Below are positions 1 through 64,000 of a stretch of 64,000 nt of DNA, piece by piece; the first letter of the stretch is position 1; each line of letters opens with the position of its first letter. The DNA lies in assembly GCA_016841065.1 (NCBI GenBank), contig JAENZW010000001.1, positions 6,502 to 70,501 on the forward strand, in the 5' to 3' direction. The stretch is from Actinomycetota bacterium (GTDB taxonomy: Bacteria; Actinomycetota; Coriobacteriia; Anaerosomatales; JAENZW01). The position numbers and the translations under genes were made by a program. Below the pieces are notes generated by a model. The model searched no databases and had not been told where the DNA came from. It worked only from the letters and a program-made list of their open reading frames with translations.

Positions 1-1505
1 AAGTACACGTCCTTGATCAGCTTGTTCTCCGGATCACCCCACGTGCGGCGAAGCATGCCCGGCCACGGGAACGTGATGCACAGGCGCCCACCGGAACCAA
101 CCGGCGTCTCCGAACCGTCCTCGTTAACGATCTGGGGCTGTACGCCGAAGAACGGCATCGTCGCGGAGCCAGGCTTCATCGGCGTCGCACCCGGAAGGTT
201 GGTGATTAGGTGTCCGCCCGTCTCGGTCTGCCACCAAGTGTCGACGATCGGAATCTCCTCGCGACCGATGTTCTTCCAGTACCACAGCCACGCCTCGGGG
301 TTGATTGGCTCGCCGACCGTGCCCAGAACGCGCAAGCTCGTCAAATCGTACTTGGCCGGCCACTCCTCACCCGACTTCATGAGGGCGCGGATCGCGGTAG
401 GTGCAGTGTAGAACTGGTTCACGCCGTGCTTCTCGACGATCTGCCAGAAGCGACCCGCATCCGGGTACGTCGGCACGCCCTCGAACATGAGCGACGTGGC
501 GCCGTAGGACAGCGGCCCATACACGATGTAGCTGTGCCCGGTAACCCAGCCAATGTCGGCCGTGCACCAGAACACATCCTCATCGTGATAGTCGAACGTG
601 TATTTGAAGGTGAGCGTCGTGAAGAGCAGATAGCCGGCGGTGGTGTGTACAACGCCCTTCGGCTTGCCGGTGGAGCCTGACGTGTAGAGGATGAACAGCG
701 GGTCTTCGGCGTCCATCCATTCGATGTCGCAGTGCTGCGAGATATCCGCGGAGCGAACCTCTTCGTGGTACCAGACGTCCCGGCCAGGTTCCATGTCAAC
801 ACGCGTCTGTGCGCGTGAGACGACAACGACCGTCTCGATCGTCGGGCACTCGAGAAGCGCTTCGTCGGCCATGGCCTTCAGCGGCACAACGCGACCGCCG
901 CGAATGCCCTCGTCCGCTGTGACGAGCATCTTCGCTTCGCAGTCCTGAATGCGATCCCGAAGCGCCTGCGCGGAGAATCCACCGAACACCACTGAGTGAA
1001 TCGCGCCAATGCGCGCGCACGCAAGCATGGCGATGGAGAGCTCGGGAACCATCGGCATGTAGATTGCGACGCGGTCACCCTTCTTGATGCCCCGCTTCTT
1101 CAGCACGTTCGCAAAACGGCACACCTTGTAGTAGAGCGACTGATACGTATACATCTTCGTCCGACCTTCGTCGGACTCCCAGATGATGGCAGCCTTGTTG
1201 CGCCGCCATGTCGTGAGATGACGGTCTACGCAGTTGTAGGCGACGTTCGTCTTGCCACCCTTGAACCACTCGACCTTGGGAGTGTCGAACTCCCATTCCA
1301 GCACCTTGTCCCACTTCTTGTGCCAGTACATGTACTCCTCGGCCATCTCGGCCCAGAAACCCTCGGGGTCCTCGACGGAACGCTTGTACATGGCGTGGTA
1401 CTCGTCCATGGAACCGATGTACGCCCGCTCCTTGACCCACGCGGGCGGCTCGATGACTCTGCCCTCGCTCTGCAAGGACTGGATCGAGGTGGACTCGTCA
1501 GTCAT
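1..1505 (-). CDS. acs: acetyl-CoA synthetase (AMP-forming), 3' end cut by window edge
   Basis: Absent from the ORF track because it runs off the window. My translation from ATG at 1505 reads [51 protein letters not shown]...[22 protein letters not shown]...[10 protein letters not shown] (AMP-binding and Acs signatures). AGGAGG lies 6 nt upstream of the ATG. Confidence 0.93.
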
Positions 1506-1952
1506 TGAAGGCCTCCTTCGTCCGCTTGTCGATCATCACTAGATGCAGCAGTTCGGCAGCCGGCACGTCTCCCCTTCGAGAAGAAGCCAGCGTCTTTTCC
1601 ATCGTGCCGAACCACAGCTGAGTGGTTTCATGCTACCTGAAAGACGTGCTCAGCCCATGCCCCACATGAGGTCAGCGGTATCTCTGAATCGGTAGGCGGC
1701 GGCTTCACGACCGCTCTTCATGCACATCTCGGAACCTTAACTACAATTACATGTAACAAATGTTGCAACCCTCGTTGTCCTGCGGTATCGTTGCCACATA
1801 CAGTTTCCCTTCCCTACAAAAATGCCCACCCGGGGAATCCGGAGGGCGACCGCGGGGCATCGGCGACCGGCATCGCGATGTACGTGTGGATCACCAGGCA
1901 GACCACACGCGAACCCGCACTGAGACTCAGGGGTAGCAAGGGAAGGAATAGG

Positions 1953-1980
1953 GAAACCCCGGCCCGAAGGCCGGGGTTTC
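1953..1980 (-). terminator. GC-rich stem-loop downstream of the 2Fe-2S/ASKHA gene
   Basis: gaaaccccggcc-cgaa-ggccggggtttc, a perfect 12-bp stem. On the minus strand it is followed by cctattccttcc, about 33 nt after the stop at 2014. Confidence 0.6.
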
Positions 1981-2013
1981 CGTCATGTCTGGACAAGCGC
2001 GTGACCGTTCGAG

Positions 2014-3600
2014 CTAGAAGCCCTGCTTGAGCGTGTACTCCCTCAGCGCGGTCGCCGCGACGAACGTATCGCGAAACAGGTCGTCCTCCGCAAGTGAGAG
2101 GTGCCTCACCCCCGCGAGCCAACTCATCGCCTCGTCTAGGAGACTCCTGTCGACGGCAATCATGGCCGCGCCGATGAGAGTCGCATCCACAACCTGCTCG
2201 ACGCTATCCCGAGCGTCTGCCGGCAGTATCCCAAGCGACACCAGATCCTCCGGCGACACTGCCGCACCGAATGCGCCGGTCACGACCCATCGCGCAATCG
2301 AACGCGGCTTCACCTTCGCGCTTCTAGCTAGTGCCAACACACCTGCAGATACCGCCGCCTTCGCAGTCTGGAGAGCACGAATGTCCGTCTGTGTGATCAG
2401 GAGCGAGTAGGAGTCCGAGTCGCCCAGACGCACGGCACGCACACCGTCCACCGTTGTGAATCGATCAGCAAGTGGGCCGTCAGACGATAGCGCTCCGTCG
2501 TCGGCAAGGTGCCCGACCGAGCGCAGCATCTGAAGTGCCGATAGGAGTCCCGAACCCGCAAACCACTGCGCATCGCCCCCACCCTGGACATCGAGATGAA
2601 TGTCCGCCCCCTCATGCGCCACCTTGAGCACGGCGCCGTTCGAGGCCGTTCCCCCGCTTCTGACCCCGGAGCCTTCGAAGGCAGGACCAGCGGCGGCCGA
2701 TGCGACCGTCACGCCGAGCGATGTCGCCAGAGCGAGTTCGGCGTTCGTGCCGGCGTCGATGAAGAATACCGGACCGCGCTCCTCGACCAGACCTGCTGCT
2801 ACGAGTCCCGCGACCACATCTCCGCCCACGAAGGCGCCGAGTGGCGGCAGTACGACGGTCTCCGTTTCGGCTGACAGGGACTTGAGAAGCCCCGACGACG
2901 ACGGGAGCGCCGTCGCATCATGGTAGGGCATATGGAACGGGCGCTCCACGAGCGCCGAAACGTCCGCTCCAATGAGCAGCGACGACATCGCGGTATTGCC
3001 AGCCACAACAAGCCGCTTGACGGCCGGAAGACACGTGCCAGCATGCCCGCATGCAGCAGACAGAGCCTCATGGATGGAGTCCTCAGCGGCTGCCTTGAGC
3101 AAGTCCCCATCCCCGGCCATCGCTGCACTCAACCGGGTGACGACGTCGGCACCCCAGGACGCCTGACCGTTCGGGACAAGTGCTCGGCCGAGTTCACGGC
3201 CGGAGCCTGCGTCCAGCACCAGAGCCGCGACGGTCGTGGTCCCGAGATCGATGGCCGCGAAGAGCCCATCCTCGGCGACGACATCGGACTCAGAGACCAA
3301 ACTGGATACCGTCTGCGAGATCATCGGTCGCACGGTCAGGGGTCCAGAGACCCGCATCAAGCATGCGAGACGCATCCCGGGTGGTGCCAGCTTGAGACCG
3401 CGGCGCTCGAGGTCCTCTGGTGGAGAATCCACACCGTCGAGCACCCGGACCGCACACTTGCCGCACACTCCGCGCCCGCCGCACGGCGAGGGAATCACTA
3501 TGCCCGCACTGCGCGCTGCGGCAAGAACCGTTGAGCCTTCTTCGGCCCAAACAGTGACGCCGCTCGGCGCGAATGTCACAGGGAATCGGCGTTCGGGCAC
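2014..3600 (-). CDS. 2Fe-2S ferredoxin domain fused to ASKHA (DUF4445, RACo-like corrinoid-activase family) protein
   Basis: 528-aa ORF. N-terminal plant-type ferredoxin Cys pattern (PCGGRGVCGKCAV...RLACL), then an ASKHA phosphate-1 motif (AIDLGTTTVAALV). GTG start lies 3 nt after the DegV stop. Confidence 0.8.
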   Translation of the reverse strand: MPERRFPVTFAPSGVTVWAEEGSTVLAAARSAGIVIPSPCGGRGVCGKCAVRVLDGVDSPPEDLERRGLKLAPPGMRLACLMRVSGPLTVRPMISQTVSSLVSESDVVAEDGLFAAIDLGTTTVAALVLDAGSGRELGRALVPNGQASWGADVVTRLSAAMAGDGDLLKAAAEDSIHEALSAACGHAGTCLPAVKRLVVAGNTAMSSLLIGADVSALVERPFHMPYHDATALPSSSGLLKSLSAETETVVLPPLGAFVGGDVVAGLVAAGLVEERGPVFFIDAGTNAELALATSLGVTVASAAAGPAFEGSGVRSGGTASNGAVLKVAHEGADIHLDVQGGGDAQWFAGSGLLSALQMLRSVGHLADDGALSSDGPLADRFTTVDGVRAVRLGDSDSYSLLITQTDIRALQTAKAAVSAGVLALARSAKVKPRSIARWVVTGAFGAAVSPEDLVSLGILPADARDSVEQVVDATLIGAAMIAVDRSLLDEAMSWLAGVRHLSLAEDDLFRDTFVAATALREYTLKQGF

Positions 3601-3603
3601 GTT

Positions 3604-4479
3604 CTATTCCTCGGGTAGGACGGCTACTCCCCACCCGGTCCCTGTGTGGGTGGCGATCGCTGTCCCCGTCTCCACACAGTAGAGTTCGGTGGGCTCGAAC
3701 CGTTCGAGAATCGCCTGCTTGAGCCAGTCGGCCCTGTCTTCGGCCATGGCGTGCATGACACAGAACGCGCCCCTGGTTGACCCTTGCATGCGGTCCTCGA
3801 GCCAGCGAATGGTGTAGTCGAGAGCCTTCTTGGCGCCGCGCACCGGCTTGACAACCGTGAGCAGCCCGTTCTTTGGCGTGATTGTGATGCGGACGTTCAG
3901 CGCTCCACCGACAGCTCCCGCCACCCTGCTGATTCGACCCCCTTTGACCATGTTGTCGAGCGAATCGAGACCGACCAGCATGTGAACCCGATCGCGCGCG
4001 CGCTCGACGCGTCGAACCACGGCGTTCGCGTCGAGACCCTCGGTTGCGGCCTTCGCGGCTTCGACCACCTGAAGACCCAGTCCCCACGACAGGTTCAGCG
4101 AATCGACAACATGTACCTTGTCGACGAACTCCTCGGCAGCCCGCAAAGCTGACGAGAACGTCCCGGATAGCTTCGAGGATATGTTCACGCAGACCACGTG
4201 AGTTGCCGTCTGCAAAGCGCTCTCGTAGGCCTCAACGAACGCACCGACGGCCGGCTGCGACGTCGTCGGCAGCGCGGAAGCTGCGTTCATGCGAGCGAAG
4301 AACTCCGGCTGAGACAACGTACCATCCGGCATCGACTCTCCGTCGATCGTGAGAGTCAAGGGCACGACCGTGATTCCGAAACGCTCGCACACGTCCGGTG
4401 TCAGATCCGCGGTGCTGTCCGTGACGATCGCCACGGTCTTGTCGGCGCCGTGCAGAATGCTCTGGCTCGGTTCCCCCAT
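3604..4479 (-). CDS. DegV family fatty-acid-binding protein
   Basis: 291-aa ORF. VAIVTDSTADLTPD...ITVVPLTL N-terminus and overall length are typical of DegV. Confidence 0.85.
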   Translation of the reverse strand: MGEPSQSILHGADKTVAIVTDSTADLTPDVCERFGITVVPLTLTIDGESMPDGTLSQPEFFARMNAASALPTTSQPAVGAFVEAYESALQTATHVVCVNISSKLSGTFSSALRAAEEFVDKVHVVDSLNLSWGLGLQVVEAAKAATEGLDANAVVRRVERARDRVHMLVGLDSLDNMVKGGRISRVAGAVGGALNVRITITPKNGLLTVVKPVRGAKKALDYTIRWLEDRMQGSTRGAFCVMHAMAEDRADWLKQAILERFEPTELYCVETGTAIATHTGTGWGVAVLPEE

Positions 4480-4481
4480 GC

Positions 4482-4832
4482 CTACTCCTCGAAGTTGACC
4501 ATGCCGTGGGACATGCGCTTGCCGCCCAAGACGTGCACGTGAAGGTGCTGCACCGTCTGGTTCGCGTCCATTCCGTTGTTCACGATCACCCGGTATCCGG
4601 ACTTCTCCAAACCCTTGATCTTGGCGACGTGCGGCACGGCCTCGAAGAGCGCCGCCATCGTAGTCAACGGCAGGTCCGAACTCATACTGTCGTAGTGAGT
4701 CTTGGGAACGATCAGCGTATGAACGGGCGCCTGTGGCGCGATGTCGTCGAACGCCACAACGTCGTCGTTCTCGTAGACCTTGGTCGCCTCAAGATCGCCG
4801 CGGGCCACCATGCAGAATATGCACCGTTCCAC
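4482..4832 (-). CDS. HIT (histidine triad) family protein
   Basis: HLHVHVLGG histidine triad and CIFC N-terminal motif. Start trimmed from 4883 to GTG 4832, which has AGGAGG 5 nt upstream. Confidence 0.85.
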   Translation of the reverse strand: MERCIFCMVARGDLEATKVYENDDVVAFDDIAPQAPVHTLIVPKTHYDSMSSDLPLTTMAALFEAVPHVAKIKGLEKSGYRVIVNNGMDANQTVQHLHVHVLGGKRMSHGMVNFEE

Positions 4833-4892
4833 GTATGCCTCCTTGGATTTCGTGCCGTTTCTCGCCTCTCGCAGGCGGGTCACGACGTGTCC

Positions 4893-5141
4893 CTAGTCCC
4901 CGTCTGCCGCCACCGGGACATCCTCAGCTTCGAGTTCACCCAGGAGCGTCGTCACCTTCTGTTCCGCGTCGGAGAGTTTGGCCTGTAACGCTCGCAGGAG
5001 CGCCACGCCTCTCTCATACCGTGCGAGACTGTCTTCCAGTTCCAGCTGACCGCTTTCGAGGCCGGCAACGATGGTCTCGAGTTCCTTGAGGGCATCGCCG
5101 AAAGAGAGCTCTTCAGCCGGCACGCCGCCTTCGTCCTGCAT
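4893..5141 (-). CDS. xseB: exodeoxyribonuclease VII small subunit
   Basis: 82-aa helical protein (FGDALKELETIVAGLESGQLELEDSLARYERGVALLR) immediately downstream of xseA. Confidence 0.88.
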   Translation of the reverse strand: MQDEGGVPAEELSFGDALKELETIVAGLESGQLELEDSLARYERGVALLRALQAKLSDAEQKVTTLLGELEAEDVPVAADGD

Positions 5142-6464
5142 CTAGATCTCCCTTTCCGCCGTCTCAACGACACACCCGAGCCGCCCGTCGGCTACGCGAA
5201 CGTTCACCTTCTCGCCCGTCGCAATCGAATCGACCGACTTGACGACAGTCCTTCCATCGGGACCGTAGCACACCGCATAACCCCTGCCGAGAATCCCGAG
5301 CGGAGACAGATCACCGAGGCGTGCCGACGCGACCGCCATCAAGTCGCGGGGGTGGCTCACGAGTCGCGGTCCCACTCCAGCCAGAGACTTTCTCACATAC
5401 GTCAGACGTTCGCGATCGCGCCTCAAGCGTTCAGGAATCGCCCGTCGCAGCTCGCCCCCGAGCGTGTCCACCGTCTGTGCCGCCGGTCCGAGCACAACAC
5501 GCGAGTCCGCGAATACCGGCCTTTCGAGCAGTCGTCTCAGTCCGTGTCGGGCAACCTGTACGCGATGAGCGAGGGCGCCACCGAGGAGACGAGACAGCTT
5601 CTCGAGACGACCTGCCACGTCGTCAACAGACGGGGCGCATGCCTCCGCAGCCGCGGTGGGAGTCGACACGCTCAAATCGGACACCATGTCGGAAATGGAA
5701 GTGTCGGGCTCGTGCCCGATGCCGGTCACCACGGGCGCCCGCGACGCAGCGACCGCCCGCGCAACCTCTTCGGCGTTGAAGGGCATCAGGTCCTCGTACG
5801 ACCCGCCGCCGCGAACAAGAAGGATCACGTCGGGGGACGCAGCGTCCGCCACTCGCATGCCCTCGACGATGGCGGCCGGGGCATCGGTCCCTTCGACCTG
5901 CACGCCCGCCACCATGAGTTCGGCCAACGGATAGCGACGCCTCAAGGTGCGGATCACGTCGTGAACCGCCTTGCCGCGGGGCGAAGTCACCACGGCGATG
6001 CGTCCCGGGAACGTCGGCAGCGCTCTCTTCCGGTCGGGACTCATCAGACCCTCGGACTCAAGCTTCCTCGCGAGCGCAGCCACCTGCATTCTGAGGAAGC
6101 CCTCGCCCGCGAGAGCGAGAGATCTCACGACGAACTGCATGCGGCCTTTCGGCACGTATGCCGAAAACGCCCCCGTCAGCTCCACCAGCGCTCCGCAGCG
6201 CAGCTCGATGCCAGACGCCACGTACACGTCCCTCCACATGAGGCACGGCATCGACGCCGCTCCGTCGCACACCGTGAAATAGGCAGCTTTGTAGCCCGGC
6301 TTGTCGTTGAACTCCGAGACCTCGCCGATGACCCGCAGAGACACGGATTCGAGCGCCCGTTTGGCCGCATTCATGGCCTCTGTGACAGTGAGCGCTCTCT
6401 CTTCGGACACCGTGCCCTGCCTCCCCTCTTCGGCTTGTGCGATTCTAGCAGTCCCCACCGACAC
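5142..6464 (-). CDS. xseA: exodeoxyribonuclease VII large subunit
   Basis: 440-aa ORF with an N-terminal OB-fold region (VIGEVSEFNDKPGYKAAYFTVCD) and a catalytic core (VTSPRGKAVHDV...LVRGGGSYEDL). Adjacent to xseB. Confidence 0.9.
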   Translation of the reverse strand: MSVGTARIAQAEEGRQGTVSEERALTVTEAMNAAKRALESVSLRVIGEVSEFNDKPGYKAAYFTVCDGAASMPCLMWRDVYVASGIELRCGALVELTGAFSAYVPKGRMQFVVRSLALAGEGFLRMQVAALARKLESEGLMSPDRKRALPTFPGRIAVVTSPRGKAVHDVIRTLRRRYPLAELMVAGVQVEGTDAPAAIVEGMRVADAASPDVILLVRGGGSYEDLMPFNAEEVARAVAASRAPVVTGIGHEPDTSISDMVSDLSVSTPTAAAEACAPSVDDVAGRLEKLSRLLGGALAHRVQVARHGLRRLLERPVFADSRVVLGPAAQTVDTLGGELRRAIPERLRRDRERLTYVRKSLAGVGPRLVSHPRDLMAVASARLGDLSPLGILGRGYAVCYGPDGRTVVKSVDSIATGEKVNVRVADGRLGCVVETAEREI

Positions 6465-6483
6465 GAAGCGGTCCTCGGCGCAC

Positions 6484-7152
6484 CTACCTGCGTGACAAGC
6501 CGACGAAGTACAACAGCTGCATCACTGCGACGAGCGTGGCCGCAAGATACGTCATTGCAGCGGCCGTCAGGACCTTGCGAGCGCCCGCCACCTGATCGGG
6601 CGGTAGCGACCAGCTCCCGAGAGTCGCGACGGCACGACGAGACGCGTCGAACTCGACCGGGAGGGTGACGACCTGGAATAGGACGGCCGCAGCGAAAGCC
6701 GCGATGCCGATCGTGATGAGACCACTCGCACGCATGAACACGCCGAGGAATATCAGCGGAAAGGCCATCGATGAGCCGATGCTGGCGGCCGGCACAAGCG
6801 CCTGCCGGAGCTGGGCTGCAGCGAACGCCCGCGCATGCTGCACTGCGTGACCTGCCTCGTGAGCGGCCACCCCGGCCGAGGCGACGCTTCGGCCATCGTG
6901 AACGTCGGCAGAAAGCCTGAGCACACGCTTGCGGGGATCGTAGTGATCGGAGAGCTGACCACCGATGCGTTCGATCTCGACACTCTGCAGCCCGTTCGAG
7001 TCAAGCATCGCTCTCGCTACCTCGGCTCCGCTCTGACCGGTTGCCAGGGGCACCTTGCTGTACTGGCGAAACGCGCCGTTCACCCACGCCTGGGTGGCCA
7101 AACCCAGGACGACCGCCACAAGCATGATGCCCCAGTAGGATTGAAGGAACAT
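6484..7152 (-). CDS. zinc metallopeptidase, YugP-like membrane protein
   Basis: 222-aa ORF with HEAGHAVQH (HExxH) and flanking TM segments. Confidence 0.75.
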   Translation of the reverse strand: MFLQSYWGIMLVAVVLGLATQAWVNGAFRQYSKVPLATGQSGAEVARAMLDSNGLQSVEIERIGGQLSDHYDPRKRVLRLSADVHDGRSVASAGVAAHEAGHAVQHARAFAAAQLRQALVPAASIGSSMAFPLIFLGVFMRASGLITIGIAAFAAAVLFQVVTLPVEFDASRRAVATLGSWSLPPDQVAGARKVLTAAAMTYLAATLVAVMQLLYFVGLSRR

Positions 7153-7158
7153 CGGTAT

Positions 7159-8313
7159 CTACTCCTTGTCCGTGTCGACTGGAACGAGTTCGAGCCCGTT
7201 CTCGCCGACCCTGAGTGCGAGTCTTCCCTCAAGAACGTCGATCAGTTCGCTACCGACGATCTCGCTCCGCCAGCCAACGAGCAGCGGGCTGTCGTCCCGC
7301 TCGCCTGATGCGAGTCTCTCAAGGTCGTCCCTTGATGCGAGCAAAGGCACTGCCACCTTGTGTTGCTTCGCGCGGTGTCTGACTAGGGCAGCCATGAGAT
7401 CGACCGCGCCCTCGGCCATGTCGCGCCGTGGACGCCGCTCCAGAAACGGGAGATCCGCGTCATCTGCTTCTTTCCCCTTGCGAACGGCATCGAGTAGACC
7501 CCCGTAGGTCTTGCCGGGAAGCTTGTCCGCGACTCCACGCACTGCCGCCAGTTCTTCGCGGGTACGCGGGGCGCGGCGTGCCACCTCGATCAACGACTCG
7601 TCCCCGATGACCCACTTGCGGGGAGCGTCGCGACGCTGCGCCTCCCGCTCGCGCCACGCGACGACTTCACGTAGAACCCCAAGCTGACGCCGGTTGAGAG
7701 AAGACACACGCTTGAGCCGACGCCACATCTCTTCGGGCACGATCTCGTACGTAGCGGGATTGACTAGCCGCTCGAAGTCCCTTTCCAGCCAGGCGATTCG
7801 CCCGGTTGATTCAAGAGCCTGCCGAAGATGATCGTATACCGCGGGCAGGTAGCGCACATCGTTCAACGCGTACTCGATCTGAGTTCCCGATAGCGGACGT
7901 TTCGCCCAGTCTGTGAACGTGTCCGACTTGTCGATCGTCTCACCTATCACGTCCTTCACCAGGGCGCCATAGCCGATCTGCTGTGGGTACCCGGCGAGCG
8001 TGGCTGCCACCTGCGTGTCGAAGACTGGCGTCGGCACACGTCCCATGCGCAGGTAGAAGATCTCCATGTCCTGCGAGCCAGCGTGTAGAACCTTGACTAT
8101 GCTTTCGTCTCCCAGTAGATCCCACAACGGCTCCAGGTCGTCGAAGGCCAGCGGATCGATGATTGCGGCCACGTCCTCGGTCGCGATCTGTATCAGACAC
8201 AGCTTGGGGTAGTACGTCCGCTCCCGCATGAACTCGGTGTCAATTGCAATGAAGGCGCTTCCTCGAACCTGGGCGACTAGCACCTCAAGCGCTGTCCTAT
8301 CGGCTACATACAC
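7159..8313 (-). CDS. rnd: ribonuclease D
   Basis: 384-aa ORF. DEDDy 3'-5' exonuclease motifs (IAIDTEF..., HAGSQDMEI, YALNDVRYL) plus a C-terminal HRDC-like region. GTG start with GGAGG 7 nt upstream. Confidence 0.88.
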   Translation of the reverse strand: MYVADRTALEVLVAQVRGSAFIAIDTEFMRERTYYPKLCLIQIATEDVAAIIDPLAFDDLEPLWDLLGDESIVKVLHAGSQDMEIFYLRMGRVPTPVFDTQVAATLAGYPQQIGYGALVKDVIGETIDKSDTFTDWAKRPLSGTQIEYALNDVRYLPAVYDHLRQALESTGRIAWLERDFERLVNPATYEIVPEEMWRRLKRVSSLNRRQLGVLREVVAWREREAQRRDAPRKWVIGDESLIEVARRAPRTREELAAVRGVADKLPGKTYGGLLDAVRKGKEADDADLPFLERRPRRDMAEGAVDLMAALVRHRAKQHKVAVPLLASRDDLERLASGERDDSPLLVGWRSEIVGSELIDVLEGRLALRVGENGLELVPVDTDKE

Positions 8314-8409
8314 GTGATGAACCTCCTTTCCCTCATCCTAACCTCCGCAGAGACGTTTCAGTAGCGGTATGCTGGGTCGCAACTGTCGGAGCGGAAGGCT
8401 GGGGGTCGC

Positions 8410-9342
8410 GTGCGCATCCTGTGCGTGGTAAATCCTCGGTCGGGTCAGGACGAAGGCAAGTTCTACGACTTCGTTCGCATCCTAGGCCGAAACGAATCCG
8501 AGATCGTCTTGCGCTTCATGGGCGAGAAGCACTCGCACGTGTCACTCCTGCACGACGCGAAGGAGTTCGATCGAGTCGTGGCCGCCGGAGGTGACGGAAC
8601 GGTCTCCGGCGTGTGCTACGCGCTCCGAGATTCCGGTGTCCCCGTCCTTCCATACCCGGCGGGAACCGCCAACCTTCTCGCCCTGAACCTGCGAATGCCC
8701 GCGAATCCGATGCAGCTCGCCGACACCGTGCTCCATGGCGCGGTTCGATCCTTCGACATGGGCGAGCTCACATGCACGGCACGTGACTGCGGACCGAGCG
8801 GCACGCGCCCCGGAGAACCGACGCGCACCCGCGGCTTCATGGTCGCTGCGGGCGCAGGATTCGATGCCAAGATCATGGAGGCCGCCGACGAGCTGAAATC
8901 GACCATCGGAGCGGCGGCCTACCTGCTCGGGGCGCTACAGAACCTGACGCCCACGGTTTCGCGTTTCGATCTGAAGATCGACGGACGAGAACTGCAGACC
9001 GAAGGCATTGCGGTGCTCGTCGTCAACTTCGCCCGACTTCAGTTCGACATACCCATCACTCACGGTAGCGATCCCGCAGACGGGAAACTCGAGGTAGTGA
9101 TATTGCGCACGCGCAACGCAGTCGAACTACTCCCGGCTGTATGGGGCGCGATTCTCGATCGCACTGTGGGATCCCACCCCGATCGCTCTCCGGGCCTCGA
9201 AATCCACGAAGCGCGCGAAGTCGAGGTTTCGGCGGACCCCGTACTCTCCCTCCAGCACGACGGGGAAGTGCTCACGGCGCTCACTCCATTCAGCGCGCGA
9301 GTGCTGCCGGGAGCCGCCACGCTCGTTGTCCCGGAGCCCTAG
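8410..9342 (+). CDS. diacylglycerol/lipid kinase family protein (YegS/BmrU-like)
   Basis: 310-aa ORF with NPRSG N-terminus and the GGDGT motif (VVAAGGDGTVSGV). Confidence 0.82.
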   Translation: MRILCVVNPRSGQDEGKFYDFVRILGRNESEIVLRFMGEKHSHVSLLHDAKEFDRVVAAGGDGTVSGVCYALRDSGVPVLPYPAGTANLLALNLRMPANPMQLADTVLHGAVRSFDMGELTCTARDCGPSGTRPGEPTRTRGFMVAAGAGFDAKIMEAADELKSTIGAAAYLLGALQNLTPTVSRFDLKIDGRELQTEGIAVLVVNFARLQFDIPITHGSDPADGKLEVVILRTRNAVELLPAVWGAILDRTVGSHPDRSPGLEIHEAREVEVSADPVLSLQHDGEVLTALTPFSARVLPGAATLVVPEP

Positions 9343-9377
9343 CCGCTGACATCGCTTCTGATCCGTCGGTACCCGGA

Positions 9378-10145
9378 CTACCCTTCCGACTCAGCAGCCG
9401 TCGTACGTCGCGCCCGCTTGTTCGCGAGGTTCTTCTCGTAGCGCATCTGCACCAGCTCGACCAGCAGCGAGAATGCCATCGCGAAGTAGACGTACCCCTT
9501 CGGCACTGCCACGTGCAGTGCTTCCACGGTCAGCAGGACGCCGATCATGAGCAGGAACGCGAGCGCCAGGATCTTGATACTCGGATGCGCTTCGACGAAG
9601 TTGCTCACGGGATCCGCGAACACAATCATCACGATCATCGCGAGGACGATTGCGACGACCATGAGCACGATCTCGTCGACCATGCCGACAGCGGTGATAA
9701 CCGAGTCAAGGGAGAAGATCATGTCCATCACGGCGATGTTCGCGATGACGGCCCCAAACGACGCGGTCGTCTGGCGGAGATGGACCTCTTCGTCTTTGAG
9801 CTCCGTCTTGTGGTAGATCTCCGTCGTGGACTTCCAGATCAGGAACAGCCCGCCGCCGAGGAGAATCAGCGACTGACCCGTGATCTCGACTTCGCGACCG
9901 AAGAAGGCGAAATGCGCCAGCGGTCTCGTGAGTCCCAGAATCCATGAAAGCGTGAACAGCAGGAGAATCCTCGTCCCCAGCGCGACCAGCAATCCGATCT
10001 TCCTCGCGGATGGCTGCTTCTCTACTGGTAGGCGTCCTGTGACGATTGCAATGAACACGAGGTTGTCGATGCCGAGCACGATCTCGAGGGCGGAAAGCGT
10101 TGCGATTGCGATCCAAGATTCTGGTTGAGCGAACAACTCCAACAC
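9378..10145 (-). CDS. TerC family integral membrane protein (putative Mn2+/metal exporter family)
   Basis: ORF track 9378..10241. Multi-TM protein with TerC-type motifs (EIVLGIDNLVFIAIV, SLDSVITAVGM). Start trimmed to GTG 10145 (GGGAG 6 nt upstream). The longer form would translate the intergenic leader. Confidence 0.8.
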   Translation of the reverse strand: MLELFAQPESWIAIATLSALEIVLGIDNLVFIAIVTGRLPVEKQPSARKIGLLVALGTRILLLFTLSWILGLTRPLAHFAFFGREVEITGQSLILLGGGLFLIWKSTTEIYHKTELKDEEVHLRQTTASFGAVIANIAVMDMIFSLDSVITAVGMVDEIVLMVVAIVLAMIVMIVFADPVSNFVEAHPSIKILALAFLLMIGVLLTVEALHVAVPKGYVYFAMAFSLLVELVQMRYEKNLANKRARRTTAAESEG

Positions 10146-10253
10146 GGCGGACTCCCTCTCGCGAGACGACGACACCCCGAGCAGTATAGGTGGATGCCCG
10201 GGGCGTCTGTCTAGTGAGCGAGCTGCAAAGCCCGCACTCAAGAGCTGGTCGTG

Positions 10254-10631
10254 CTACTTGTTCGACAACGACGCCAGATGATCGACGATCGTCGCGTACT
10301 CCTCTTCGGTGACTACAAGACCGTTGCGCTTCATCCGGTCGACACTGACTACCCACTCGTCGCGCGTCTTCTTGGCCGCCCACACTCGGTCGAGCGAGTG
10401 GCACATCGAGCACCGGACCTCAACGAGCTGCTGCGCTTCCTGAACCGCGGGATCGACGCCACCGTCGGTGGTCCCGGTGCTTGCCGAAGAACCGCCGGAC
10501 GAAGCGGGGGGCTGGCTCGATGGCTGGCTGTCGCTCTCTGAGTTGCCCGAGCAACCCGCGGCCAGCACACCCAGCGCCACAACCAGCACGGCAACGATCA
10601 CTGCAACTGCGTAACGACGATACCTACGCAT
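10254..10631 (-). CDS. lipoprotein with a single CXXCH haem-binding motif (monohaem c-type cytochrome-like)
   Basis: Start trimmed to ATG 10631 (AGGAGGA SD); the longer form overlaps the upstream gene. Signal peptide plus lipobox VLAAGC, a Ser/Gly-rich linker, then CSMCH followed by ...WVVSVDRM...EEEYATIVDHL. Confidence 0.65.
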   Translation of the reverse strand: MRRYRRYAVAVIVAVLVVALGVLAAGCSGNSESDSQPSSQPPASSGGSSASTGTTDGGVDPAVQEAQQLVEVRCSMCHSLDRVWAAKKTRDEWVVSVDRMKRNGLVVTEEEYATIVDHLASLSNK

Positions 10632-10662
10632 GTGTCCTCCTAGGTCACGCGACACACTGACC

Positions 10663-11343
10663 TCATGTATGTACCCCGCCAACGTAGGATGAGGCGACGC
10701 TCAGCACGCCGAAGATGATGAAGATCGCCCCCGAGACACGCCTCAGTAGCATCTCCGGCAGCTTCTTGCCGAGGACGCTCCCTATGAGGATCGCGATTGC
10801 GTCCGCCAGCACCATCCCGACCGTGGAACCAAGAGTGACGGCCCAGAACTGCGCCATCGGCGAGACGGAGGTCATGCCGACCCCGAGTGCCTCGATCGCC
10901 CGCTGCACGCCCGGACCGGCACCCTTCAGGTTCTCGAGCAGGGCGGATCCAGGATCGGCCGCGATGGTCATCGTCATGATCTGGGTCTTGTCGCCGAGTT
11001 CCGCGAAGAAGAACGCGATGCCGGTGGCGACTATCGGTCCGAATCGAGCGGCTCCCCTGTCGGCGTCAGAGTCGTCCACACTGTCGCCACGAAGCGTCCA
11101 GACGCCGAATCCGATGAAGAGCAGCCCGCTGATCCAGGGCAACAGCCCGACAGGGATGAAGGAGCCCGCGAGCTGTCCGAGCATCGCCGTGAAGAAGTGC
11201 ACGACGAACGTCGCCACGAAGATGCCGATCAGGACCTGCCAGGCGCGATAGCGCGTGGCCAGCACGAGGGCGAGGAGCTGCGACTTGTCGGCCAGCTCGC
11301 CGATCATTATCAGCACCAGGGACACCAGGAAGATGTACAGCAC
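10663..11343 (-). CDS. UPF0016 (GDT1/TMEM165-like) family membrane protein, putative Mn2+/Ca2+ transporter
   Basis: 226-aa ORF with two internal repeats, each carrying the E-x-G-D-K-[ST] motif (GELADKSQ and AELGDKTQ). Preceded by a Mn riboswitch. Confidence 0.85.
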   Translation of the reverse strand: MLYIFLVSLVLIMIGELADKSQLLALVLATRYRAWQVLIGIFVATFVVHFFTAMLGQLAGSFIPVGLLPWISGLLFIGFGVWTLRGDSVDDSDADRGAARFGPIVATGIAFFFAELGDKTQIMTMTIAADPGSALLENLKGAGPGVQRAIEALGVGMTSVSPMAQFWAVTLGSTVGMVLADAIAILIGSVLGKKLPEMLLRRVSGAIFIIFGVLSVASSYVGGVHT

Positions 11344-11427
11344 GCTTCGGCCTCCGTTCGGCCTTCATGCCGGAGAACGAAACGAGACTCCGGCGGACGA
11401 AGACGCTCTATCGAGCGCCGACTACCG

Positions 11428-11537
11428 CCGAAAGTCTCGCGTAGAGTCCCAGGTGGGTCCGGCGGCACCGGGGCCGAAAGCGCCCAGTATGTCGATGCCG
11501 CCTTCCGGCCGAGGCCGGAATCGCTACTCCCCTTCGG
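11428..11537 (-). promoter_or_regulatory. yybP-ykoY Mn2+ riboswitch aptamer
   Basis: Minus strand reads CCGAAGGGGAGUAGCgauuccggccucggccggaaGGCGGCAUCGACAUAC...UGCCGCC...CUACGCGAGACUUUCGG. This has the invariant GGGGAGUAGC, the GACAUA segment and a 3' GAGAC, closed by a P1 helix CCGAA/UUUCGG. It lies 85 nt upstream of a UPF0016 gene, with TerC downstream; both are classic targets of this riboswitch class. Confidence 0.82.
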
Positions 11538-11545
11538 ATGAAGTG

Positions 11546-11574
11546 AGACTACCCCGCACGTGAAGAGCGGTCAA
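11546..11574 (-). promoter_or_regulatory. sigma-70-type promoter for the riboswitch/UPF0016 transcript
   Basis: Minus strand TTGACC (11574..11569), 17-nt spacer, TAGTCT (11551..11546). Predicted start is a few nt before riboswitch P1. Confidence 0.5.
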
Positions 11575-11608
11575 CGCGCGTCGAGGTCGGAGCGGTCCGG
11601 AGAAGAGC

Positions 11609-12001
11609 CTACCCGCCGACGAGTGCCTCGATACGCTGCAGGGTCTCCTCGATCCCCGTCAGGCGGGATTGGACGTCTTCGATCTCGACCTCCGCCTTCG
11701 TGTTGGTGTCATAGTCCGCCTGCGCCTGGTAGCGATCGCGCTCAGCTGCCCGATTCTGGCTCATCATGATGATCGGCGCGGCGTAGGCAGCCTGCACCGA
11801 GAACATCAGGTTCAACAGGATGAACGGGTACGGATCCCAGTGCCTCAGCCATCCGACGATGTTGAGCACGACCCACAGCAGAATCAACGTCGTCTGGCCG
11901 ATGATGAAGGGCCACGAGCCGAGCGTGCGTGCGGTGGAGTCGGCGATGCGTTGCCCGGCTGTCAGATCCGCGCGGTGGCGCTGTTGCCAGTTGTGGGGCA
12001 T
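11609..12001 (-). CDS. DUF1003 domain-containing membrane protein
   Basis: 130-aa ORF with two TM helices, the segment LNLMFSVQAAYAAPIIMMSQNR and a C-terminal coiled coil. I recall this pattern as DUF1003. Confidence 0.7.
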   Translation of the reverse strand: MPHNWQQRHRADLTAGQRIADSTARTLGSWPFIIGQTTLILLWVVLNIVGWLRHWDPYPFILLNLMFSVQAAYAAPIIMMSQNRAAERDRYQAQADYDTNTKAEVEIEDVQSRLTGIEETLQRIEALVGG

Positions 12002-12144
12002 GCGTACTCCTCATGACGGGTCGACATCCATCGTGAATGTACATTCCCTATCGGAGCTGGGGTGGTCCGTACGTTCTCTGCCGAAGACAAGTCCGGGCCC
12101 CGCGACTGCGAGACCCGGATCCTGCACTCTGCCATCGGCAGTTC

Positions 12145-12285
12145 TTACACGCACGGGCAGGTAGCACAACTCCCGTCCTTCAGCTGCTGCTGGATGCGCA
12201 GGCAATCGCCCGCCCATGCGCCAGCCGGAAGAACCATCATCGCTGCCAGAATCGCACCCACCAGTAGAACAGCCATCTTCCTCAT
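12145..12285 (-). CDS. small secreted Cys-rich peptide (46 aa), hypothetical
   Basis: Below the ORF-track cutoff. My translation is MRKMAVLLVGAILAAMMVLPAGAWA|GDCLRIQQQLKDGSCATCPCV*. It has a Sec-type signal peptide with an AWA cleavage motif and 4 Cys in a 21-aa mature part. AAGGGGTGG lies upstream of the ATG, and a small hairpin (ctgcc-gat-ggcag) follows the stop. Confidence 0.4.
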   Translation of the reverse strand: MRKMAVLLVGAILAAMMVLPAGAWAGDCLRIQQQLKDGSCATCPCV

Positions 12286-12420
12286 CACGAGCCACCCCTT
12301 GACACTCGCGCCCCTCCGAGAGTGACAACGAGACGGTGGCGGGACAGGATGCGCGGCAGGCGAGGATGAGGACGGAGAGCGGATGACAGCGTGCGGGATG
12401 CGACCAGCCAGCCCGTACTG

Positions 12421-13551
12421 CTATCGCAGCTCCACGCCCAGTTGCCGACCCATGTGCGCGTAGAACTCCTCGATCGTGCCGAAGCCCGTCGCTGGCAACC
12501 AGTACTTGTTGGCTAGCCACGATTGAACTGCGATGAAGAGCCCTTCGCCGCCATCACGCAATCGATCGAAGTGCGCGGCATCGTAGCGCCGCGGCCCGCG
12601 GTACCGATCCGTCCCGTGCCACACTGAACCCTCCAGATGCAGTACTCGATTGGGGCCGGCCATCTCGTAGACCTCCCCCAGTCGACCGGTCGATTCGAGG
12701 TACGAGAAGTACAACGCCATCTCGGTCCACCCGGGGTTCTGGGCAAGCACGACCGACCACGGCTTCTCGTGCATATCACTGAGATGCGAACACATCTCTC
12801 GCATCGACTCCGTGTGGTACAGCACCGGGGTCTCGCTCGGATATCGTCCCGCGTAGCGCTCCTCGCGCTCGCCTCCCAGCAGCGCCATCGATGCTGCGAT
12901 CCGCGCCTCCTTCCTCCGTGCCTCCTTCTCGGCGAAGTCCGGCACGTAGAGTTCCCGGTAGGTTTCGGCCGTCTCCACACCGCAGACTCCGCGCTCCCCG
13001 TCGATCAGCTCTGCCGAAGAGAATTCGCGAATGCAGACCACGTCGCTGTCGAGCGTGAGGTAGAACGGCGTGGTCACGCGCGCGGCCGCAGCGAGCTTGA
13101 GCATCTGCTGGACACGCCAACCCACGATGGAACCGGTCTCGGAATCGACTGCGCGCACGACATCCGGACAAACGTCGAGCTCGGAAATCACACGAATGCG
13201 CTCGTCGTCGGAGACGGTTCGGACGAGCAGGGTGACGTCATCGACCTCATCCCCGGGACATATCACGAGCAGCTCGCACAGGTCACTCAGGTTGAATTTG
13301 GACCAGAGCGACGCCAGACCGAACCTCAGTCGGTGGCCAACGCTTCCATCGGGCGAGCGACGCCAAGCGGCGGTCGATCCAAGGCGTGCGTCCTCCCTGA
13401 GCGTCACCGGCATCACGAACGTGAGCTGGTTCGCAGCGCAAGAGCGTCTGAGCGAGGGAATCTGCGAGCGCACGGACAATCCTTCCTGCCGCTGGGCAGG
13501 ATTGTCGCACAGGTGCACGTCAGTAGCACCGATAGCACGAGACCCCGGCAT
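12421..13551 (-). CDS. hypothetical protein, possibly a GT-A-like nucleotide-sugar transferase (DUF6492-like)
   Basis: 376-aa ORF. FYLTLDSDVV contains a DxD-like motif. The real start may be the internal ATG at 13413 (MPVTLRED...). No confident family assignment from sequence alone. Confidence 0.45.
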   Translation of the reverse strand: MPGSRAIGATDVHLCDNPAQRQEGLSVRSQIPSLRRSCAANQLTFVMPVTLREDARLGSTAAWRRSPDGSVGHRLRFGLASLWSKFNLSDLCELLVICPGDEVDDVTLLVRTVSDDERIRVISELDVCPDVVRAVDSETGSIVGWRVQQMLKLAAAARVTTPFYLTLDSDVVCIREFSSAELIDGERGVCGVETAETYRELYVPDFAEKEARRKEARIAASMALLGGEREERYAGRYPSETPVLYHTESMREMCSHLSDMHEKPWSVVLAQNPGWTEMALYFSYLESTGRLGEVYEMAGPNRVLHLEGSVWHGTDRYRGPRRYDAAHFDRLRDGGEGLFIAVQSWLANKYWLPATGFGTIEEFYAHMGRQLGVELR

Positions 13552-13575
13552 TGTCGCCGAGGCCTCGGTATTTGA

Positions 13576-13650
13576 TGGTGGGCGCTAGAGGATTTGAACC
13601 TCTGACCCCTTCCGCGTCAAGGAAGTGCTCTCCCCCTGAGCTAAGCGCCC
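13576..13650 (-). tRNA. tRNA-Val (GAC)
   Basis: Reverse complement GGGCGCTTAGCTCAGGGGGAGAGCACTTCCTTGACGCGGAAGGGGTCAGAGGTTCAAATCCTCTAGCGCCCACCA. It forms a full cloverleaf with anticodon loop TTGACGC and an encoded CCA. Confidence 0.95.
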
Positions 13651-13773
13651 GTATGTACTCTGCAAAGAGCAGCGAACGGTATTGTACCAGTCATTCCCCG
13701 ATACGCCAGTCCCCTCCTGCAAGACGTCCGACGCCACCGGCGTCACCCGCCCGGAACCTGGCTGCAGCTCACC

Positions 13774-13802
13774 TTGCATGGCCCTAGACCCCCTGATACA
13801 CT
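13774..13802 (+). promoter_or_regulatory. sigma-70-type promoter for tRNA-Gly/tRNA-Cys
   Basis: TTGCAT (13774..13779), 17-nt spacer, TACACT (13797..13802), 11 nt before the tRNA-Gly 5' end. Confidence 0.5.
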
Positions 13803-13813
13803 ACCCTTCGCGC

Positions 13814-13889
13814 GCGGACGTGGCTCAGCTGGTAGAGCACAACCTTGCCAAGGTTGGGGTCGCGGGTTCGAATCCCGTCGTCCGCTCCA
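13814..13889 (+). tRNA. tRNA-Gly (GCC)
   Basis: GCGGACGTGGCTCAGCTGGTAGAGCACAACCTTGCCAAGGTTGGGGTCGCGGGTTCGAATCCCGTCGTCCGCTCCA. It forms a cloverleaf with anticodon loop TTGCCAA and an encoded CCA. Confidence 0.95.
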
Positions 13890-13979
13890 TCGACACTCCG
13901 AAGGTCGGCCCGGAGGGCACGCACAGGGCCCAATGTGGTCGGCCTTTTGACATTAGGAACTCCAAGGTTCCACGCATAC

Positions 13980-14053
13980 GGCGACGTGGCCAAGTGGCAA
14001 GGCAGGGGCCTGCAAAGCCCTTATCCCCGGTTCGAATCCGGGCGTCGCCTCCA
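13980..14053 (+). tRNA. tRNA-Cys (GCA)
   Basis: GGCGACGTGGCCAAGTGGCAAGGCAGGGGCCTGCAAAGCCCTTATCCCCGGTTCGAATCCGGGCGTCGCCTCCA. It forms a cloverleaf with anticodon loop CTGCAAA and an encoded CCA. Confidence 0.95.
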
Positions 14054-14063
14054 TGACACACAG

Positions 14064-14086
14064 CAGGCCGCCTTCATGGCGGCCTG
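14064..14086 (+). terminator. stem-loop terminator after tRNA-Cys
   Basis: caggccgcc-ttcat-ggcggcctg, a perfect 9-bp stem, followed by tgtcgtt. Confidence 0.6.
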
Positions 14087-14185
14087 TGTCGTTCCCGGTA
14101 GTGCAACGGGCCGCCCGTAGGCGACCCGTTGTTCTCCTCGGCACGCTGTCGGGTGCCGGCAAACACCCGTCAGCACGCCGAGAAG

Positions 14186-14208
14186 CCGGGCGGGAGCAAC
14201 CCACCCGG
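14186..14208 (-). terminator. stem-loop downstream of the 50-aa ORF
   Basis: Minus strand CCGGGTGGG-ttgct-CCCGCCCGG (9 bp, one mismatch), followed by cttctc, about 20 nt after the stop at 14228. Confidence 0.45.
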
Positions 14209-14227
14209 GCATGGGGAGAAAGGGGCC

Positions 14228-14380
14228 CTAGTTCGCGTACTTGATCTGGATGCGCTTCGCCTGCTCGAGACGGAACAGACCGCGCTCGACATCGCTGGGA
14301 TCAGGGATGTTCTGGAGTGCCCACTTGATGATCTCATCGGGCACGAGTGGATAGCGCTTGCGCGCCTGCGTGAGGGTCAT
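14228..14380 (-). CDS. hypothetical small protein (50 aa)
   Basis: ORF track 14228..14434. Start trimmed to ATG 14380, which has GGAGGT 7 nt upstream. Translation: MTLTQARKRYPLVPDEIIKWALQNIPDPSDVERGLFRLEQAKRIQIKYAN. No family recognised. Confidence 0.5.
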   Translation of the reverse strand: MTLTQARKRYPLVPDEIIKWALQNIPDPSDVERGLFRLEQAKRIQIKYAN

Positions 14381-14396
14381 GCTAGTACCTCCAGTT

Positions 14397-14420
14397 GCTA
14401 CGACTACTGCTACGACTACT
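14397..14420. repeat. perfect 12-bp tandem duplication (gctacgactact x2) in a divergent promoter region
   Basis: Read directly: gctacgactact at 14397..14408 and again at 14409..14420, followed by a partial gct. It lies in the leader/promoter of the 50-aa ORF. Confidence 0.9.
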
Positions 14421-14548
14421 GCTTCTGTATTCAACTGACCCTTCTAGCGCATAAGTATCCGACCCTATGCCACCGCCCGTCAAGCCGATACAATCTCGTG
14501 GGCAGCTCTCCGGCGCCCTTCCACGCCGTAGGAGGACTCGACCAACCG

Positions 14549-15748
14549 ATGCGTATCGGCTTCTTCACGGACACATACACACCGCAGATCAATGGCGTCG
14601 TCACGTCGATACTGCTGTTCAAGCACGCCCTCGAAGCGCTGGGCCACGAGGTCTACGTCTTCGCGCCCGATCCGGAAGATCAGGACGATGGAGACGTCAC
14701 CGTCCGCTTCCCGTCTATGCGTTTCGCCTTCCAGCCGGAGATGCGCATCGCGACACCAACATCACTAGAGGCTGTGCGACTGCTCGACGAGGTGGAGCTC
14801 GACATCGTGCACTCGCACGACCCGTTCTCCATCGGCCTCTTTGGTTTGCGAGTCGCACGGCGCCACAAGATTCCGTACGTGCACACGTACCACACGCTCT
14901 ACCCCGAGTACGTCCACTACGTGTGGGAGACCCGCCTCACCCGGAAACTCGCCGAGACGCTCTCACGCGGCTTCTGCCAGGCGTGCGATTCGATCATCGC
15001 CCCATCCTCGAAGGTCCAGGACTACCTGCGCAAGTGGGGCGTTACGGTCCCAATCGAGGTGCTGGCGACTGGAATCGACACCGACCGGTATGCCGTGCGG
15101 GACGAATCACGCATCGATGCTCTTCGGCAACGCCTTGGCATTGCGGCCGAAGACCGGGTGCTCCTGTTCATGGGCCGGCTGGGCCGGGAGAAGAACGTTG
15201 AAGCCCTCATCCGCGCGCTGTGGCACTGTCGCTGCGCGAATGCGAAGCTGTTGATTGCCGGCGACGGGCCTCACCGGCCCGAACTCGAGGACCTCGTGAC
15301 CGAGCTGGGCCTCCGCAAGCGAGTCGCATTCGCCGGCTACCTCAAGGGCCCGGACGCGGTCGCAGCCTATCACGCAGCGCACGTGTTCGCATTCTCATCG
15401 ACTACCGAAACTCAGGGGCTTGTCATCGGCGAGGCAATGGCCGCCGGTCTACCTGTCGTGGCTGCACAGGATGCGGCGGTCGAGGACTTCGTTGTGGACG
15501 GCGAGACTGGGTTGGTCGTGTTGGGCCGACCCGAAGACCTGGCGGACGGCTTCGACGCGCTCCTCGACGACGAGGAACTCCGCCTGAAGTTCGCGGCGGC
15601 ATCAGCAAACCGTGCGGCGCGATTCTCCATCCGCAACCAGACACAGCAGCTGCTCGCCCACTACGAGCACGGGATTGCGACGTACGAGCCCAAGAAGCGG
15701 CGCATACCGCGGCTCGAGTTCCCGCGTTCTCGCTCGGGGAAACCCTAG
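14549..15748 (+). CDS. glycosyltransferase family 4 (GT-B, group 1), possibly a glycolipid synthase
   Basis: ORF track 14129..15748. Start trimmed to ATG 14549 (GGAGGA 12 nt upstream), giving MRIGFFTDTYTPQINGVVTSI, a typical GT4 N-terminus. C-terminal E-x7-E region: STTETQGLVIGEAMAAGLPVV. Confidence 0.85.
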   Translation: MRIGFFTDTYTPQINGVVTSILLFKHALEALGHEVYVFAPDPEDQDDGDVTVRFPSMRFAFQPEMRIATPTSLEAVRLLDEVELDIVHSHDPFSIGLFGLRVARRHKIPYVHTYHTLYPEYVHYVWETRLTRKLAETLSRGFCQACDSIIAPSSKVQDYLRKWGVTVPIEVLATGIDTDRYAVRDESRIDALRQRLGIAAEDRVLLFMGRLGREKNVEALIRALWHCRCANAKLLIAGDGPHRPELEDLVTELGLRKRVAFAGYLKGPDAVAAYHAAHVFAFSSTTETQGLVIGEAMAAGLPVVAAQDAAVEDFVVDGETGLVVLGRPEDLADGFDALLDDEELRLKFAAASANRAARFSIRNQTQQLLAHYEHGIATYEPKKRRIPRLEFPRSRSGKP

Positions 15749-16341
15749 TCGCCCCACCGCTGGAACAGTTCGTGTTCTATGCCGAGTACGTCGAGCACCT
15801 TCCCGGCCACGAAGTTCACCTGATCGTCGATCGTCTCCGGCCGCTGATAGAAGGCAGGCATCGCCGGAACGATCACCGCACCGGCTTCGGCGAGCGTCGT
15901 GAGGTTCCGCAGGTGGACAAGCGAGAGTGGCGTCTCGCGAGGAACGAAGACCAGGGGCTTGCGCTCCTTGAGCATCACGTCCGCGGCGCGCTCCGGCAGA
16001 TTCGCAGCCATTCCCGCCGCCACCGACGCACAGAATCCCATGCTGGCGGGAACCACAATCATCCCGTCCACTCTGTGCGATCCGGATGCGATCGGGTCGA
16101 AGGAATCGCCGGCACACGCGACTCGCAGTGGCATGTCCGACCTCAGTTCCAGAAAGCGAAGAAGGGACTGTGCGCCGTTCTCCGCCGGCAAGTCGAATCC
16201 GATTTCGTATGCGGTCACATCCCGGCCGGCTTCGGTCATGATCGCCACCACCTCGTGGCCCTTCATGAGAAGTTGCTCGAGCACGCGCAGACCGTACACG
16301 CTGCCCGACGCGCCCGTGACGACCACTGTGTATCGACCCAT
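15745..16341 (-). CDS. ubiX: UbiX-family flavin prenyltransferase
   Basis: Start trimmed to ATG 16341, giving MGRYTVVVTGASGSVYGLRVLEQL, a flavoprotein P-loop-like N-terminus. About 198 aa. Downstream of the UbiD and UbiA homologues. Confidence 0.88.
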   Translation of the reverse strand: MGRYTVVVTGASGSVYGLRVLEQLLMKGHEVVAIMTEAGRDVTAYEIGFDLPAENGAQSLLRFLELRSDMPLRVACAGDSFDPIASGSHRVDGMIVVPASMGFCASVAAGMAANLPERAADVMLKERKPLVFVPRETPLSLVHLRNLTTLAEAGAVIVPAMPAFYQRPETIDDQVNFVAGKVLDVLGIEHELFQRWGD

Positions 16342-16357
16342 CCTCGAAACCCTCTCT

Positions 16358-17293
16358 CTAGCCGAGGAGCCGGTCCAGGACCGCTCCCGCAAGTACGACG
16401 ATAGCGATGATGCCGTTCGTCGTGAAGAACGCAGCGTTCACGCGCGACGTGTCTTCGGCAGACACGATCGCATTCTCGTAGGCGAGCAATGCCGCTGCGA
16501 TGGCTACTCCGGCATACCACGGCCAGCCCGCGACGGCGAGATAGCCGCCGAATGCGAGTAGCACCGCAGTGACCACATGCGCTATGCGCGTCTGCACGAG
16601 CGCACGCGCGACCCCCAAGTCGGCCGGCATGGAATGCACCCCGTCGCGAACGTCACACTCCACATCTTGCGTCGCGTAGATGATGTCGAAGCCAGCAGTC
16701 CACAGCGTCACAGCCAGCCCGAATATCCACGGAGCAGGGTCACCGATCGGGCCGCCAACGGCGACCCATCCGCCGACCGGTGCGAGTCCGAGGCACAGGC
16801 CGAGCCAGTAGTGGCACAGTGGCGTGAATCGCTTCGTGTAGGGGTAGACGAGGAATGCCATCAGCGGAATCGGCCACAGCACGTGAGTGATCGGCGCAAG
16901 CTGCCACACGCCGACGAGATATGCCACTAGCATGCCCAGCGCGAAGAGCCACAGCTCCCAGGCCTTCACGAGACCCGCTGGAACGGCGCGTCCCGCGGTG
17001 CGCGGATTGCGTGCGTCGATCTCCTTGTCGATGGCGCGATTGAGCACGAACGCGAATGCTCGGGCGCCCACCATCACGACCGTGATCCAGATCAGGTCCG
17101 TCCAAGCAGGCCACACACCGCCCGTCTCGGATGCTCCGTATAGCGCGCCGATGTACGCGTAGGGTAGCGCGAAGATGCTGTGCTCGAACTTCACGAGCTC
17201 CAGTAGCATCCCGACAGTCCCGCGCACGCCGCGCTCACGCGCCGCCGAAGGTGGGCCCGCGGCGATGCCGCCGGACTGGTCGGTGTCAGCCAA
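16358..17293 (-). CDS. UbiA-family aromatic prenyltransferase (4-hydroxybenzoate polyprenyltransferase-like; possible menaquinone MqnP-type)
   Basis: 311-aa polytopic protein with the NRAIDKEIDARNPRT Asp-rich motif and a second D-rich motif (YATQDVECD). Lies between UbiD and UbiX homologues. Confidence 0.85.
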   Translation of the reverse strand: MADTDQSGGIAAGPPSAARERGVRGTVGMLLELVKFEHSIFALPYAYIGALYGASETGGVWPAWTDLIWITVVMVGARAFAFVLNRAIDKEIDARNPRTAGRAVPAGLVKAWELWLFALGMLVAYLVGVWQLAPITHVLWPIPLMAFLVYPYTKRFTPLCHYWLGLCLGLAPVGGWVAVGGPIGDPAPWIFGLAVTLWTAGFDIIYATQDVECDVRDGVHSMPADLGVARALVQTRIAHVVTAVLLAFGGYLAVAGWPWYAGVAIAAALLAYENAIVSAEDTSRVNAAFFTTNGIIAIVVLAGAVLDRLLG

Positions 17294-18779
17294 GGCCGAG
17301 TTCGCCCCACATCTCGTCGACGCGCTTCCGTATCTCGGGGCTCATCTCGAGCGACTCGGGCCACTCTCGCTCGTGACCTTCCCCCGGAATCGGACGGGTC
17401 GCATCGATGCCCATCTTGAACCCGAACGACTCGTAGTTGCTGGAGTGATCGAGCCGGTCGAGCGGACCCTTCGAGATGAGGACATCGCGTGATGGATCGA
17501 CGTTGTTGAAACAGCGCCAGGCAACCTGCGAGTAGTCGTGGCAGTCGACGTCCTCGTCCACGACGATGACAAACTTCGTGAACATCATCTGGCCCATCGA
17601 CCACGCGAAGTTCATCACCCGGAATGCCTGACCGGCGAACTCTTTCTTGATCTGGAAGATGGCACAGTTGTGGAACACGCCCTCAAGCGGCAAGTCGTAG
17701 TCGATGACTTCCGGCATCAAAGCACGGATGACCGGCAGGAACAGGCGCTCCGTTGCTTTCCCGAGATAGCAGTCCTCCATCGGCGGTGGCCCGACGATCG
17801 TCGTCGGGTAGATGGCGTCCTTGCGCATTGTGACAGCCTCAACGTGGAATACCGGGAAGTCGTCCGCCAGCGAGTAGTAGCCCGTATGATCGCCGAAAGG
17901 ACCCTCCCACCTCGTCTCGTCGAGATCACACCACCCCTCGAGCACTATCTCGGCGTGCGCGGGAACGAGCAGGTCGTTCGTGAGGCACTTGACGACCTCG
18001 ACGCTCTCGCCGCGCAGGATGCCGGAGAAGAGGTACTCGTCGATCATGGGCGGAACAGGAGCAGTGGCCGCGAAGATCGTCACGGGGTCTGCTCCGAGCG
18101 CAACGGAGACGGGGACGCGCGACACACCTTCCCGCTTCCACGCCCGCAGGTTCTTCGCGCCATCGTGGTGCTCGTGGATGTGGAGGCCGGTCGTCTTGGA
18201 GTCGAACACCTGGAGGCGGTACATTCCGACGTTCAGTTTGCCTTTGGGATCACTCGTGACGACCAGTGGCAGGGTCACGAACGGTCCTCCGTCGCCGGGC
18301 CAGGTGGTCAAGACCGGCAGTCTCGCGAGATCCACGTCGTCGCCGCGCCAGACCACTTCCTGACATGGTGCCTTGCCCTGCTTGATCTCCTTGGCACCCG
18401 CTCCGGCAACATCCTTCAGGCTCATGAGTACGCTCAGCTTGTCCTTCATCGACGCAGGCATGTCGAGAGGAAGCAGGTCCATCAGCTCCTGCGCCTTCGC
18501 ATCAAGATCGCGCCACGTACCGGTTTCCGCGTCGACGCCGAGCGCCCATGCCATCCGATCGTATGAACCCATCGCATTGATGAGCACGGGCATTCCGTAG
18601 GCGCGACCGCTTTCTCGGTCCACCGGGTTCTCAAAGAGCAGGGCGGGGCCGTTGGCTTTCGAGACGCGATCGGCGATCTCACCGATCTCGAGTTTCGGAT
18701 CTACGGGCGCGGCCACACGCTTCAACTGCCCTTTGGATTCGAGCAGACGCACGTAGTCGCGGAGGTCCTTCAAGGCCAT
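17286..18779 (-). CDS. ubiD: UbiD-family (prFMN-dependent) decarboxylase, menaquinone/ubiquinone biosynthesis type
   Basis: 497-aa ORF. MALKDLRDYVRLLESKGQLKRV N-terminus and length are typical of UbiD. Overlaps the UbiA-family gene by 8 nt. Confidence 0.88.
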   Translation of the reverse strand: MALKDLRDYVRLLESKGQLKRVAAPVDPKLEIGEIADRVSKANGPALLFENPVDRESGRAYGMPVLINAMGSYDRMAWALGVDAETGTWRDLDAKAQELMDLLPLDMPASMKDKLSVLMSLKDVAGAGAKEIKQGKAPCQEVVWRGDDVDLARLPVLTTWPGDGGPFVTLPLVVTSDPKGKLNVGMYRLQVFDSKTTGLHIHEHHDGAKNLRAWKREGVSRVPVSVALGADPVTIFAATAPVPPMIDEYLFSGILRGESVEVVKCLTNDLLVPAHAEIVLEGWCDLDETRWEGPFGDHTGYYSLADDFPVFHVEAVTMRKDAIYPTTIVGPPPMEDCYLGKATERLFLPVIRALMPEVIDYDLPLEGVFHNCAIFQIKKEFAGQAFRVMNFAWSMGQMMFTKFVIVVDEDVDCHDYSQVAWRCFNNVDPSRDVLISKGPLDRLDHSSNYESFGFKMGIDATRPIPGEGHEREWPESLEMSPEIRKRVDEMWGELGLG

Positions 18780-18797
18780 TCGTCCCCCTTGGGTCGT

Positions 18798-20537
18798 CTA
18801 CTCGGGACTGGTCGCGCGAGACGCGTCGTCGGCCATTCTCTCCGCGTCGGCGCTTCGCACCCTGGGATGATACCGCCCAACGAGGTAGCTGACCAGCGGC
18901 GACAAGAGCGCAGCAGCGCCGAGAGCGGTTCCCTGGATGAGGTCGAGGTCGTACTTGAACCCCCACCCTAGATCGGGAAGTCGCCATGTGATCTCCGCAC
19001 CCCATCTCCAGAGGAACCAGGCGACCTGGATGGCGATCGTCGCTTGTATTGCAAGAATCGTCGCAGGCCCAAGCGAGAGCCACCCACCTATGAAGGAGCC
19101 CTTCGGGCCGTACGGCCTCCGGCGGAGCAACGGATACACTGCTGCAGCAACCGAGACCGCAAGGAGTCCCGAGACAGCGGCCTCAAGCATGCGCGTGTTG
19201 AAGAAGGCTTGCACCAGATCCTCGCTGTTGAAAGCCGACAGCGACCAGCGATGACCGTGAACGACGAAGTACATCGTGTTGTAGACAGCGTAGTAGACAG
19301 CCGTCCCGGCGAGTGCCGAAACCAGGACGCGCCATGAGAGAGCCCCGAGAATACCCAGCGCCAGCAGTGCCGAACCCGTCAGCGCCAGCCCAAGCGGCAC
19401 CCTCGCCGAGCGGTCTTCGGCAAGCCGATCGGCAGACGCACGCTCGACCACAGCGCGCACTTCGGCATGCGTGCGCGCTCCGCCAAGCTGTGACTTCTCG
19501 CCGCCAAGGATGTCTATGTAGCGCTCCGCGAACCGCCGATACTGCGCGTCTGTTGCCGGGACCGGTTCGTCATCGGCAAGCACGTTCTCAAGCGCCTGTC
19601 CGACCGAGAACGACGGCACGCGCACGCCAAGAAGCGCCGCAGTCGTGGGCGCGATGTCGACCTGCTCGATATCCCCAACATCCAGTGTCACCCCGTTGCC
19701 GAAAAACAGCGCGGGCACCTGGGTGACATCGTTCTCCCAACCACCGTGGCCGCCCGCGGCGATATGCCCGTGGTCGGCAGTGATCACGAATGTAGTCCGG
19801 GAATCCCGCATTGCCGTCACGAGCCGCGCGATGTCAGTGTCGATACGGGCAACGACGTTTCGGTACTCCTCTGAAGCGGCGCCGTGCTGATGCGCCGTTT
19901 CGTCCGCATCGGGAAGATGGAGGACGAGAAACTCCGGATCGTGTTTCGTGACCAGATCAATCGTCTGAGTCACGAAGTCTGCACTCATATACTCAGTCTC
20001 CGACCAAGGCTTGAAGTAGCTCGCTTCCGCCCGGCCAGCACCATACAACTCGTCGAAGCTGTCAGGGCCGACGACGACCGTTCGCTTCCCTTCGGCCAGC
20101 GCAACGTCAATCAGGGTTTCGACCGGGACCTTGTCCTCAAACCAGTTCGTCGTCACCCCGCTGATCTGGGGTGGAGCTCCAGAGAGTATCGTCGTCCACG
20201 TCGGGTACGACAGCGAGGGCTGTGGAGTGGTGGCGAGCATGTCGGCGCCGTAGCCACGCAGGGTATCCAGACCGGCCATGCTTCTCGACGCCTCAAGCGT
20301 CAAGCCATCGATGATGATTAGAACGAGCCTCGGGCCGGCGGTCGCTTCCGAGGACGCAGCTGCGGGATCACCTGACCACGGCCGCGAGTAGTCCGCGAAC
20401 GGGCTCTCGTACTCCACTACCTGGTCCCACGAGTAGCCGGCCAAACGGTACGCCGCGAACGCGACGGCCAGGCAAGCGGCTATCGCCAACACACCGGCGA
20501 CCACTGCAAGACGTCTCCAGGTCACGACTACCGTCAC
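18798..20537 (-). CDS. membrane-bound alkaline-phosphatase-superfamily protein (nucleotide pyrophosphatase/phosphodiesterase-like)
   Basis: 579-aa ORF. N-terminal TM, then LVLIIIDGLT...SLSYPTWTTILSG...ITADHGH metal-ligand motifs, then about 5 C-terminal TM helices. Confidence 0.7.
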   Translation of the reverse strand: MTVVVTWRRLAVVAGVLAIAACLAVAFAAYRLAGYSWDQVVEYESPFADYSRPWSGDPAAASSEATAGPRLVLIIIDGLTLEASRSMAGLDTLRGYGADMLATTPQPSLSYPTWTTILSGAPPQISGVTTNWFEDKVPVETLIDVALAEGKRTVVVGPDSFDELYGAGRAEASYFKPWSETEYMSADFVTQTIDLVTKHDPEFLVLHLPDADETAHQHGAASEEYRNVVARIDTDIARLVTAMRDSRTTFVITADHGHIAAGGHGGWENDVTQVPALFFGNGVTLDVGDIEQVDIAPTTAALLGVRVPSFSVGQALENVLADDEPVPATDAQYRRFAERYIDILGGEKSQLGGARTHAEVRAVVERASADRLAEDRSARVPLGLALTGSALLALGILGALSWRVLVSALAGTAVYYAVYNTMYFVVHGHRWSLSAFNSEDLVQAFFNTRMLEAAVSGLLAVSVAAAVYPLLRRRPYGPKGSFIGGWLSLGPATILAIQATIAIQVAWFLWRWGAEITWRLPDLGWGFKYDLDLIQGTALGAAALLSPLVSYLVGRYHPRVRSADAERMADDASRATSPE

Positions 20538-21235
20538 CTCCAGCCGAGATACTCCTCTATGCCGAGAAGTGTACGCACCGCAGGCACGCGTGTCTCGACA
20601 CCAGTACGATCGATGAGCACCGGAACCATTCCCACGGAGCGCGCCCCCAGCATATCAGCGTAGTGGTGGTCCCCAACGTGAACCGCTTCACTCGGCCGCA
20701 CATCCAAGCGTTCGCACGCCATCTCGAAGATGCGGGGATCGGGCTTGTGCAAGCCGACTACCGCCGAAGACACCACCGTGTCGAGGTGATTCGCTATGCC
20801 CAGGCCTGCCAGAATCGTCTCGAGTCTGCGATCCCAGTTCGAGATGACACCCAGACGGAGATCCCACTCCTCGCGCAGGCGCTCGAGAGTCGGCAAGACA
20901 TCGTCATACGCCTTCCAGCGCGCCGGATTCCCGAACTCTTCATACACCCGATGCGCAAGGTGTTCCGCATCCTCTTCGATGCCGAGCTTGCGGCACAGGA
21001 GGCTGTACATCCCTACCCACACGTCCGACGTCTCGCATTCATCCGTCCAGAACGTGTCGTCTTCGCGATAGCGGTCCTCATAGTACGCATCGACAAGCGG
21101 CATCAGCTCGTCGATCGCTGCGATATCGCGCACGTGACCCGCAGCCAGCAACACCTCACGACAGACCTCTGAGACGCTGGGATACGGGTAGAGAAGCGTA
21201 TTCCCGACGTCGAAAAAGACAGCCTTGACGTCCAT
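20534..21235 (-). CDS. HAD-superfamily hydrolase
   Basis: Start trimmed to ATG 21235, giving MDVKAVFFDVGNTLL (HAD motif I DxD-like). GVISNWD (motif II) and HVGDHHYADMLGA (motif IV). Confidence 0.8.
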   Translation of the reverse strand: MDVKAVFFDVGNTLLYPYPSVSEVCREVLLAAGHVRDIAAIDELMPLVDAYYEDRYREDDTFWTDECETSDVWVGMYSLLCRKLGIEEDAEHLAHRVYEEFGNPARWKAYDDVLPTLERLREEWDLRLGVISNWDRRLETILAGLGIANHLDTVVSSAVVGLHKPDPRIFEMACERLDVRPSEAVHVGDHHYADMLGARSVGMVPVLIDRTGVETRVPAVRTLLGIEEYLGWR

Positions 21236-21239
21236 GCGC

Positions 21240-21806
21240 CTAGTCTCGATAGACGGCGATATCCGCGTGGCGATCCGTGTCCACCGGGTCAACAGCCGGA
21301 TATCCGACGGCCATCATCGCGATGACCGTGCGCTCCTCGGGAATCCCGAGAACCTGGGCAAGATCATCGCGAACCCAGTAGGCGAAGGTGACGGCACATG
21401 TGGCAACCCCCAGTTCGACGGCCGCAAGCATGATGTTCTGCATGGCACAGCCCATTGCGATCTGCTTGTTCAGGCGGGCGAAATCGTCTTCAGCTGGAGA
21501 CATCGTGCACGCGATCACCACGGGTGCATCGCCCAGCTCGGCAAACCAGCGTTCGGCGTGCTCGTCCGCCTGAACGCCGATGACCCTCAGGTACTCCTCG
21601 ACGTGTGCCGTGTTGCGGACGAGAACCTCCCCGACCCTGGCGCGGGCCTCATCGACTGCGATGTAGAAGCGCCACGGCTGCTCGTTCATTGACGATGGAG
21701 CAAGCGAGGCAGCCAGCATCATCTTGTCGAGAACATCGCGCGGAACAGGTTCCTTCTTGAATGCGCGAAACGAATGCCTCTTGCTCATTGCCTCGAACAA
21801 CTCCAT
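21240..21806 (-). CDS. nitroreductase family protein
   Basis: 188-aa ORF with KRHSFRAFKKEPVP and PSSMNEQPWRF motifs. Confidence 0.82.
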   Translation of the reverse strand: MELFEAMSKRHSFRAFKKEPVPRDVLDKMMLAASLAPSSMNEQPWRFYIAVDEARARVGEVLVRNTAHVEEYLRVIGVQADEHAERWFAELGDAPVVIACTMSPAEDDFARLNKQIAMGCAMQNIMLAAVELGVATCAVTFAYWVRDDLAQVLGIPEERTVIAMMAVGYPAVDPVDTDRHADIAVYRD

Positions 21807-21822
21807 GTGACGCTCCTCTGTT

Positions 21823-22950
21823 CTACCGAAGCTCTGCTAGAACACGCTCGCACACCGTCTGCGCCGCCGCAACCCTCCCGATTCCTGCGGCTGCCGCTGA
21901 GAGCTGGGCCATTCTCTCGGGATGTGCAGAGAGAAACCGCACCTTCTCAACCGTGTCCCGCCCGTCGCGGGAGGCGAATCCGGCACCGCAGTTCACCATG
22001 AAGTCAACGTTCCCTTGTTCTTGGCCCGGCACAGAACTGTGAACCACAAGGGGAACGCCCAACGCAAGAGCCTCGAACACCGTCAGCGCGCCGGCCCTGC
22101 CCACCACAAGATCAGCCGACCTCACCATTCTATTCATTCCCTCGACGAAGCCGAATACCCTCAGGTTCTCCGTCGTCTCTGCTAAATCCTTCAGGCGCTT
22201 CTGCGCACGCTCGGACTTCCCCGCAACGACTACCGTCTGCACTCCCGTAGAGGCAATCTCTCCGGCCAGATCCTTGAGCTCCCCTGGGCCTACGGCTAGT
22301 GAAACCAGGAGTACCGTGAAGCGATTTGCCAAGCCGAACTCGCGCCGGCACTCCGTGCGCTCGATGTCTTCCGAGAAGCACTCGCGGATTGGGACACCTG
22401 AGACGACGATTCGATCCCACGGTATGCCCCGCACGACAAGATCCTCGCGTGCCTCTTTCGCTGCGACGAAGTACACGTCGTTGCCGGGATGCAACCACGA
22501 CCCCCGAGTGTCGAAATCGCACAACACGTTCGCCGAGACCACATCACGGGACTGACACACCTCCGCCGCCACGCCTCCCGCAACCGGGAATGTCGCGACG
22601 ACAGCGTCGGGCTTGTGACTGTCGACGTAGGCTCTTGCGCGGGCAACTCCCATGAGCCTCAACTCATGGACGACCGGATTCGTCGGCAATCGTGCTTCAA
22701 GTTCGCCGAAAGTACCGAACAGCGCCGGAAAGAAGGGGGCGGGCTGCTGGTAGGCGAACTTCGCGAGAACGTTGAGACCGGGCGCAAACTCCTCGAAGAA
22801 GTCCACGACGGACACCTTGGTCTCATCGGCGTAGTGCCGGGAGTAGTACTGCCGTATCGCCTCGGCCGCGGAATCGTGTCCCGCGCCGAACGAGGCACTG
22901 AGGACGAGGATCTTCCTGGTTGGTGTCACGCACGCCCTTTCGTCGACCAC
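21823..22950 (-). CDS. MGDG-synthase-family (GT28) diacylglycerol glycosyltransferase
   Basis: 375-aa ORF. KILVLSASFGAGHDSAAEAI N-terminus and a C-terminal GAGFA.../GRAGALTVFEALALGVPLV region are typical of UgtP/MGDG synthases. Confidence 0.8.
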   Translation of the reverse strand: MVDERACVTPTRKILVLSASFGAGHDSAAEAIRQYYSRHYADETKVSVVDFFEEFAPGLNVLAKFAYQQPAPFFPALFGTFGELEARLPTNPVVHELRLMGVARARAYVDSHKPDAVVATFPVAGGVAAEVCQSRDVVSANVLCDFDTRGSWLHPGNDVYFVAAKEAREDLVVRGIPWDRIVVSGVPIRECFSEDIERTECRREFGLANRFTVLLVSLAVGPGELKDLAGEIASTGVQTVVVAGKSERAQKRLKDLAETTENLRVFGFVEGMNRMVRSADLVVGRAGALTVFEALALGVPLVVHSSVPGQEQGNVDFMVNCGAGFASRDGRDTVEKVRFLSAHPERMAQLSAAAAGIGRVAAAQTVCERVLAELR

Positions 22951-22962
22951 CGTCGACCACGG

Positions 22963-23784
22963 CTAGATCGCGTCTGCCGAAGGACGGTGCTTCACTAGTG
23001 TGACGACTGTGCCGCCATCAGCGCTGTTCGAGAATACCACCCTGTCCATGAGAGCCTTCATGAACATGATGCCGCGTCCGCCTGAGGCGTACAGATCGTC
23101 AGTGCACACATGCTCGCCATCGAAGCCTCCACCCATGTCCTCAACTTCGATTGCGATGCGATCTGGGAATGCGTGAACACGCACGGTAACAAGGCTCTGC
23201 TCGCCCGCTGGCGACCCGTGCCGGACCGCATTGGCGAGCGCCTCGCCCAAAGCGACCTTCACATCGAACAGAGCCGTCTCGCTGTAGCAGAGCGGGACGA
23301 GCAGCGCGCATACCCGCTCCCTGACGGACCCCAATGATTTCACGGTGGCCGATGTTTGCAGTTGTTCGGACCACAGAGGCATACCCGGATCGTCGAAGAC
23401 TTCGAGCCCCTGAAGCGCGTCCGAGACGGTGTCCTCCGCGCAGATCGTCTCGGCGACACTCACCAGGCCGGAGAGCTCGAGCACGCGGTTCACGTTTCTT
23501 GTGGCTCCCACAAGGACCACTTTGCCCGCAGAATCCGCAAGCTCTCGGTCGAGCCACACGAGCAGTCCCAGAGCCGTCGAGTCCGCGTAATCGACCCGGG
23601 ATAGCTCAAGGACTATGTTCGTGTACCCGGCAGCCACGAGGTCTTCTATTCCGGACCTCAATTCGGGCACAGCCGCAAGATCGATGTCTCCGGCGATGTG
23701 CAGAACTGCGGCGCGCACGTCATCGTGTCGTTCGGTTTCGAAGGGCATGCCGCTCCGTTCTGTGATCGTGCCAACCCGTGTCAT
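22963..23784 (-). CDS. fusion protein: STAS (anti-sigma-factor antagonist) domain + RsbW/SpoIIAB-type Ser kinase (HATPase_c_2)
   Basis: 273-aa ORF. The N-terminal half has STAS features (HIAGDIDLAAVPEL..., YADSTALGLL with a phosphorylatable Ser/Thr). The C-terminal half has an N-box (EALANAVRHG), G1 (VEDMGGGF) and G2 (GGRGIMFM). The start overlaps the upstream PP2C stop by 4 nt. Confidence 0.8.
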   Translation of the reverse strand: MTRVGTITERSGMPFETERHDDVRAAVLHIAGDIDLAAVPELRSGIEDLVAAGYTNIVLELSRVDYADSTALGLLVWLDRELADSAGKVVLVGATRNVNRVLELSGLVSVAETICAEDTVSDALQGLEVFDDPGMPLWSEQLQTSATVKSLGSVRERVCALLVPLCYSETALFDVKVALGEALANAVRHGSPAGEQSLVTVRVHAFPDRIAIEVEDMGGGFDGEHVCTDDLYASGGRGIMFMKALMDRVVFSNSADGGTVVTLVKHRPSADAI

Positions 23785-26700
23785 TTCTCCGCCCGCCGCT
23801 TGGCTGTAGCTCTCACCCGAACAACCAGCACAGCCGCATCATCTCTCAACCGTCCAGGAACGAACCGTTCGAGAGCCGCCAGGAGACGCTTCTTCACTTC
23901 CTCCGTATCACCGCCGTAGCTGAGAGCACGTCGGACACGTCCCTCTCCGAAGAACTTATCCCCTCTCCTGGCCTCAGTAACGCCGTCCGTGAACAGAAGA
24001 ATCGTGTCGCCGCGCCGGACAGTCGTCCGCTCCTCGGTGTATCGGGCCTGCGGAACCGCCCCCAAGAGAGGACCAGTCGGCGACATGCGGTCCACGTCTC
24101 CGTCGGCCGCACGATACAGAAGCGCCGCGGGATGACCACCATTGGCGTATGAGAGGATTCCACGAGACACGTCGAGGAGCCCGACCCAGAGAGTGACGAT
24201 GTCGCTCGCTGTTCCCGCCTCCGCAACCATTCGGTTCACTTCAGCAAGCACCCGGGCGGGACCCAAACCCGCCGCAGCAAGACCACGGACGGAATACTTG
24301 ATCATCGACGTCTTCGTCGCAGCGGTGACTCCCTTGCCGCAGACATCCCCGATCGCAAGCATGATGGACCCATCCGGGAAGCGGAACATGTCGTAGTAGT
24401 CGCCGCCAATCTCCGCCTCATCACCGGCTGCGAGATAGATGGTGCTGGTCTCGACTTCTTCAAAGTCAGGAAGCGACTCGGGGAGGATGCTCGCCTGAAG
24501 CACGGATGCCACATTGTGCTCCCGGCTGTACATCTCTGCCGTGTCGATGGCCAGCGCAGCCTGGGACGCGAAGGTGTGCAGTAGCTCCATGTCCTCTTCG
24601 GTGTAGATGGCCACATCCGTCGCGAAGACAGTCAGCACACCCAGGCTCCGACCTCTGGCCAGCAAGGGAACCGCAATCGCCGCATGCAAGCCCTGACGCA
24701 CGGCGAGACGTGCAAGGCGTCCCACCGTGGACTCGAGATCATCGATGCATTGTGGCTTCCCCGAAGAGAACACCGCTCCGGCGATGTCGTCCCCGGGTGC
24801 GCACTTGAAGCGCACCATGTCCTGGGAAACGAGTCCCCTTGCCATGGCCGTTGTGATGCCGGAAGTGGTCGAGTCGATCGTCATGAGAGACACGGCGTCA
24901 GCCGAGAATATCTTCTGCACGACATCGAGCACGCGGTTGAGTACTACCTTGATCTGCAGGGATGAGCCGACCGCCTGACTGATACGGAAGATCGTCTCCA
25001 GGTTCGCCGCACGTCCGCGTGCCCGGTCGTAGTTGTATGCGATGTCGAGAGCGAGCGACACTTGCGCGGCGAAACCATCGGCGAGCCTGCGCTCCTTGTC
25101 GCCAAAGGGGGTGTTGCGCGCTGCGGATCGCATATACGCGAGCACTGCACCGGGCAGCCCGCCCCTCGTCGCCGTCGCAAGAAGAAGCTCACCTCCGCCG
25201 CGATTCGTTAGGAAGTCGTCGAGTGCATCGTCCTCGCCCAATCCCCCAATCACCGTAGCGAGCGTGTTCTCGTCGACGGCCAGGCGACCCCACACGCGCA
25301 GAAGCGCCGTCTCTTCGGCCGCGTCCGCCGCAGGCGCGATCCCCAACTCTCCTCGATCCATGATCGCGAACCCAACCCAATCCGCGTCAAGGATCTCTCG
25401 TGCAAGGGCATTCACGTCTCCGATGGCCACCTCGATGCCTACAGGACGAACCAGGAGCTCGGCTGCGGCACGCAATGTCTCCGCCTCACGCCGGGCAGCA
25501 GCCTCCATCTCGAAGAGACGGGAGTTGCGCACGGCGACCGCCGCCTGTGCCGAGAAGGCTCGCACCATGGCCCGCTCGGCCTCGGTGAAGGCTCTTCGGT
25601 CCGTCTCATACACGGCCACAACACCGACAGCGCCACGACCGACACGGAGGGCCGCAGCCAACCCCGTGAGCTCGGTGCCGGGAGCCAGCGCCAGCCCGCG
25701 AATCGTGGCAGTGTCCGCGACGAACTCGATGGGCTCATCAGACCGGAGCGCATCTGCAAGCCACGATTCATCGTCAGCAGAAGCCTGCATCTCGCACGCG
25801 TCGAAGCCCTGACATGCCACAAGACTCAAAACGCGCTCCTTCTCATCAAGCAGATACACCGCAACCCGTGTGCTCCCCAGGATGTGGCTCATGGCAGCGA
25901 GTATTCCGTTGAGCACCTGATCGAGACTCCGAGAGCTAGCCAGGAGTTGTGAGAGATCGCGCAGCGAGTTCAGCCGGAGCGCAACCTCGTTGAATGCGTC
26001 TGCGAGGCTACCCAGCTCGTCCGTTCGATCGCTGTATATCTGCTGTACGTATCCACCTCGCACAGCCGACCGCGCATGCGCCTCGAGATCCCTGATAGGC
26101 GCTACGAGACGTCTCGAGAACACGATGCCTACCGCTAGAGAGAATACGGCGCTCAACAGCAACGCCGCGACTGCAGGAGTGAGTGCCCGGATCGTCGCGC
26201 CCACAACAGCGGACCTTGGCTCCGCCAGCACAACCCTCCAGTCCAGACCCGGATAGTCTCCGACCGGCGAGTACTCGCCAGCCAGAACCGTTCCGTCGTC
26301 TGACACGGCTGTAGCCGCCCCGACCTCTCCCTCCCCGTACGGCTCGAACACCAGGGACCCGGCACTGACAGAAGGGCCTACCGAGCTCGTTGCAACAAGA
26401 CTGCCCACGGCGTCAGTGACCGCAATCCATCGCCCCTCACCGCCGGAGGAGAAGCCGTTGAGCAGAGCTTTCAACCACCCGGTGCGCACCCGTGCCGAAA
26501 CGATCAGTTCCCGGCTGGCGGTACGAACGCGTCGGGCAACCCACAGCTCGTTCTCGCCGGCGAAGACCACCCGGGCGCTTCCGTCCACCGCAGATTCGGC
26601 CAGCATCTGTCCTGGTAGGGAACTCACGACCCGTCCAGACGGAAGGGCGAGCAGTACCCTGTCAGGTCCTTCTGAGACTGCCAGACGGTCGATGTACTCG

Positions 26701-27071
26701 CCGCCAACCTCGAACTGCGCCGCGAGGGCATCCTCGTTCAGACCCTCGTCGGTCATCCCGATGACGATTCCACTCGCCCGGTCGATGATCTCGAAGGCCG
26801 CGTCAAGCCTGACCCCGATGGCGTCGATGGTTGCCTGGCGATACGCGGAGTGGCGCGCTGTCGCCTCGTCACGGGCGAGTGAGAAGACGCCGACAAGGGC
26901 GAAGATACTCACGACCGTGACCGAAACGCCGACCACGAGAATCAAGAGCACCATCAGGTTGTTGGCTAGGCTACTCCGGTTCGGACGACCGGCCATTGAG
27001 TACAGCTCCCCCTCACGGGCGCGATACATGCGTACCAATCGTACCGCCCGCGCGTGCGCCGCACCATCCAA
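23781..27071 (-). CDS. membrane sensor: extracytoplasmic domain-HAMP-GAF x3-PP2C (SpoIIE/RsbU-type) phosphatase
   Basis: 1096-aa ORF. Two TM helices flank a roughly 250-aa outside domain. HAMP (PIRDLEAHA...DELGSLADAFNEVA), three GAF-like blocks, and a C-terminal PP2C (IGGDYYD, AIGDVCGKGVTAA, LFTDGVTEA). The start could be the internal ATG near 26996. Confidence 0.82.
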   Translation of the reverse strand: MDGAAHARAVRLVRMYRAREGELYSMAGRPNRSSLANNLMVLLILVVGVSVTVVSIFALVGVFSLARDEATARHSAYRQATIDAIGVRLDAAFEIIDRASGIVIGMTDEGLNEDALAAQFEVGGEYIDRLAVSEGPDRVLLALPSGRVVSSLPGQMLAESAVDGSARVVFAGENELWVARRVRTASRELIVSARVRTGWLKALLNGFSSGGEGRWIAVTDAVGSLVATSSVGPSVSAGSLVFEPYGEGEVGAATAVSDDGTVLAGEYSPVGDYPGLDWRVVLAEPRSAVVGATIRALTPAVAALLLSAVFSLAVGIVFSRRLVAPIRDLEAHARSAVRGGYVQQIYSDRTDELGSLADAFNEVALRLNSLRDLSQLLASSRSLDQVLNGILAAMSHILGSTRVAVYLLDEKERVLSLVACQGFDACEMQASADDESWLADALRSDEPIEFVADTATIRGLALAPGTELTGLAAALRVGRGAVGVVAVYETDRRAFTEAERAMVRAFSAQAAVAVRNSRLFEMEAAARREAETLRAAAELLVRPVGIEVAIGDVNALAREILDADWVGFAIMDRGELGIAPAADAAEETALLRVWGRLAVDENTLATVIGGLGEDDALDDFLTNRGGGELLLATATRGGLPGAVLAYMRSAARNTPFGDKERRLADGFAAQVSLALDIAYNYDRARGRAANLETIFRISQAVGSSLQIKVVLNRVLDVVQKIFSADAVSLMTIDSTTSGITTAMARGLVSQDMVRFKCAPGDDIAGAVFSSGKPQCIDDLESTVGRLARLAVRQGLHAAIAVPLLARGRSLGVLTVFATDVAIYTEEDMELLHTFASQAALAIDTAEMYSREHNVASVLQASILPESLPDFEEVETSTIYLAAGDEAEIGGDYYDMFRFPDGSIMLAIGDVCGKGVTAATKTSMIKYSVRGLAAAGLGPARVLAEVNRMVAEAGTASDIVTLWVGLLDVSRGILSYANGGHPAALLYRAADGDVDRMSPTGPLLGAVPQARYTEERTTVRRGDTILLFTDGVTEARRGDKFFGEGRVRRALSYGGDTEEVKKRLLAALERFVPGRLRDDAAVLVVRVRATAKRRAEK

Positions 27072-27095
27072 CGTGCCGCAGTTCAGGCCTCGAGC

Positions 27096-27815
27096 CTACA
27101 CCTCTAGCGACGGTAGATACCGCCCGAGCCACGCCATGACCTCGGCGAGCCGTCCCGTCAACAGCAACGCGCCGATTGCCACGAGGAGCACGCCAGCAAA
27201 ACGATTGATGCCCTTCGAGTGGCGGGACAACCACCTGAGCAATGGGGTGACCTTGTTCAGGAGCAGGCTGGTCGCAACGAAGGGCAACGCAAGACCGAGA
27301 GAGTACACGAACAGGAGCCAGGCGCCCTGTGCGGCAGTCTCCCTCGTTCCGGCGAGCATCAGAATGGGACCGTACACCGGTCCCGCACACAGACCCATGG
27401 CCAGCGGAAACGCAAGTCCGAGCACGAAAGCTGCCACCGGCCCGAAGCGCCGGAATCGCGCAGCGTCGACGGACACACCGTGAAGCCACGGAATAGGGAG
27501 CACGTCGATAAGGATGATGCCGAGGAGTATCAGCGCAACGCCGATGACCCCGTCCAGCAGCGTCCGGTTGGACTCGAAGAACGAGCCGAGCACCGACGCG
27601 CTCGCGCCAAGGCCGACGAACACAATCGTGAAGCCGGCGACGAAAAGGAGCACCGGTCCCAGAATTCGCGCGATGCTGCGATCCTCCGCGGTGAGCTCGG
27701 TCAGAGACATCCCTGTCATGAAAGCGATGTACACCGGCACGAGCGGCAAGACGCACGGCGTGAGAAATGACAGGAGTCCAGCGACGAATGCCGCAGCTGG
27801 CCCTACATCCATCAA
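27096..27815 (-). CDS. ccdA: cytochrome c biogenesis / thiol-disulfide electron transporter CcdA (DsbD-family TM domain)
   Basis: 239-aa polytopic ORF with the FLTPCVLPLVPVYI motif (first conserved Cys) and a second Cys in GLCAGPVYGPI. Confidence 0.85.
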   Translation of the reverse strand: MMDVGPAAAFVAGLLSFLTPCVLPLVPVYIAFMTGMSLTELTAEDRSIARILGPVLLFVAGFTIVFVGLGASASVLGSFFESNRTLLDGVIGVALILLGIILIDVLPIPWLHGVSVDAARFRRFGPVAAFVLGLAFPLAMGLCAGPVYGPILMLAGTRETAAQGAWLLFVYSLGLALPFVATSLLLNKVTPLLRWLSRHSKGINRFAGVLLVAIGALLLTGRLAEVMAWLGRYLPSLEV

Positions 27816-27904
27816 AGTACCTCCAACATCAGAAACCGGTCTGAGTCGCCGAAGCGCCTCCGGAACTGTGTGGTCACCGGGCGCGTCGACTCTGGTGCAG
27901 TTTG

Positions 27905-27933
27905 AGTATACCCATGGGGGTATCGCATGACAA
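27905..27933 (-). promoter_or_regulatory. sigma-70-type promoter of ccdA with embedded CsoR-family-type operator
   Basis: Minus strand TTGTCA (27933..27928), 17-nt spacer, TATACT (27910..27905). The spacer contains ATACCCCCATGGGTAT (27908..27923). The 20-nt string tatacccatgggggtatcgc (27907..27926) is identical to 41025..41044. Confidence 0.65.
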
Positions 27934-27964
27934 ATCCCCTGCTGCGTTGCGACTGAGCATTAGT

Positions 27965-30604
27965 CTAGCGGAGTGTCGGCCTGAACCGGCGCAACAGCAG
28001 TGAGTTGGTCACAACGCTGACACTCGAGAACGCCATCGCCGCACCGGCCAGCCACGGTGCGCGTGACAGCAGACCGATCGCCGCAAGCGGAATGCCCAGC
28101 ATGTTGTAGCCGAGCGCCCACACGAAGTTTGCGCGTATCTTGCGCATCGTTGCCCGTGAGAGTTCGACCGCAGTGACCACGTCGCGAAGGTCGTTTCGAA
28201 TCAACACGACACCACCGGTCTCCATCGCGACATCGGTTCCGGCACCCATCGCGATGCCGACGTCCGACTGCGCAATCGCCGGCGTGTCGTTGATGCCGTC
28301 GCCAACCATGGCGACCTTGTTGCCCTCCTGCTGCAAGCGCTTGACCTCTTCGGCCTTGCGCTCGGGGAGGACTTCCGCGAGCACGCGGTCAGCAGATATG
28401 CCCGCCTGCGCAGCCACTGCCTCCGCTGTGCGGCGATTGTCACCCGTGATCATGTAGGCTTCGATGCCCATGCGAGACAGACGTGCGACAGCGTCGGCGC
28501 TATGCTCCTTGAGAGTGTCGGCGACGGCGAGAAGTGCTACGGCCGCGCCATCAACACCCAGGAACATCACCGTCTTGCCGTCGCACTCCATCGCAGACAC
28601 GCGCTCCTCGTACGCTGCGGCATCGACACTCTCCCGCTGCATCAAGGCCCGGTTGCCGAGCAAGACTCTTGCGCCCTGTACGATTCCCTCAACACCGTGT
28701 CCGGGTACGGCCGAGAAGCCCTCGACCGGCAGCAGCTCTGCTCCAGCCTCCTTCGCGGCAGCAACTATCGCCTCCGCCAGCGGATGCTCGCTCCCACGTT
28801 CAAGCGATGCGGCAAGCAGGAGTGCCTCTTCGGAAGGGATGGTGCCCAGCGGTTCGACATCGGTCACAACCGGCGCCCCGTACGTCAGGGTGCCTGTCTT
28901 GTCGAACACGATCGTACGGATCGACTCCGCTGTTTCGAGCGCTTCTCCACCCTTGATCAGGACGCCAAGCTCGGCACCTCTGCCCGTCCCCACCATGATT
29001 GCCGTGGGCGTGGCCAGGCCGAGTGCGCACGGGCACGCTATGACGACCGTTGCCGTGGCCGCAAGAAGGGCCGCAACGAACCAGCCGCTCGATGCCGCCG
29101 CGCTCAGTATCGGATGAAGTAGCGTAGCAGCGGCCCCGACATCCGGCACAGCGCCGAAGATCGCCGGTCCGGCGAAGAACCAGAACAAGAATGTAGTTGC
29201 CGACGTCGCCAGAACGACGGGAACAAACACGGCGCTTATTCGATCAGCGAAACGCTGAACAGGTGCCTTGGAACCCTGCGCATCTTCTACCAGCTTGATG
29301 ATCTGCGCGAGCGCGGTGTCCCTCCCGACTTTCGTAGCCCGGAACGTGAACGAACCGAGTTTGTTGACGGTCGCACCGATAACACCGTCGCCCTCGTTCT
29401 TCTCGACAGGAATCGACTCGCCGGTGAGCATGGATTCGTCGACGGCCGACGATCCCCGGGCAACCGTGCCGTCCACTGGAATCTTCTCGCCGGGCCGAAC
29501 GAGAACCAGGTCCCCTACGACGACCTGCTCCACCGGGATGTCGATCTCTTCGCCGCCGCGAAGCACTCGCGCCGTCTTGGCGGCTAGCCCCATGAGCTTC
29601 CGGATGGCATCGCCCGTGCGGCCCTTGGCCCTCGTTTCGAGCATCTTGCCGAAGAGGACGAAGGTGATGAGCAGCGCGCTCGTCTCGTAGAACACCGGCT
29701 CGCCTGTCAACCAGAACGTCGCAACCACGCTGTAAGCGAATGCGGCCGACGTGCCAACGGCGATGAGCGTGTCCATATTGCCCGTACGGCGCTGCAGGGC
29801 ATGCCAGAAACCGCGGTAGTACTGGGCTCCCGCGTAGAACTGAACCGGTGCGGCGAGGGCAAGCATGATGTACTTGTGCACCATCATCACCGCAGCCTCA
29901 CCTTCGAGGCCCAGCAGGCCGGCGACCCACATGGGAATCGCCTCCATGAACGGAGGGACCATCGCGATGAAGAACAGCGGGATGGCAAGAGAGGCGGAGA
30001 GCGTCAGCAGATTGCGCTGGTGGACGTAGTGCCGCTTCTGCGCCTGTCGCTGGACGTCGCGAGCGTCTGTCGAGCCGGGAGCGGAATCCTCAACGAGGAC
30101 GGTCGCCCCGTACCCCGCACCCTTGATGATCGTGATGATCTCGTCCGGGCCGATCACTGTCGGATCGATCGTGACAGTGGCACGCTCAAGTGCGAGATTG
30201 ACCACGGCCTGCTCGATTCCGGGCTGGCGCTGCAAGGTCTTCTCGACGACAGCGACGCATGAGGCGCACGTCATCCCTGTTACGGCCAGTGTCACAGTCC
30301 CCGAGACGCTCGCCGTGGCATTCTCCACGAGCTCCGTGGCGCCATAGCCAGCCGACTTGACCTTCGCGACGATCTCCGCGACATCTAGAACGGCCGGATC
30401 GTAGCGTACGTTCAGTCGCTCAGCAGCCAGGTTGACCGAGGCATCGTCGACGCCTTCGGCCTTGCCCAGGGTCTTCTCGATCACCGCAGCGCACGATGCG
30501 CAGGTCATGCCTGTTACGGCGAATGTTGCTTCTCGTTCCGCCGTGGCCGAATCCGTAGATGGCTCGTCTTGCCGAATCGTGTCGGTAGCATCTATGTCGC
30601 CCAT
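27965..30604 (-). CDS. copA: copper-translocating P1B-type ATPase with two N-terminal HMA domains
   Basis: ORF track 27965..30739. Start trimmed to ATG 30604 because the longer form overlaps the upstream gene. Two GMTCASC metal-binding domains, a CPC motif ([11 protein letters not shown]), DKTGTLT and GDGINDTPA. Confidence 0.92.
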
Positions 30605-30698
30605 GTCACGGGTCCTCAATCGCCGGCGTGCTCTCACTGAGACGCGCCGAATATGGTCGGTATCGAATACCTCGCGCGAACCGGAACCGCAGGCGCCG

Positions 30699-31259
30699 CT
30701 ACTGGACGACGAGCGTCCCGAAGACCATCTCCATGCCACAGGAGAAGCCGTACGTTCCTGGCTCCAGCGCTGGCAGGGTCACAGTCGCGCCGCCGTTCGT
30801 GAGGTCTTCCAGAACACCGAACTGCGGGAACTGAACCTCGGCAAGACAGCCGCTCCCCTGTCCGAAGACGATCTCGATGGGCACGCCGGACTTCGCCGTG
30901 ATCGCGTTCGGGTTGAAGGATCCTTGCGAGACGTCGACCGCGATGCGCTGGACGCCTGCATCAAGCACCGTCGCGCCCTCGATGGTCTCCGTCGATCCTC
31001 CGCAGCACGAGCCGCCTTCCGCGTCTCCGCATGCAGCGCTACCCGAGCTTCCGCCGGAGCGGTCAACTGCGGCTCCCTGGGCACCGTTGCCGGTCCCACG
31101 AGATTCTGCGATCGCTATCTGAGGGTTGCCGGCGCGCTGCGAAGCGAAGCCGTACGCCACTCCGAAGGCAAGAACCACAATGACTCCGATAAGCAGCAAC
31201 CGCGTTCGCGAATTCGTCGTGTATGCAGACTGTGAGATGGGCTCCTGATCTTCGGTCAT
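30699..31259 (-). CDS. membrane-anchored cupredoxin_1-like domain protein
   Basis: Start trimmed to ATG 31259 (GAGAGGA SD). One TM, a Cys/Gly-rich linker ([14 protein letters not shown]), then ...[16 protein letters not shown]...[18 protein letters not shown]. It is paralogous to the C-terminal domain of the 31590..32870 product. Confidence 0.75.
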
Positions 31260-31284
31260 GCTCGCGTGATCCTCTCTTCGTGGG

Positions 31285-31506
31285 CTATGCCTCGGAGGCC
31301 TCGTAGCCGGCGGCGCGAACTGCGCCGACGATTGCCTCCACGTCAACGGCTTCGGCATCGAACTCGACAACCGTCTCGCCCGTCGCGTAGTCCGTCTTCA
31401 CTTCCTTCACCCCGTCGAGATCCCCGACGGTCATGTCGACGAGCATAGCGCACGAATGGCAGTGCATGCCCGTCGTCTGAAGCTTGACCTGCTTCGACTC
31501 ACTCAT
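31285..31506 (-). CDS. copZ: heavy-metal-associated (HMA) domain copper chaperone
   Basis: Start trimmed to the ATG at 31506 (AGGAGG 7 nt upstream). Translation MSESKQVKLQTTGMHCHSCAMLV..., a ferredoxin-like HMA fold with an M-x-C-x-x-C variant (MHCHSC). Confidence 0.85.
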   Translation of the reverse strand: MSESKQVKLQTTGMHCHSCAMLVDMTVGDLDGVKEVKTDYATGETVVEFDAEAVDVEAIVGAVRAAGYEASEA

Positions 31507-31558
31507 TCCCATTCCTCCTGGCCCTAGGTGGCTCGTTGGGCTCTTCTTCGGCAACATA

Positions 31559-31574
31559 TGCGAGGCTCATGCCA
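31559..31574 (-). promoter_or_regulatory. sigma-54 (-24/-12) type promoter upstream of copZ
   Basis: Minus strand cTTGGCATgagccTCGCAtat. GG and GC are spaced exactly as in TGGCAC-N5-TTGCA, with two mismatches (C to T at -24, T to C at -12). It lies 53 nt upstream of the copZ ATG, in the 83-nt gap after the DsbD_2 gene. Confidence 0.55.
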
Positions 31575-31589
31575 AGAATCGGTCAGCCG

Positions 31590-32870
31590 CTAGTTTGCAG
31601 CCCCGCCGAGAAGATACCCAGCAATGACGGCGGCAACCACCGCGCCGACAGCGAGCGCTAGCTCGGCTTGCGTCAACCCCAGGATGCGAGGCACGCTCGC
31701 CGCGACCGCTCGCGAGTCGGCCGGACACGAATCGCCCGATCGCGACCTGCTCTTTCGCGTCAACGAATAGCCGACGATCGCCACCAGCAAGCCCCCGATG
31801 CCCAGACCCAGCAACGGGCTGCCTGAAATACCGGACGCAGCTTCGCCCGCAATGATTCGCCCAGACATCATCCCCATGCCGCATGTCAGTGTGTAGCTGC
31901 CTTGCGGCGTCGCCGGCAGGTCGACCACTGTCGTGTCGAAGGGCTTCAGGTCTTCGAGAACTCCCATCTGCGGAACGGCTATCTGATCGGAGCACGCGTT
32001 GTCTTCCCGCCGCTCGACCAACAGCCTCACAGGCCTGTCCGCCGGCACCTGGAGCACTTGGGGCACGAACCGCGTGTTCTCTATCAGGAGCGAAACCTCC
32101 GCGACGCCATCTTCGGCAACCTTGAAATCGAGAGGGCCCGCTTCCGGTGCGCCCAGGACGACCTGTTTGGCAGACTGAAAGGTGATTGGCGAGCCAACGA
32201 GCATCGACCCACGGTCGAAGACCACGAGCCCGAGGGCGATGACAACGACCGCAGCTGCGAGAGTCATGCGCTTCTTGAACGTGGAACCGAGATAGCCAGA
32301 TCCGACACCCATCACGATCATCAGCGGGGCCGTGCCCAGACCGAACCCGAGCATCGCGGTCGCGCCGGCGATGGCGCTTCCCGTTCCCGCCGCCGAGAGT
32401 TGAGCTGCCTGCAGTGGCGCACAGGGCATCAGGCCCGTGAGGAGACCGAATGTGATGGGGGTGGCAATCCGCACGCCTCCCGCCTTGGCTTCACTCATTG
32501 CCTTCCGGCGGTTCTTCGCAATGGCGTCCGTGAGAGCCTTCGGTGGCTTGAGGGTGAGCCGTCGTAGCAGGGGAAACCGGCCAGTCATGTTGATGCCCAG
32601 CACTACCATGAAGAGGCCAGCGAACAACATCACCCATCCGCGAATCCCCGCCAGATCGAAGGCTGCCCCGATCGCTCCGAGCACGAGTCCTACCGTGACG
32701 TAGCTGAGGATCTTTGCGGCCTGGTAGGCGGCATGCGGCTTCAGGCGGTCCATAAGAGGCCCGTCGACGCCGTCTTTGACGGCGTAGGTCACTACGATGG
32801 CACCGCACATGAAGACACAGTGCACGCTGGTGACCAGACCCAGTCCCAGCATGGTAAGGAAGCTGTCCAA
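31590..32870 (-). CDS. DsbD_2 / TauE-SafE-like membrane protein fused to a cupredoxin_1-like domain and a C-terminal TM tail
   Basis: ORF track 31590..32999. Start trimmed to TTG 32870 (GGAG 6 nt upstream; ATG 32852 is an alternative). SVHCVFMCG motif in TM1, about 6 TM helices, then ...NACSDQIAVPQMGVLEDL...GSYTLTCGMGMMSGRII. Confidence 0.75.
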   Translation of the reverse strand: MDSFLTMLGLGLVTSVHCVFMCGAIVVTYAVKDGVDGPLMDRLKPHAAYQAAKILSYVTVGLVLGAIGAAFDLAGIRGWVMLFAGLFMVVLGINMTGRFPLLRRLTLKPPKALTDAIAKNRRKAMSEAKAGGVRIATPITFGLLTGLMPCAPLQAAQLSAAGTGSAIAGATAMLGFGLGTAPLMIVMGVGSGYLGSTFKKRMTLAAAVVVIALGLVVFDRGSMLVGSPITFQSAKQVVLGAPEAGPLDFKVAEDGVAEVSLLIENTRFVPQVLQVPADRPVRLLVERREDNACSDQIAVPQMGVLEDLKPFDTTVVDLPATPQGSYTLTCGMGMMSGRIIAGEAASGISGSPLLGLGIGGLLVAIVGYSLTRKSRSRSGDSCPADSRAVAASVPRILGLTQAELALAVGAVVAAVIAGYLLGGAAN

Positions 32871-32881
32871 CCGTCGCTCCT

Positions 32882-33244
32882 CTATATGTTGTGGAAGTCC
32901 GGTGACGACAACGGTAGCTGCGTGTCGCACTCGAGCAGGGCCCCGCAGTGTGGACACATGCGCCAGTCTGTCAGGATGGAGCCACCGCACGCTGCGCACT
33001 CGGAGGTCGCCACAGGAGTCTCGTCCTCCCGCTCATCACTCGACCTGCCGCCCAGAAGCACCAACGTGATGGCGCCAATCAGAATCCCCGCGACCAGAGG
33101 AACCAGCCACCCAAGCCGTGCGAAGGCACTCTGAGAGTCTGCGTACGTGCCCTCCGCGGCGAAGAACCACGCCGCGAGACCACCCGCCAGCGCGAACGCC
33201 AGCGAGGCAATCAGAGCGAGTCTCTTCGTACGAACTTGGCGCAT
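32882..33244 (-). CDS. small membrane protein with a C-terminal zinc-ribbon (CxxC...CxxC)
   Basis: ORF track 32882..33493. Start trimmed to ATG 33244 because the longer form overlaps the EBP gene. Two TM helices, then SECAACGGSILTDWRMCPHCGALL. First gene after the sigma-54 promoter. Confidence 0.6.
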   Translation of the reverse strand: MRQVRTKRLALIASLAFALAGGLAAWFFAAEGTYADSQSAFARLGWLVPLVAGILIGAITLVLLGGRSSDEREDETPVATSECAACGGSILTDWRMCPHCGALLECDTQLPLSSPDFHNI

Positions 33245-33284
33245 GTGGGCCACCCAGGAGGAGGACGCAGGTGGCCAGAGAAGT

Positions 33285-33300
33285 TGCAAGGGCTGTGCCA
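33285..33300 (-). promoter_or_regulatory. sigma-54 (-24/-12) promoter, full consensus match
   Basis: Minus strand cTTGGCACagcccTTGCAa, which is TGGCAC-N5-TTGCA. It sits in the 68-nt gap between the NtrC-type activator gene and the Zn-ribbon gene, 41 nt upstream of ATG 33244. Confidence 0.8.
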
Positions 33301-33312
33301 AGAAACCGGACT

Positions 33313-34662
33313 CTACAAGCCGAGGCGATTCATGCGAGCCTCGAGCGTCTTCGTGGTGAGTCCGAGGAGCTTCGCAGCCTTGGGCGCGTTGCCCCCTGCC
33401 CTGCTCAGCGCCTGGCGCACGAGATCGAGTTCCACTTCCTCCAGATCGCAACCCTCTTCGGGGAGTGACATCCCCGTCTGCGAGCTCTCGCAAGAGGACG
33501 CGCCCAGTCTAACCTCTGCCGGAAGGTCCGCGAGCGTGACCACATCGCCCGGGGCGAGAATCAAGATGCGCTCGATCGTGTTCTCGAGCTCGCGAATGTT
33601 GCCTGGCCACCTGTATGTAGCGAGAGCCTCCATGGCCTCTGAAGAGATCTTCCGCTCTCCGGCGTTCAACTTCTCAAGGAAGTGCGCCACCAGGAGAGGG
33701 ATGTCACTCATTCTCTGCCGCAGGGGCGGTATCTGCAGGGGCACCACGTTCAGGCGGTAGTAGAGATCCTCCCTGAACATTCCGTCAGAGATGAGTTGCT
33801 GGAGATCCTGGTTCGTCGCGGCGATCACGCGAACATCCACCTCAATGGTACGTGTGCCACCCAGCCGCTCGAACTCGCGCTCCTGCAAAACGCGCAGAAG
33901 CTTGACCTGAGTTGCCAGGGAGATGTCCCCGATTTCATCGAGGAACAGCGTCCCGCCGTTTGCCAGCTCGAAGCGTCCGGGTTTCGCCGCCATCGCCCCG
34001 GTGAAGGCACCCTTCTCATAGCCGAACAGCTCACTCTCGAGGAGCGTCTCGGGGAGCGCTCCCGCGCTCACCGACACGAACGGCTCGTCCGCACGTTGGG
34101 ACAGCGCGTGCAACGCTCGCGCGACGAGCTCCTTGCCAGTGCCTGACTCCCCATAGATGAGGACTGTTGCGTTCGTGGGTGCGACCCTGTGAACGGAGTC
34201 GAGCAGTTCGAGCATCGCAGAATCCGCCGCAACGATTCCCTCGACGTCGTACTCCTTGTCGATTTCCTCGCGTAGGCGCTCGACCTCCGCCGCGAGGTTG
34301 CCTATCCGGATCGCTTTGTCGATGGCGATCTTGAGTTCCTCGAGATCAAACGGTTTCGTCAGATACTCCGTTGCCCCCGCCTTCATGGCCTCTACCGCGA
34401 GCGCAACGTTCCCGTGCGCCGTCAGCATGATGATGGGGAACGTGTGGCCGTCGGCGCGCAGTCTCCGCAGCACTTCCATGCCATCGGGCGCTGGCATCTT
34501 GTGATCGAGGACGAGGATATCGGGGATCTGATCGGACACCGAGGCGATAGCCTCCTTGCCATCCACCGCCTGGACGACTTCGAATCCCTCACCCTCAAGC
34601 GCCTGTGCGAGAACCCAGCGCATGTTCTTCTCGTCGTCGGCGACAAGCACCCGTCGCTTCAT
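33313..34662 (-). CDS. sigma-54-dependent response regulator (NtrC/ZraR-type enhancer-binding protein)
   Basis: 449-aa ORF. REC domain (VLVADDE...LVLDHKMP), AAA+ domain with Walker A (GESGTGKE) and the GAFTGA loop (ESELFGYEKGAFTGA), and a C-terminal HTH (GGNAPKAAKLLGLTTKTLEARM). Confidence 0.92.
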   Translation of the reverse strand: MKRRVLVADDEKNMRWVLAQALEGEGFEVVQAVDGKEAIASVSDQIPDILVLDHKMPAPDGMEVLRRLRADGHTFPIIMLTAHGNVALAVEAMKAGATEYLTKPFDLEELKIAIDKAIRIGNLAAEVERLREEIDKEYDVEGIVAADSAMLELLDSVHRVAPTNATVLIYGESGTGKELVARALHALSQRADEPFVSVSAGALPETLLESELFGYEKGAFTGAMAAKPGRFELANGGTLFLDEIGDISLATQVKLLRVLQEREFERLGGTRTIEVDVRVIAATNQDLQQLISDGMFREDLYYRLNVVPLQIPPLRQRMSDIPLLVAHFLEKLNAGERKISSEAMEALATYRWPGNIRELENTIERILILAPGDVVTLADLPAEVRLGASSCESSQTGMSLPEEGCDLEEVELDLVRQALSRAGGNAPKAAKLLGLTTKTLEARMNRLGL

Positions 34663-36215
34663 TCGCTCACTCCTCGATCGATTGCGTGTTCTTCGGACAC
34701 CGGAATCTCAACAATGAACGTAGTCCCATCCGAGGTGCTGTCGACTTCGATATGCCCATCATGAGCGTCGATGATTCGGTGCACGATCGTCAGCCCGAGC
34801 CCGGTTCCATCATCCCGTGTGGAGTAGAAGGGATCAAAGATCTTGCCTGTGGCTTCGGGTGGAATGCCGGGGCCGGTGTCGGCTACTACTACCTGCACGT
34901 AGTCCTCGTCGTACGAGGAGGAGAGTGTTATCTCCCCTCCTTCCACTTCCATCGCCTGCACAGCGTTGGTCACGAGGTTCAAGAACACCTGCTTGAGTTG
35001 GTCGGGGTCGGCAACGACATCCGGCAGGCTACCGTCGTACTCCTCGATGATCCTAACGCTCGCCTGCTTCGCAAATCGCTTGGTGAATAGCACGACATCC
35101 CGAAGAACGTCCTCCACGTCGGTGCTCACGAACGTAGGCTTCGAGGGTCTTCCGAAGTCAAGAAGTGCCTTGATGACCCGATCGAGTCGGTCGATCTCCT
35201 GCTTGACTATGTCAGTTGCCTCTCTCATCCGCTCATGATCGCCGCCAGCCTCTTCAATCAGCTGCACAGACGCACGAATGATCCCGAGCGGGTTCCTGAC
35301 CTCGTGGGCTACGCCAGCGGTCAGCTCTCCCATTGCGGCCAGGCGATCAGCGCGAATCAGCTGCTCAGTAAGCGACTGAACTTCGGACATGTCCTCCATC
35401 GTCACAACCGCACCGAACGTGCGACCACCTACTGCGCGCATCCGAGACGTAGAGACCTGTACTTGCAGTTGTTTGCCACCCCGAGTTCGAATGCCGATCT
35501 CTCTCAACACGAGCGGTACACGCCCGGAGAGCACGCGTGTGAGATCCGAATCGAGGCCCCCGTCGTCGGCCAGAATCTGCACAAGCGGCTTGGGAACCAT
35601 CTCGTACTCGCTCATGCCAAGCATTCGCTCGGCAGCCGGATTCGCGGTCGCGACCGATGCGTCGGGCCCGACCGTCAGTACCGCGGAGGTGATGGAGCGT
35701 AGGATCGACTGTGTGTAGTCCTGGATGTTGATGAGCTGGATAGCCCGTTCCTCAAGCTTGCGGTATGCGTCCTCGAGGCGTTCACTCACCTGACGCAGGT
35801 CACGCGTCTTGCCTTCCTCCATATCGCGAAGCGCCCCGAACAGCGTGCCGATGATCACATACATGACGATTTCAAGGCCGTTGTCGGCGTGCTCGCCAGT
35901 GAGTCCTCCAAGGGCCATCTGCGCGTGCATGCCGAAGGGAATCGCCGCGGCGAGCGCCGTCAGGAAGCCGCCCCTCCTTCCGAAGACGAATGCCGCATAC
36001 AGGATCGGCACGTAGTAGAGACGACGGTAGAGGAGGTGAATCGCCGCACTCTCGGCTACAGAATCCGTATACAGATGTAGAGCCGTGACGACAAACAGCA
36101 TCGCGCCGATGATGGCGACAACGCGCAGGTCCTGAATACGATTGACCTCGTCGCGCTGGTCAACGACCGGACGACTCTCATCAGCAGCCGCTGTCACCGT
36201 CGCCTCCGAGCCCAC
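34659..36215 (-). CDS. sensor histidine kinase (N-terminal 4-TM domain, PAS, HisKA, HATPase_c)
   Basis: 518-aa ORF. H-box (ELTAGVAHEVRNPL), N-box (LVTNAVQAM), G1 (DTGPGIP) and G2 (GTGLGL). The stop overlaps the EBP ATG (ATGA). The start overlaps the rpoN 3' end (GTG 36215, or the GTGA overlap at 36197). Confidence 0.88.
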   Translation of the reverse strand: MGSEATVTAAADESRPVVDQRDEVNRIQDLRVVAIIGAMLFVVTALHLYTDSVAESAAIHLLYRRLYYVPILYAAFVFGRRGGFLTALAAAIPFGMHAQMALGGLTGEHADNGLEIVMYVIIGTLFGALRDMEEGKTRDLRQVSERLEDAYRKLEERAIQLINIQDYTQSILRSITSAVLTVGPDASVATANPAAERMLGMSEYEMVPKPLVQILADDGGLDSDLTRVLSGRVPLVLREIGIRTRGGKQLQVQVSTSRMRAVGGRTFGAVVTMEDMSEVQSLTEQLIRADRLAAMGELTAGVAHEVRNPLGIIRASVQLIEEAGGDHERMREATDIVKQEIDRLDRVIKALLDFGRPSKPTFVSTDVEDVLRDVVLFTKRFAKQASVRIIEEYDGSLPDVVADPDQLKQVFLNLVTNAVQAMEVEGGEITLSSSYDEDYVQVVVADTGPGIPPEATGKIFDPFYSTRDDGTGLGLTIVHRIIDAHDGHIEVDSTSDGTTFIVEIPVSEEHAIDRGVSE

Positions 36216-37594
36216 GAAGGCTCGATGCCGATCTCCTCGCGATACTTGGCAACGGTGCGACGGGCAACGGTAACGCCTTCCACGCGCAGAATCTCAACAA
36301 GCTTCTGGTCGGACATCGGATGCCGATCGTCCTCTTCGCGTACTAGTTCCTTGATGCGTTGCTTCACGCTCGTGGCCGCCACATCAAAGCCCGTCCGCGT
36401 TCTGTAGCCGCCCGAGAAGAAGTGCTTCAGTTCAAAGAGCCCGTATGGTGTGGCCATGTACTTTCCGGTAACGCCTCTGCTGATCGTTGAGAGATGTACC
36501 CCGAGTTCGACTGCAACATCCTCGAGCCTCAGCGGTCTCAGAAGGCCCCTTCCGTCCTCGAAGAACTCCGCCTGTACCTCCAGGACAGTCTGGGTGATGC
36601 GACTAACGGTGTCCTTGCGGCGATCGATATTCCGAATGAAGCTCTCAGCCGAGCGAATCTTGTCCTTCAGATACCGTTTGGTCTCGTCGTCAGTCCCCGA
36701 GCCCGTGCGGAGCATTCGACGATACCGTACGCTCACCCGCAGCGTCGGTATCGACTCGTTGTTCGGCGTGATAACCCACTCGTCGTCGAACCGCCGAATC
36801 GTCACATCCGGAACGATGTAGCCAGGCGAAGGGCCCGGCGAGAAAGCGCCGGCTGGACGCGGGTTGAGCGTCCGGAGAACCTCTACAACACGCCGCACCT
36901 CATCCTCGTCCGTCTTCAGAGACCGTGCGACCTTTCGGAAATGGCTCGCTGCGATGTCATCGAGGTGATTGCGTATGATTCCTTCCAGCAGAGGTTCTTC
37001 GAGCCCGAGGTACGTGGCTTGTATAAGAAGTGCCTCCGCCAGGTCACGGGCGGCCACACCGGGTGGGTCGAGGAGCTGGACTACCCCGAGGGCCTCCTCG
37101 GCCTCCTCGGGGGTAACGCCGACCTGCGCCGCGATCTCCGCGCAGTTGCCCACGAAGAACCCGTCGTCATCCAGCGATCCGATAACCGCGCGAGCCGCTC
37201 TGTCGACGCTCTCCGTGATGGTGATCAGCGCGAGCTGCTCGAGCAGGTACTCGTCGAAGGACTGAATGCCGCCGACAAACTCCTCGGTGTTCACCACATC
37301 CGCATTGGGATCGCGGGGAGCGCTGAGGTCCATCGACTCGAGATCGTCGTACATGTCGAGCCACTCTTCCCAGGCCTGATCTTCCTCGGAAGACTCATTG
37401 GGCTCATCATCACTCGCGGTCTCACTGTCGTCCGTGTCGGGCTCGTCGAGCTCGAGAACAGGGTTCTCAAGCATCTCGACCTCAACAAGCTGCTGGAGCT
37501 CGGCGATGGGCATAGCGAGTATGTTCAGACCCTGATAGACCTGCGGCGAGAGTGTTACCTTGTGCCGCAGCTCGGGTCGCTGGCTGAGCTCCAC
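36194..37594 (-). CDS. rpoN: RNA polymerase sigma-54 factor
   Basis: 466-aa ORF. Gln/Leu-rich region I (LSPQVYQGLNILAMPIAELQQLVEVEMLENPVLE), an acidic region II, and a C-terminal HTH plus RpoN box (ARRTVAKYRE). GTG start with GGGAGG upstream. Confidence 0.92.
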   Translation of the reverse strand: MELSQRPELRHKVTLSPQVYQGLNILAMPIAELQQLVEVEMLENPVLELDEPDTDDSETASDDEPNESSEEDQAWEEWLDMYDDLESMDLSAPRDPNADVVNTEEFVGGIQSFDEYLLEQLALITITESVDRAARAVIGSLDDDGFFVGNCAEIAAQVGVTPEEAEEALGVVQLLDPPGVAARDLAEALLIQATYLGLEEPLLEGIIRNHLDDIAASHFRKVARSLKTDEDEVRRVVEVLRTLNPRPAGAFSPGPSPGYIVPDVTIRRFDDEWVITPNNESIPTLRVSVRYRRMLRTGSGTDDETKRYLKDKIRSAESFIRNIDRRKDTVSRITQTVLEVQAEFFEDGRGLLRPLRLEDVAVELGVHLSTISRGVTGKYMATPYGLFELKHFFSGGYRTRTGFDVAATSVKQRIKELVREEDDRHPMSDQKLVEILRVEGVTVARRTVAKYREEIGIEPSWARRRR

Positions 37595-37714
37595 GTCTCG
37601 CCTCCCGTCGCGATGTGCACCCTATCCGGCCGCACCGCGGGCGCGGCCCCTAGCAAACTATATACCACCTCTTCCCTCATTCATGACGAAGCGTCGCCAG
37701 AATGTGCATCCCGG

Positions 37715-38686
37715 TCACGCGACTGGGGGTATCTGCTCCTCCAACCGAGACGATAGTTGGACCAGGAGGATGGCGGCCAGCACCACGACGCCTCCGACTA
37801 TCTGAAGTGCGTCGAATCTCTCCTGGAGCGTTGTCCAGGCGATGATCCCGGCCAACACGGGCTCAAGCGTCGATGTGACCACGGCCTTCGTCGCGTCAAT
37901 GTAGTGAAGCGCCTTGAGCGACGCTGCGAAAGGAACGATCGTGCCGACGAGACCCAGGTACACAACCGCGACGACTCCTGCGGTCGAACGATACGCATCG
38001 AGAATGGGCGCCCAGCCGCCAAGGTAGACGAGCCAGAAGACCGTGGCGAATCCAAGACCGTATGCGAGCAGAGTCCATGGCGAGAACCGCGTGGATGCCC
38101 ACTTGCCCATCAGTTGATAGAAGGCAAACACCACGGCAGCAGCAAGCCCCCAGGCCACGCCAGCGGGCGAAACCTCAAGGCCACCTTCGCCGAACGCGCC
38201 AACCACGAGCGCACAACCCCCTACCGAGAGGAAGACACCCACCGGCAGAACCCACGTCAGCTTCTCGGAGAGGAACAACACCGAGACGACGAGCACTATT
38301 ACCGGGGCAAGGTACTCCAACAGAACGGCAGTGGCCACGTTCGAATACGAGATCGCCTGATAGTAGGCAGCATGCAGTCCGGCCATTCCTACGACTCCGA
38401 AGACGGCGAGCACCGGGATGTCTCGGCGTGTCACCTTGAATGCTCGCGGTCGCCTTATGAGCAGGTAGACCGCCAGGAGTACGAACGCGGTCGCGGCCCG
38501 CGCCCCGGCCAGCGCGGTTGGGCTCATGGTGATGCCGGGGGGCTGAACGACCCAGCCTGACGTCATCTCGCCGGCTGGTGTCATGATCCACTTCGCGACG
38601 ACGCCACTCGTTGCCCAGCACGCAGCGGCGAGCGTCGCGAGTGCGTAGCCTCGCCACGTCTCTGATGCGCCATGACGCTCAGACAA
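37715..38686 (-). CDS. EamA/DMT-superfamily transporter
   Basis: ORF track 37715..38785. About 10 TM helices in two EamA repeats. Start trimmed to TTG 38686, which overlaps the CDF stop (cTTGTCTGA). The start is uncertain. Confidence 0.75.
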   Translation of the reverse strand: MSERHGASETWRGYALATLAAACWATSGVVAKWIMTPAGEMTSGWVVQPPGITMSPTALAGARAATAFVLLAVYLLIRRPRAFKVTRRDIPVLAVFGVVGMAGLHAAYYQAISYSNVATAVLLEYLAPVIVLVVSVLFLSEKLTWVLPVGVFLSVGGCALVVGAFGEGGLEVSPAGVAWGLAAAVVFAFYQLMGKWASTRFSPWTLLAYGLGFATVFWLVYLGGWAPILDAYRSTAGVVAVVYLGLVGTIVPFAASLKALHYIDATKAVVTSTLEPVLAGIIAWTTLQERFDALQIVGGVVVLAAILLVQLSSRLEEQIPPVA

Positions 38687-39623
38687 GTCCCGCGTCCATC
38701 TCTTCGGCAGTCTGCCGGGCTTCGTAGGCGTCGTACGGTTCCACGTGGGCGATGACATCCAACACCTGCGGAAACGCCTCCGCAACCGCGCGTTCGACGG
38801 TCTCGGCTATGGCGTGGGCAGCTTCCACCGGAATCGAGCCGTCGACCTGCACGTGCAGATCGACGTACACGTCTGTGGGTAGTCCGCGGGTACGCACACG
38901 ATGGCATCCGAGGACGCCAGGGACCGAGCACACGACCGCTGCTACCGCCGGTGGCGGAATGCGCACGCTGTCAGACAGAGTCTCTCCGGCCTGCCTGAAG
39001 ACCTGGAGCGCCGCGAAAGCGATGCTTACCGCAACGAGAAGTGCAATCACCGGATCCGCGATGGGATAGCCGAGACGAACCGCGACCAGACCAAGAATGA
39101 CACCGAGGCTCACATAGACATCGCTCATCGTGTGACTTGCGTCCGCAATGAGTATCTCGCTCCCGAGCCTCTTCCCCGCTCGACGCTCGAAGACGGTCAC
39201 ACCTGTGTTGACGCAGATGGTGCCGATCATGACGACGAACGAAATCGCGGTGACGTCTGCCGGCTCGACGCCTCGAACGAGCTCTCTGATCGCAGTACCA
39301 CCCACGTTGTAGGCGGCAACGGCTAGCATCGCGCCGATAGCGGCTGACGCGTACGTCTCGTACTTACCGTGTCCGTAGGGGTGGTCCCTGTCCGCCGGTC
39401 GACCGGCGAGCGCAAGGCCGAACAGCCCGATGACGTTTGATGTCCCATCGAACATCGAGTGGAAGCCGTCCGCCTGCATGGCCACCGACCCGGAGGCAAG
39501 ACCCCAGCCTAGCTTCGCCACAGCCACGAGCACGTTCAGGCCCAGAACGACCCAGAGCACGCGACGCACCGCTCGTGTGCGCTCGGAAGTGGTGGATTCT
39601 GACGATTGTCGTTGGTATCCCAT
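38679..39623 (-). CDS. cation diffusion facilitator (CzcD/ZitB-type) metal efflux transporter
   Basis: 314-aa ORF. Six TM helices with HSMFD (TM2) and HTMSD (TM5) metal-site motifs, and a C-terminal cytoplasmic domain. Confidence 0.88.
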   Translation of the reverse strand: MGYQRQSSESTTSERTRAVRRVLWVVLGLNVLVAVAKLGWGLASGSVAMQADGFHSMFDGTSNVIGLFGLALAGRPADRDHPYGHGKYETYASAAIGAMLAVAAYNVGGTAIRELVRGVEPADVTAISFVVMIGTICVNTGVTVFERRAGKRLGSEILIADASHTMSDVYVSLGVILGLVAVRLGYPIADPVIALLVAVSIAFAALQVFRQAGETLSDSVRIPPPAVAAVVCSVPGVLGCHRVRTRGLPTDVYVDLHVQVDGSIPVEAAHAIAETVERAVAEAFPQVLDVIAHVEPYDAYEARQTAEEMDAGLV

Positions 39624-39647
39624 TCGTCCACCCCGCGATAGACAAAC

Positions 39648-39681
39648 TTGCTCAGCATACCCCAGGGGGGTATAGTCTCAA
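39648..39681. promoter_or_regulatory. back-to-back sigma-70-type promoters (csoR-like gene / CDF gene) sharing one CsoR-family-type operator
   Basis: Plus strand: TTGCTC (39648..39653), 17-nt spacer, TATAGT (39671..39676). Minus strand: TTGAGA (39681..39676), 16-nt spacer, TATGCT (39659..39654). The inverted repeat ATACCCCAGGGGGGTAT (39657..39673) lies in both spacers. Confidence 0.6.
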
Positions 39682-39725
39682 TAGCCTGCCTGCCCATGAT
39701 AACCCCATTCGTCGAGGGAGCGATC

Positions 39726-40022
39726 ATGTCCGATGCCGTAGAAGCCGTCGCCGAGGATGATGAGAAGCGACGCATCGTCAATCGCCTGAAGCGGCTCGAG
39801 GGCCAGATTCGTGGATTGCAGACGATGATCGAGTCCGGCAAGGACTGCGAAGCCGTCCTCACTCAGATCATGGCAGCGAAATCCGCGCTCAACCAGGTCG
39901 GCATGCACATCATCGGCCACTCGATGAAGCGATGCCTCATCGATGACGAATCCAAGACGCGCGACGAACTCATCGATGAAGCGATTGCCGTGTTCCTGAA
40001 GTACTCGGCCTGCATCAAGTAG
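39726..40022 (+). CDS. CsoR/RcnR-family (DUF156) metal- or thiol-sensing transcriptional repressor
   Basis: ORF track 39648..40022. Start trimmed to ATG 39726 (GAGGGAG SD). RIVNRLKRLEGQIRGLQTMIESGKDCEAVLTQIMAAKSALNQVGMHIIGHSMKRCL is the typical family core, with Cys, His and Cys candidates. Confidence 0.85.
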   Translation: MSDAVEAVAEDDEKRRIVNRLKRLEGQIRGLQTMIESGKDCEAVLTQIMAAKSALNQVGMHIIGHSMKRCLIDDESKTRDELIDEAIAVFLKYSACIK

Positions 40023-40031
40023 GGACTCGCG

Positions 40032-40430
40032 TCAAGCGACTACTTCGTCGACCATCCCTGTTACGGTGCGCTCAAACTCCTCCGACACCTCGTCGAGTTC
40101 ATGCTCGGGAAACACCGCACGCCACAGGGTGGGCCTGAGCGCGGCAACGACAATCCCCTGGTTCTCCTCCTCATAGACGTTGATTCTGCACGGCAACATC
40201 AACGAGACTGGATCGTTGGCGTTGTGTTCCTCAGGCGCAATCTCAAAGATGACGAGCGGGCGAATCGGAAAACCCTTCGCCGCCAGAGCGGCAGTGATGT
40301 CGTAGCGGTTCAACACGACAAAGCCGTGGTCGCGTACAACTCGCTCCACGGCTCCCAGGGTCTCAGCGAAGGTCCCCTTGCCTTGCCGCCGATAGGCGTA
40401 GTCCACACAGCCCCCATCCCTGCACTCCAC
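40032..40430 (-). CDS. DUF302 domain-containing protein
   Basis: 132-aa ORF. FAETLGAVERVVRDHGFVVLNRYDITAALAAKGFPIRPLVIFEI matches the DUF302 pattern as I recall it. Confidence 0.7.
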   Translation of the reverse strand: MECRDGGCVDYAYRRQGKGTFAETLGAVERVVRDHGFVVLNRYDITAALAAKGFPIRPLVIFEIAPEEHNANDPVSLMLPCRINVYEEENQGIVVAALRPTLWRAVFPEHELDEVSEEFERTVTGMVDEVVA

Positions 40431-40448
40431 CGGAGTGCGTCGCTATGC

Positions 40449-40652
40449 TCAACCAAACGCCCCGGGTCCGCACGTCCGAGACCCCCGGGAGTCGGACCCG
40501 GAACCCGTCCCGAGAATCCCGCCGCCGAATCCGACACCGACGTTCACGGAACCGCACTTGGGACAGATCTTGTCATCGTCACGCAGTAGGCGCATGACGA
40601 ACCTGTCGAACTTCTCTCCGCAATCCTTACACGTGAGGTCGTAGGTAGGCAA
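40449..40652 (-). CDS. FmdB-family zinc-ribbon protein
   Basis: 67-aa ORF, MPTYDLTCKDCGEKFD...CPKCGS, followed by a Gly-rich tail. This is the canonical FmdB/CxxC-x-CxxC layout. Confidence 0.8.
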   Translation of the reverse strand: MPTYDLTCKDCGEKFDRFVMRLLRDDDKICPKCGSVNVGVGFGGGILGTGSGSDSRGSRTCGPGAFG

Positions 40653-40655
40653 CGA

Positions 40656-40979
40656 CTACGCCTCAAGTCCGAGCTCGGACACAAGCGCGTCCGCTCCGCG
40701 CGCACCGACCACCTGAGCAACGACGCTGCCTCGCTCAAACTTGGCGATTGTCGGGATACTCATCACTCCGTACTGCACTGCGACGTCACGGCTCTCGTCT
40801 ACATTCACCTTCACGAACTTCACCGATTCGCCCATGCGCGAAGCAAGCTTCTCGATTTCAGGTCCCACTATTCGACATGGCCCACACCATGGAGCCCAAA
40901 AATCCACGACTACGGGGGTTGTGGCGTCGAGGACCTCGGATGCGAACTCCTCCGTGGAAACGTTCTTCACTTCACTCAT
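40656..40979 (-). CDS. trxA: thioredoxin
   Basis: 107-aa ORF with the WAPWCGPC active site. Confidence 0.93.
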   Translation of the reverse strand: MSEVKNVSTEEFASEVLDATTPVVVDFWAPWCGPCRIVGPEIEKLASRMGESVKFVKVNVDESRDVAVQYGVMSIPTIAKFERGSVVAQVVGARGADALVSELGLEA

Positions 40980-41022
40980 CGATACTCCTCAAGTGTCTCA
41001 GGGGCGCAACTTCACAGCGCTC

Positions 41023-41051
41023 ATTATACCCATGGGGGTATCGCTAGTCAA
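41023..41051 (-). promoter_or_regulatory. sigma-70 consensus-like promoter of trxA operon with embedded CsoR-family-type operator
   Basis: Minus strand TTGACT (41051..41046), 17-nt spacer, TATAAT (41028..41023). The spacer contains ATACCCCCATGGGTAT (41026..41041). Confidence 0.7.
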
Positions 41052-41125
41052 ACAACGTACCCGCACAATTCCTTCCCCAGACGGTATCATTCACTCACTG
41101 CCACTGGGCAGAAAGGCAACAAGGC

Positions 41126-42358
41126 ATGCCGTGGATGTCATGGGCGAGCGTCGGCCTTGGCGGACTTCTCTCCGGAGCCGCTCTCGTTGGCGTGCTCGCC
41201 CTCCGTCGGTCCGCCGAACCTCTCATGCTTCTCGCCTGCCTCGCAGGGACCGCCGTCGCGGCGAACGGCTTGATTGGCGTGATCACCTCCTACGCACGCC
41301 CGGGGGTCACCCTTCTCACCATTCTGTTGGGACTGGGCTGTTCCGCCGGAGGATATGGGCTGGCGAGTTCCGCACTTCCCTCCGTGGCAACCAGGCAACA
41401 GGACGTGAGCTTGGACGGCATCTCTGCTGAGCCTGAGGACTCACGCCCCCTCGTACTGGTTGTCGCTGCGGTGGAACCACCGATCTACGAACCGTCAGTA
41501 CTCGCCGACGAGCTGGTCGATTTGCAGGCGTCGGGAATGCCTCAGGCAACGATTGGCGTGACGCCATTCTTGTTCGCAGCAGCGAAGACACGATACCGCG
41601 CGGCAGGGGGGCGAAGCCCGTCCTTGCCTCAGGCGCGCGCCTTGACGGAACGTCTCGAGTCAGTGCTTCCCGCCGACCAATACGCTGGCGTATCCCTCGT
41701 CACCTTGATCGGTCGCGACCGCCTTGACTTCGCGGTCGAACGAGCAGCCCGATCTGGGCATCGACGATTCATCATCGTCAATCAAGCCGCAGCCGAGTCT
41801 CACGAGTGGGAGCGAGCGCGTGAGGAACTCGACTTGCTGCGGCCAGAGGATCACAGGCTGTCCGTCGTCCACACCACACCACTGTGGTCCGAGGAGTCGC
41901 TCGCTGACATGCTGGTGCGCCGTACGGCACGTTTCGCCCCCGCTCCAGACACGACCGGTGTGGCGCTCGTCCTGCATGGACAGTCAGATCTACGGGTGCG
42001 GCGACAACCCCAATACGAAGTCCAGGAGAACTCGTTTGCAAACCGTGTTCGCATGGGACTCGTTGAACACGGGCTCGGCGAGGCGAACGTGAGGCTCTGC
42101 TATGCCGAATGGGGTACGCCCGACATCACTGAGACCGTGCGCCATATCGCCGCTCTTGGTGCTACACGCATCCTCGTGTGCCCGGTGTGCTACCCCTTCG
42201 AGTCCATCGCCACTGTGCTCGACATCTCTGTCGCAATCCGTCAAGCACGGGTATCCCCTCACGTCTATACGACGACGTTGACTGCTTGGGGAGACGACCC
42301 TGTGGTCGCTGACACTCTCGCCACCGTTGTCAGGCAGGCTCACAACGAACTGCCGTAG
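41126..42358 (+). CDS. membrane-anchored class II chelatase-like (ferrochelatase/CbiX-like) protein
   Basis: 410-aa ORF. About 3 N-terminal TM helices, then AAKTRYRAAGGRSPSLPQARALTERL, VALVLHGQSD and ILVCPVCYPFESIATVLDI. These resemble ferrochelatase segments (kY..IGG.SPL; saHG.P; v.P..F..D..ET..Ei). Assignment is from memory of the family pattern only. Confidence 0.4.
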   Translation: MPWMSWASVGLGGLLSGAALVGVLALRRSAEPLMLLACLAGTAVAANGLIGVITSYARPGVTLLTILLGLGCSAGGYGLASSALPSVATRQQDVSLDGISAEPEDSRPLVLVVAAVEPPIYEPSVLADELVDLQASGMPQATIGVTPFLFAAAKTRYRAAGGRSPSLPQARALTERLESVLPADQYAGVSLVTLIGRDRLDFAVERAARSGHRRFIIVNQAAAESHEWERAREELDLLRPEDHRLSVVHTTPLWSEESLADMLVRRTARFAPAPDTTGVALVLHGQSDLRVRRQPQYEVQENSFANRVRMGLVEHGLGEANVRLCYAEWGTPDITETVRHIAALGATRILVCPVCYPFESIATVLDISVAIRQARVSPHVYTTTLTAWGDDPVVADTLATVVRQAHNELP

Positions 42359-42382
42359 GCGGTCAGAGAGGCTCGACGGTGA

Positions 42383-43102
42383 CTACCCGTCGACGGTGCA
42401 CAGTTCCCAGTTCCGCGCATGCTGACGCCGGATCTGTGGAATGCGCACTGCGTAGCGGAGTGCCAGGCTGAGACCAGCCTTGCCCGTCTCGGCGTGCGTG
42501 TCGAGGTCGTCAATTGCTGTTCGAAGATCCTCGGCTGACCGGCCCTTGAACACTGTGTATCCCGTCCCAATGCCCTCAAGAACGTGCGCGTCGGAGCCTC
42601 CGGTGGCTGCGATTCCCTGACCACCTGCGAACATCTTCGCTGCTACGCGATTCGCCCAACCCAGATACGGGATCGAGTTGTATACCTCGAGCGCATGGAA
42701 GGCCATGTCGTTGACCGCGTCGAGAAAACCTCCCCGACCGAACGGCCCGAATACGCCCCGATTTGAGAAGGGGTGTGGGATGATTGCGATTCCGTCCTGG
42801 TCGTTGATTCGGGCGATAGTCTCCTTGGCGGTGAGACCGGCCCGAATCGGGCGCTCAAGGAAGAGGCCAATGATGTGGCCGGATTGGGAGGATATCTCCT
42901 CGCCGACAATCACCTCGAAGTCGTACATCTCCTCGAGCGACTTCGCAAAACGAGCGCCCTCGATGGTGTTGTGATCCGTGATGGCGATGACCGAAAGGTC
43001 CGTCCGCTCCTGCACGTATTCCATGATCTCCGGAATGCGAGCCAGTCCGTCGCTATGATTGCTGTGGATGTGAAGATCTGCCTTGCCCAGCACGTCAGTC
43101 AC
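42383..43102 (-). CDS. PHP-domain metal-dependent phosphoesterase
   Basis: 239-aa ORF with DLHIHSNHSDG, ITDHNT and GGSDAH motifs. Confidence 0.82.
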   Translation of the reverse strand: MTDVLGKADLHIHSNHSDGLARIPEIMEYVQERTDLSVIAITDHNTIEGARFAKSLEEMYDFEVIVGEEISSQSGHIIGLFLERPIRAGLTAKETIARINDQDGIAIIPHPFSNRGVFGPFGRGGFLDAVNDMAFHALEVYNSIPYLGWANRVAAKMFAGGQGIAATGGSDAHVLEGIGTGYTVFKGRSAEDLRTAIDDLDTHAETGKAGLSLALRYAVRIPQIRRQHARNWELCTVDG

Positions 43103-43284
43103 TCGGTCTTCCCCTCATTCAACCTCCGCGATGGAGGAGTAGGTGTTGCCTCTTGGAGGAACTGCAACTCCTATGCCGTTGCTGCACGGACCGCGTCGGA
43201 CCGTCACTATGTATCATCGGCGGTGCCGCACCAGCTCCGTACCCTCCCGTGACGGGCGGTGGCCACAATGCGACGAACAGTATC

Positions 43285-44439
43285 CTACGCGCTCGTCGAC
43301 CATCCGCGTAGCCGTTCGACCCCCGCAGAAAGCCGTTCGAGAGAAGTCGCGTAGCTGAATCGCAGAAAGCCTTCTCCCCCGCGCCCGAAGTCGATGCCCG
43401 GCGCTACGGCAACGCCCGCCTCTTCCAGAAGCCGGTACGAGAGCCCAAGAGAGTCTTCAGACCAGTTGCGCGCATCCGCAAACACATAGAAGGCTCCTGT
43501 CGGCTCCGTGGCGACGACGAGCCCGATCTCGCGAAGCGCCGGCACGAGGAACCTGCGCCGCTTGTCGTAGACATCCCGCATTCTTGAGACGTCGCCCTGC
43601 GCTTCGGTGAGAGCCACAACGCCTGCGACCTGGACGAAATGATTGGCGCACAAGAAGAAGTTCTGCTGGATCTTCTCGGCAGGCCTCACGAATTCAGGCG
43701 GTGCGATCATATAGCCGAGGCGCCAGCCCGTCATGGCGTAGGCCTTCGAGAAGCCGTTAAGAACGAACGCCCGATCCGTGAACTCGAGGATCGACCGGTC
43801 TTTGCCCTCGAAGTAGAGACCGTGGTAGATCTCATCACTCGCGATGTAGACGCCCGTCTCCTCGGCAATCGCTGCCAATGCCTCCAGGTCCTGCGGCTCC
43901 AGCGTCGTGCCCATGGGATTGGCCGGTGAGTTGATCATGATAGCCCGAGTGCGCGGAGTGATGGCGGCTCGCACTTCCTCGGGCCGAAAGCGGAAGCCCT
44001 CTTCGGCGCGAACACGGATCGGTACCGGCACGCCGCCGAGGAAGCTGATGTAGTTGGGGTATGCCGGATAGCAGGGGTCAGAGACGATGACTTCGTCCCC
44101 GGGATCGAGAAGAGACCCGAACAGTAGGAGCATCGCGGGTGACGTCCCCTGGGTCACGACGACCTGGTCCGGTCCCGCGTCGACTCCGTATGTCGCCAAG
44201 TAGTGCGCCGAGACGGCCTCGCGCAGGCTAGGAAGGCCCAGGGACTGCGTGTAGCCGGTGTCCCCGTGCTCCATCGCTTCTTCTGCGGCGCGCTTGATCA
44301 CATCCGGGGTCGGCAGGTCGGGGTCGCCGATCTCCAGGCGAATGACATCTCGTCCCGAAGCAGCAAGCTCCTTCGCACGTGCCACCACGTCCATTACCAT
44401 GAACGGTCTGATGGCCTGTGCACGTCTGGAAACCGGCAC
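43285..44439 (-). CDS. class I/II pyridoxal-phosphate-dependent aminotransferase (AspC-like)
   Basis: 384-aa ORF. NSPANPMG, SDEIY and SKAYAMTGWRLGY (PLP-Lys) motifs. Confidence 0.88.
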   Translation of the reverse strand: MPVSRRAQAIRPFMVMDVVARAKELAASGRDVIRLEIGDPDLPTPDVIKRAAEEAMEHGDTGYTQSLGLPSLREAVSAHYLATYGVDAGPDQVVVTQGTSPAMLLLFGSLLDPGDEVIVSDPCYPAYPNYISFLGGVPVPIRVRAEEGFRFRPEEVRAAITPRTRAIMINSPANPMGTTLEPQDLEALAAIAEETGVYIASDEIYHGLYFEGKDRSILEFTDRAFVLNGFSKAYAMTGWRLGYMIAPPEFVRPAEKIQQNFFLCANHFVQVAGVVALTEAQGDVSRMRDVYDKRRRFLVPALREIGLVVATEPTGAFYVFADARNWSEDSLGLSYRLLEEAGVAVAPGIDFGRGGEGFLRFSYATSLERLSAGVERLRGWSTSA

Positions 44440-44453
44440 GTATCCTCCTGTGA

Positions 44454-45734
44454 CTATGTCGTCGACTCGAGCCGTGCGCGGTAGACTCCGGTGATGGCTG
44501 AACCGAGAGCCTCAAGTCGTCGCAGATCAGTGAAGCCGATCTCCTGGCTGCACACGATCTCGTGCGACAGCTCGTTCATCATGTCCAGACCTAGCTCGTC
44601 CGCCCGGTTCCAGAGATCCGTACCAGGCAACACGTGCAATGTGGACATCTGCATGATACCGGGGTCGAGGCCAACGACGAACCGCATCCCATCGAGCACG
44701 TCCGACGTGTGATCTCCGGGTAGACCGACGATCAAATCACACTCGACCGCGATTCCCTCTGCCTTCAGAGCAGCAACTCCGGAGGCGAAGCGCTCCCTAT
44801 CGAAAGCGCGTTTGCAGATTCGAAGGGCCTCCGGACCGACTGACTGTGGACCGGTCTCGACGGAAACGACGCCCGCAGCGCGTAGCAGTTTCGCCGCAGT
44901 CGAGTCGATATGCTCGACATCGACTTCCACAGTGTGTAGGCGCAGTCCTCTCGCGACGTAGGGGGCGAGGACGCCCGACAACCACACCAGACGATCGCGT
45001 GTCAGATTGAACACTGGATCGATGAACGAGAACGTCCGCACTCCCGCAGAGAACAGGGCATCTACTTCGGCCTCGACTCTCTCGTTTGAGAAGTACCTGA
45101 TGCGCCCGTAGCCCTTACCCTCGAAGCAGTAGCCGCACGAATGGGGGCAACCCCTGTACGTCTCGATGTACGCGGTTCCCTCATTGGGTTGCATGACGCC
45201 CGCGAGGTAGGGCGATGGCACGTCGTCCAGTCGCGACAGCAGTCCTCGATCCGGTGACGAGACGATTCCTCCCTCACGGCGACAGGTCACGCCATCGACC
45301 CGCCAGACGGGGGTCCCCTTCACGTACGCGTGCAGAAGTTCCGCGAACGTCTCCTCGCCTTCACCGCGGACGATCACATCGAGCGCAGAGTTGCGCGCGA
45401 GCACCTCCTCGGCAATCGGTCCGACCTCGGGTCCGCCGAGGACGATCCGAACGTCCGGGAGGGCCTTACGGAGTATCGAGCACAGGTCGCAGACGAGACA
45501 GCGGTTCCAACACATGACCGAAATTCCGACTACCTCGGGCTTCAGCTGCGCGAGACGGTACGCAAGCCACCATGGATCCAGATCGGCGCTGAGATCCAGA
45601 GTCGTGAAGCCGACCTTCCCTTGAAGCCGCGGATCGGCCTGAGCAAACGCTCGGATGTAGCCAAGTGCGAGCGACTGGTAGCCCGTCGCGTTGAGCGCGA
45701 CGAGGGCGACCTTGAGGAACCCCTCGCCGCTCAT
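44454..45734 (-). CDS. B12-binding-domain radical SAM protein (class B)
   Basis: 426-aa ORF. N-terminal Rossmann-like B12 domain (KVALVALNATGYQSLALGYI...VVGISVMCWN...IVLGGPE), then CPHSCGYC (CxxxCxxC). Confidence 0.82.
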   Translation of the reverse strand: MSGEGFLKVALVALNATGYQSLALGYIRAFAQADPRLQGKVGFTTLDLSADLDPWWLAYRLAQLKPEVVGISVMCWNRCLVCDLCSILRKALPDVRIVLGGPEVGPIAEEVLARNSALDVIVRGEGEETFAELLHAYVKGTPVWRVDGVTCRREGGIVSSPDRGLLSRLDDVPSPYLAGVMQPNEGTAYIETYRGCPHSCGYCFEGKGYGRIRYFSNERVEAEVDALFSAGVRTFSFIDPVFNLTRDRLVWLSGVLAPYVARGLRLHTVEVDVEHIDSTAAKLLRAAGVVSVETGPQSVGPEALRICKRAFDRERFASGVAALKAEGIAVECDLIVGLPGDHTSDVLDGMRFVVGLDPGIMQMSTLHVLPGTDLWNRADELGLDMMNELSHEIVCSQEIGFTDLRRLEALGSAITGVYRARLESTT

Positions 45735-46453
45735 GAAGAAGCACCGCCTTCCACGACGACTGCGGCTTCCGCGTGCAGGGCGCGATCACCAAGGAGTTCG
45801 AGAGAGACGCCGTCGACCCAACCCCACATCCGGCTCACGACGGCAGTGTCGAGAGCGGCGAACACCCATTCAAGCCGACTCGCGCACAGTTCCTTGCGAA
45901 CCACATACCTGACAGCGCTGGCACTCGCCTTGGCGAAGACGAGGGTGATTTCGGGCAGCGACTTGAGTGTGTGTGGGCAGACGACCACACGTCCGACCAG
46001 CGCTACCTTCTCTTCAGCAACGGAAGCGGCGTGCACCAGTGCCTCCATGCCGGCAACCGCCGCGTCGAACGACCCCGGGATTCCGGACAGTCTATCGTGC
46101 TCCGCGGCGTTCGGTGCCAGCAAGATCGCCTCGACGTACCGTACGCCGGATGCGATAGCGCCCGACGCATTGTCGGCCTCTCCGAGCGCGATGGCGTCGG
46201 TCAGCAGCCCGATGCGTTCGGTGCCAGCCGCGACCGCGGCTCCTACGATCTCCGGGAGGTCAGGGTGGCTGAATGGCTCGCAACCGCAAAGCAACACGTT
46301 TGGACCCGGAGCCGCATTCCACTCATCAGCCAGCACCGAGAACTCTTCGGCAACGGCAACGGCATCCCGTCTCGAGGGTGCTTCGCGTCCGCCGCATAGC
46401 CTGCACTCGGCCGCGCCGCCCACACCCAACTGTACGGGTCGGAATCTGATCAT
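45731..46453 (-). CDS. radical-SAM-like protein with degenerate cluster motif, hypothetical
   Basis: ORF track 45731..46555. Start trimmed to ATG 46453 (GGGGGA SD). Only C-x2-C (ECRLCGG) where CxxxCxxC is expected. LLCGCEPFSHPDLPEIV resembles the GGEP...HPD segment of radical SAM enzymes. The stop overlaps the B12-rSAM start (ATGA). Confidence 0.4.
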   Translation of the reverse strand: MIRFRPVQLGVGGAAECRLCGGREAPSRRDAVAVAEEFSVLADEWNAAPGPNVLLCGCEPFSHPDLPEIVGAAVAAGTERIGLLTDAIALGEADNASGAIASGVRYVEAILLAPNAAEHDRLSGIPGSFDAAVAGMEALVHAASVAEEKVALVGRVVVCPHTLKSLPEITLVFAKASASAVRYVVRKELCASRLEWVFAALDTAVVSRMWGWVDGVSLELLGDRALHAEAAVVVEGGASS

Positions 46454-46573
46454 CGGATCCCCCTCAGGTCTCACCCGTTGCAGCATACAGCATGAATTCG
46501 TGCGGTTGCCTGCGCACGCAGGGCGTGCGAGGATTGGGCCACGCATTACCGGCAACTCAAACGGACAGCCTTC

Positions 46574-48976
46574 ATGGCCGACGAACGGCGACTTCGCCTA
46601 TACCAGTTTGCATATGCCACTCTCGGACTCACGATTGCGGCCGCGTTGGTTGCTGTCCGATACTACGTCGGCTTCCCACTGTTCCATCTCCTGGCCGAGC
46701 TGTTCGCCATCACGGTCGCAGTCGCCACGTTCATGGTGACCTGGAATGCACGCCGTCACATCGACAACGGATACCTGCTGCTCCTGGGAATCGCGTACTT
46801 GTTCGCCGCTGGGATAGACACTCTGCACGCTGTCTCCTACAGGGGCATGAACCTCATTCCAGGCACCGACTCCAACGTGCCGACCCAGCTCTGGATCGCG
46901 GCACGATACATCCAGGCCTCCGCGATTGCACTCGCACCGTTGTTCGTGTCTCGAAAAGTCAGACCGGCTCTGGCTCTCGTTGGATACGCCGCGGCGTCAA
47001 CCTTGCTCGTCACCTTGATCGGCTTCGGTCTCTTCCCCGATGCCTTCATCGAGGGCGGGGGCCTCACGACATTCAAGATAGGCAGCGAGTATGCCGTAAT
47101 CGTCATCATGATCATCGGCCTCGTACTGCTGCTTCAGAATCGCGGGTCTTTCGAAGCGCACGTCCATCGACTGCTTGAGGCGTCCATCGCCGTCACTGTG
47201 GCCTCGGAACTCGCCTTCACGATCTACATCGACGTCTACGGGCCCGCCAACATGACGGGCCACCTGCTGCGGATACTGGCGTACTTCCTCCTATATCGCG
47301 CGATCGTTGCGCTGGCTCTCGAGCGACCATACGAAGTGCTTTACCACGACCTATACTCGCGAGCCGAGAGCCTGCGACAGAGCGAGGAGCGCCTCCGATC
47401 CACGTTCGATGAGGCGTCGCTGGGCATCGCCCACATCACACCAGACGGCACGTTCTCCTCGGCCAATCCCGGCTTCGCGGCCATCACCGGCTATTCCATG
47501 AAGGAACTTGTGGGCATGCGTCCGGAGCAGATCGTTCACCACGATGATCGAATGACCGACGTCGCGCTCACGCGGACAATGCTCGCGGGCGACCGTGACG
47601 AAGCCCGCTACGAAGTCCGCTTCGTGCGCAAGACAGACGAAGTGGTCTGGGTCGGAATTACGCGCAACATACTGCGGGATGTCGGTGGCAAACCCAGCCA
47701 AATTGTGATGATGGCCGAAGACGTGTCCTCGCGCAGAGCGGCAGAGCACCGACTGCAGTCCGAGGCCAACTTGAACGCAGCGCTCACCGAGATCGACCGC
47801 ACGGTCCTGAGCACGTTCAACATCGATGACATCCTGGCCCGCGTCGTGGAGATGGCAGGCGACGCAATGGGTGCCGAGAGCGCTGCAGTGGTTGTGCAAG
47901 AGCAAACGGGCTGGGTGGTTCGACATGCCTACCGATTTCCCGAGGACATTGTTGGCCAGTCGTTCCCCGACACGGCAGTAGGACATGGGATTGAGGCACA
48001 GCAGCGCGGTGAACCAGTAGCGATTCGCGACGCATACGTCGACGAAAGGGTGGATGGGGCCCTCATGCGGCGGTTCGGCATTCGCGCCGTGATCGCCATC
48101 CCGCTCAGTTTCCGCGACGAGCGCGTAGGAACGCTCTACCTGATGTATCACCGCGGTCCGCACGTCTTCACCGCCGAGGAGCGTGACTTCGCGAGCAAGC
48201 TGGCAACCACGATCTCCGTGTCCGTTGAGAATGCGAGACTCTACGAAACCGAGCGGCACATCGCAGACACGCTGCAGGGCGCATTGGTCTCCCTCCCCGA
48301 CGAGATCCGGGGGCTTGACGTTGCGCACGCCTACCGAAGCGCCACGCAGCTCGCCAGAATCGGCGGCGACTTCTTCGATGTCTTCGAGATCTCACGGGGG
48401 ACGGCCGTCGTCATCATCGGCGACGTCTCCGGAAAGGGCATCGAGGCGGCAACATTCACCGCAATGGCGCGCAGCACGATACGTGCTTTCGTGCATTCTT
48501 ACGACGCCCCGGGCGCGGCTCTGACCGCGGCGAACCTGGCGATCACGGCCCAGACGGGCGAGGTACGCTTCGTCACCGCAGTCCTCATGATCATAGATCT
48601 CGCGACAGGTCGGGCTAGAGTCGCATGCGCTGGACATCCAGCCCCCATCCTGTGCAGCGCGAACGGCTGCGAGGACGACCACGACGAGAGAAACCCTCCC
48701 CTCGGCGTCGTGCCCGAACAGCGCTTCACCGACTACGAGATCGTCATGTCGCCCGGCGACCTACTCGTTCTCTTCAGTGACGGCCTCATCGATGCCCGGC
48801 GCGGCACGGACAGTTTCGGAGAAGAAGGGGTTCGGACAGTTCTCGATGAACTCGGTGGCGCGAAGCCTCAGATGGTCGTAGAACGCCTTCTCGCGAGATC
48901 GCAGGCGCATGCGGACGGCATCGCGACAGACGACGTAGCGGTGCTGGCCATACGCTACCTGGGACTCGGCCAGTAG
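46574..48976 (+). CDS. MASE3-like membrane domain-PAS-GAF-PP2C (SpoIIE-type) phosphatase
   Basis: 800-aa ORF. Seven or so TM helices starting FHLLAELFAITVAVATFMVTW, a PAS domain (SEERLRSTFDEASLGIAHITPDG), a GAF domain, and a C-terminal PP2C (IGGDFFD, IIGDVSGKGIEAA, LFSDGLIDA). Confidence 0.8.
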   Translation: MADERRLRLYQFAYATLGLTIAAALVAVRYYVGFPLFHLLAELFAITVAVATFMVTWNARRHIDNGYLLLLGIAYLFAAGIDTLHAVSYRGMNLIPGTDSNVPTQLWIAARYIQASAIALAPLFVSRKVRPALALVGYAAASTLLVTLIGFGLFPDAFIEGGGLTTFKIGSEYAVIVIMIIGLVLLLQNRGSFEAHVHRLLEASIAVTVASELAFTIYIDVYGPANMTGHLLRILAYFLLYRAIVALALERPYEVLYHDLYSRAESLRQSEERLRSTFDEASLGIAHITPDGTFSSANPGFAAITGYSMKELVGMRPEQIVHHDDRMTDVALTRTMLAGDRDEARYEVRFVRKTDEVVWVGITRNILRDVGGKPSQIVMMAEDVSSRRAAEHRLQSEANLNAALTEIDRTVLSTFNIDDILARVVEMAGDAMGAESAAVVVQEQTGWVVRHAYRFPEDIVGQSFPDTAVGHGIEAQQRGEPVAIRDAYVDERVDGALMRRFGIRAVIAIPLSFRDERVGTLYLMYHRGPHVFTAEERDFASKLATTISVSVENARLYETERHIADTLQGALVSLPDEIRGLDVAHAYRSATQLARIGGDFFDVFEISRGTAVVIIGDVSGKGIEAATFTAMARSTIRAFVHSYDAPGAALTAANLAITAQTGEVRFVTAVLMIIDLATGRARVACAGHPAPILCSANGCEDDHDERNPPLGVVPEQRFTDYEIVMSPGDLLVLFSDGLIDARRGTDSFGEEGVRTVLDELGGAKPQMVVERLLARSQAHADGIATDDVAVLAIRYLGLGQ

Positions 48977-49036
48977 ACTCCCTGAAAACCACCGCCACGC
49001 AAGTCGATCCGAGCTGTCCCGCCCGGGATACGAGAA

Positions 49037-49065
49037 GCGGCCCTTCCCATGTCGGGAAGAGCCGC
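49037..49065. terminator. stem-loop between convergent PP2C gene and tRNA-Leu (likely bidirectional terminator)
   Basis: gcggcccttccc-atgtc-gggaagagccgc (12-bp stem with one mismatch). On the minus strand it follows the tRNA CCA end by 10 nt and is followed by ttctcgtat. Confidence 0.55.
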
Positions 49066-49075
49066 CGTTCATAGC

Positions 49076-49161
49076 TGGTGTCCGAGGCGAGAGTTGAACT
49101 CGCACGTCCCTAAGGACACTAGGCCCTCAACCTAGCGCGTCTGCCATTCCGCCACTCGGAC
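49076..49161 (-). tRNA. tRNA-Leu (GAG), class II with long variable arm
   Basis: Reverse complement GTCCGAGTGGCGGAATGGCAGACGCGCTAGGTTGAGGGCCTAGTGTCCTTAGGGACGTGCGAGTTCAACTCTCGCCTCGGACACCA. Acceptor GTCCGAG/CTCGGAC, anticodon loop TTGAGGG, variable arm GTCC-TTAG-GGAC, encoded CCA. Confidence 0.93.
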
Positions 49162-49217
49162 TCGCCGCCGTCCCAGGGGACAGCGTAGGCGAGTATAGCA
49201 ATAGCCACCGAGGTTGC

Positions 49218-50258
49218 CTACCCCTCGGAATCCACGGTCACCTGCCGTGATACGGGATGCTCGTGCCTGAGCTTGATCGGGTACGGTGCCGCGAAATGAC
49301 ACGCGGCCGCATGTCCGGGATTGACCTCACGCAACTCGGGAATCTCTTCGGCACAGACCGGGAACTGAGCGATCGGGCACCGTGTGTGAAATCGGCATCC
49401 TGTCGGGGGATCGATGGGACTCGGCACATCGCCCTCGAGGATGATCCGCTGTCTCTCCCGCTGCTTGACGGGGTCAGGTACCGGTACCGCAGAGAGAAGC
49501 GACTGTGTGTAGGGGTGGTGCGGCTCATCGTACAGACCCTTCCAGTCCCCGATCTCCACGATCTTGCCGAGATACATCACTGCGATGCGATCGGAGATGT
49601 GCCTCACGACGGAGAGGTCGTGAGCAATGAAGACGTACGTGAGTCCGAACTCGTCCTGCAGGTCCTCAAGTAGGTTCACGACCTGGGCCTGGATCGATAC
49701 GTCCAGCGCCGAGACCGGCTCATCGCAGATGATGAGCTTCGGTTTCAGCGCAAGCGCGCGGGCAACGCCGATTCTCTGGCGCTGTCCGCCGGAGAACTCG
49801 TGAGGATAGCGGTTGATGTGTTCGGGGTTGAGCCCGACGACCTCAAGCAGCTCCTGCACCCGTTTCTTCTGTTCATCACGGGTACCGATGGCGTGGATTA
49901 CGAGTGGTTCGGCCACGATCTCGCGAATCGTCATGCGCGGATTCAGCGACGCATACGGATCCTGGAAGATTACCTGGACGTTGCGCCTGTACCATTTCAG
50001 TTCCTTGCCCCGCATCGCCACGACGTCACGGTCCTCGAAGCGAATCTCGCCGCTTGTTGCAGGGTAGAGCCTCAAGATGCATCGGCCGGTCGTAGACTTG
50101 CCGCAGCCCGACTCGCCCACCAGACCCATCGTCGTACCCTCTTCGACCGAGAACGTCACGTCGTCCACGGCGCTCACATGCCCACCGAGACGCGACAGGA
50201 TCAGACCTTGTTCGACGGGGAAGTTCTTCGTCAGACCCTTGACCTCGAGGAGCGCCAT
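49218..50258 (-). CDS. oppF: oligopeptide/dipeptide ABC transporter ATP-binding protein (OppF/DppF-type)
   Basis: Start trimmed to ATG 50258 (TGATG overlap with the upstream stop), giving [13 protein letters not shown]. Walker [10 protein letters not shown], signature FSGGQRQR, and a C-terminal Opp-type extension with Cys residues. Confidence 0.88.
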
Positions 50259-51268
50259 CAGGCGGCACCCCCTTCGGCAGATCCTCTCACGAAGCCCTCG
50301 TGGCCGGCGAAATGGCATGCGACCATGTGCTTGCCGCCGACGTCGAGAAGCGGCGGCTCCTTCGTGCGGCAGATCTCCTTGGCGTACGGGCAGCGGGGGT
50401 TGAACGCACATCCCTTCGGAACAGCGATGAGGCTCGGGGGCTGACCCTCGATAGGAAGCAGCTTGCCCTTCTCGTCTATGTCGTACCGGGGAAGACTATC
50501 GAGCAGGCCCCACGTGTAGGGATGCTTCGGGCCGTAGAAGACGTCCTGGACGGTGCCCACCTCCACGGGACGGCCGGCGTACATGACCAGCAGGTTGTCC
50601 ACCATGTCGGCCACGATGCCGAGATCGTGGGTGATCATGATGATGGCCATGCCCTTCTCGGCCTGAAGCTCGATCATGAGGTCAAGGATCTGGGCCTGAA
50701 TCGTGACGTCGAGCGCGGTGGTCGGCTCGTCTGCAATCAAGATGTCGGGATCACACGCAAGAGCCATAGCAATCATTGCGCGCTGACGCATCCCGCCGGA
50801 GAACTGGTGTGGGTACTCCTTGGCGCGCTGTGACGCGTTCGGGATCCCCGCCATGTCCAGAAGCTCGACTGCACGGGCAAAGGCTTCCTTCTTCGACATG
50901 CCTTTGTGCAGCCGAAGAGACTCCCCTATCTGGCCCCCGACCCGATAGACCGGATTCAACGAGGTCATCGGGTCCTGGAAGATCATCGCGATGTTGTTGC
51001 CGCGCAGTGACCGGACTTCCGTATCGCTCATCTCAAGCACGCTGCGATCCTGGTAGCGGATGTCCCCTCCCGCGAAGCGCCCGGGCGGCATGGGGATGAG
51101 CCGCATGAGCGACATCGCGGTGACCGACTTCCCGGAACCGGATTCGCCGACGATACCCAGTGTCTCGCCCTTGTCCAGCGAGAACGTGACACCGTCAACG
51201 GCCTTGACGACGCCGTCGATCGTGTCGAAATACGTCTTGAGTCCGGTTACTTCGAGCAGTTTGGACAT
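50258..51268 (-). CDS. oppD: oligopeptide/dipeptide ABC transporter ATP-binding protein (OppD/DppD-type)
   Basis: 336-aa ORF. Walker A GESGSGKS, signature FSGGMRQR, Walker [13 protein letters not shown]. Confidence 0.9.
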
Positions 51269-51273
51269 CTACG

Positions 51274-52242
51274 CTAGTCCTTCATCTTCACGTCGAGTGC
51301 ATCACGCAAACCGTCGCCCATGAGGACGAACGCAAGCACGGTGGTGAGAATCGCAAATCCCGGCCAGATCATCAGCCACGGCGCCACGACCATCATCGAG
51401 CGAGCATCCGCAAGCATGTTGCCCCATGACGGCTGAGGGAGCTGCACGCCCATCCCGAGGAAGCTGAGTGCAGCCTCGGAAAGGATTGCCCCGCCGATGC
51501 TCATTGTCGCGTACACGATGATCGGTGCCGCAGCATTCGGCAGAATGTGACGCGAAAGGATACGAACGTCCGAAGCACCGAGCGCACGGGCGGCGTCAAC
51601 ATACTCGTTCTCTTTGACCGAGAGAATCGAGCTCCTGAAGACGCGTGCGATCGAAGGCCATCCGAGTATGCCGATTGCGATGAACACGTTCGTTTCGCTC
51701 GGTCCAAGGATTGCGATCATCGCGATTGCGAACAGGATGTACGGGAATGCGAAAAAGACGTCAGCCAGCCGCATCACAAGTGTGTCCGACAAGCCGCCAT
51801 AGAAGCCTGCAATCGCGCCGAAGAAGAGCCCCAGGAAGACCGAGATGGCTACCGCGAGAATACCGACACGCAACGAGACCTGCGCACCGTACACTACGCG
51901 AGCCGCGACATCTCGCCCCAGATTGTCGGTACCGAACGGGTGCTCCCAGCTCGGCGGCTTGAGTCTCTGCTCGGCGACCTTGGTTGTGTCCAGGGCTATC
52001 GGGTCACCGAGAAGCGGTGTGACCCAGAGATCGGCAGTGACGGCCATGACCACGACGAGTGATATCCAGATGAGACCCACGACCGCCAGCTTGTTCTTTC
52101 TGAGGCGACGCAAGGTGTCACGCCAGAGGGTGCGCGTCGGCCGAACGGGGCCCTGTATCTCAAGACCGTACGCAACCTGCTCTTCGACGGTCTCAGCAAT
52201 CTGTTCGAGATCGATCTTGTGCTTGTGGTCGGAGTTGCTCAT
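51274..52242 (-). CDS. oppC: peptide ABC transporter permease (OppC/DppC-type)
   Basis: 322-aa polytopic ORF with an EAA-like loop (YVDAARALGASDVRILSRHILPN). Confidence 0.88.
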   Translation of the reverse strand: MSNSDHKHKIDLEQIAETVEEQVAYGLEIQGPVRPTRTLWRDTLRRLRKNKLAVVGLIWISLVVVMAVTADLWVTPLLGDPIALDTTKVAEQRLKPPSWEHPFGTDNLGRDVAARVVYGAQVSLRVGILAVAISVFLGLFFGAIAGFYGGLSDTLVMRLADVFFAFPYILFAIAMIAILGPSETNVFIAIGILGWPSIARVFRSSILSVKENEYVDAARALGASDVRILSRHILPNAAAPIIVYATMSIGGAILSEAALSFLGMGVQLPQPSWGNMLADARSMMVVAPWLMIWPGFAILTTVLAFVLMGDGLRDALDVKMKD

Positions 52243-52245
52243 TCG

Positions 52246-53211
52246 CTACGCCGCCTCTCCGCCATACCTGATACGCGGATCGAGGAACGCATAGCTGATG
52301 TCGACCAGAAGGTTGATGAACATATATGCGATTACGACGATCACCACGCCACCGGTCACGATCGGCCAGTCACGAGCGATGATCGCCAGGTAGATTTCGT
52401 ATCCGATTCCCGGCCAGTTGAACACCGTTTCCGTCAGTATCGCGCCGGCCAGCATGGCGCCGAGGTCGATACCGATGAACGTCACGACCGGGATGAGAGC
52501 GTTCTTGAGAGAGTGTCTGCGGACGACCGCGCCGCCAGAAAGGCCCTTTGCCTCAGCGGTCCGGATGTAGTCCTGCTGTGAGACATCGATCATCTGGCTG
52601 CGCATGATTCGCGCAACGTACGCGGTGGAAACGGAGGCAAGAGTTATTGCAGGCAGAATCAGATGCGCAAGATCAGGCGGATTGCCCATACCTGATATGG
52701 GCAGATACGGCAGACCCCACTTCTTGAAGTACACGCCGAAGAGAATCTGCATGAGCATGCCGAGCCAGAAGACCGGCAAGGATACCAGTATGGATGTGGA
52801 TAAGGTGCCGGCAACATCCCAGAACGAGTAGCGTTTGACTGCGGAGATGATCCCGACACCAATTCCGATGACGACCTCGATCAGGATGGCCGCGAGGGCG
52901 AGACGAGCGGTGTAGGGGTACTTCTCGACGAATATCTCGGTTACCGACCGATTCTTCTTGTAGGACTGGCCGAGATCCCCTCTTGCGAGATTCTTCATGT
53001 ACGTCACGTACTGAGTCGTAAGCGGCTGATCGAGACCGTGTTTGCTAACGAGTTGGTTGTAGGTTGTCTCCGAGATTACCCGATCGCCGGTCAGCATCTC
53101 AATGGGATCACCGGGCAGGACGCCGGGCGCGCGCAAAATGAACAGTACGATGGTCACCCCGAAGAACACGGGAATCATCTGAAGTATGCGCCGAGCAACG
53201 TACTTGAGCAT
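52246..53211 (-). CDS. oppB: peptide ABC transporter permease (OppB/DppB-type)
   Basis: 321-aa ORF. MLKYVARRILQMIPVFFGVTIVLF N-terminus and an EAA-like loop (YIRTAEAKGLSGGAVVRRHSLKNALIP). Confidence 0.88.
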   Translation of the reverse strand: MLKYVARRILQMIPVFFGVTIVLFILRAPGVLPGDPIEMLTGDRVISETTYNQLVSKHGLDQPLTTQYVTYMKNLARGDLGQSYKKNRSVTEIFVEKYPYTARLALAAILIEVVIGIGVGIISAVKRYSFWDVAGTLSTSILVSLPVFWLGMLMQILFGVYFKKWGLPYLPISGMGNPPDLAHLILPAITLASVSTAYVARIMRSQMIDVSQQDYIRTAEAKGLSGGAVVRRHSLKNALIPVVTFIGIDLGAMLAGAILTETVFNWPGIGYEIYLAIIARDWPIVTGGVVIVVIAYMFINLLVDISYAFLDPRIRYGGEAA

Positions 53212-53243
53212 TCGTGTGCCTTCTACGAGTCCGCAGGACGTGC

Positions 53244-53272
53244 GCGGGGCGCCCCTTTGCGGGGCGCCCCGC
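53244..53272 (-). other. very GC-rich intercistronic stem-loop between oppA and oppB
   Basis: gcggggcgcccc-tttgc-ggggcgccccgc, a perfect 12-bp stem built from two copies of the self-complementary GGGGCGCCCC. No U-tract follows. Confidence 0.6.
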
Positions 53273-53298
53273 CGTTCTTCAGTCTCTTGCTGCCGATG

Positions 53299-54954
53299 TT
53301 ACTCCGCTATCCAGCAGTGGCTGTAATCGGGGATGTTCATCGGGCTGTAGCGGAAGTTGTTCACTCGGCTCGACGTGAGGTCGAAGTGCGAGTAGAACAT
53401 GATCGGCGCAACCGGCATATCCTTGCCGAGGATCTTCTCGGCATCACGCATGCCAGCCAGGCGCTCCTGAAGGTCCAGGGTGTTCCGAGCCTTCTTGACC
53501 TGAGCGTCGTACTCTGCGCTCGCATAGTAGCTCTGGTTGTCAGCAGACGTGCTGTAGAAGAGCGCGTACAGCGCGTTCTCCATGATCGGATAGTCATAGA
53601 CCCAACCATAGCGAGCGATGTCGAACTCCTTCTTCTTCAGCTTGTCCTTGTACACGGCCCACTCGACGCTCTCCAGTTCGGAGTTGATGCCGATGGTCTT
53701 CAGGTCGGCCTGAACGAGCTGCCAGACCTGATCGTGGTAGGAACCGCTGTTGAAGAGCAGTTTGATCGTCGGGAAGCCTTCGCCTCCGGGGTAGCCGGCC
53801 GCTTCCAGCGCGTCCTTGGCTGCCGCCACGTCGTACCGTGACTCGGGCCACATGCCAGGCTCGTATCCGAGGATGCCTGCCGGGCTGACGCTGTCAGCGG
53901 GCTTGCGGCTTCCATCGAACAACGCGTCACTGATCGCCTGACGGTTGATCGCCAGACAGATGGCCTCGCGAACCTTGACGTTGTCGAACGGTGGCTTCGT
54001 GTTGTTGATGTTCGCGTAGTAGATGCCGAGTTCCGGACCCGTGAGCACCTGCTCATCAGGATTGCCCGTGTAACCATCCGGCGACGCACCGTACTTGGCG
54101 GTCACGTCACCGAGACGGCCTGCAGGAATCTCGGTGAAGTCCAGGTTGCCGGCCTCGAACTCGAGGAAGGCAGTCTCGGCGTCCTTGAAGATCTTGAACT
54201 CGATGCCGTCGACATTCGGCTCATCGCCGTAGTAGTCGTCGTTGCGAACGACCTTGACGTACTGGTCGTGCGCCCACGGCTCGGCCATCTTGAACGGACC
54301 GTTCCCGACGAGATTCTCGTCAAACTTGGGATCGGCCTCGACGGCGTCCTTGGGCAACGGGCCCAGACACGGGTGACCCACGACAAGCTCGAAGTCCGGA
54401 TACGGCTCGACGAGCGTGACCTCAAGCGTGTAGTCGTCAAGCGCCTTGACACCCTCAAGCTCGGTCGCGGCACCGTCGAGCATCTCGGTGGCACCCTTGA
54501 CTGAGAGGAGGTGGTAGCTGATCTCGGAAGCCATCTCCGGATCGAGCATGCGCTCCCACGCGTACTTGAAGTCGCCAGCCTTCACCTCGGTGCCGTTGTG
54601 GAACTTGGCACCCTGGCGAATCTTGAATGTCCAAACGCTCGCGTCCTCGTTGGCCGACCAGCTCTCGGCTGCCGCGGGGCCGATCTCGCTCGTGATCGGA
54701 TCGTACTCGACAAGGCTGTCGAACAGAGCCGACACGATGTAGATGCCCTCCGACTCGTAGGCAAGCGTAGGAGTGATGGCAAACGGCTCGACGATGAACT
54801 GGCTCAGGGTGCCGCCCTTGACGGCGCCTTCGGTGTCCCCTGTCGTGCCTTCGGTATTGTCTTCGGAATTGGTACATCCGCCAAGTGCTGCCAGCGATGC
54901 GACGAGGGCGATCGCGAGCACGATGGCGATGGTGGAACGGAATCTGTTAGACAA
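53299..54954 (-). CDS. oppA: ABC transporter substrate-binding lipoprotein, family 5 (OppA/DppA-type)
   Basis: 551-aa ORF with signal peptide and lipobox (LAALGGC). Length and internal motifs are typical of SBP_bac_5. TTG start with GAGGAAAGGGG upstream. Confidence 0.88.
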   Translation of the reverse strand: MSNRFRSTIAIVLAIALVASLAALGGCTNSEDNTEGTTGDTEGAVKGGTLSQFIVEPFAITPTLAYESEGIYIVSALFDSLVEYDPITSEIGPAAAESWSANEDASVWTFKIRQGAKFHNGTEVKAGDFKYAWERMLDPEMASEISYHLLSVKGATEMLDGAATELEGVKALDDYTLEVTLVEPYPDFELVVGHPCLGPLPKDAVEADPKFDENLVGNGPFKMAEPWAHDQYVKVVRNDDYYGDEPNVDGIEFKIFKDAETAFLEFEAGNLDFTEIPAGRLGDVTAKYGASPDGYTGNPDEQVLTGPELGIYYANINNTKPPFDNVKVREAICLAINRQAISDALFDGSRKPADSVSPAGILGYEPGMWPESRYDVAAAKDALEAAGYPGGEGFPTIKLLFNSGSYHDQVWQLVQADLKTIGINSELESVEWAVYKDKLKKKEFDIARYGWVYDYPIMENALYALFYSTSADNQSYYASAEYDAQVKKARNTLDLQERLAGMRDAEKILGKDMPVAPIMFYSHFDLTSSRVNNFRYSPMNIPDYSHCWIAE

Positions 54955-55168
54955 CTCACAGCCCCTTTCCTCTAGATGATTGGCCTCGAGGCATCGACCC
55001 CCGAAATCGCCTCCCTCCGAGCCGGTCGCCTCACAACATCTCTACCCCTCGCGACGTGAACGTCACGAGGGGCAATCTCACTTGAACCCTGATTACCTAA
55101 TTCTCCCGCTACTCGAAACAACTGGCAAGTGCCAGATTGTATATCAAGAGCTGCTAGGTGCATAGAAA

Positions 55169-55190
55169 GGGCGAGTCCGGAGACCCGCCC
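55169..55190 (-). terminator. rho-independent terminator after secG
   Basis: Minus strand GGGCGGGTC-TCCG-GACTCGCCC (9-bp stem with one G-U), followed by TTTCTATG, 29 nt after the secG stop. Confidence 0.65.
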
Positions 55191-55218
55191 GCATAGCGCG
55201 CCAAAGCTAGGAGTCGAA

Positions 55219-55461
55219 TCAAACGGGCTTGTAGGCCACCATGAGAATCAGCAGCGTGATCGAGAACGTGATCGCCAGCCCAATGGTGATTCTGTCCAGG
55301 TTCTTCTCGATGATTCCGGTGCCTGACGACGTCGTAGGCATCATCCCACTGAACATCGACGAGACACCTGCCCCCTTGCCGGAGTGCAGGAGAATGAACA
55401 CGATAAGACCGACGGATACGGCGACGTGCACGACGAGTACGAGCCCTACTATTGCGTTCAC
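55219..55461 (-). CDS. secG: preprotein translocase subunit SecG
   Basis: 80-aa ORF with two TM helices and LLHSGKGAGVSSMFSG, the SecG signature. Confidence 0.88.
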   Translation of the reverse strand: MNAIVGLVLVVHVAVSVGLIVFILLHSGKGAGVSSMFSGMMPTTSSGTGIIEKNLDRITIGLAITFSITLLILMVAYKPV

Positions 55462-55528
55462 GGTTCCAGACTTCCTTCCGGGAGGTGCGAGACGTGCTCA
55501 CGGCGCTCGCAGACGCCGAATCGAGGAA

Positions 55529-57067
55529 TCAGTATATCAGGAGCGAGCGGCCCGTCCATTCGGGAGGCTGGTCGATCTCAATCAGTGAGAGGAGCGTCGG
55601 CGCCACATCCGCAAGGATACCATCCTCTGCGAGCCCCTTCACACGATCGTCGACCACACATAGTGGCACGTCAGAGGGTGTGTGTGCGGTGAATGGTGAC
55701 CCGCCTGGTGTCGACATCCGCTCGGCATTGCCGTGATCCGCTGTGATGACGGCGACTCCACCCTTGTCGCGTATCGCTGCGATCACCGAGCCAACTCCCG
55801 AGTCGACCGCCTCAACGGCTTCGACGGCAGCCTCCAATATCCCCGTGTGTCCTACCATGTCGCAATTCGCGTAGTTCACGATGTAGAGATCGGCCCGATC
55901 TTCGGCAATGGCATCAACAAGGCGGGATGTGACCTCTGGCGCGCTCATCTCGGGCTGCAGATCGTACGTCGGGACCTTCGGACTCTGAACGAGCACCCGC
56001 TCCTCGCCGTCCTTCGGCGCCTCGGCACCGCCGTTGAGGAAGAAGGTCACGTGTGCGTACTTCTCGGTTTCGGCGATGTGTAGCTGACGAAGTCCGTTCT
56101 CGGCCAGAACGTCTGCCAACACGCAGCACGGCAGATTCTTTGGAAACGCCACCGGCGCGGGAATCGTCGGGTCGTATTCCGTCAGACAGACGAAGTGCAG
56201 ACGTGGCGTGACGGGACGCGCAAACCCATCGAAGCCGGGGTCCACGAAAGCCCGTGTTATCTCCCGCGCGCGGTCGGGTCGAAAGTTGAAGAAGATCACC
56301 GCGTCGCCGTCGCGCACGGTGATCGGTGCTTCATCAGGCCGCCCGACATTCGCCGGCTTCACGAACTCATCGGTCACGCCACCTGCGTAGGAGGCGGCAA
56401 TCGCCTCGGAGCCGACACTCTGGCGGTCCCCGTCACCGAGCACCATCGCTCGCCATGCTAGCTCGACTCGATCCCAGCGCTTGTCGCGATCCATGGCGTA
56501 GTAGCGACCCATCACTGTAGCCACGGCCGCCGTGGCAACACCTAGCCTCGCGAGCCTGTCCTCCACCTGCGCGACGAATCCTGCCCCGCTCGTCGGCGAT
56601 ACATCCCTCCCGTCGAGGAAGCAGTGGACGTAGATCGTCTCCGCACCACGCCCGGCCGCCAGGTCAAGCAGAGCGAAGAGGTGATTCAGATGGCTGTGCA
56701 CTCCCCCGTCCGATACGAGTCCCATGAGATGAACGGCTGTTCCTGCAGTCACGGCCTGGTCGATGGCATCCGCCAGGACCCGATTCTCGACAATCGAGCC
56801 GTCCTCGATAGCGCAGTCGATTCGCGTGAGCTCCTGGTAGACAACACGACCCGCACCGATGTTGAGGTGTCCGACCTCGGAGTTGCCCATCTGCCCCTCG
56901 GGGAGTCCGACGGCGAGCCCGGAGGCACACAGCCGGGTGGTCGGGTACTGCGCAAAGAGCCTATCGAGGTTCGGAGTGCCGGCAGCCGAGATGGCATTGC
57001 CGGGACCCGCCTCGGCCAGACCGAAACCATCCATGATGATGAGACACGCGGGCAGGTTCTTCGGCAT
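55529..57067 (-). CDS. gpmI: 2,3-bisphosphoglycerate-independent phosphoglycerate mutase
   Basis: ORF track 55529..57268. Start trimmed to ATG 57067 (3 nt after the tpiA stop), giving MPKNLPACLIIMDGFGL...GNSEVGHLNIGAGR...ITADHGN. Confidence 0.92.
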   Translation of the reverse strand: MPKNLPACLIIMDGFGLAEAGPGNAISAAGTPNLDRLFAQYPTTRLCASGLAVGLPEGQMGNSEVGHLNIGAGRVVYQELTRIDCAIEDGSIVENRVLADAIDQAVTAGTAVHLMGLVSDGGVHSHLNHLFALLDLAAGRGAETIYVHCFLDGRDVSPTSGAGFVAQVEDRLARLGVATAAVATVMGRYYAMDRDKRWDRVELAWRAMVLGDGDRQSVGSEAIAASYAGGVTDEFVKPANVGRPDEAPITVRDGDAVIFFNFRPDRAREITRAFVDPGFDGFARPVTPRLHFVCLTEYDPTIPAPVAFPKNLPCCVLADVLAENGLRQLHIAETEKYAHVTFFLNGGAEAPKDGEERVLVQSPKVPTYDLQPEMSAPEVTSRLVDAIAEDRADLYIVNYANCDMVGHTGILEAAVEAVEAVDSGVGSVIAAIRDKGGVAVITADHGNAERMSTPGGSPFTAHTPSDVPLCVVDDRVKGLAEDGILADVAPTLLSLIEIDQPPEWTGRSLLIY

Positions 57068-57069
57068 AT

Positions 57070-57837
57070 CTAGAGTGCCGCTGCGACGATCTCGGCAAAC
57101 GACTCTGCGTCGAGCGCAGCCCCGCCGACGAGAGCGCCGTCGATGTCGGGCTCCGCGAAGAAGGTCCGGGCGTTCTCGGGCTTGACCGAGCCGCCGTACA
57201 GAACTCGCAGCGCGATGGCCGAGGGCGGTCCGAACATGGCGCCGACGGTCGCCCGAATCGAGCGGCATACGTCATTGGCGCCCTCCGGAGTCGGCGTGCG
57301 ACCGGTGCCAATCGCCCAGAGCGGCTCGTATGCGATGACGAGGCGCTGCGCGTGATCGGAGTCGATTCCCTGGAGCGCGCCACGAACCTGCTCCCGCACG
57401 AACGTCTCGGTCTCCTCGGCCTCGCGCGTGGCAAGCGACTCGCCCACGCAGACAATCGGGACCATGCCTGCGGCAAAGATCGCCTTGACCTTCTTGTTGA
57501 CGGTCTCGTCTGTCTCGCCGAAGTACTCGCGTCTCTCCGAGTGACCAACGATTACGTAGTCGCACCGAAGATCGACCAGCATGCGCGGCGACACCTCGCC
57601 GGTGAAAGCCCCCTCGTCCTCCCAGTACACGTTCTGCGCACCGAGACTCATCTCAAGCCGATCCAGCTCGATGACAGTCGACACTGACTTGAGCGCCGTG
57701 AATGGTGGGCAGACCGCGACCTCGACCTCGGCCCAATATGCGGACACGCGTTCTTCGAGGTTCTGGACGAGAATCGCTCCTTCACCAGCGGTCTTGTACA
57801 TCTTCCAATTGCCCGCAACGAGCGGCCGCCGTTCCAT
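57070..57837 (-). CDS. tpiA: triose-phosphate isomerase
   Basis: Start trimmed to ATG 57837, giving MERRPLVAGNWKMYK. VGHSERR and AYEPLWAIGTG motifs. Confidence 0.93.
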   Translation of the reverse strand: MERRPLVAGNWKMYKTAGEGAILVQNLEERVSAYWAEVEVAVCPPFTALKSVSTVIELDRLEMSLGAQNVYWEDEGAFTGEVSPRMLVDLRCDYVIVGHSERREYFGETDETVNKKVKAIFAAGMVPIVCVGESLATREAEETETFVREQVRGALQGIDSDHAQRLVIAYEPLWAIGTGRTPTPEGANDVCRSIRATVGAMFGPPSAIALRVLYGGSVKPENARTFFAEPDIDGALVGGAALDAESFAEIVAAAL

Positions 57838-57881
57838 GCGCCACGCCCCTCTCTCGCGGCACCTATCGCCGCGCATCGGTT

Positions 57882-59069
57882 CTAGTTGTCTAGCAGTGCT
57901 TCGAGGCCCGGTAGCTCTGATCCCTCGAGTAGCTTCATCGAGGCGCCTCCACCCGTGGACACGAAGGTGACACGCTGCTCGAGACCGAACTTGCGAACCG
58001 CCGCCACGGAATCGCCCCCACCGATGACGGAAACGGCCCTGTTGTTTCTCGCCACGGCCATCGCAACCTCGCGCGTCCCGTGTTCGAACGGCGTGAGCTC
58101 GAACACGCCCATGGGGCCGTTCCAGAAGATCGTCTTCGCGGATGTGACCGCCCCTTTGAAGAGCTCGACGGACGTCGGCCCGATATCGAGGCCCATCATG
58201 TCCGCCGGAATCTCCTCGCGGCCGACGATCTTGGTCTCGGCGTCCTCGGCGATCGCATCCGCAACCACGAAGTCGACCGGCAACATGAGGTCGACACCAC
58301 GCTCGGTGGCCTTCGTGAGCATCTTCTTCGCCGGCTCAATCCACTCCTCCTCGACAAGGGATTTCCCGACGTCCAAGCCCTTCGCGACGAGCAGCGTGAA
58401 GCACATGCCGCCGCCGATTACGAGCGTGTCGACGCACTCCAGCAGACGGTCGATCACGCCGAACTTGTCCGACACCTTGCTGCCGCCCAAAATCGCCACG
58501 AACGGCCGGTCCGGATGGGCGAGCATCTCCGTGAGCGTCTCAACCTCGCGGGCGAGCAACATGCCCGCGTATGCCGGCAGATAGTGTGTCACACCGACGG
58601 TAGACGCGTGTGCGCGATGCGCTGCGCCGAAGGCATCGTTCACGTAGATGTCGGCGAGTGCCGCGAGTTGCTTGGAGAACTCGGGGTCGTTCGTCTTCTC
58701 GCCTGGGCTGAAGCGCACGTTCTCAAGCATCAGGATCTCGCCGTCTACCATTCGGCCGACGGCTTCCTCGGCCTCGGGTCCGACCGTCGAGTCGATGAAC
58801 ACGACGTTGCGTCCGATCAATCGCTGCACGACACGACGAACAGGCCGAAGCGAGTACTCCGGATCGCGCTCGCCCTTCGGTCTGCCCAGATGCGACAGCA
58901 GAATCACCCGGGCACCGTTGTCGACGAGATGCCGAATCGTCGGCAGGGCCGCACGCACGCGCGTGTCATCGGTCACCGCGCCTTCGGCCAGTGGAACGTT
59001 GAAGTCGACCCGCACGAGCACGCGTTTGCCCCGGACGTCGACATTGCGAATGGTCTTCTTCTCGAACAT
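57882..59069 (-). CDS. pgk: phosphoglycerate kinase
   Basis: Start trimmed to ATG 59069 (GGAGG 5 nt upstream). RVDFNVPL, SHLGRPKG and STGGGASMKLLEG motifs. Confidence 0.93.
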   Translation of the reverse strand: MFEKKTIRNVDVRGKRVLVRVDFNVPLAEGAVTDDTRVRAALPTIRHLVDNGARVILLSHLGRPKGERDPEYSLRPVRRVVQRLIGRNVVFIDSTVGPEAEEAVGRMVDGEILMLENVRFSPGEKTNDPEFSKQLAALADIYVNDAFGAAHRAHASTVGVTHYLPAYAGMLLAREVETLTEMLAHPDRPFVAILGGSKVSDKFGVIDRLLECVDTLVIGGGMCFTLLVAKGLDVGKSLVEEEWIEPAKKMLTKATERGVDLMLPVDFVVADAIAEDAETKIVGREEIPADMMGLDIGPTSVELFKGAVTSAKTIFWNGPMGVFELTPFEHGTREVAMAVARNNRAVSVIGGGDSVAAVRKFGLEQRVTFVSTGGGASMKLLEGSELPGLEALLDN

Positions 59070-59146
59070 GCACCCCTCCGACATCGAAGCGCGGGCGCGC
59101 CCGCATTGGACGCGCCCGCAGTCTCAACTCTCCTCCAACGGCGGGC

Positions 59147-60226
<1,080 letters not shown>

Positions 60227-61177
60227 TCAGATACTCGAGCCGTCATCGTGCAGGCCCTCTTCGGCCATTTGCTCGATGCGACGGACCCTATGATATACCG
60301 CCGACTTTGACAGTGGCGGATCGGCAAGCTCGCCGAGTTCTCGCAAGCTCACATCCGGATACTCCAGCCGAAGAGACGCCAACTCCTGCAGCGCCGGCGG
60401 CAGGCTACCGATTCCCCGTGTGTCTGCCAGAAGGCGAATCGCCTCGATCTGCGCGAGTGCGGCGTCGGCGGTCTTCTGCTGGTTGGCCATCTCAGCGTTG
60501 ACCAGGCGGTTCACGTCGTTGCGCATCGATTTCAAGATGCGGACGTCTTCGGTTCGAAGCAGAGCGCGGTGGGCGCCGACCAGGGCGAGGAACGTGACGA
60601 TCGGCTCCGCTCCCTTGAGGTAGACGGTGAACAGGCCGCGCCTGCGGGTGACCTTCGCCGGTATCTCGAAGCGCTCCATGAGAACCGCGAGGTCTTCGGC
60701 AATCTGCTCGCTCTCAGCGGTGAGCTCGAAATGGAAGTCGCCGTGCGGATCAGCAACGAAGCCGCCGCCGAGAAAGGCCCCGCGAAGGTACGAGATTGCA
60801 CAGCAGTCGCGCCTCACAACGCGTGGCAGAATGCCGTGCGTGAGATTCAACGATTCGTCGAGTATGCCTAGCTCGTTGAGGGCTTGCGGGAGCTTCGGCT
60901 GACTCGGAACGGTGATGAGGTAGTTGTTCGTCTTGTGCAGGACACTCCTACGAACGGTGAGTTCGGTCTTGAGATCGTAGAGGCCGTGCAGGAGCTTGAT
61001 CGTCTTGCGCGCGACGGGCGCTGTCTCCGTGGCGATCTCCAGACGGAAGCGCTCGTTGCCCGAGATGTGGAGAGTGCCCTCAACGCGCACGAGAGCTGCG
61101 AGCTCCGACTTGAGACAGCACTGCCTCTTCGGCTCGATCCTGGACAGCTCGTCTTTGACCTCTGCTGTGAACGACAT
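60227..61177 (-). CDS. whiA: DNA-binding protein WhiA
   Basis: 316-aa ORF. MSFTAEVKDELSR N-terminus, LAGLIDADG-like repeats, and a C-terminal HTH (LSKSAVYHRVRRIEQMA). Conserved rapZ-yvcK-whiA order. Confidence 0.9.
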   Translation of the reverse strand: MSFTAEVKDELSRIEPKRQCCLKSELAALVRVEGTLHISGNERFRLEIATETAPVARKTIKLLHGLYDLKTELTVRRSVLHKTNNYLITVPSQPKLPQALNELGILDESLNLTHGILPRVVRRDCCAISYLRGAFLGGGFVADPHGDFHFELTAESEQIAEDLAVLMERFEIPAKVTRRRGLFTVYLKGAEPIVTFLALVGAHRALLRTEDVRILKSMRNDVNRLVNAEMANQQKTADAALAQIEAIRLLADTRGIGSLPPALQELASLRLEYPDVSLRELGELADPPLSKSAVYHRVRRIEQMAEEGLHDDGSSI

Positions 61178-61179
61178 CT

Positions 61180-62151
61180 CTAGAGGACCTCGCGAAGCGT
61201 CTCGAGGAGTCTGCTCCTGTCGTGGTGCGCCGGGTTGTCTGCAGCAACGAGGTTCGCGGCCACGACCTTCACGCCCGTCGCCTCGATCCGCGCCCGAACG
61301 TCAGCTCCGCCGCAGACCACCTCATGGACAGGTGGACCCTCATCGTACCCTGTCTCGGATGCGCCGCGCACAGGGAAGCTCTCGGTGTCGTGGACGATGG
61401 CTATGTCGATGGCCCCACGCAAGCCATGCGCGAGCAGAGCCTCCACATGATCGGCGGCGTCCATCCCCGCCGTCTCCCCCCGCTGATTCGCCACGTTGCA
61501 TACGTACACCCGCGTCGCCGAGGAGTCGCGCAAGGCCTGGGCGACACCCTCCACCAGGAAGTTCGGGATGATGCTTGTGAACAGACTGCCCGGTCCGATC
61601 ACGATCGCGTCGGCGCTGCTGACAGCCTCGAGCGCCGGCGGATATGCAGCGGGGCACTCGGGATCGAGCTGCACGTCGGCTATCGGGCCGCCGCTCACCG
61701 CTATGGTGGCCTGACCTCGTATGGGCCGTCCCGAACCGTCGATCGCGGAGAGATGAACGTCTTCGAGAGTGCACGGCAGGGCGTTGCCCTTCGCCCCTAC
61801 GAGACCCGCCGCGAAGGCGATGGCGTCCGGGAAGCTGCCCGTGATGTCCGCGAGGGCAGCGATGATGAGATTCCCGAGCGCGTGACCGGCAAGCCCTTCG
61901 CCATGCGGGAAGCGATACTGGAAGAGCCGGCCGACGAGGCTGCTGTCGTCCCCGAGCGCCACCAGGCAGTTCCTGATGTCTCCTGGGGGCAACATTCCGA
62001 TCTCACGCCGCAACATCCCCGTGGAACCGCCGTCGTCGGCCATCGTGACTATCGCCGACGTGCTGCAGGCGAGCGCGAGCAGACACTTGCGGACAACGGG
62101 CCGACCCGGGCCGCCTCCGATTGCGGCGGCGCGTCGCCGGGATGCACTCAC
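61180..62151 (-). CDS. yvcK: YvcK/CofD-like gluconeogenesis factor (UPF0052)
   Basis: ORF track 61180..62346. Start trimmed to GTG 62151 (GTGA overlap with the rapZ stop). IGGGPG...AIVTMADDGGSTG motif. Confidence 0.85.
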   Translation of the reverse strand: MSASRRRAAAIGGGPGRPVVRKCLLALACSTSAIVTMADDGGSTGMLRREIGMLPPGDIRNCLVALGDDSSLVGRLFQYRFPHGEGLAGHALGNLIIAALADITGSFPDAIAFAAGLVGAKGNALPCTLEDVHLSAIDGSGRPIRGQATIAVSGGPIADVQLDPECPAAYPPALEAVSSADAIVIGPGSLFTSIIPNFLVEGVAQALRDSSATRVYVCNVANQRGETAGMDAADHVEALLAHGLRGAIDIAIVHDTESFPVRGASETGYDEGPPVHEVVCGGADVRARIEATGVKVVAANLVAADNPAHHDRSRLLETLREVL

Positions 62152-63074
62152 AGACGCTCCCGGTCCCGACCGATGTCGCGATGGCTCGTTGCGACGCTGT
62201 AGCCGAGACCGCGAAGGTAGGTGGCGGTTTCTTCGGCAAGCACGACGCTGCGGTGCATCCCGCCGGTGCAGCCGAGGGCGACGGCGAGGTGCGACTTGCC
62301 CTCCATGAGGTAGCCGGGTGCAAGGGTGCCGAGCAGGTCCAGCCACTTCCGAAGGAAGTCGGAGGTCTCATCGCGACCGAGGACGAACGCACGCACCCGT
62401 TCCTCGAGACCGGTCAGGTCCCGCAGTTCGTGGTCGTAGTACGGATTCGGGAGGAAGCGCACGTCCATCACGATGTCGGCGTCGGCGGGCACTCCGTACT
62501 TGAAGCCGAACGAAGACACGGTTATCGCAAGAGTGGATGCGAGGTTGTCGGTGAAGAACCGCTCTTTGAGCACGTGCCGCAAGTCCTGCGGCTTCAGTTC
62601 GCTGGTATCGATAACGACATCCGCGCGGCTTCGAATCCCGGCGAGCGCTTCTCTTTCGTCGCGGATCCCCTCGGTGACCGAGCCTGTCTCGTCGCACAGC
62701 GGATGGCGTCGGCGTGTCTCCTTGAAGCGTCGGACGAGCACGTCGTCGGCTGCCTCGAGGAACACCAATCGGAACGGCACGCCGGAATCCTCGAGCCGCT
62801 TGAGCTCGCCGGCCAGTTCGTCGAAGAACTCCTTGCCGCGCACGTCGCACACGATGGCCAACCTGCGGATTCTGTTGCCGGGAAGCCGCGTGAGGTCGAC
62901 GAGCTGTCGGATGAGCGAGGGCGGCAGGTTGTCGATGCAGAAGTAACCGAGGTCCTCGAAGGTGTGGATGGTCTCGGAGCGGCCGGCGCCGGACATACCC
63001 GTGATGATCACGAGTTCCGGCATGCGGGTGTCGCCGGGAACGGTTTCGGGCATGTCAGCAGGATTCTCGTCCAC
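62148..63074 (-). CDS. rapZ: RNase adapter / nucleotide-binding protein RapZ (YvcJ)
   Basis: 308-aa ORF. Walker A ITGMSGAGRS and a C-terminal IGCTGG-like motif (LGCTGGMHRS). GTG 63074 has GGAGGAGG 6 nt upstream. Confidence 0.88.
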   Translation of the reverse strand: MDENPADMPETVPGDTRMPELVIITGMSGAGRSETIHTFEDLGYFCIDNLPPSLIRQLVDLTRLPGNRIRRLAIVCDVRGKEFFDELAGELKRLEDSGVPFRLVFLEAADDVLVRRFKETRRRHPLCDETGSVTEGIRDEREALAGIRSRADVVIDTSELKPQDLRHVLKERFFTDNLASTLAITVSSFGFKYGVPADADIVMDVRFLPNPYYDHELRDLTGLEERVRAFVLGRDETSDFLRKWLDLLGTLAPGYLMEGKSHLAVALGCTGGMHRSVVLAEETATYLRGLGYSVATSHRDIGRDRERL

Positions 63075-63180
63075 GCCGTACCTCCTCCGTACCGTGAGGC
63101 GTCACCCTCATGACCCGTACCGCGTGCGCGGACTCACCCAGTATAGCGAACGTCCACGTCGCCCCGGGCGAGGAAGACCG

Positions 63181-64000
63181 TCACGATCCGGCTTGGCGCC
63201 CCTCTGCTCCCGGCTGACTCAACACCGCTGCAATCTCCTCCGCGACTTCGCGCGGGATTCCGGATACGGCAGCGATCTCGTCGACCGTAGCCGCACGCAA
63301 GCGCTTCACCGAACCGAACGCCTTGAGGAGCGCCTTCTTGCGCTTCGGCCCCACGCCGGGAATGTCGTCGAGCACGCTGGCCGTCATCGCCTTGCCACGC
63401 AGTTCGCGGTGATATCCGATCGCGAAACGATGGGCTTCATCGCGCACCCTCTTCACGAGGTAGAGCGACTCGGAGCCATTCGGCAGAACGACGGGATCCT
63501 CCCATCCGGGCACGAACAGCTCCTCCTCGCGCTTCGCGAGCGCCACCACCGGAATGTCACCGGCGTCCGCTTCTTCCATCGCGCGAATTGCCGAAGACAG
63601 CTGCGGCTTGCCACCGTCGACGATCACGAGATCCGGCGTACTGCCGAAGCGCCCATCCGCGCGGCGCTCCGGCGCGAATCTGCGTCGCAGGACCTCGGAC
63701 ATCATCGCGACATCGTTGGCCTCGGACGCATCCATACGAACGCGGAAGCGTCGGTAGGATTTCGCGTCTGCCCGTCCGTTCGTGAATACCACCATCGAAC
63801 CGACCGAATGGCGCCCGTGAATCGTCGAGATGTCGTAGCACTCGATGCGCAGCGGCGGTGCCGGGAGGGCGATCGCACTCTCTAGCTGCAGCAATGCGGC
63901 GTTGAGCCGCTCCTCGTCGTAGCGCGTGCGAACCTTGAAGCGCAGCAGGGTGTGCCGCGCGTTGCTTTCGGCAAGGCCTATCCACTCGCGCTTCTCGCCG
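63181..64000 (-). CDS. uvrC: excinuclease ABC subunit C, 5' end outside window
   Basis: The frame stays open upstream of the track ORF (63181..63894) to the window edge. RIECYDISTIHG..., an endonuclease V-like domain, and a C-terminal (HhH)2 (LDDIPGVGPKRKKALLKAFGS). Confidence 0.9.
   Translation of the reverse strand, partial: GEKREWIGLAESNARHTLLRFKVRTRYDEERLNAALLQLESAIALPAPPLRIECYDISTIHGRHSVGSMVVFTNGRADAKSYRRFRVRMDASEANDVAMMSEVLRRRFAPERRADGRFGSTPDLVIVDGGKPQLSSAIRAMEEADAGDIPVVALAKREEELFVPGWEDPVVLPNGSESLYLVKRVRDEAHRFAIGYHRELRGKAMTASVLDDIPGVGPKRKKALLKAFGSVKRLRAATVDEIAAVSGIPREVAEEIAAVLSQPGAEGRQAGS

Follow-up and report, generated by a model that had tools for sequence, protein, structure and literature searches.

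The 64-kb window, i.e. the whole stretch of DNA analysed, carries a single CsoR-family gene and three copies of an inverted repeat, found at the promoters of ccdA, of the trx operon and of the csoR-like gene with its divergent CDF-EamA neighbours (Table 1). The gene identities proposed in an earlier, sequence-only reading of this DNA were all borne out by Pfam. The thioredoxin reaches 113.4 bits with NCBIfam model TIGR01068 (cut-off 96.8), and CcdA has both conserved cysteines (TPCVLP, GLCAGP). The EamA frame probably begins at a codon later than that at 38785. Downstream of ccdA, after 24 nt, comes the large gene for a PP2C phosphatase, in an order shared by 47 relatives; it is probably co-transcribed with ccdA.

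An exact search for ATACCC-N1-6-GGGTAT gave three matches in the window and none in 100 dinucleotide-preserving shuffles, while about 0.02 would be expected by chance at the window's base composition (our own estimate). The inverted repeat reported from the letters alone is thus present at all three positions, and reading the sequence confirmed that sites 1 and 3 are embedded in one identical 20-nt string, tatacccatgggggtatcgc. A relaxed search allowing 2 mismatches found no further credible site in the window. The 16-bp form is identical to the operator that EMSA defined for ScCsoR of Streptomyces, ATACC-N6-GGTAT (PMC7533328); this operator type is common to Cu-type and dithiol-type members of the family and does not discriminate between them.

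Table 1. Features of the locus, with positions in the window
Feature	Position	Strand	Basis or remark
PP2C (SpoIIE) phosphatase, membrane HAMP-GAF-GAF-PP2C	23781..27071	minus	Pfam
CcdA-type DsbD_TM thiol-disulfide transporter	27096..27815	minus	Pfam DsbD_TM/DsbD_2
ccdA promoter TTGTCA-N17-TATACT	27905..27933	minus	scan 10/12 match; -35 27933..27928, -10 27910..27905, 17-nt spacer
Operator 1 ATACCCATGGGGGTAT	27908..27923		ccdA promoter; exact motif match
CopA	30739..27965	minus	E1-E2 ATPase with HMA domains (Pfam)
CopZ	31506..31285	minus	behind weaker sigma-54 site; then cupredoxin, CopA
Weaker sigma-54 site TGGCAT-N5-TCGCA	31574..31559	minus	consensus match
Small TM/Zn-ribbon ORF	33244..32882	minus	first behind the 33285..33300 promoter, then DsbD_2-cupredoxin
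Sigma-54-type promoter TGGCACAGCCCTTGCA	33285..33300	minus	window's only perfect TGGCAC-N5-TTGCA
EamA/DMT-family exporter	37715..38785	minus	Pfam EamA; downstream of CDF gene
CDF metal exporter	38679..39623	minus	Pfam Cation_efflux + ZT_dimer; divergent from repressor gene
csoR-like promoter TTGCTC-N17-TATAGT	39648..39676	plus	read in sequence; -35 39648-39653, -10 39671-39676, 17-nt spacer
Putative CDF promoter TTGAGA-N16-TATGCT	39681..39654	minus	consensus scan
Operator 2 ATACCCCAGGGGGGTAT	39657..39673		17-bp form, common to divergent csoR-like and CDF genes
CsoR-family repressor (Trns_repr_metal), 98 aa	39726..40022	plus	Pfam PF02583, 89 bits
DUF302 protein, trx operon gene 3	40032..40430	minus	Pfam DUF302
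FmdB-family CxxC..CxxC zinc-ribbon protein, trx operon gene 2	40450..40652	minus	Pfam Zn_ribbon_8; TIGR02605
Thioredoxin (WCGPC), trx operon gene 1	40656..40979	minus	Pfam Thioredoxin 5.2e-30
trx promoter TTGACT-N17-TATAAT	41023..41051	minus	scan 11/12 match; -35 41051..41046, -10 41028..41023, 17-nt spacer
Operator 3 ATACCCATGGGGGTAT	41026..41041		16-bp form ATACC-N6-GGTAT, trx promoter

Promoter geometry and conservation of the operator

A consensus scan of positions 27000-42000 returned only three sigma-70-like promoters, all of them named in the earlier reading; the fourth named there, the putatively autoregulatory csoR-like promoter, has a -35 below the threshold of the scan and was recognised by reading the sequence. 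The placement of the operators strictly inside the spacers was not retained, since the palindrome extends beyond the spacer into the -10, its promoter-distal TAT doubling as the first half of that hexamer. The ccdA promoter begins 32 nt past the copA stop codon, and operator 2 lies 33 nt upstream of the CDF ATG.

Conservation of operator and promoter geometry was examined by phylogenetic footprinting of the loci of 80 species-level Coriobacteriia relatives (1.38 Mb in all). The palindrome stands between the CDF and csoR-like genes in 80/80 relatives, with a core of always 15 nt, and upstream of trx in 67/69, with a core of always 14 nt; before ccdA, the exact palindrome occurs in 38/58. Matches outside these three expected places numbered only 4, at or below a chance estimate of about 10 (also our own). 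Information of about 2 bits per position is restricted to the palindrome and the two promoter hexamers, the flanks being unconserved, and the C/G tracts of the palindrome, which are not promoter elements, are conserved as strongly as the -10. The trx layout TTGACA-N5/6-ATACCCC-NN-GGGGTAT-A-N-T and that of the ccdA promoter are kept in relatives, as are the -35 TTGC and -10 TATAnT of the csoR-like promoter in the 80 loci. The proposed CDF promoter is present in the scan but is not conserved, and the csoR leader contains, at a more upstream position, a conserved -10-like element (TACAAT/TAGAAT/TATCAT); operator 2 may thus act as a roadblock to CDF transcription from a promoter in that leader.

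The genes of the predicted regulon are also widespread at these loci: thioredoxin in 69/80 relatives, the zinc-ribbon gene in 58/80, DUF302 in 57/80 and EamA in 75/80. Moreover, the operator tracks trx, being absent from 7/8 loci that have the chelatase-like gene without trx; it belongs with trx and not with this divergent gene. The earlier proposal of one repressor co-regulating ccdA, the trx operon, CDF-EamA and itself is strongly supported by the 80-genome footprinting, and is also supported by the match to the ScCsoR operator (PMC7533328). Because the palindrome recurs at the same three places, with 4 stray matches and conservation confined to -35, palindrome and -10, a single autoregulated CsoR-family repressor over trx-Zn-ribbon-DUF302, ccdA(-PP2C phosphatase) and CDF-EamA is a well supported prediction. 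On the distribution of its site, ccdA belongs only facultatively to the predicted regulon.

Copper genes and sigma-54 promoters

The location of copA behind sigma-54 promoters, as had been described, holds at the level of consensus, and exact and relaxed motif searches found no operator ahead of the copper genes in the window. The distance given did not hold: the two promoters lie 3.6 and 5.4 kb upstream of the ccdA promoter, and what lies about 0.1 kb from it is the 3' end of copA. A sigma-54 promoter with the small ORF follows an activator gene in 63/65 relatives. The copA gene is found at only 3/80 of the relatives' loci and cupredoxins at 5-7/80. The 'two-tier wiring' proposed for copA and the operator-linked genes therefore describes this genome and not the system as a whole, and the copper genes, as judged from this comparison, are an accessory insertion outside the operator regulon.

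Repressor residues and the candidate inducing signal

The repressor has the fingerprint x-C41-S66-C70, plus H61 and C96. C41, H61, C70 and C96 are invariant in the family alignment, the Y position is Ser or Ala in 32/32 relatives, and position 65 is His or Tyr. In an alignment with G. thermodenitrificans CsoR, S66 falls on the Cu-ligand His, while the residue preceding Cys41 is Asp, not Tyr, giving a 'DC' motif as in CstR. Both the x-C-x-C dithiol and the 29-residue spacing of Cys41 and Cys70' are as in the persulfide/redox sensors CstR, ScCsoR and TTHA1953. Every Cu(I)-sensing cluster conserves this His and this Tyr, according to PMC8643695, in which x-C-x-C is the mark of persulfide sensors. 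In a library of 1.8 billion proteins, each of the nearest 30 or so 50%-cluster representatives has x-C-x-C, and Y-C..H-C types come up only at lower scores. None of the curated NCBIfam models was matched above its cut-off (RicR 52 vs 175, FrmR 42.9 vs 133, RcnR 36.3 vs 138 bits). With its Cu-ligand His replaced by Ser/Ala and its Tyr by Asp, the repressor is, by these residues, not a copper-type CsoR; as the Cu(I) ligand set is missing and a CstR-like dithiol fingerprint is present instead, the view of copA as its 'classical target' has been abandoned.

Several links to thiol and sulfur metabolism have been found. TTHA1953 is a dithiol CsoR-family repressor of an operon led by the thioredoxin SoxW, and is released through oxidation, not by Cu/Ni/Co (PMC10318464). 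Homologues in a Thermoleophilia sister clade, about 50% identical, share the C-terminal FLKYxxC and the operator-in-promoter layout ahead of the csoR-like gene. There, the regulator gene overlaps trxB (TIGR01292 368 and 373 bits vs a cut-off of 343) in 2/4 species contexts, and EamA is divergent from it in 2/4 (L133, L137). The limitation of the trxB link to 2/4 contexts counts against the thiol reading.

Furthermore, MBL-rhodanese, rhodanese, CoADR-like, YgaP-like and DUF302 genes stand behind the same promoter-operator in metagenomes, DUF302 on contig L105. Elsewhere, DUF302 adjoins cst-like and SQR-like sulfur clusters; on a Sporosarcina plasmid it neighbours a CsoR-family gene and DsrE/rhodanese/TusA/MBL genes, and it also lies within an ArsR-DUF2892-FAD oxidoreductase cluster in Methylocella, and is contained in the Arthrobacter SUL module (PMC6305408). 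Thioredoxin-like proteins are described as reducing protein persulfides (PMC6196236). The cultivated members of the Anaerosomatales use S0/thiosulfate or Fe(III) for respiration and produce multihaem c-type cytochromes (PMC9686372). Unlike in CstR systems, the canonical neighbourhood (rhodanese, persulfide dioxygenase, SQR, CoADR, TauE) is missing here: no such genes were found in the window, nor within ±10 kb in the 80 relatives. A persulfide-specific role is therefore without gene-content support, and both this absence and the operator type count against the thiol reading.

Among the other explanations, an unlikely one is a Cu(I)-sensing CsoR/RicR-type repressor, released from DNA by Cu(I) at Cys41/Cys70' (third ligand Cys96, His65 or His61), with a regulon for copper-damage repair complementing the sigma-54 CopA/CopZ/cupredoxin operon. 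In other bacteria, reductant export of the DsbD/ScsB type aids tolerance to copper. By its type the operator belongs with those of actinobacterial CsoR/RicR, RicR is the best, though sub-threshold, NCBIfam match, one relative (L003) has the operator ahead of a cupredoxin-ccdA unit, and a Halorubrum plasmid carries DUF302 amid plastocyanin-like genes. The ccdA operator, moreover, directly abuts the copper operon in this window, which counts against the thiol reading, as does the ability of CstR-like dithiols to bind Cu(I) in vitro (PMC8643695). Against copper sensing stand the His and Tyr substitutions, shared by the whole clade and by its closest neighbours (cf. PMC8643695), the rarity of copper genes at the relatives' loci, the lack of an operator before those of the window, and the variability of position 65, which is therefore not a conserved ligand.

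Slightly less probable still is a sensor of divalent metals (Zn/Cd, or Co/Ni as in DmeR-DmeF) with the divergent CDF gene as main target, trx and CcdA riding along as thiophilic metals deplete thiols. The pairing of a CsoR-family repressor with a CDF protein is known for Ni/Co in DmeR-DmeF. Among the partner genes, that for CDF is the most constant (present in 74/80 relatives, with operator 2 in 80/80); this would ordinarily suggest a metal effector and counts against the thiol reading. The CDF protein has the HxxxD/HxxxD transport site, and its closest NCBIfam model is the Zn efflux family Cdf31 (238 bits, under the 460 cut-off). The invariant C41, H61, C70 and C96 could also make a Cys3His-like site, and this possible completion of a metal site by C96 and His61 likewise weighs against the thiol reading. 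However, the His residues of Ni/Co sensors are absent (no conserved N-terminal His at W, none at Y or Z), and a Zn-sensing CsoR-family member is not described in the literature cited here. In addition, sister-clade members lack CDF yet have trxB and/or EamA, and several relatives (L011, L017, L070) have lost or lack the CDF gene but retain both operator and EamA.

Finally, it is very improbable that the palindromes are a promoter-associated repeat or another regulator's site, with the csoR-like gene nearby by coincidence: although the protein-DNA link is drawn from sequence and the TAT ends double as -10 bases, so that conservation is partly promoter conservation, the C/G tracts are as conserved as the -10, the site accompanies the regulator gene in every relative and in the sister clade, it agrees with the operator determined by experiment for the family (PMC7533328), and the window has one CsoR-family gene.

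Proposed mechanism

The preferred reading, with a probability of about 0.6, is a repressor that works as a thiol switch and is devoted to the thioredoxin system, controlling trx, ccdA, CDF-EamA and its own gene; the inducing signal would most likely be cellular thiol damage, not copper. The three sites with their promoter geometry and conservation, the residue fingerprint and the association of the clade with thioredoxin-system genes are observed. We infer operator binding and repression by this protein, as well as the nature of its inducer and a role for Cys96. The reduced repressor, presumably a tetramer, would sit on ATACCC(C)-N-GGGG(G)TAT, over the spacer and the first three -10 bases, keeping RNA polymerase off the trx, ccdA and csoR-like promoters, and would block divergent CDF-EamA transcription via the shared operator 2. 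Instead of a Cu(I) site, its sensor would be a dithiol switch: thiol oxidants such as persulfides/polysulfides would modify or cross-link Cys41 and Cys70', and the repressor would leave the DNA. Its release would allow the joint production of additional cytoplasmic thioredoxin, CcdA, a Zn/Co-type CDF pump and the EamA exporter, the CcdA channel handing the electrons of thioredoxin to the outer side of the membrane, and the synthesis of fresh reduced repressor would close the loop.

Predicted promoter-embedded operators and their conservation

The window holds three exact matches to ATACCC-N1-6-GGGTAT in its 64 kb, and 100 dinucleotide-preserving shuffles held none, which bears out the inverted repeat that a sequence-only reading had described in three copies; a search allowing up to two mismatches gave no credible further copy in the window. 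A blind consensus scan of positions 27000-42000 reported only three sigma-70-like promoters, the same that had been proposed upstream of ccdA, the thioredoxin gene (trx) and the cation diffusion facilitator (CDF) gene; a fourth, that of the regulator gene, was read in the sequence. The spacer of every promoter is filled by a palindrome, the distal TAT of which forms the first half of the -10 hexamer. Operators 1 and 3 fit ATACC-N6-GGTAT exactly and operator 2, which overlaps the regulator's own promoter, has one additional central base.

Features of the window and their occurrence in related Coriobacteriia loci (operators in relatives counted as exact TACCC-N2-7-GGGTA)
Feature	Position (strand)	Promoter or motif	Relatives
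Operator 1, upstream of ccdA	27908-27923	TTGTCA-N17-TATACT (consensus scan)	38/58 loci
Operator 2, CDF/csoR-like intergenic region	39657-39673	TTGAGA-N16-TATGCT (CDF candidate; consensus scan); TTGCTC-N17-TATAGT (regulator gene; read from sequence)	80/80 loci
Operator 3, upstream of trx	41026-41041	TTGACT-N17-TATAAT (consensus scan)	67/69 loci
Regulator gene	39726..40022 (+)		
csoR-leader element	39696-39701	TATCAT (39701..39696)	
Chelatase-like gene	41126-42358 (+)		beside trx, or directly after csoR-like gene, in 76/80
-10-like hexamer of chelatase-like gene	41085-41090	TATCAT	
Sigma-54 promoter	33300..33285	TGGCAC-N5-TTGCA	with small ORF, 63/65
Weaker sigma-54-type site	31574..31559		
Small membrane/Zn-ribbon ORF	32882-33244 (-)		
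Copper operon	30699-32999 (-)		
PAS histidine kinase and NtrC-type activator	33313-36215		sigma-54 system syntenic in 67-75 of 80
rpoN	36194-37594		sigma-54 system syntenic in 67-75 of 80
Sigma-54-type element between EamA and rpoN	37652-37667 (-)	TGGTATATAGTTTGCT (GG-N10-GC)	TGGTAY-N5-TTGCW in 68/73

All gene identities assigned in the sequence-only reading were confirmed by Pfam. The minus-strand genes run in the order PP2C(SpoIIE)/GAF/HAMP phosphatase, CcdA, CopA, cupredoxin, CopZ, DsbD_2-cupredoxin, small membrane/Zn-ribbon ORF, sigma-54 activator, histidine kinase, RpoN, EamA and CDF, followed by the plus-strand CsoR-family gene, by DUF302, the FmdB Zn-ribbon protein and thioredoxin on the minus strand, and by a membrane-anchored chelatase-like protein on the plus strand. 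The window has a single CsoR-family gene, with no second paralogue, and neither trxB nor an extracytoplasmic thioredoxin-like partner for CcdA was found in it.

A collection scan with an alignment of the regulator yielded 80 species-level loci, each with ±10 kb of flank and together amounting to 1.38 Mb. The closest database relatives of the protein (73-88% identity) belong to uncultured Coriobacteriia, some of them labelled Anaerosomatales, and synteny across the 80 loci is strikingly conserved. Besides the three classes of site in the table only four operator matches occur, two of which still precede a cupredoxin-ccdA unit or a DUF302 operon. Since about 10 matches would be expected by chance for the base composition, according to our estimate, more targets close by are not indicated, and the enrichment of the three classes is very large.

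When the relatives are aligned on the sites, an information content of about 2 bits is reached solely in the -35 TTG, in ATACCCC..GGGGTAT and in the A-N-T completing the -10 hexamer, and the flanks are near zero. The length of the site is constant by class, with a core of 14 nt at trx, 15 nt at csoR-like/CDF and 14-16 nt at ccdA. This pattern is the signature of a transcription-factor site, the constant neighbour of which is the CsoR-family gene. A dispersed repeat was rejected, the element being only 16-17 bp long and fixed at orthologous promoters with diverging flanks.

The presence of the trx-proximal site goes with that of trx, not with that of the divergently oriented chelatase-like gene: of the 8 loci which have the latter gene without trx, 7 lack the site. 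The chelatase-like gene has, moreover, its own conserved -10-like hexamer about 45 nt past operator 3, and its candidacy as a fourth target was found to be unsupported. Its product, a protein of 410 aa, combines a membrane region at the N-terminus with a C-terminal domain that weakly resembles ferrochelatase/CbiX (Pfam 2e-11, well under the NCBIfam cut-offs).

The situation of the CDF gene is less simple. The promoter proposed for it is present in this genome but lacks a conserved -35 (a score of 4/6 or better in only 16 of 81 sequences), so that it is a possible CDF promoter here and in this genome only. Within the csoR leader, 18-28 nt past operator 2 and on the CDF strand, a -10-like TACAAT/TAGAAT/TATCAT is found, with a 5/6 match in 45 of 81 sequences and often accompanied by a TTG-containing -35. 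The leader of the window and of the 80 relatives carries a conserved element, ATGATACCCC / ATTGTACGCC / ATTGTAGGGC, whose distance from the operator varies. Its other strand reads GGGGTATCAT / GGCGTACAAT, a -10-like hexamer after a half-operator-like G tract, and the element could represent either the actual CDF promoter or an auxiliary half-site. Whichever CDF promoter is used, operator 2 is inside it or immediately downstream, with 33 nt separating it from the ATG, and this arrangement would be expected to allow repression of the CDF gene, by occlusion or roadblock.

Altogether, one autoregulated CsoR-family repressor acting through three promoter-embedded operators on four transcription units is the architecture proposed, with a probability of about 0.9.

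Copper genes and the sigma-54 system

The sole perfect TGGCAC-N5-TTGCA of the window lies just past the sigma-54 activator gene and heads the small membrane protein with a C-terminal CxxC...CPxC ribbon, followed by DsbD_2-cupredoxin; a weaker site of the same type precedes CopZ, cupredoxin and CopA. The two-tier wiring suggested by the sequence-only reading, with copA behind sigma-54 sites, is therefore present in this genome, but it does not extend to the lineage. Copper genes are rare among the 80 relatives (CopA in 3, cupredoxin in 7, the DsbD_2 fusion in 5), most of which have ccdA directly after the small ORF. The copper genes are thus an accessory insertion between a conserved sigma-54 unit and a conserved, operator-controlled ccdA promoter, and any read-through from copA into ccdA would meet the operator 32 nt past the copA stop codon.

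Several features of this region deserve mention in their own right. The small ORF encodes 120 aa, with one or two transmembrane helices and a C-terminal CxxCG...WRxCPxCG zinc ribbon, and no Pfam or NCBIfam family matched it; its conserved position directly after the sigma-54 promoter makes it the probable primary target of the two-component system. The copper operon includes a 469-aa ORF in which a DsbD_2 membrane domain is fused to a cupredoxin-like domain, as well as a second cupredoxin-like protein with a Cys/Gly-rich linker, both unusual as extracytoplasmic components. The sigma-54 system is complete and core to the lineage; to our knowledge, sigma-54 is generally described as absent from Actinobacteria. 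The sigma-54-type element about 60 nt upstream of rpoN could reflect autoregulation of the rpoN-kinase-activator operon or, alternatively, could be an extended -10 promoter (TGnTAnnnT) overlapping a sigma-54 site.

Class of the proposed repressor

The membership of the regulator in the CsoR/RcnR superfamily is clear, the profile Pfam PF02583 (Trns_repr_metal) matching residues 13-90, over a core of about 80 residues, with 89.1 bits (gathering score 22.8). Members of this superfamily are all-helical dimers of dimers which bind AT-flanked C/G-tract palindromes; the regulator would presumably be another, and the candidate operators have the expected form. Solved CsoR, CstR, InrS and FrmR chains are matched, with E-values between 1e-12 and 1e-5 (2.2e-11 for CstR). 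Overall similarity was considered as a guide to the effector and found too weak, chains of all four kinds matching at 1e-12 to 1e-9; likewise, the profile scores of metagenomic x-C-x-C and x-C-H-C members overlap (49-60 and 43-51 bits, respectively). No curated NCBIfam cut-off is reached, the best score being that of the RicR model (52 bits, cut-off 175), and the RcnR and FrmR models give 36 bits (cut-off 138) and 42.9 bits (cut-off 133), respectively.

The residues at the fingerprint positions are more informative. Cu(I) sensors have been described as x-C-H-C proteins with a Tyr, a second-shell allosteric residue, conserved directly ahead of the first Cys, Ni/Co sensors by N-terminal His, FrmR by Pro2 and persulfide sensors by x-C-x-C (PMC8643695). 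In an alignment of 32 relatives, C41 (position X, at the N-terminus of helix 2; 32/32), H61, C70 and C96 are invariant, position Y holds Ser or Ala throughout, and residue 65 is either His or Tyr. In the alignment to solved structures S66 stands opposite H75, the Cu(I)-ligand His of Geobacillus (G. thermodenitrificans) CsoR, and the nearest 30 or so database representatives also have a residue other than His at Y. The residue before Cys X is D40 (Asp or Glu in the relatives), giving the 'DC' motif of CstR instead of the 'YC' of copper sensors. Furthermore, there is no conserved His in residues 1-12 that would correspond to the W ligand of RcnR/DmeR/InrS sensors (H-C-H-H or H-C-H-C), and no Pro2 of the kind paired with Cys X in FrmR, the N-terminus being MSD, MTD or MAD. 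What remains is a pair of cysteines, X and Z, 29 residues apart, without a W ligand and with a variable N-terminal region; the spacing is that of C37/C66 in ScCsoR and C39/C68 in TTHA1953. Compared with the published fingerprints, the regulator thus departs from copper, nickel/cobalt and formaldehyde sensors and agrees with dithiol repressors.

A HMMER search of 1.8 billion cluster representatives gave only 10 at E≤1e-30, which indicates a narrow clade. The nearest 30 or so are all x-C-(A/S/T/R)-C, many with a C-terminal Cys, and canonical Y-C...H-C proteins appear only further down. Several of the closest representatives (among P0121-P0126 and P0130) are tandem two-domain CsoR fusions of 160-234 aa, with x-C-x-C in both halves and the C-terminal Cys in the second half only; such a covalently fused 'dimer' of the CsoR fold is unusual.

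The nearest sister clade, from Thermoleophilia, shares about 50% identity and the same FLKYxxC C-terminus. Four species contexts were inspected: in two, its gene shares an overlap with that of a thioredoxin-disulfide reductase (trxB; 368 and 373 bits against TIGR01292, cut-off 343), and in two an EamA gene lies divergently beside it. The same promoter-operator, TTGC-N-GTACCC-N2-GGGGGTAT-ACT, precedes the regulator gene. These contexts tie the whole clade to trxA or trxB and an EamA exporter, and not to copper genes. A tRNA-like sequence was noticed, by reading, directly upstream of the csoR-like-trxB operator-promoter in two of the Thermoleophilia loci (L133, 6780-6860; L135, 6790-6865).

Nature of the effector and relation to known systems

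Thiol modification, by persulfides, polysulfides or other thiol oxidants, is the probable effector class, judging from the fingerprint residues, the gene content, the link to trxB in the sister clade and the precedents discussed below. The proposed regulator would work like a dithiol repressor of the CstR/ScCsoR/TTHA1953 type: its residues fit, and its operators, of the ATACC-N6-GGTAT type, overlap promoters including its own. The sulfide/persulfide detoxification genes that usually surround this group were, in contrast, not found nearby. By Pfam, rhodanese, persulfide dioxygenase, SQR, CoADR and TauE are absent from the 17 genes at 23.8-44.4 kb, and phmmer searches with rhodanese, MBL-rhodanese, CoADR-like and YgaP queries, which as single sequences have limited sensitivity, gave no match in the window or in the 80 loci of ±10 kb. 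The regulator is accordingly filed as a probable CsoR-fold thiol switch with the thioredoxin system, CcdA and exporters as its output.

Copper is an unlikely effector. It is suggested by the family and by the operator, and the architecture is familiar from the RicR/CsoR regulons of Mycobacterium and Streptomyces, in which one small repressor acts at several dispersed operators overlapping the -10 of multiple promoters. These regulons have the same operator type, and the similarity of binding sites has been noted (PMC7533328), but their repressors sense Cu(I), have the x-C-H-C fingerprint and act on copA, copZ, metallothionein or multicopper oxidase targets. The regulator described here lacks both the His and the Tyr, and the adjacent copA and copZ, behind sigma-54-type promoters without a palindrome, are outside its predicted control.

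The operator itself does not discriminate. A metagenome scan with the promoter-operator pattern TTGAC-N6-ATACCCC-NN-GGGGTATA, which samples the regulons of other organisms, returned 49 contigs. The downstream genes encoded thioredoxins of the present lineage (7), CsoR-family proteins (6), small Cys-rich ORFs (7), MBL-rhodanese fusions (3), rhodaneses (2), CoADR-like reductases (2), DUF59 Fe-S assembly proteins (3), a YgaP-like membrane protein (1) and DUF302 (1). Dithiol (Y=Gly) as well as copper-type (Y=His) proteins are encoded by CsoR-family genes of these contigs, so that the operator type, being shared, cannot identify the effector. Small Cys-rich ORFs of 64-77 aa (in L088, L100, L110, L122, L094 and L118) lie directly behind the promoter-operator, have the pattern …C-x2-C…TTW-x-GCG-x-H…C-x-C… and no Pfam match, and in L094 and L118 have an x-C-G-C CsoR-family gene nearby; they may be an unrecognised member of dithiol-CsoR regulons.

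Divalent metals, sensed in connection with the CDF exporter, are likewise an unlikely effector: DmeR-DmeF and RcnR-RcnA also combine a CsoR-family repressor with a CDF (DmeF) or metal exporter and a C/G-tract palindrome in its promoter, but those sensors bind through an N-terminal His plus Cys/His/His (H-C-H-H), none of which is present here. The partner gene of such sensors is a Ni/Co exporter (RcnA or a DmeF-type CDF); the divergent partner in the window is a CDF, which may or may not be of that type, with 41.7 bits for the DmeF model (cut-off 250) and 238 bits for the Zn-efflux Cdf31 model (cut-off 460).

Among dithiol repressors, a close likeness is to ScCsoR (SCO0620) of Streptomyces coelicolor and the actinomycete 'cluster 3' CstR-like proteins, which are actinobacterial, have two Cys 29 residues apart and lack the Cu-ligand His (PMC7533328, PMC8643695). 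The operator to which ScCsoR (C37/C66) binds is ATACC-N6-GGTAT; the protein regulates its own gene and leaves the DNA on exposure to polysulfide (PMC7533328). Autoregulation, promoter overlap and several operators in a small regulon are common to both systems, binding being predicted from sequence in the present case. The ScCsoR regulon, however, serves oxidative sulfane-sulfur removal (persulfide dioxygenase, rhodanese, TauE exporter), and none of those genes lies near the regulator, whose predicted targets are thioredoxin, CcdA, CDF/EamA, DUF302 and the Zn-ribbon protein. The clade differs also in an additional invariant C-terminal Cys (FLKYSxC) and in Ser/Ala at Y.

CstR of Staphylococcus aureus, Enterococcus faecalis and Streptococcus pneumoniae (PDB 7MQ1-3) shares x-C-x-C and the Asp before the first Cys, and by analogy an interprotomer di-, tri- or tetrasulfide cross-link would be expected to cause release from DNA. 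It differs in its Asn 'wedge' at Y, its Firmicutes hosts and its regulon of sulfurtransferases, CoA-persulfide reductase, persulfide dioxygenase and SQR; control of trxA, ccdA or a CDF by CstR is not reported in the CstR literature searched. Another close system is TTHA1953 of Thermus thermophilus (C39/C68), which binds DNA only when reduced, is unaffected by Cu, Ni or Co, and represses a divergent promoter whose first gene is the thioredoxin SoxW (PMC10318464). It too is a dithiol CsoR-family repressor with a thioredoxin-led target and a CcdA gene at the cluster end, although that gene is not derepressed in the mutant (PMC10318464), the operator (TACNNTACNNNNGTANNGTA) has no C/G tracts and the regulon is the periplasmic Sox thiosulfate-oxidation pathway.

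A sulfur context is also known for DUF302, which has been found in a CsoR-family sulfur module of Arthrobacter plasmids (PMC6305408). On annotated plasmids it adjoins a CsoR-family gene together with DsrE/rhodanese/TusA/MBL genes, and occurs as well in an ArsR-DUF2892-FAD oxidoreductase cluster and once among plastocyanins. Moreover, cultivated Anaerosomatales are obligate anaerobes which respire sulfur/thiosulfate or Fe(III) and have multihaem c-type cytochromes (PMC9686372); the latter provide an obvious CcdA client, and exposure to polysulfide is part of this lifestyle.

A wider reading can be offered only tentatively, and we regard it as rather doubtful: the clade would be a master regulator of thiol redox (disulfide/persulfide stress) in deep-branching Actinomycetota, namely Coriobacteriia of the OPB41/Anaerosomatales type and Thermoleophilia, taking the place of SigR-RsrA or Spx. 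The switch would have three cysteines (C41, C70 and the invariant C-terminal C96), and a single operator code would link cytoplasmic thioredoxin (or thioredoxin reductase) with CcdA-mediated export of reducing power, Zn/thiol-metabolite efflux by CDF-EamA and a membrane PP2C signalling phosphatase. Functional analogues are SigR-RsrA of Streptomyces, SigH-RshA and Spx, thiol switches which induce thioredoxin-system genes under disulfide stress; those are anti-sigma/sigma pairs or an RNAP-binding activator, whereas here a simple CsoR-fold repressor would be at work. In the literature searched, regulation of trxA or trxB by a CsoR-family protein was not found described; were this reading true, the clade would contain the first regulator of the family dedicated to the thioredoxin system, and not to a metal, to formaldehyde or to sulfur oxidation.

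Annotation usually presents CsoR-family repressors as copper or 'metal-sensitive' regulators, and every database name of the present one does so. The well-delimited clade described here, conserved in over 80 uncultured species, no longer has the copper site, and its operators lie on thioredoxin-system promoters, which serves as a warning that copper regulation should not be inferred from the family name or the operator sequence alone. If confirmed, it would provide a compact operator/repressor pair with a predictable three-promoter regulon, directly testable in vitro; it would extend the outputs known in the family (Cu, Ni/Co, formaldehyde and sulfur oxidation) by reductive thiol repair and export of reducing equivalents, and would indicate a route by which anaerobic sulfur- and iron-respiring actinobacteria sense thiol stress.

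Follow-up and report, generated by a model that had tools for sequence, protein, structure and literature searches.

A putative σ54 module in Anaerosomatales with rpoN, a sensor kinase and an NtrC-type activator in one operon ahead of copper genes

The rpoN operon and the genes behind it

The window, the whole 64-kb stretch of DNA that was analyzed, comes from an uncultured actinobacterium (Anaerosomatales, Coriobacteriia, Actinomycetota; genome ~62% GC) and carries only one rpoN gene and one bEBP gene. Three minus-strand genes, rpoN (36194..37594), a PAS histidine kinase gene (34659..36215) and the gene for a REC-AAA+(GAFTGA)-HTH activator (33313..34662), make up a single unit: rpoN and the kinase gene overlap by 22 nt, given a kinase start at the first GTG, and the kinase and activator genes overlap by 4 nt (ATGA). 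The original prediction, made from this DNA alone, described such a unit linked by overlapping stop and start codons, with genes for a Zn-ribbon protein, a DsbD_2-cupredoxin, CopZ, a cupredoxin and CopA downstream; ORF coordinates and Pfam bear out the former, and ORFs and domain searches the latter. The actinobacterial host and a promoter-like element before rpoN were both absent from it. No compositional anomaly was seen at the module.

The 466-aa rpoN product contains the Sigma54_AID, CBD and DBD domains (PF00309, PF04963, PF04552), all above the Pfam cutoffs, matches the TIGR02395 equivalog with 392.5 bits (cutoff 277), and has the RpoN box ARRTVAKYR in its translation. The kinase starts with a multi-TM segment with short loops, weakly DUF4118-like, followed by PAS, HisKA and HATPase_c domains without HAMP. 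The activator consists of Response_reg (PF00072), Sigma54_activat (PF00158), AAA_lid_14 (PF25601) and HTH_8 (PF02954) domains; its GAFTGA motif sits in ...EKGAFTGAMAAKPGRF, Walker A reads GESGTGKE and Walker B FLDEIG. Its closest structures are Aquifex NtrC1/NtrC4, NtrX and ZraR (AAA+ domain 1OJL), and its orthologues in 80 species are 73-84% identical. AtoSC is the top-scoring named family for both partners, but the kinase (AtoS, NF008468) reaches 354 bits against a cutoff of 646 and the activator (AtoC, NF008469) 487 against 714, and identity with AtoSC was rejected; AtoSC targets serve acetoacetate catabolism, whereas the targets here serve metal handling.

Downstream, also on the minus strand, the first gene (32882..33244) encodes a membrane protein with two TM segments and a zinc ribbon, CxxC...CxxC, at its C-terminus. 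It is followed by a DsbD_2-Cupredoxin_1 fusion (31590..~32852; cupredoxin with NAC...CGMGM, start codon uncertain), a CopZ-type HMA metallochaperone assigned by Pfam and NCBIfam (31285..31506; GMHCHSC), a Cu(I) chaperone of the CupA-type cupredoxin class (30699..~31256; Cupredoxin_1, GSGC...CGMEM; N-terminal TM segment) and CopA (27965..~30604), a Cu(I)-exporting ATPase of type P1B-1 whose N-terminus holds two HMA domains. The CupA-type protein matches S. pneumoniae CupA in phmmer searches (2MRY/4F2E, E=1e-10; 4F2F, E=1e-8), and its Cys...CxMxM ligands align, 'SGCL...FSCGMEM' with 'SPCL...FACGMNM' of CupA. CopA scores 606 bits against TIGR01511 (Cu-type P1B; cutoff 397), and its translation contains 'ACPCALG' (CPC), 'GYNMLG' (YN), 'MAFSS' (MxxSS) and two GMTCASC motifs. 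Judged by the P1B-1 motifs of CopA, the CupA-homologous cupredoxin and CopZ, this window's cargo is specific for Cu(I).

Promoter elements P2, P3 and P1

Between the activator gene and the Zn-ribbon gene lies P2, a consensus σ54 promoter TGGCACagcccTTGCA (33285..33300, minus strand), with TGGCAC at 33300..33295, TTGCA at 33289..33285 and a PWM score of 28.7 bits. The activator TAG stop (33315..33313) is 12 nt ahead of it and the next ATG (33244) 41 nt behind, which confirms the coordinates of the complete TGGCAC-N5-TTGCA noted originally at that distance from the ATG. P2 is the only exact match on both strands of the window (0.02 expected from shuffles), and one-mismatch matches are found nowhere else in the 64 kb. 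A relaxed scan with TGG[CT]A[CT]-N5-TTGC[AT] over both strands of 1.54 Mb of related loci returned 148 matches, 78 behind the activator gene, 67 ahead of rpoN and 3 elsewhere; two fixed positions account for 145 of them. TGGCA[C/T]-N5-TTGC is kept at the P2 position in 79/80 related species, where the flanks diverge and the distance from the activator stop codon varies; the sole locus without it, L026, also lacks the Zn-ribbon gene, which otherwise directly follows P2 in nearly all loci. A conserved position amid diverging flanks marks P2, at the level of sequence, as a real -24/-12 element.

Could P2 be a non-functional sequence, with the cop genes expressed from an unrecognized σA promoter or by transcription that runs on out of the rpoN operon? 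No terminator was found in the 12 nt between the activator stop and P2, and some read-through into the cop genes is therefore likely in any case. A UAS was not found either: synonymous sites in the last ~70 activator codons are unconstrained, and no k-mer is common to the regions upstream of P1 and P2. Yet the persistence of the consensus in unconserved intergenic DNA at varying distances from the stop, its uniqueness in the window and the co-located intact σ54 gene and GAFTGA activator make a non-functional P2 very improbable.

A weaker σ54-type element, P3 (TGGCATgagccTCGCA; 31559..31574, minus strand; 17.5 bits), lies 16 nt after the preceding stop codon, with AGGAGG as a proper SD and then the copZ ATG (31506) behind it. 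In the 1.54 Mb of related loci, four secondary PWM matches reach at least 15 bits, all of them 48-61 nt before copZ.

The remaining element, P1 (TGGTATatagtTTGCT; 37652..37667, minus strand), is of the form TGGTAY-N5-TTGCW, is conserved across loci and lies ~58 nt before the rpoN start codon; GGTA[CT]-N5-TTGC[AT] precedes rpoN in 73/75 loci. Conservation of 90% or more is confined to TGGTA and TTTGC; these have the register of P2, with which P1 shares the invariant positions TGG.A......TTGC. The conserved -24/-12-type element before rpoN is new here; for other phyla, there are predicted or documented σ54 promoters ahead of rpoN (PMC12316311).

P1 overlaps an extended -10-like TGnTATAnT, which raises the alternative that it is a σA extended -10 promoter only, with rpoN not autoregulated and σ54 dependence limited to P2 (with or without P3). 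In 48/73 loci, about two thirds, TGGTATAnT fits the extended -10 consensus, some TGGTAC-type loci have a separate CATAAT or GAATAT just upstream, and an rpoN gene wholly dependent on σ54 would face a bootstrapping problem. A σA-only P1 would leave unaccounted for the TTTGC 5 nt downstream of the hexamer, conserved exactly in the -12 register of P2, and the 25/73 loci which have no TAnnnT hexamer in that register and still keep TGG...TTGC; elsewhere, the 1.54 Mb have essentially no match to the combined pattern, and the precedents from other phyla point the same way. A σA-only P1 is thus a possibility but a doubtful one; the conservation of P1 suggests σ54 autoregulation of rpoN, possibly from an element that overlaps a σA extended -10.

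Position within a CsoR-type regulon

Behind copA, the unit is bounded by a σ70-like promoter, TTGTCA-17-TATACT (27905..27933, minus strand), which faces ccdA and is overlapped by a CsoR-type operator, ATACCCCCATGGGTATA (27907..27923, minus strand). At least 24 related loci have this operator before ccdA as well, and ATACCCC-N2-4-GGGGTAT operators are found in 70/73 loci. CsoR-type operators occur at the ccdA, CDF and thioredoxin promoters, and none precedes the Zn-ribbon, copZ or copA genes. Because ccdA forms a separate unit with a CsoR-type operator, a CsoR-type regulon encloses the module. A CsoR-family repressor is encoded nearby (PF02583, 88 bits), with a conserved C, H-x3-H and C; its H-x3-H-x4-C spacing cleanly matches neither the CsoR pattern (H-x3-C) nor that of RcnR, and its NCBIfam matches (RicR, FrmR, RcnR) are all below cutoff. 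This same-locus metal sensor could carry part of the metal response.

Conservation across Anaerosomatales

Synteny of rpoN, kinase, bEBP, Zn-ribbon and CopZ genes is order-wide, being common to 80 related species, all Anaerosomatales; rpoN, described earlier as embedded in the module, is so in essentially all relatives. The cargo is another matter. Its description as copper-handling holds in this window (CopA, CopZ, CupA-type protein) but not order-wide, where the Zn-ribbon membrane protein and CopZ are the only conserved cargo and in most species the cargo includes no exporter. CopA, CupA-like and DsbD_2-cupredoxin genes are present in a minority of loci: by tblastn with at least 50% query coverage, the DsbD_2-cupredoxin was detected in 6/80 genome loci (L001, L007, L032, L046, L056, L075), and also in L083-L085, and the insertions that place copA between P2 and ccdA take several forms (L083-L085 among them). 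Extra genes inserted behind P2 are always these copper genes. Since the Zn-ribbon protein and CopZ are the sole conserved cargo, the module is regarded as older and its copper operon as a lineage-specific expansion. In one complete genome, two unlinked cop clusters have only degenerate -24/-12 matches.

Proposed regulation and signal

These features are best explained, with a probability of roughly 0.6, by a dedicated σ54 module that is ancestral to Anaerosomatales and drives a Cu(I) detoxification operon in this genome. Basal expression of rpoN, kinase and activator would come from the σA extended -10 overlapping P1 and/or from read-through out of the CsoR-controlled CDF-EamA unit upstream. 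On a signal, most likely Cu(I)/Ag(I) or some thiol/metal stress closely linked to it, the membrane/PAS kinase would phosphorylate the adjacent NtrC-type activator, whose AAA+ ring would then remodel closed σ54 holoenzyme complexes at P2 (33300..33285). Transcription from P2 would cover the Zn-ribbon protein, DsbD_2-cupredoxin, CopZ, CupA-like chaperone and CopA genes, the distal ones probably boosted by P3 before copZ, and the activator acting at P1 would provide positive feedback on σ factor, kinase and activator. The ccdA gene and those following it would be a separate σA unit repressed by the neighboring CsoR-family protein.

The original prediction had proposed looking for metal ligands in the N-terminal domain of the kinase; no metal site or metal-binding domain could be recognized there, and the membrane region has only three ~80%-conserved His and no conserved Cys. 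With no metal site recognizable in the kinase, it is only from the cargo that copper can be inferred as the signal. A sensor built as a DUF4118-like membrane bundle plus PAS would also suit a σ54-dependent module that responds to something other than a metal, for example membrane, envelope, thiol-redox or PAS-mediated redox stress, with CopZ/CopA as recruited cargo and cytosolic metal sensed by the neighboring CsoR-family repressor. The lack of an exporter in the order-wide cargo fits this explanation, as does the setting of the locus, with CcdA, thioredoxin and DsbD_2 as thiol-redox neighbors and a CsoR-type regulon around it; the explanation is nevertheless rather unlikely, as the only near-universal cargo gene of known function encodes an HMA/CopZ metallochaperone, only copper genes have been inserted behind P2, and NtrC-type metal systems have precedents in CorSR and ZraSR.

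Comparison with known systems

The preferred reading, a dedicated σ54 module driving Cu(I) detoxification, has a published counterpart in Myxococcus xanthus CorSR and its curA operon, a σ54/NtrC-type copper system (PMC3707914). The original view that the arrangement was undescribed is therefore only partly right, as σ54 control of copper genes as such has a precedent. Like the module here, CorSR is an NtrC-type, σ54-dependent two-component system encoded beside its targets, which include a PF13473 cupredoxin protein and the Cu P1B-ATPase CopA, with several putative σ54 promoters along the cluster (PMC3707914). By contrast, the kinase CorS has a periplasmic sensor, together with a signal peptide, a single TM segment and HAMP (PMC3707914), where the kinase here has a multi-TM N-terminus and PAS. 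The corSR genes lie inside the target operon with rpoN elsewhere, whereas here the two-component genes are upstream of the promoter and linked to rpoN; bEBPs are numerous in Myxococcus, the present host belongs to the Actinomycetota, and the module has no multicopper oxidase. By kinase and operon layout (no HAMP, DUF4118-like TM plus PAS, two-component genes outside the copper operon), assignment as a CorSR-type system was rejected.

E. coli ZraSR (HydHG) is a precedent for an NtrC-type metal system; according to the literature, it is metal-responsive, acts at σ54 promoters and autoregulates its own operon, and the AAA+ domain of ZraR is a close structural relative of that of the activator here. 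Identity with ZraSR was rejected (NF007688, 200 vs 479 bits; NF007689, 407 vs 760; no periplasmic ZraS-type sensor); the locus has no ZraP target, and E. coli rpoN is unlinked. S. pneumoniae copY-cupA-copA and CsoR-copZA similarly have a CupA-type chaperone and/or CopZ feeding a CopA exporter, under a one-component repressor (CopY or CsoR) at σA promoters; the cop genes here instead lie behind a σ54 promoter, with CsoR-type operators at ccdA, CDF and trx.

In Borrelia Hk2-Rrp2-RpoN and Chlamydia CtcBC, σ54 is paired with a single activator (Francke et al., 2011). The proposed likeness to the module here is in σ54 as a dedicated switch, not a global regulator. In neither organism is rpoN known to share one operon with kinase and activator, and the σ54 targets there (rpoS; developmental genes) are unrelated to those here.

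Implications

Two comparative surveys describe Actinobacteria as being without σ54 (PMC3162934). The predicted rpoN-kinase-activator operon across an actinobacterial order contradicts published claims that functional σ54 is absent from Actinomycetota. Both the co-occurrence of a complete σ54, a cognate activator and conserved -24/-12 sites in ~80 species at ~62% GC and the specificity of the promoter pattern argue against the absence claim and against the GC explanation for it.

It is tempting, but still tentative, to suppose that σ54 in Anaerosomatales is single-purpose, with a single rpoN, kinase and activator in a self-amplifying operon and a regulon of only two or three promoters, all at this locus. 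Such a σ54 may serve Cu(I)/thiophilic-metal stress as an ECF-like dedicated switch, in a layer beneath a CsoR-family repressor with flanking operators. If this is true, it would be the first functional σ54 system in Actinomycetota and a natural minimal σ54 circuit in a 62% GC genome. With σ factor, sensor and activator in one operon and a promoter before rpoN, the locus probably encodes a small, self-amplifying σ54 circuit, compact enough that it could serve as a minimal system for study or reuse. Beside CorSR, it would add a second, phylogenetically distant case of copper efflux placed under σ54 rather than CopY, CsoR or CueR, with the σ54 control of copper here intertwined with a CsoR-type regulon.

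Gene Content and Conservation of the Module

The original prediction placed an rpoN-kinase-activator operon, feeding a sigma-54 promoter in front of a copper operon, on the minus strand between 37594 and 27965, and all of its genes were recovered there as ORFs with Pfam and NCBIfam assignments. RpoN (36194..37594) has the three Pfam sigma-54 domains as well as the RpoN box ARRTVAKYR, and its score exceeds the equivalog cutoff of TIGR02395. The kinase (34659..36215) begins with a hydrophobic N-terminus that matches DUF4118 weakly, followed by PAS, HisKA and HATPase_c domains; in the activator (33313..34662), an NtrC-type enhancer-binding protein (bEBP), a receiver precedes a GAFTGA-containing sigma-54-interaction AAA+ domain, which is followed by an AAA lid and a Fis-type HTH. 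The end of the kinase gene and the start of the activator gene share ATGA, and rpoN overlaps the kinase gene if the latter starts at its first GTG. Next in line are the genes for a Zn-ribbon protein with two TM segments (32882..33244), a DsbD_2-cupredoxin fusion (31590..~32852), CopZ (31285..31506), a standalone cupredoxin (30699..~31256) and CopA (27965..~30604), which has two GMTCASC domains and the CPC, YN and MxxSS motifs and exceeds the Cu-type P1B cutoff. The window contains one bEBP and one rpoN. An exact-protein look-up with the activator found no record, and an Rfam scan of 23000..41000 returned nothing beyond one sub-threshold snoRNA match.

Activator orthologues form more than 100 clusters at 74-84% identity and, where their source is named, belong to Coriobacteriia, Anaerosomatales or Actinomycetota. 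Anaerosomatales is an order in Coriobacteriia, phylum Actinomycetota, whose description mentions neither sigma factors nor copper (PMC9686372). A scan with one genome per species yielded 279 relatives, of which the best 80 loci were compared by tblastn of the window proteins. Gene order is nearly invariant among the 80: a divergent csoR-like gene, CDF, EamA, rpoN, kinase, activator, Zn-ribbon, CopZ, CcdA and GAF-PP2C. In the window, the CDF (38679..39623, minus strand) and EamA/DMT (37715..38785, minus strand) transporter genes lie between the csoR-like gene and rpoN; some loci lack one or both, and the csoR-like gene is still divergent from whichever gene comes first. GC content is even throughout the window (~0.60-0.65), nothing points to a mobile element, and a plasmid search gave only distant Azospirillum bEBP matches. 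The even GC and order-wide synteny indicate a module ancestral to Anaerosomatales rather than a recently gained island.

The cargo is more variable. CopA occurs in only 8 of the 80 loci and the DsbD_2-cupredoxin fusion in 6 (tblastn, at least 50% coverage), with further examples in three loci (L083-L085) found by looking up CopA homologues. Added genes come in several different orders, always inserted between activator and ccdA. ORFs in the unassigned gaps showed two near-universal products, the Zn-ribbon membrane protein and a GMHCxSC-containing HMA protein. Cupredoxins are frequent, and in some species their Cys/Met ligands are absent: in three related loci (L013, L024, L049) the cupredoxin between copZ and ccdA lacks Cys...CxMxM, reading for example '...FTCALGTVSG' or '...FTSGHGTVSG'. 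Such proteins may no longer bind Cu(I), or may have taken on another function.

A Probable Sigma-54 Promoter Behind the Activator Gene

The promoter element P2 (33285..33300, minus strand) lies in the gap between the activator stop codon (TAG, 33315..33313) and the following ATG (33244), with TGGCAC at 33300..33295 and TTGCA at 33289..33285. Its exact pattern occurs once on both strands of the window against 0.02 expected, no one-mismatch copy exists elsewhere in the window, and a PWM built from the related P2 sites scores it at 28.7 bits. TGGCA[C/T]-N5-TTGC is found in 79/80 loci, 7-84 nt past the activator stop, in surroundings that are otherwise unconserved. The complete TGGCAC-N5-TTGCA originally read behind the activator gene is present and unique in the window. 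The sole exception, L026 (11348..11433), has neither P2 nor the Zn-ribbon gene, and its copZ directly follows the activator gene. The original prediction would fail if comparable -24/-12 matches were frequent at arbitrary positions; in the related loci they are rare there: the relaxed pattern TGG[CT]A[CT]-N5-TTGC[AT] has 148 matches on both strands of 1.54 Mb of related loci, 78 after the activator gene, 67 before rpoN and only 3 elsewhere. We put at about 85% the probability that P2 works as a sigma-54 promoter on which the activator encoded next to it acts.

No enhancer accompanies this promoter in the places searched. In a codon alignment of 81 activator genes, synonymous sites in the last ~70 codons are unconstrained, which gives no evidence for an upstream activating sequence (UAS) within the 3' coding region. 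The only dip, at codons 357-368, is modest and corresponds to a universally conserved bEBP motif with GC3-biased codons. The regions upstream of P2 and of the rpoN-proximal element P1 have no k-mers in common. An intergenic motif (~AATCTCCGCAGGT / ~CACAATCTCCGCAGGT) lies 35-50 nt upstream of P1 in some related loci (e.g., L028, L036, L039 and L061); it resembles EamA C-terminal coding sequence (...CCNCCNCAGGA-stop) and may be a relic of the EamA gene end, not a regulatory site. No conserved 5'-UTR hairpin follows P1 or P2 (mean z about 0 versus shuffles).

The second-best PWM match in the window, P3 (TGGCATgagccTCGCA, 31574..31559, minus strand; 17.5 bits), starts 16 nt past the stop codon of the fusion gene; behind it come AGGAGG (31519..31514) and the start codon of copZ (ATG, 31506). 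Secondary matches of at least 15 bits number just four in the related loci, all 48-61 nt before copZ and with the same TCGCA variant; four more loci (L001, L002, L007 and L049) have the same GG-N10-GC arrangement at a lower score. P3 is a subclade feature, consistent with an internal sigma-54 promoter that would boost copZ and later genes.

Two unlinked cop clusters in a complete genome (OW818687.1; L081, 4636..9982, and L082, 3680..9931) contain the gene set of the window; where the -24/-12 element would be expected, they have only degenerate versions of it, AGGCATgcgatTCGCT and TGGCACgatggTTGTT. They also encode small Met/Cys-rich membrane proteins (e.g., CRMVGCSMDMSGGMGFMH) and DUF7282 proteins.

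A Similar Element in Front of rpoN

An alignment of the 150 nt upstream of rpoN in 75 loci (74 related loci and the window) revealed GGTA[T/C]-N5-TTGC[T/A] in 73, with a median of 47 nt between its end and the start codon; the window copy, P1, is TGGTATatagtTTGCT at 37667..37652 (minus strand). The conservation profiles of P1 (gTGGTAta.t.TTTGCt) and P2 (tTGGCAca...cTTGCAc) are identical in register and invariant positions. TGGTAT is an established variant of the -24 element and occurs, for example, in the nifH promoter of Klebsiella. This half of P1 can also be read as an extended -10 (TGnTATAnT) in 48/73 loci, as expected if P1 were a plain sigmaA promoter; the other 25 keep TGG...TTGC with no hexamer in that register. 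A sigmaA promoter alone is a less likely but serious alternative, and P1 is probably used by sigma-54. The two signals could form an overlapping promoter pair, in which sigmaA would provide basal expression and sigma-54 positive feedback. Two related loci (L071 and L073) have GGGGATAAT in place of P1. Geobacter and Dokdonia have documented sigma-54 promoters before rpoN, and such promoters are predicted for several classes (PMC12316311), so autoregulation alone would not be new.

Nesting Within a CsoR-Type Regulon

The divergent csoR-like gene (39726..40022, plus strand) encodes a PF02583 CsoR/RcnR-family repressor whose ligand pattern (Cys, H-x3-H-x4-C) does not assign metal or thiol specificity. 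The palindrome ATACCCC-N2-4-GGGGTAT lies upstream of this gene in 70/73 loci and, in at least 24 loci, immediately before ccdA, with a third conserved site beyond csoR. In the window, CsoR-type operators overlap a sigma70-like promoter facing CDF in the CDF-EamA unit (39657..39673) and TTGTCA-17-TATACT facing ccdA in the ccdA-(GAF-PP2C) unit (27907..27923), and a third precedes the thioredoxin gene of a thioredoxin-(DUF302-like) pair (41025..41040).

None precedes the Zn-ribbon, copZ or copA genes in the window, and direct control of the cop genes by CsoR was discarded there, the operators being confined to ccdA, CDF and the thioredoxin gene. Membership of ccdA and GAF-PP2C in the sigma-54 operon was likewise rejected, since an operator overlaps a sigma70-like promoter that belongs to ccdA itself, and ccdA would thus open a separate repressor-controlled unit. 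Together these observations delimit the predicted sigma-54 unit from P2 to the end of copA (27965), matching the lower coordinate first proposed. Transcription of the CsoR-controlled CDF-EamA unit could continue into rpoN; in two related loci (L083 and L062) rpoN and the csoR-like gene are immediate divergent neighbors.

Further along the minus strand, a large HAMP-GAF-GAF-PP2C (SpoIIE/RsbU-like) phosphatase (23781..27071) is followed by a STAS-HATPase_c_2 fusion (22963..23784), a pair that resembles a partner-switching module. Its synteny with ccdA holds in almost every related locus, so the pair may belong to the CsoR-type-controlled unit.

Metal Specificity and Signal

The P1B-1 signature is present in CopA. 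Two S. pneumoniae proteins match the standalone cupredoxin, namely CupA (2MRY/4F2E; E=1e-10) and CopA in its cupredoxin metal-binding domain (4F2F; E=1e-8), and the 'SGCL...FSCGMEM' of the window protein aligns to the Cu(I) ligands 'SPCL...FACGMNM'; the fused cupredoxin has NAC...CGMGM. By the CopA signature and the cupredoxin ligands, the cargo in the window is Cu(I)/Ag(I)-specific. From this cargo, copper or a related thiophilic metal is somewhat favored as the signal. His 47, 60 and 97 in the membrane-embedded N-terminal region of the kinase, ~80% conserved among 76 orthologues with no conserved Cys, are candidate metal ligands.

Relation to Known Systems

In sequence comparisons AtoSC comes closest to the kinase and activator, followed by ZraSR and NtrBC; all scores fall far below equivalog cutoffs, so the two form an unnamed NtrC-class pair. 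In function, the closest precedent is CorSR of Myxococcus: its kinase and sigma-54-dependent response regulator are encoded in curA, a copper-induced operon that also includes a PF13473 cupredoxin protein, CopA and four putative sigma-54 promoters (PMC3707914). The present module differs in sensor architecture and host phylum, and is set apart by its rpoN linkage, the promoter before rpoN and the interleaved CsoR-type regulon. The arrangement had been proposed as undescribed: CorSR makes sigma-54 control of copper genes known, but the rpoN-kinase-activator operon is new. The rpoN neighborhood conserved in other phyla is quite unlike the one here, and Francke et al. name only Borrelia and Chlamydia as one-activator systems (PMC3162934).

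Three things are new: an rpoN-kinase-activator operon that has a sigma-54-type promoter at each end, the position of that operon within a CsoR-type regulon and a complete, evidently selected sigma-54 system throughout an order of Actinomycetota. Actinobacteria have been said to 'lack the Sigma-54 system' (PMC3162934), and the phylum to be one that 'effectively lacks a functional RpoN', with a rationale based on GC content (PMC12316311). The order-wide system predicted here contradicts both claims, including the GC rationale.
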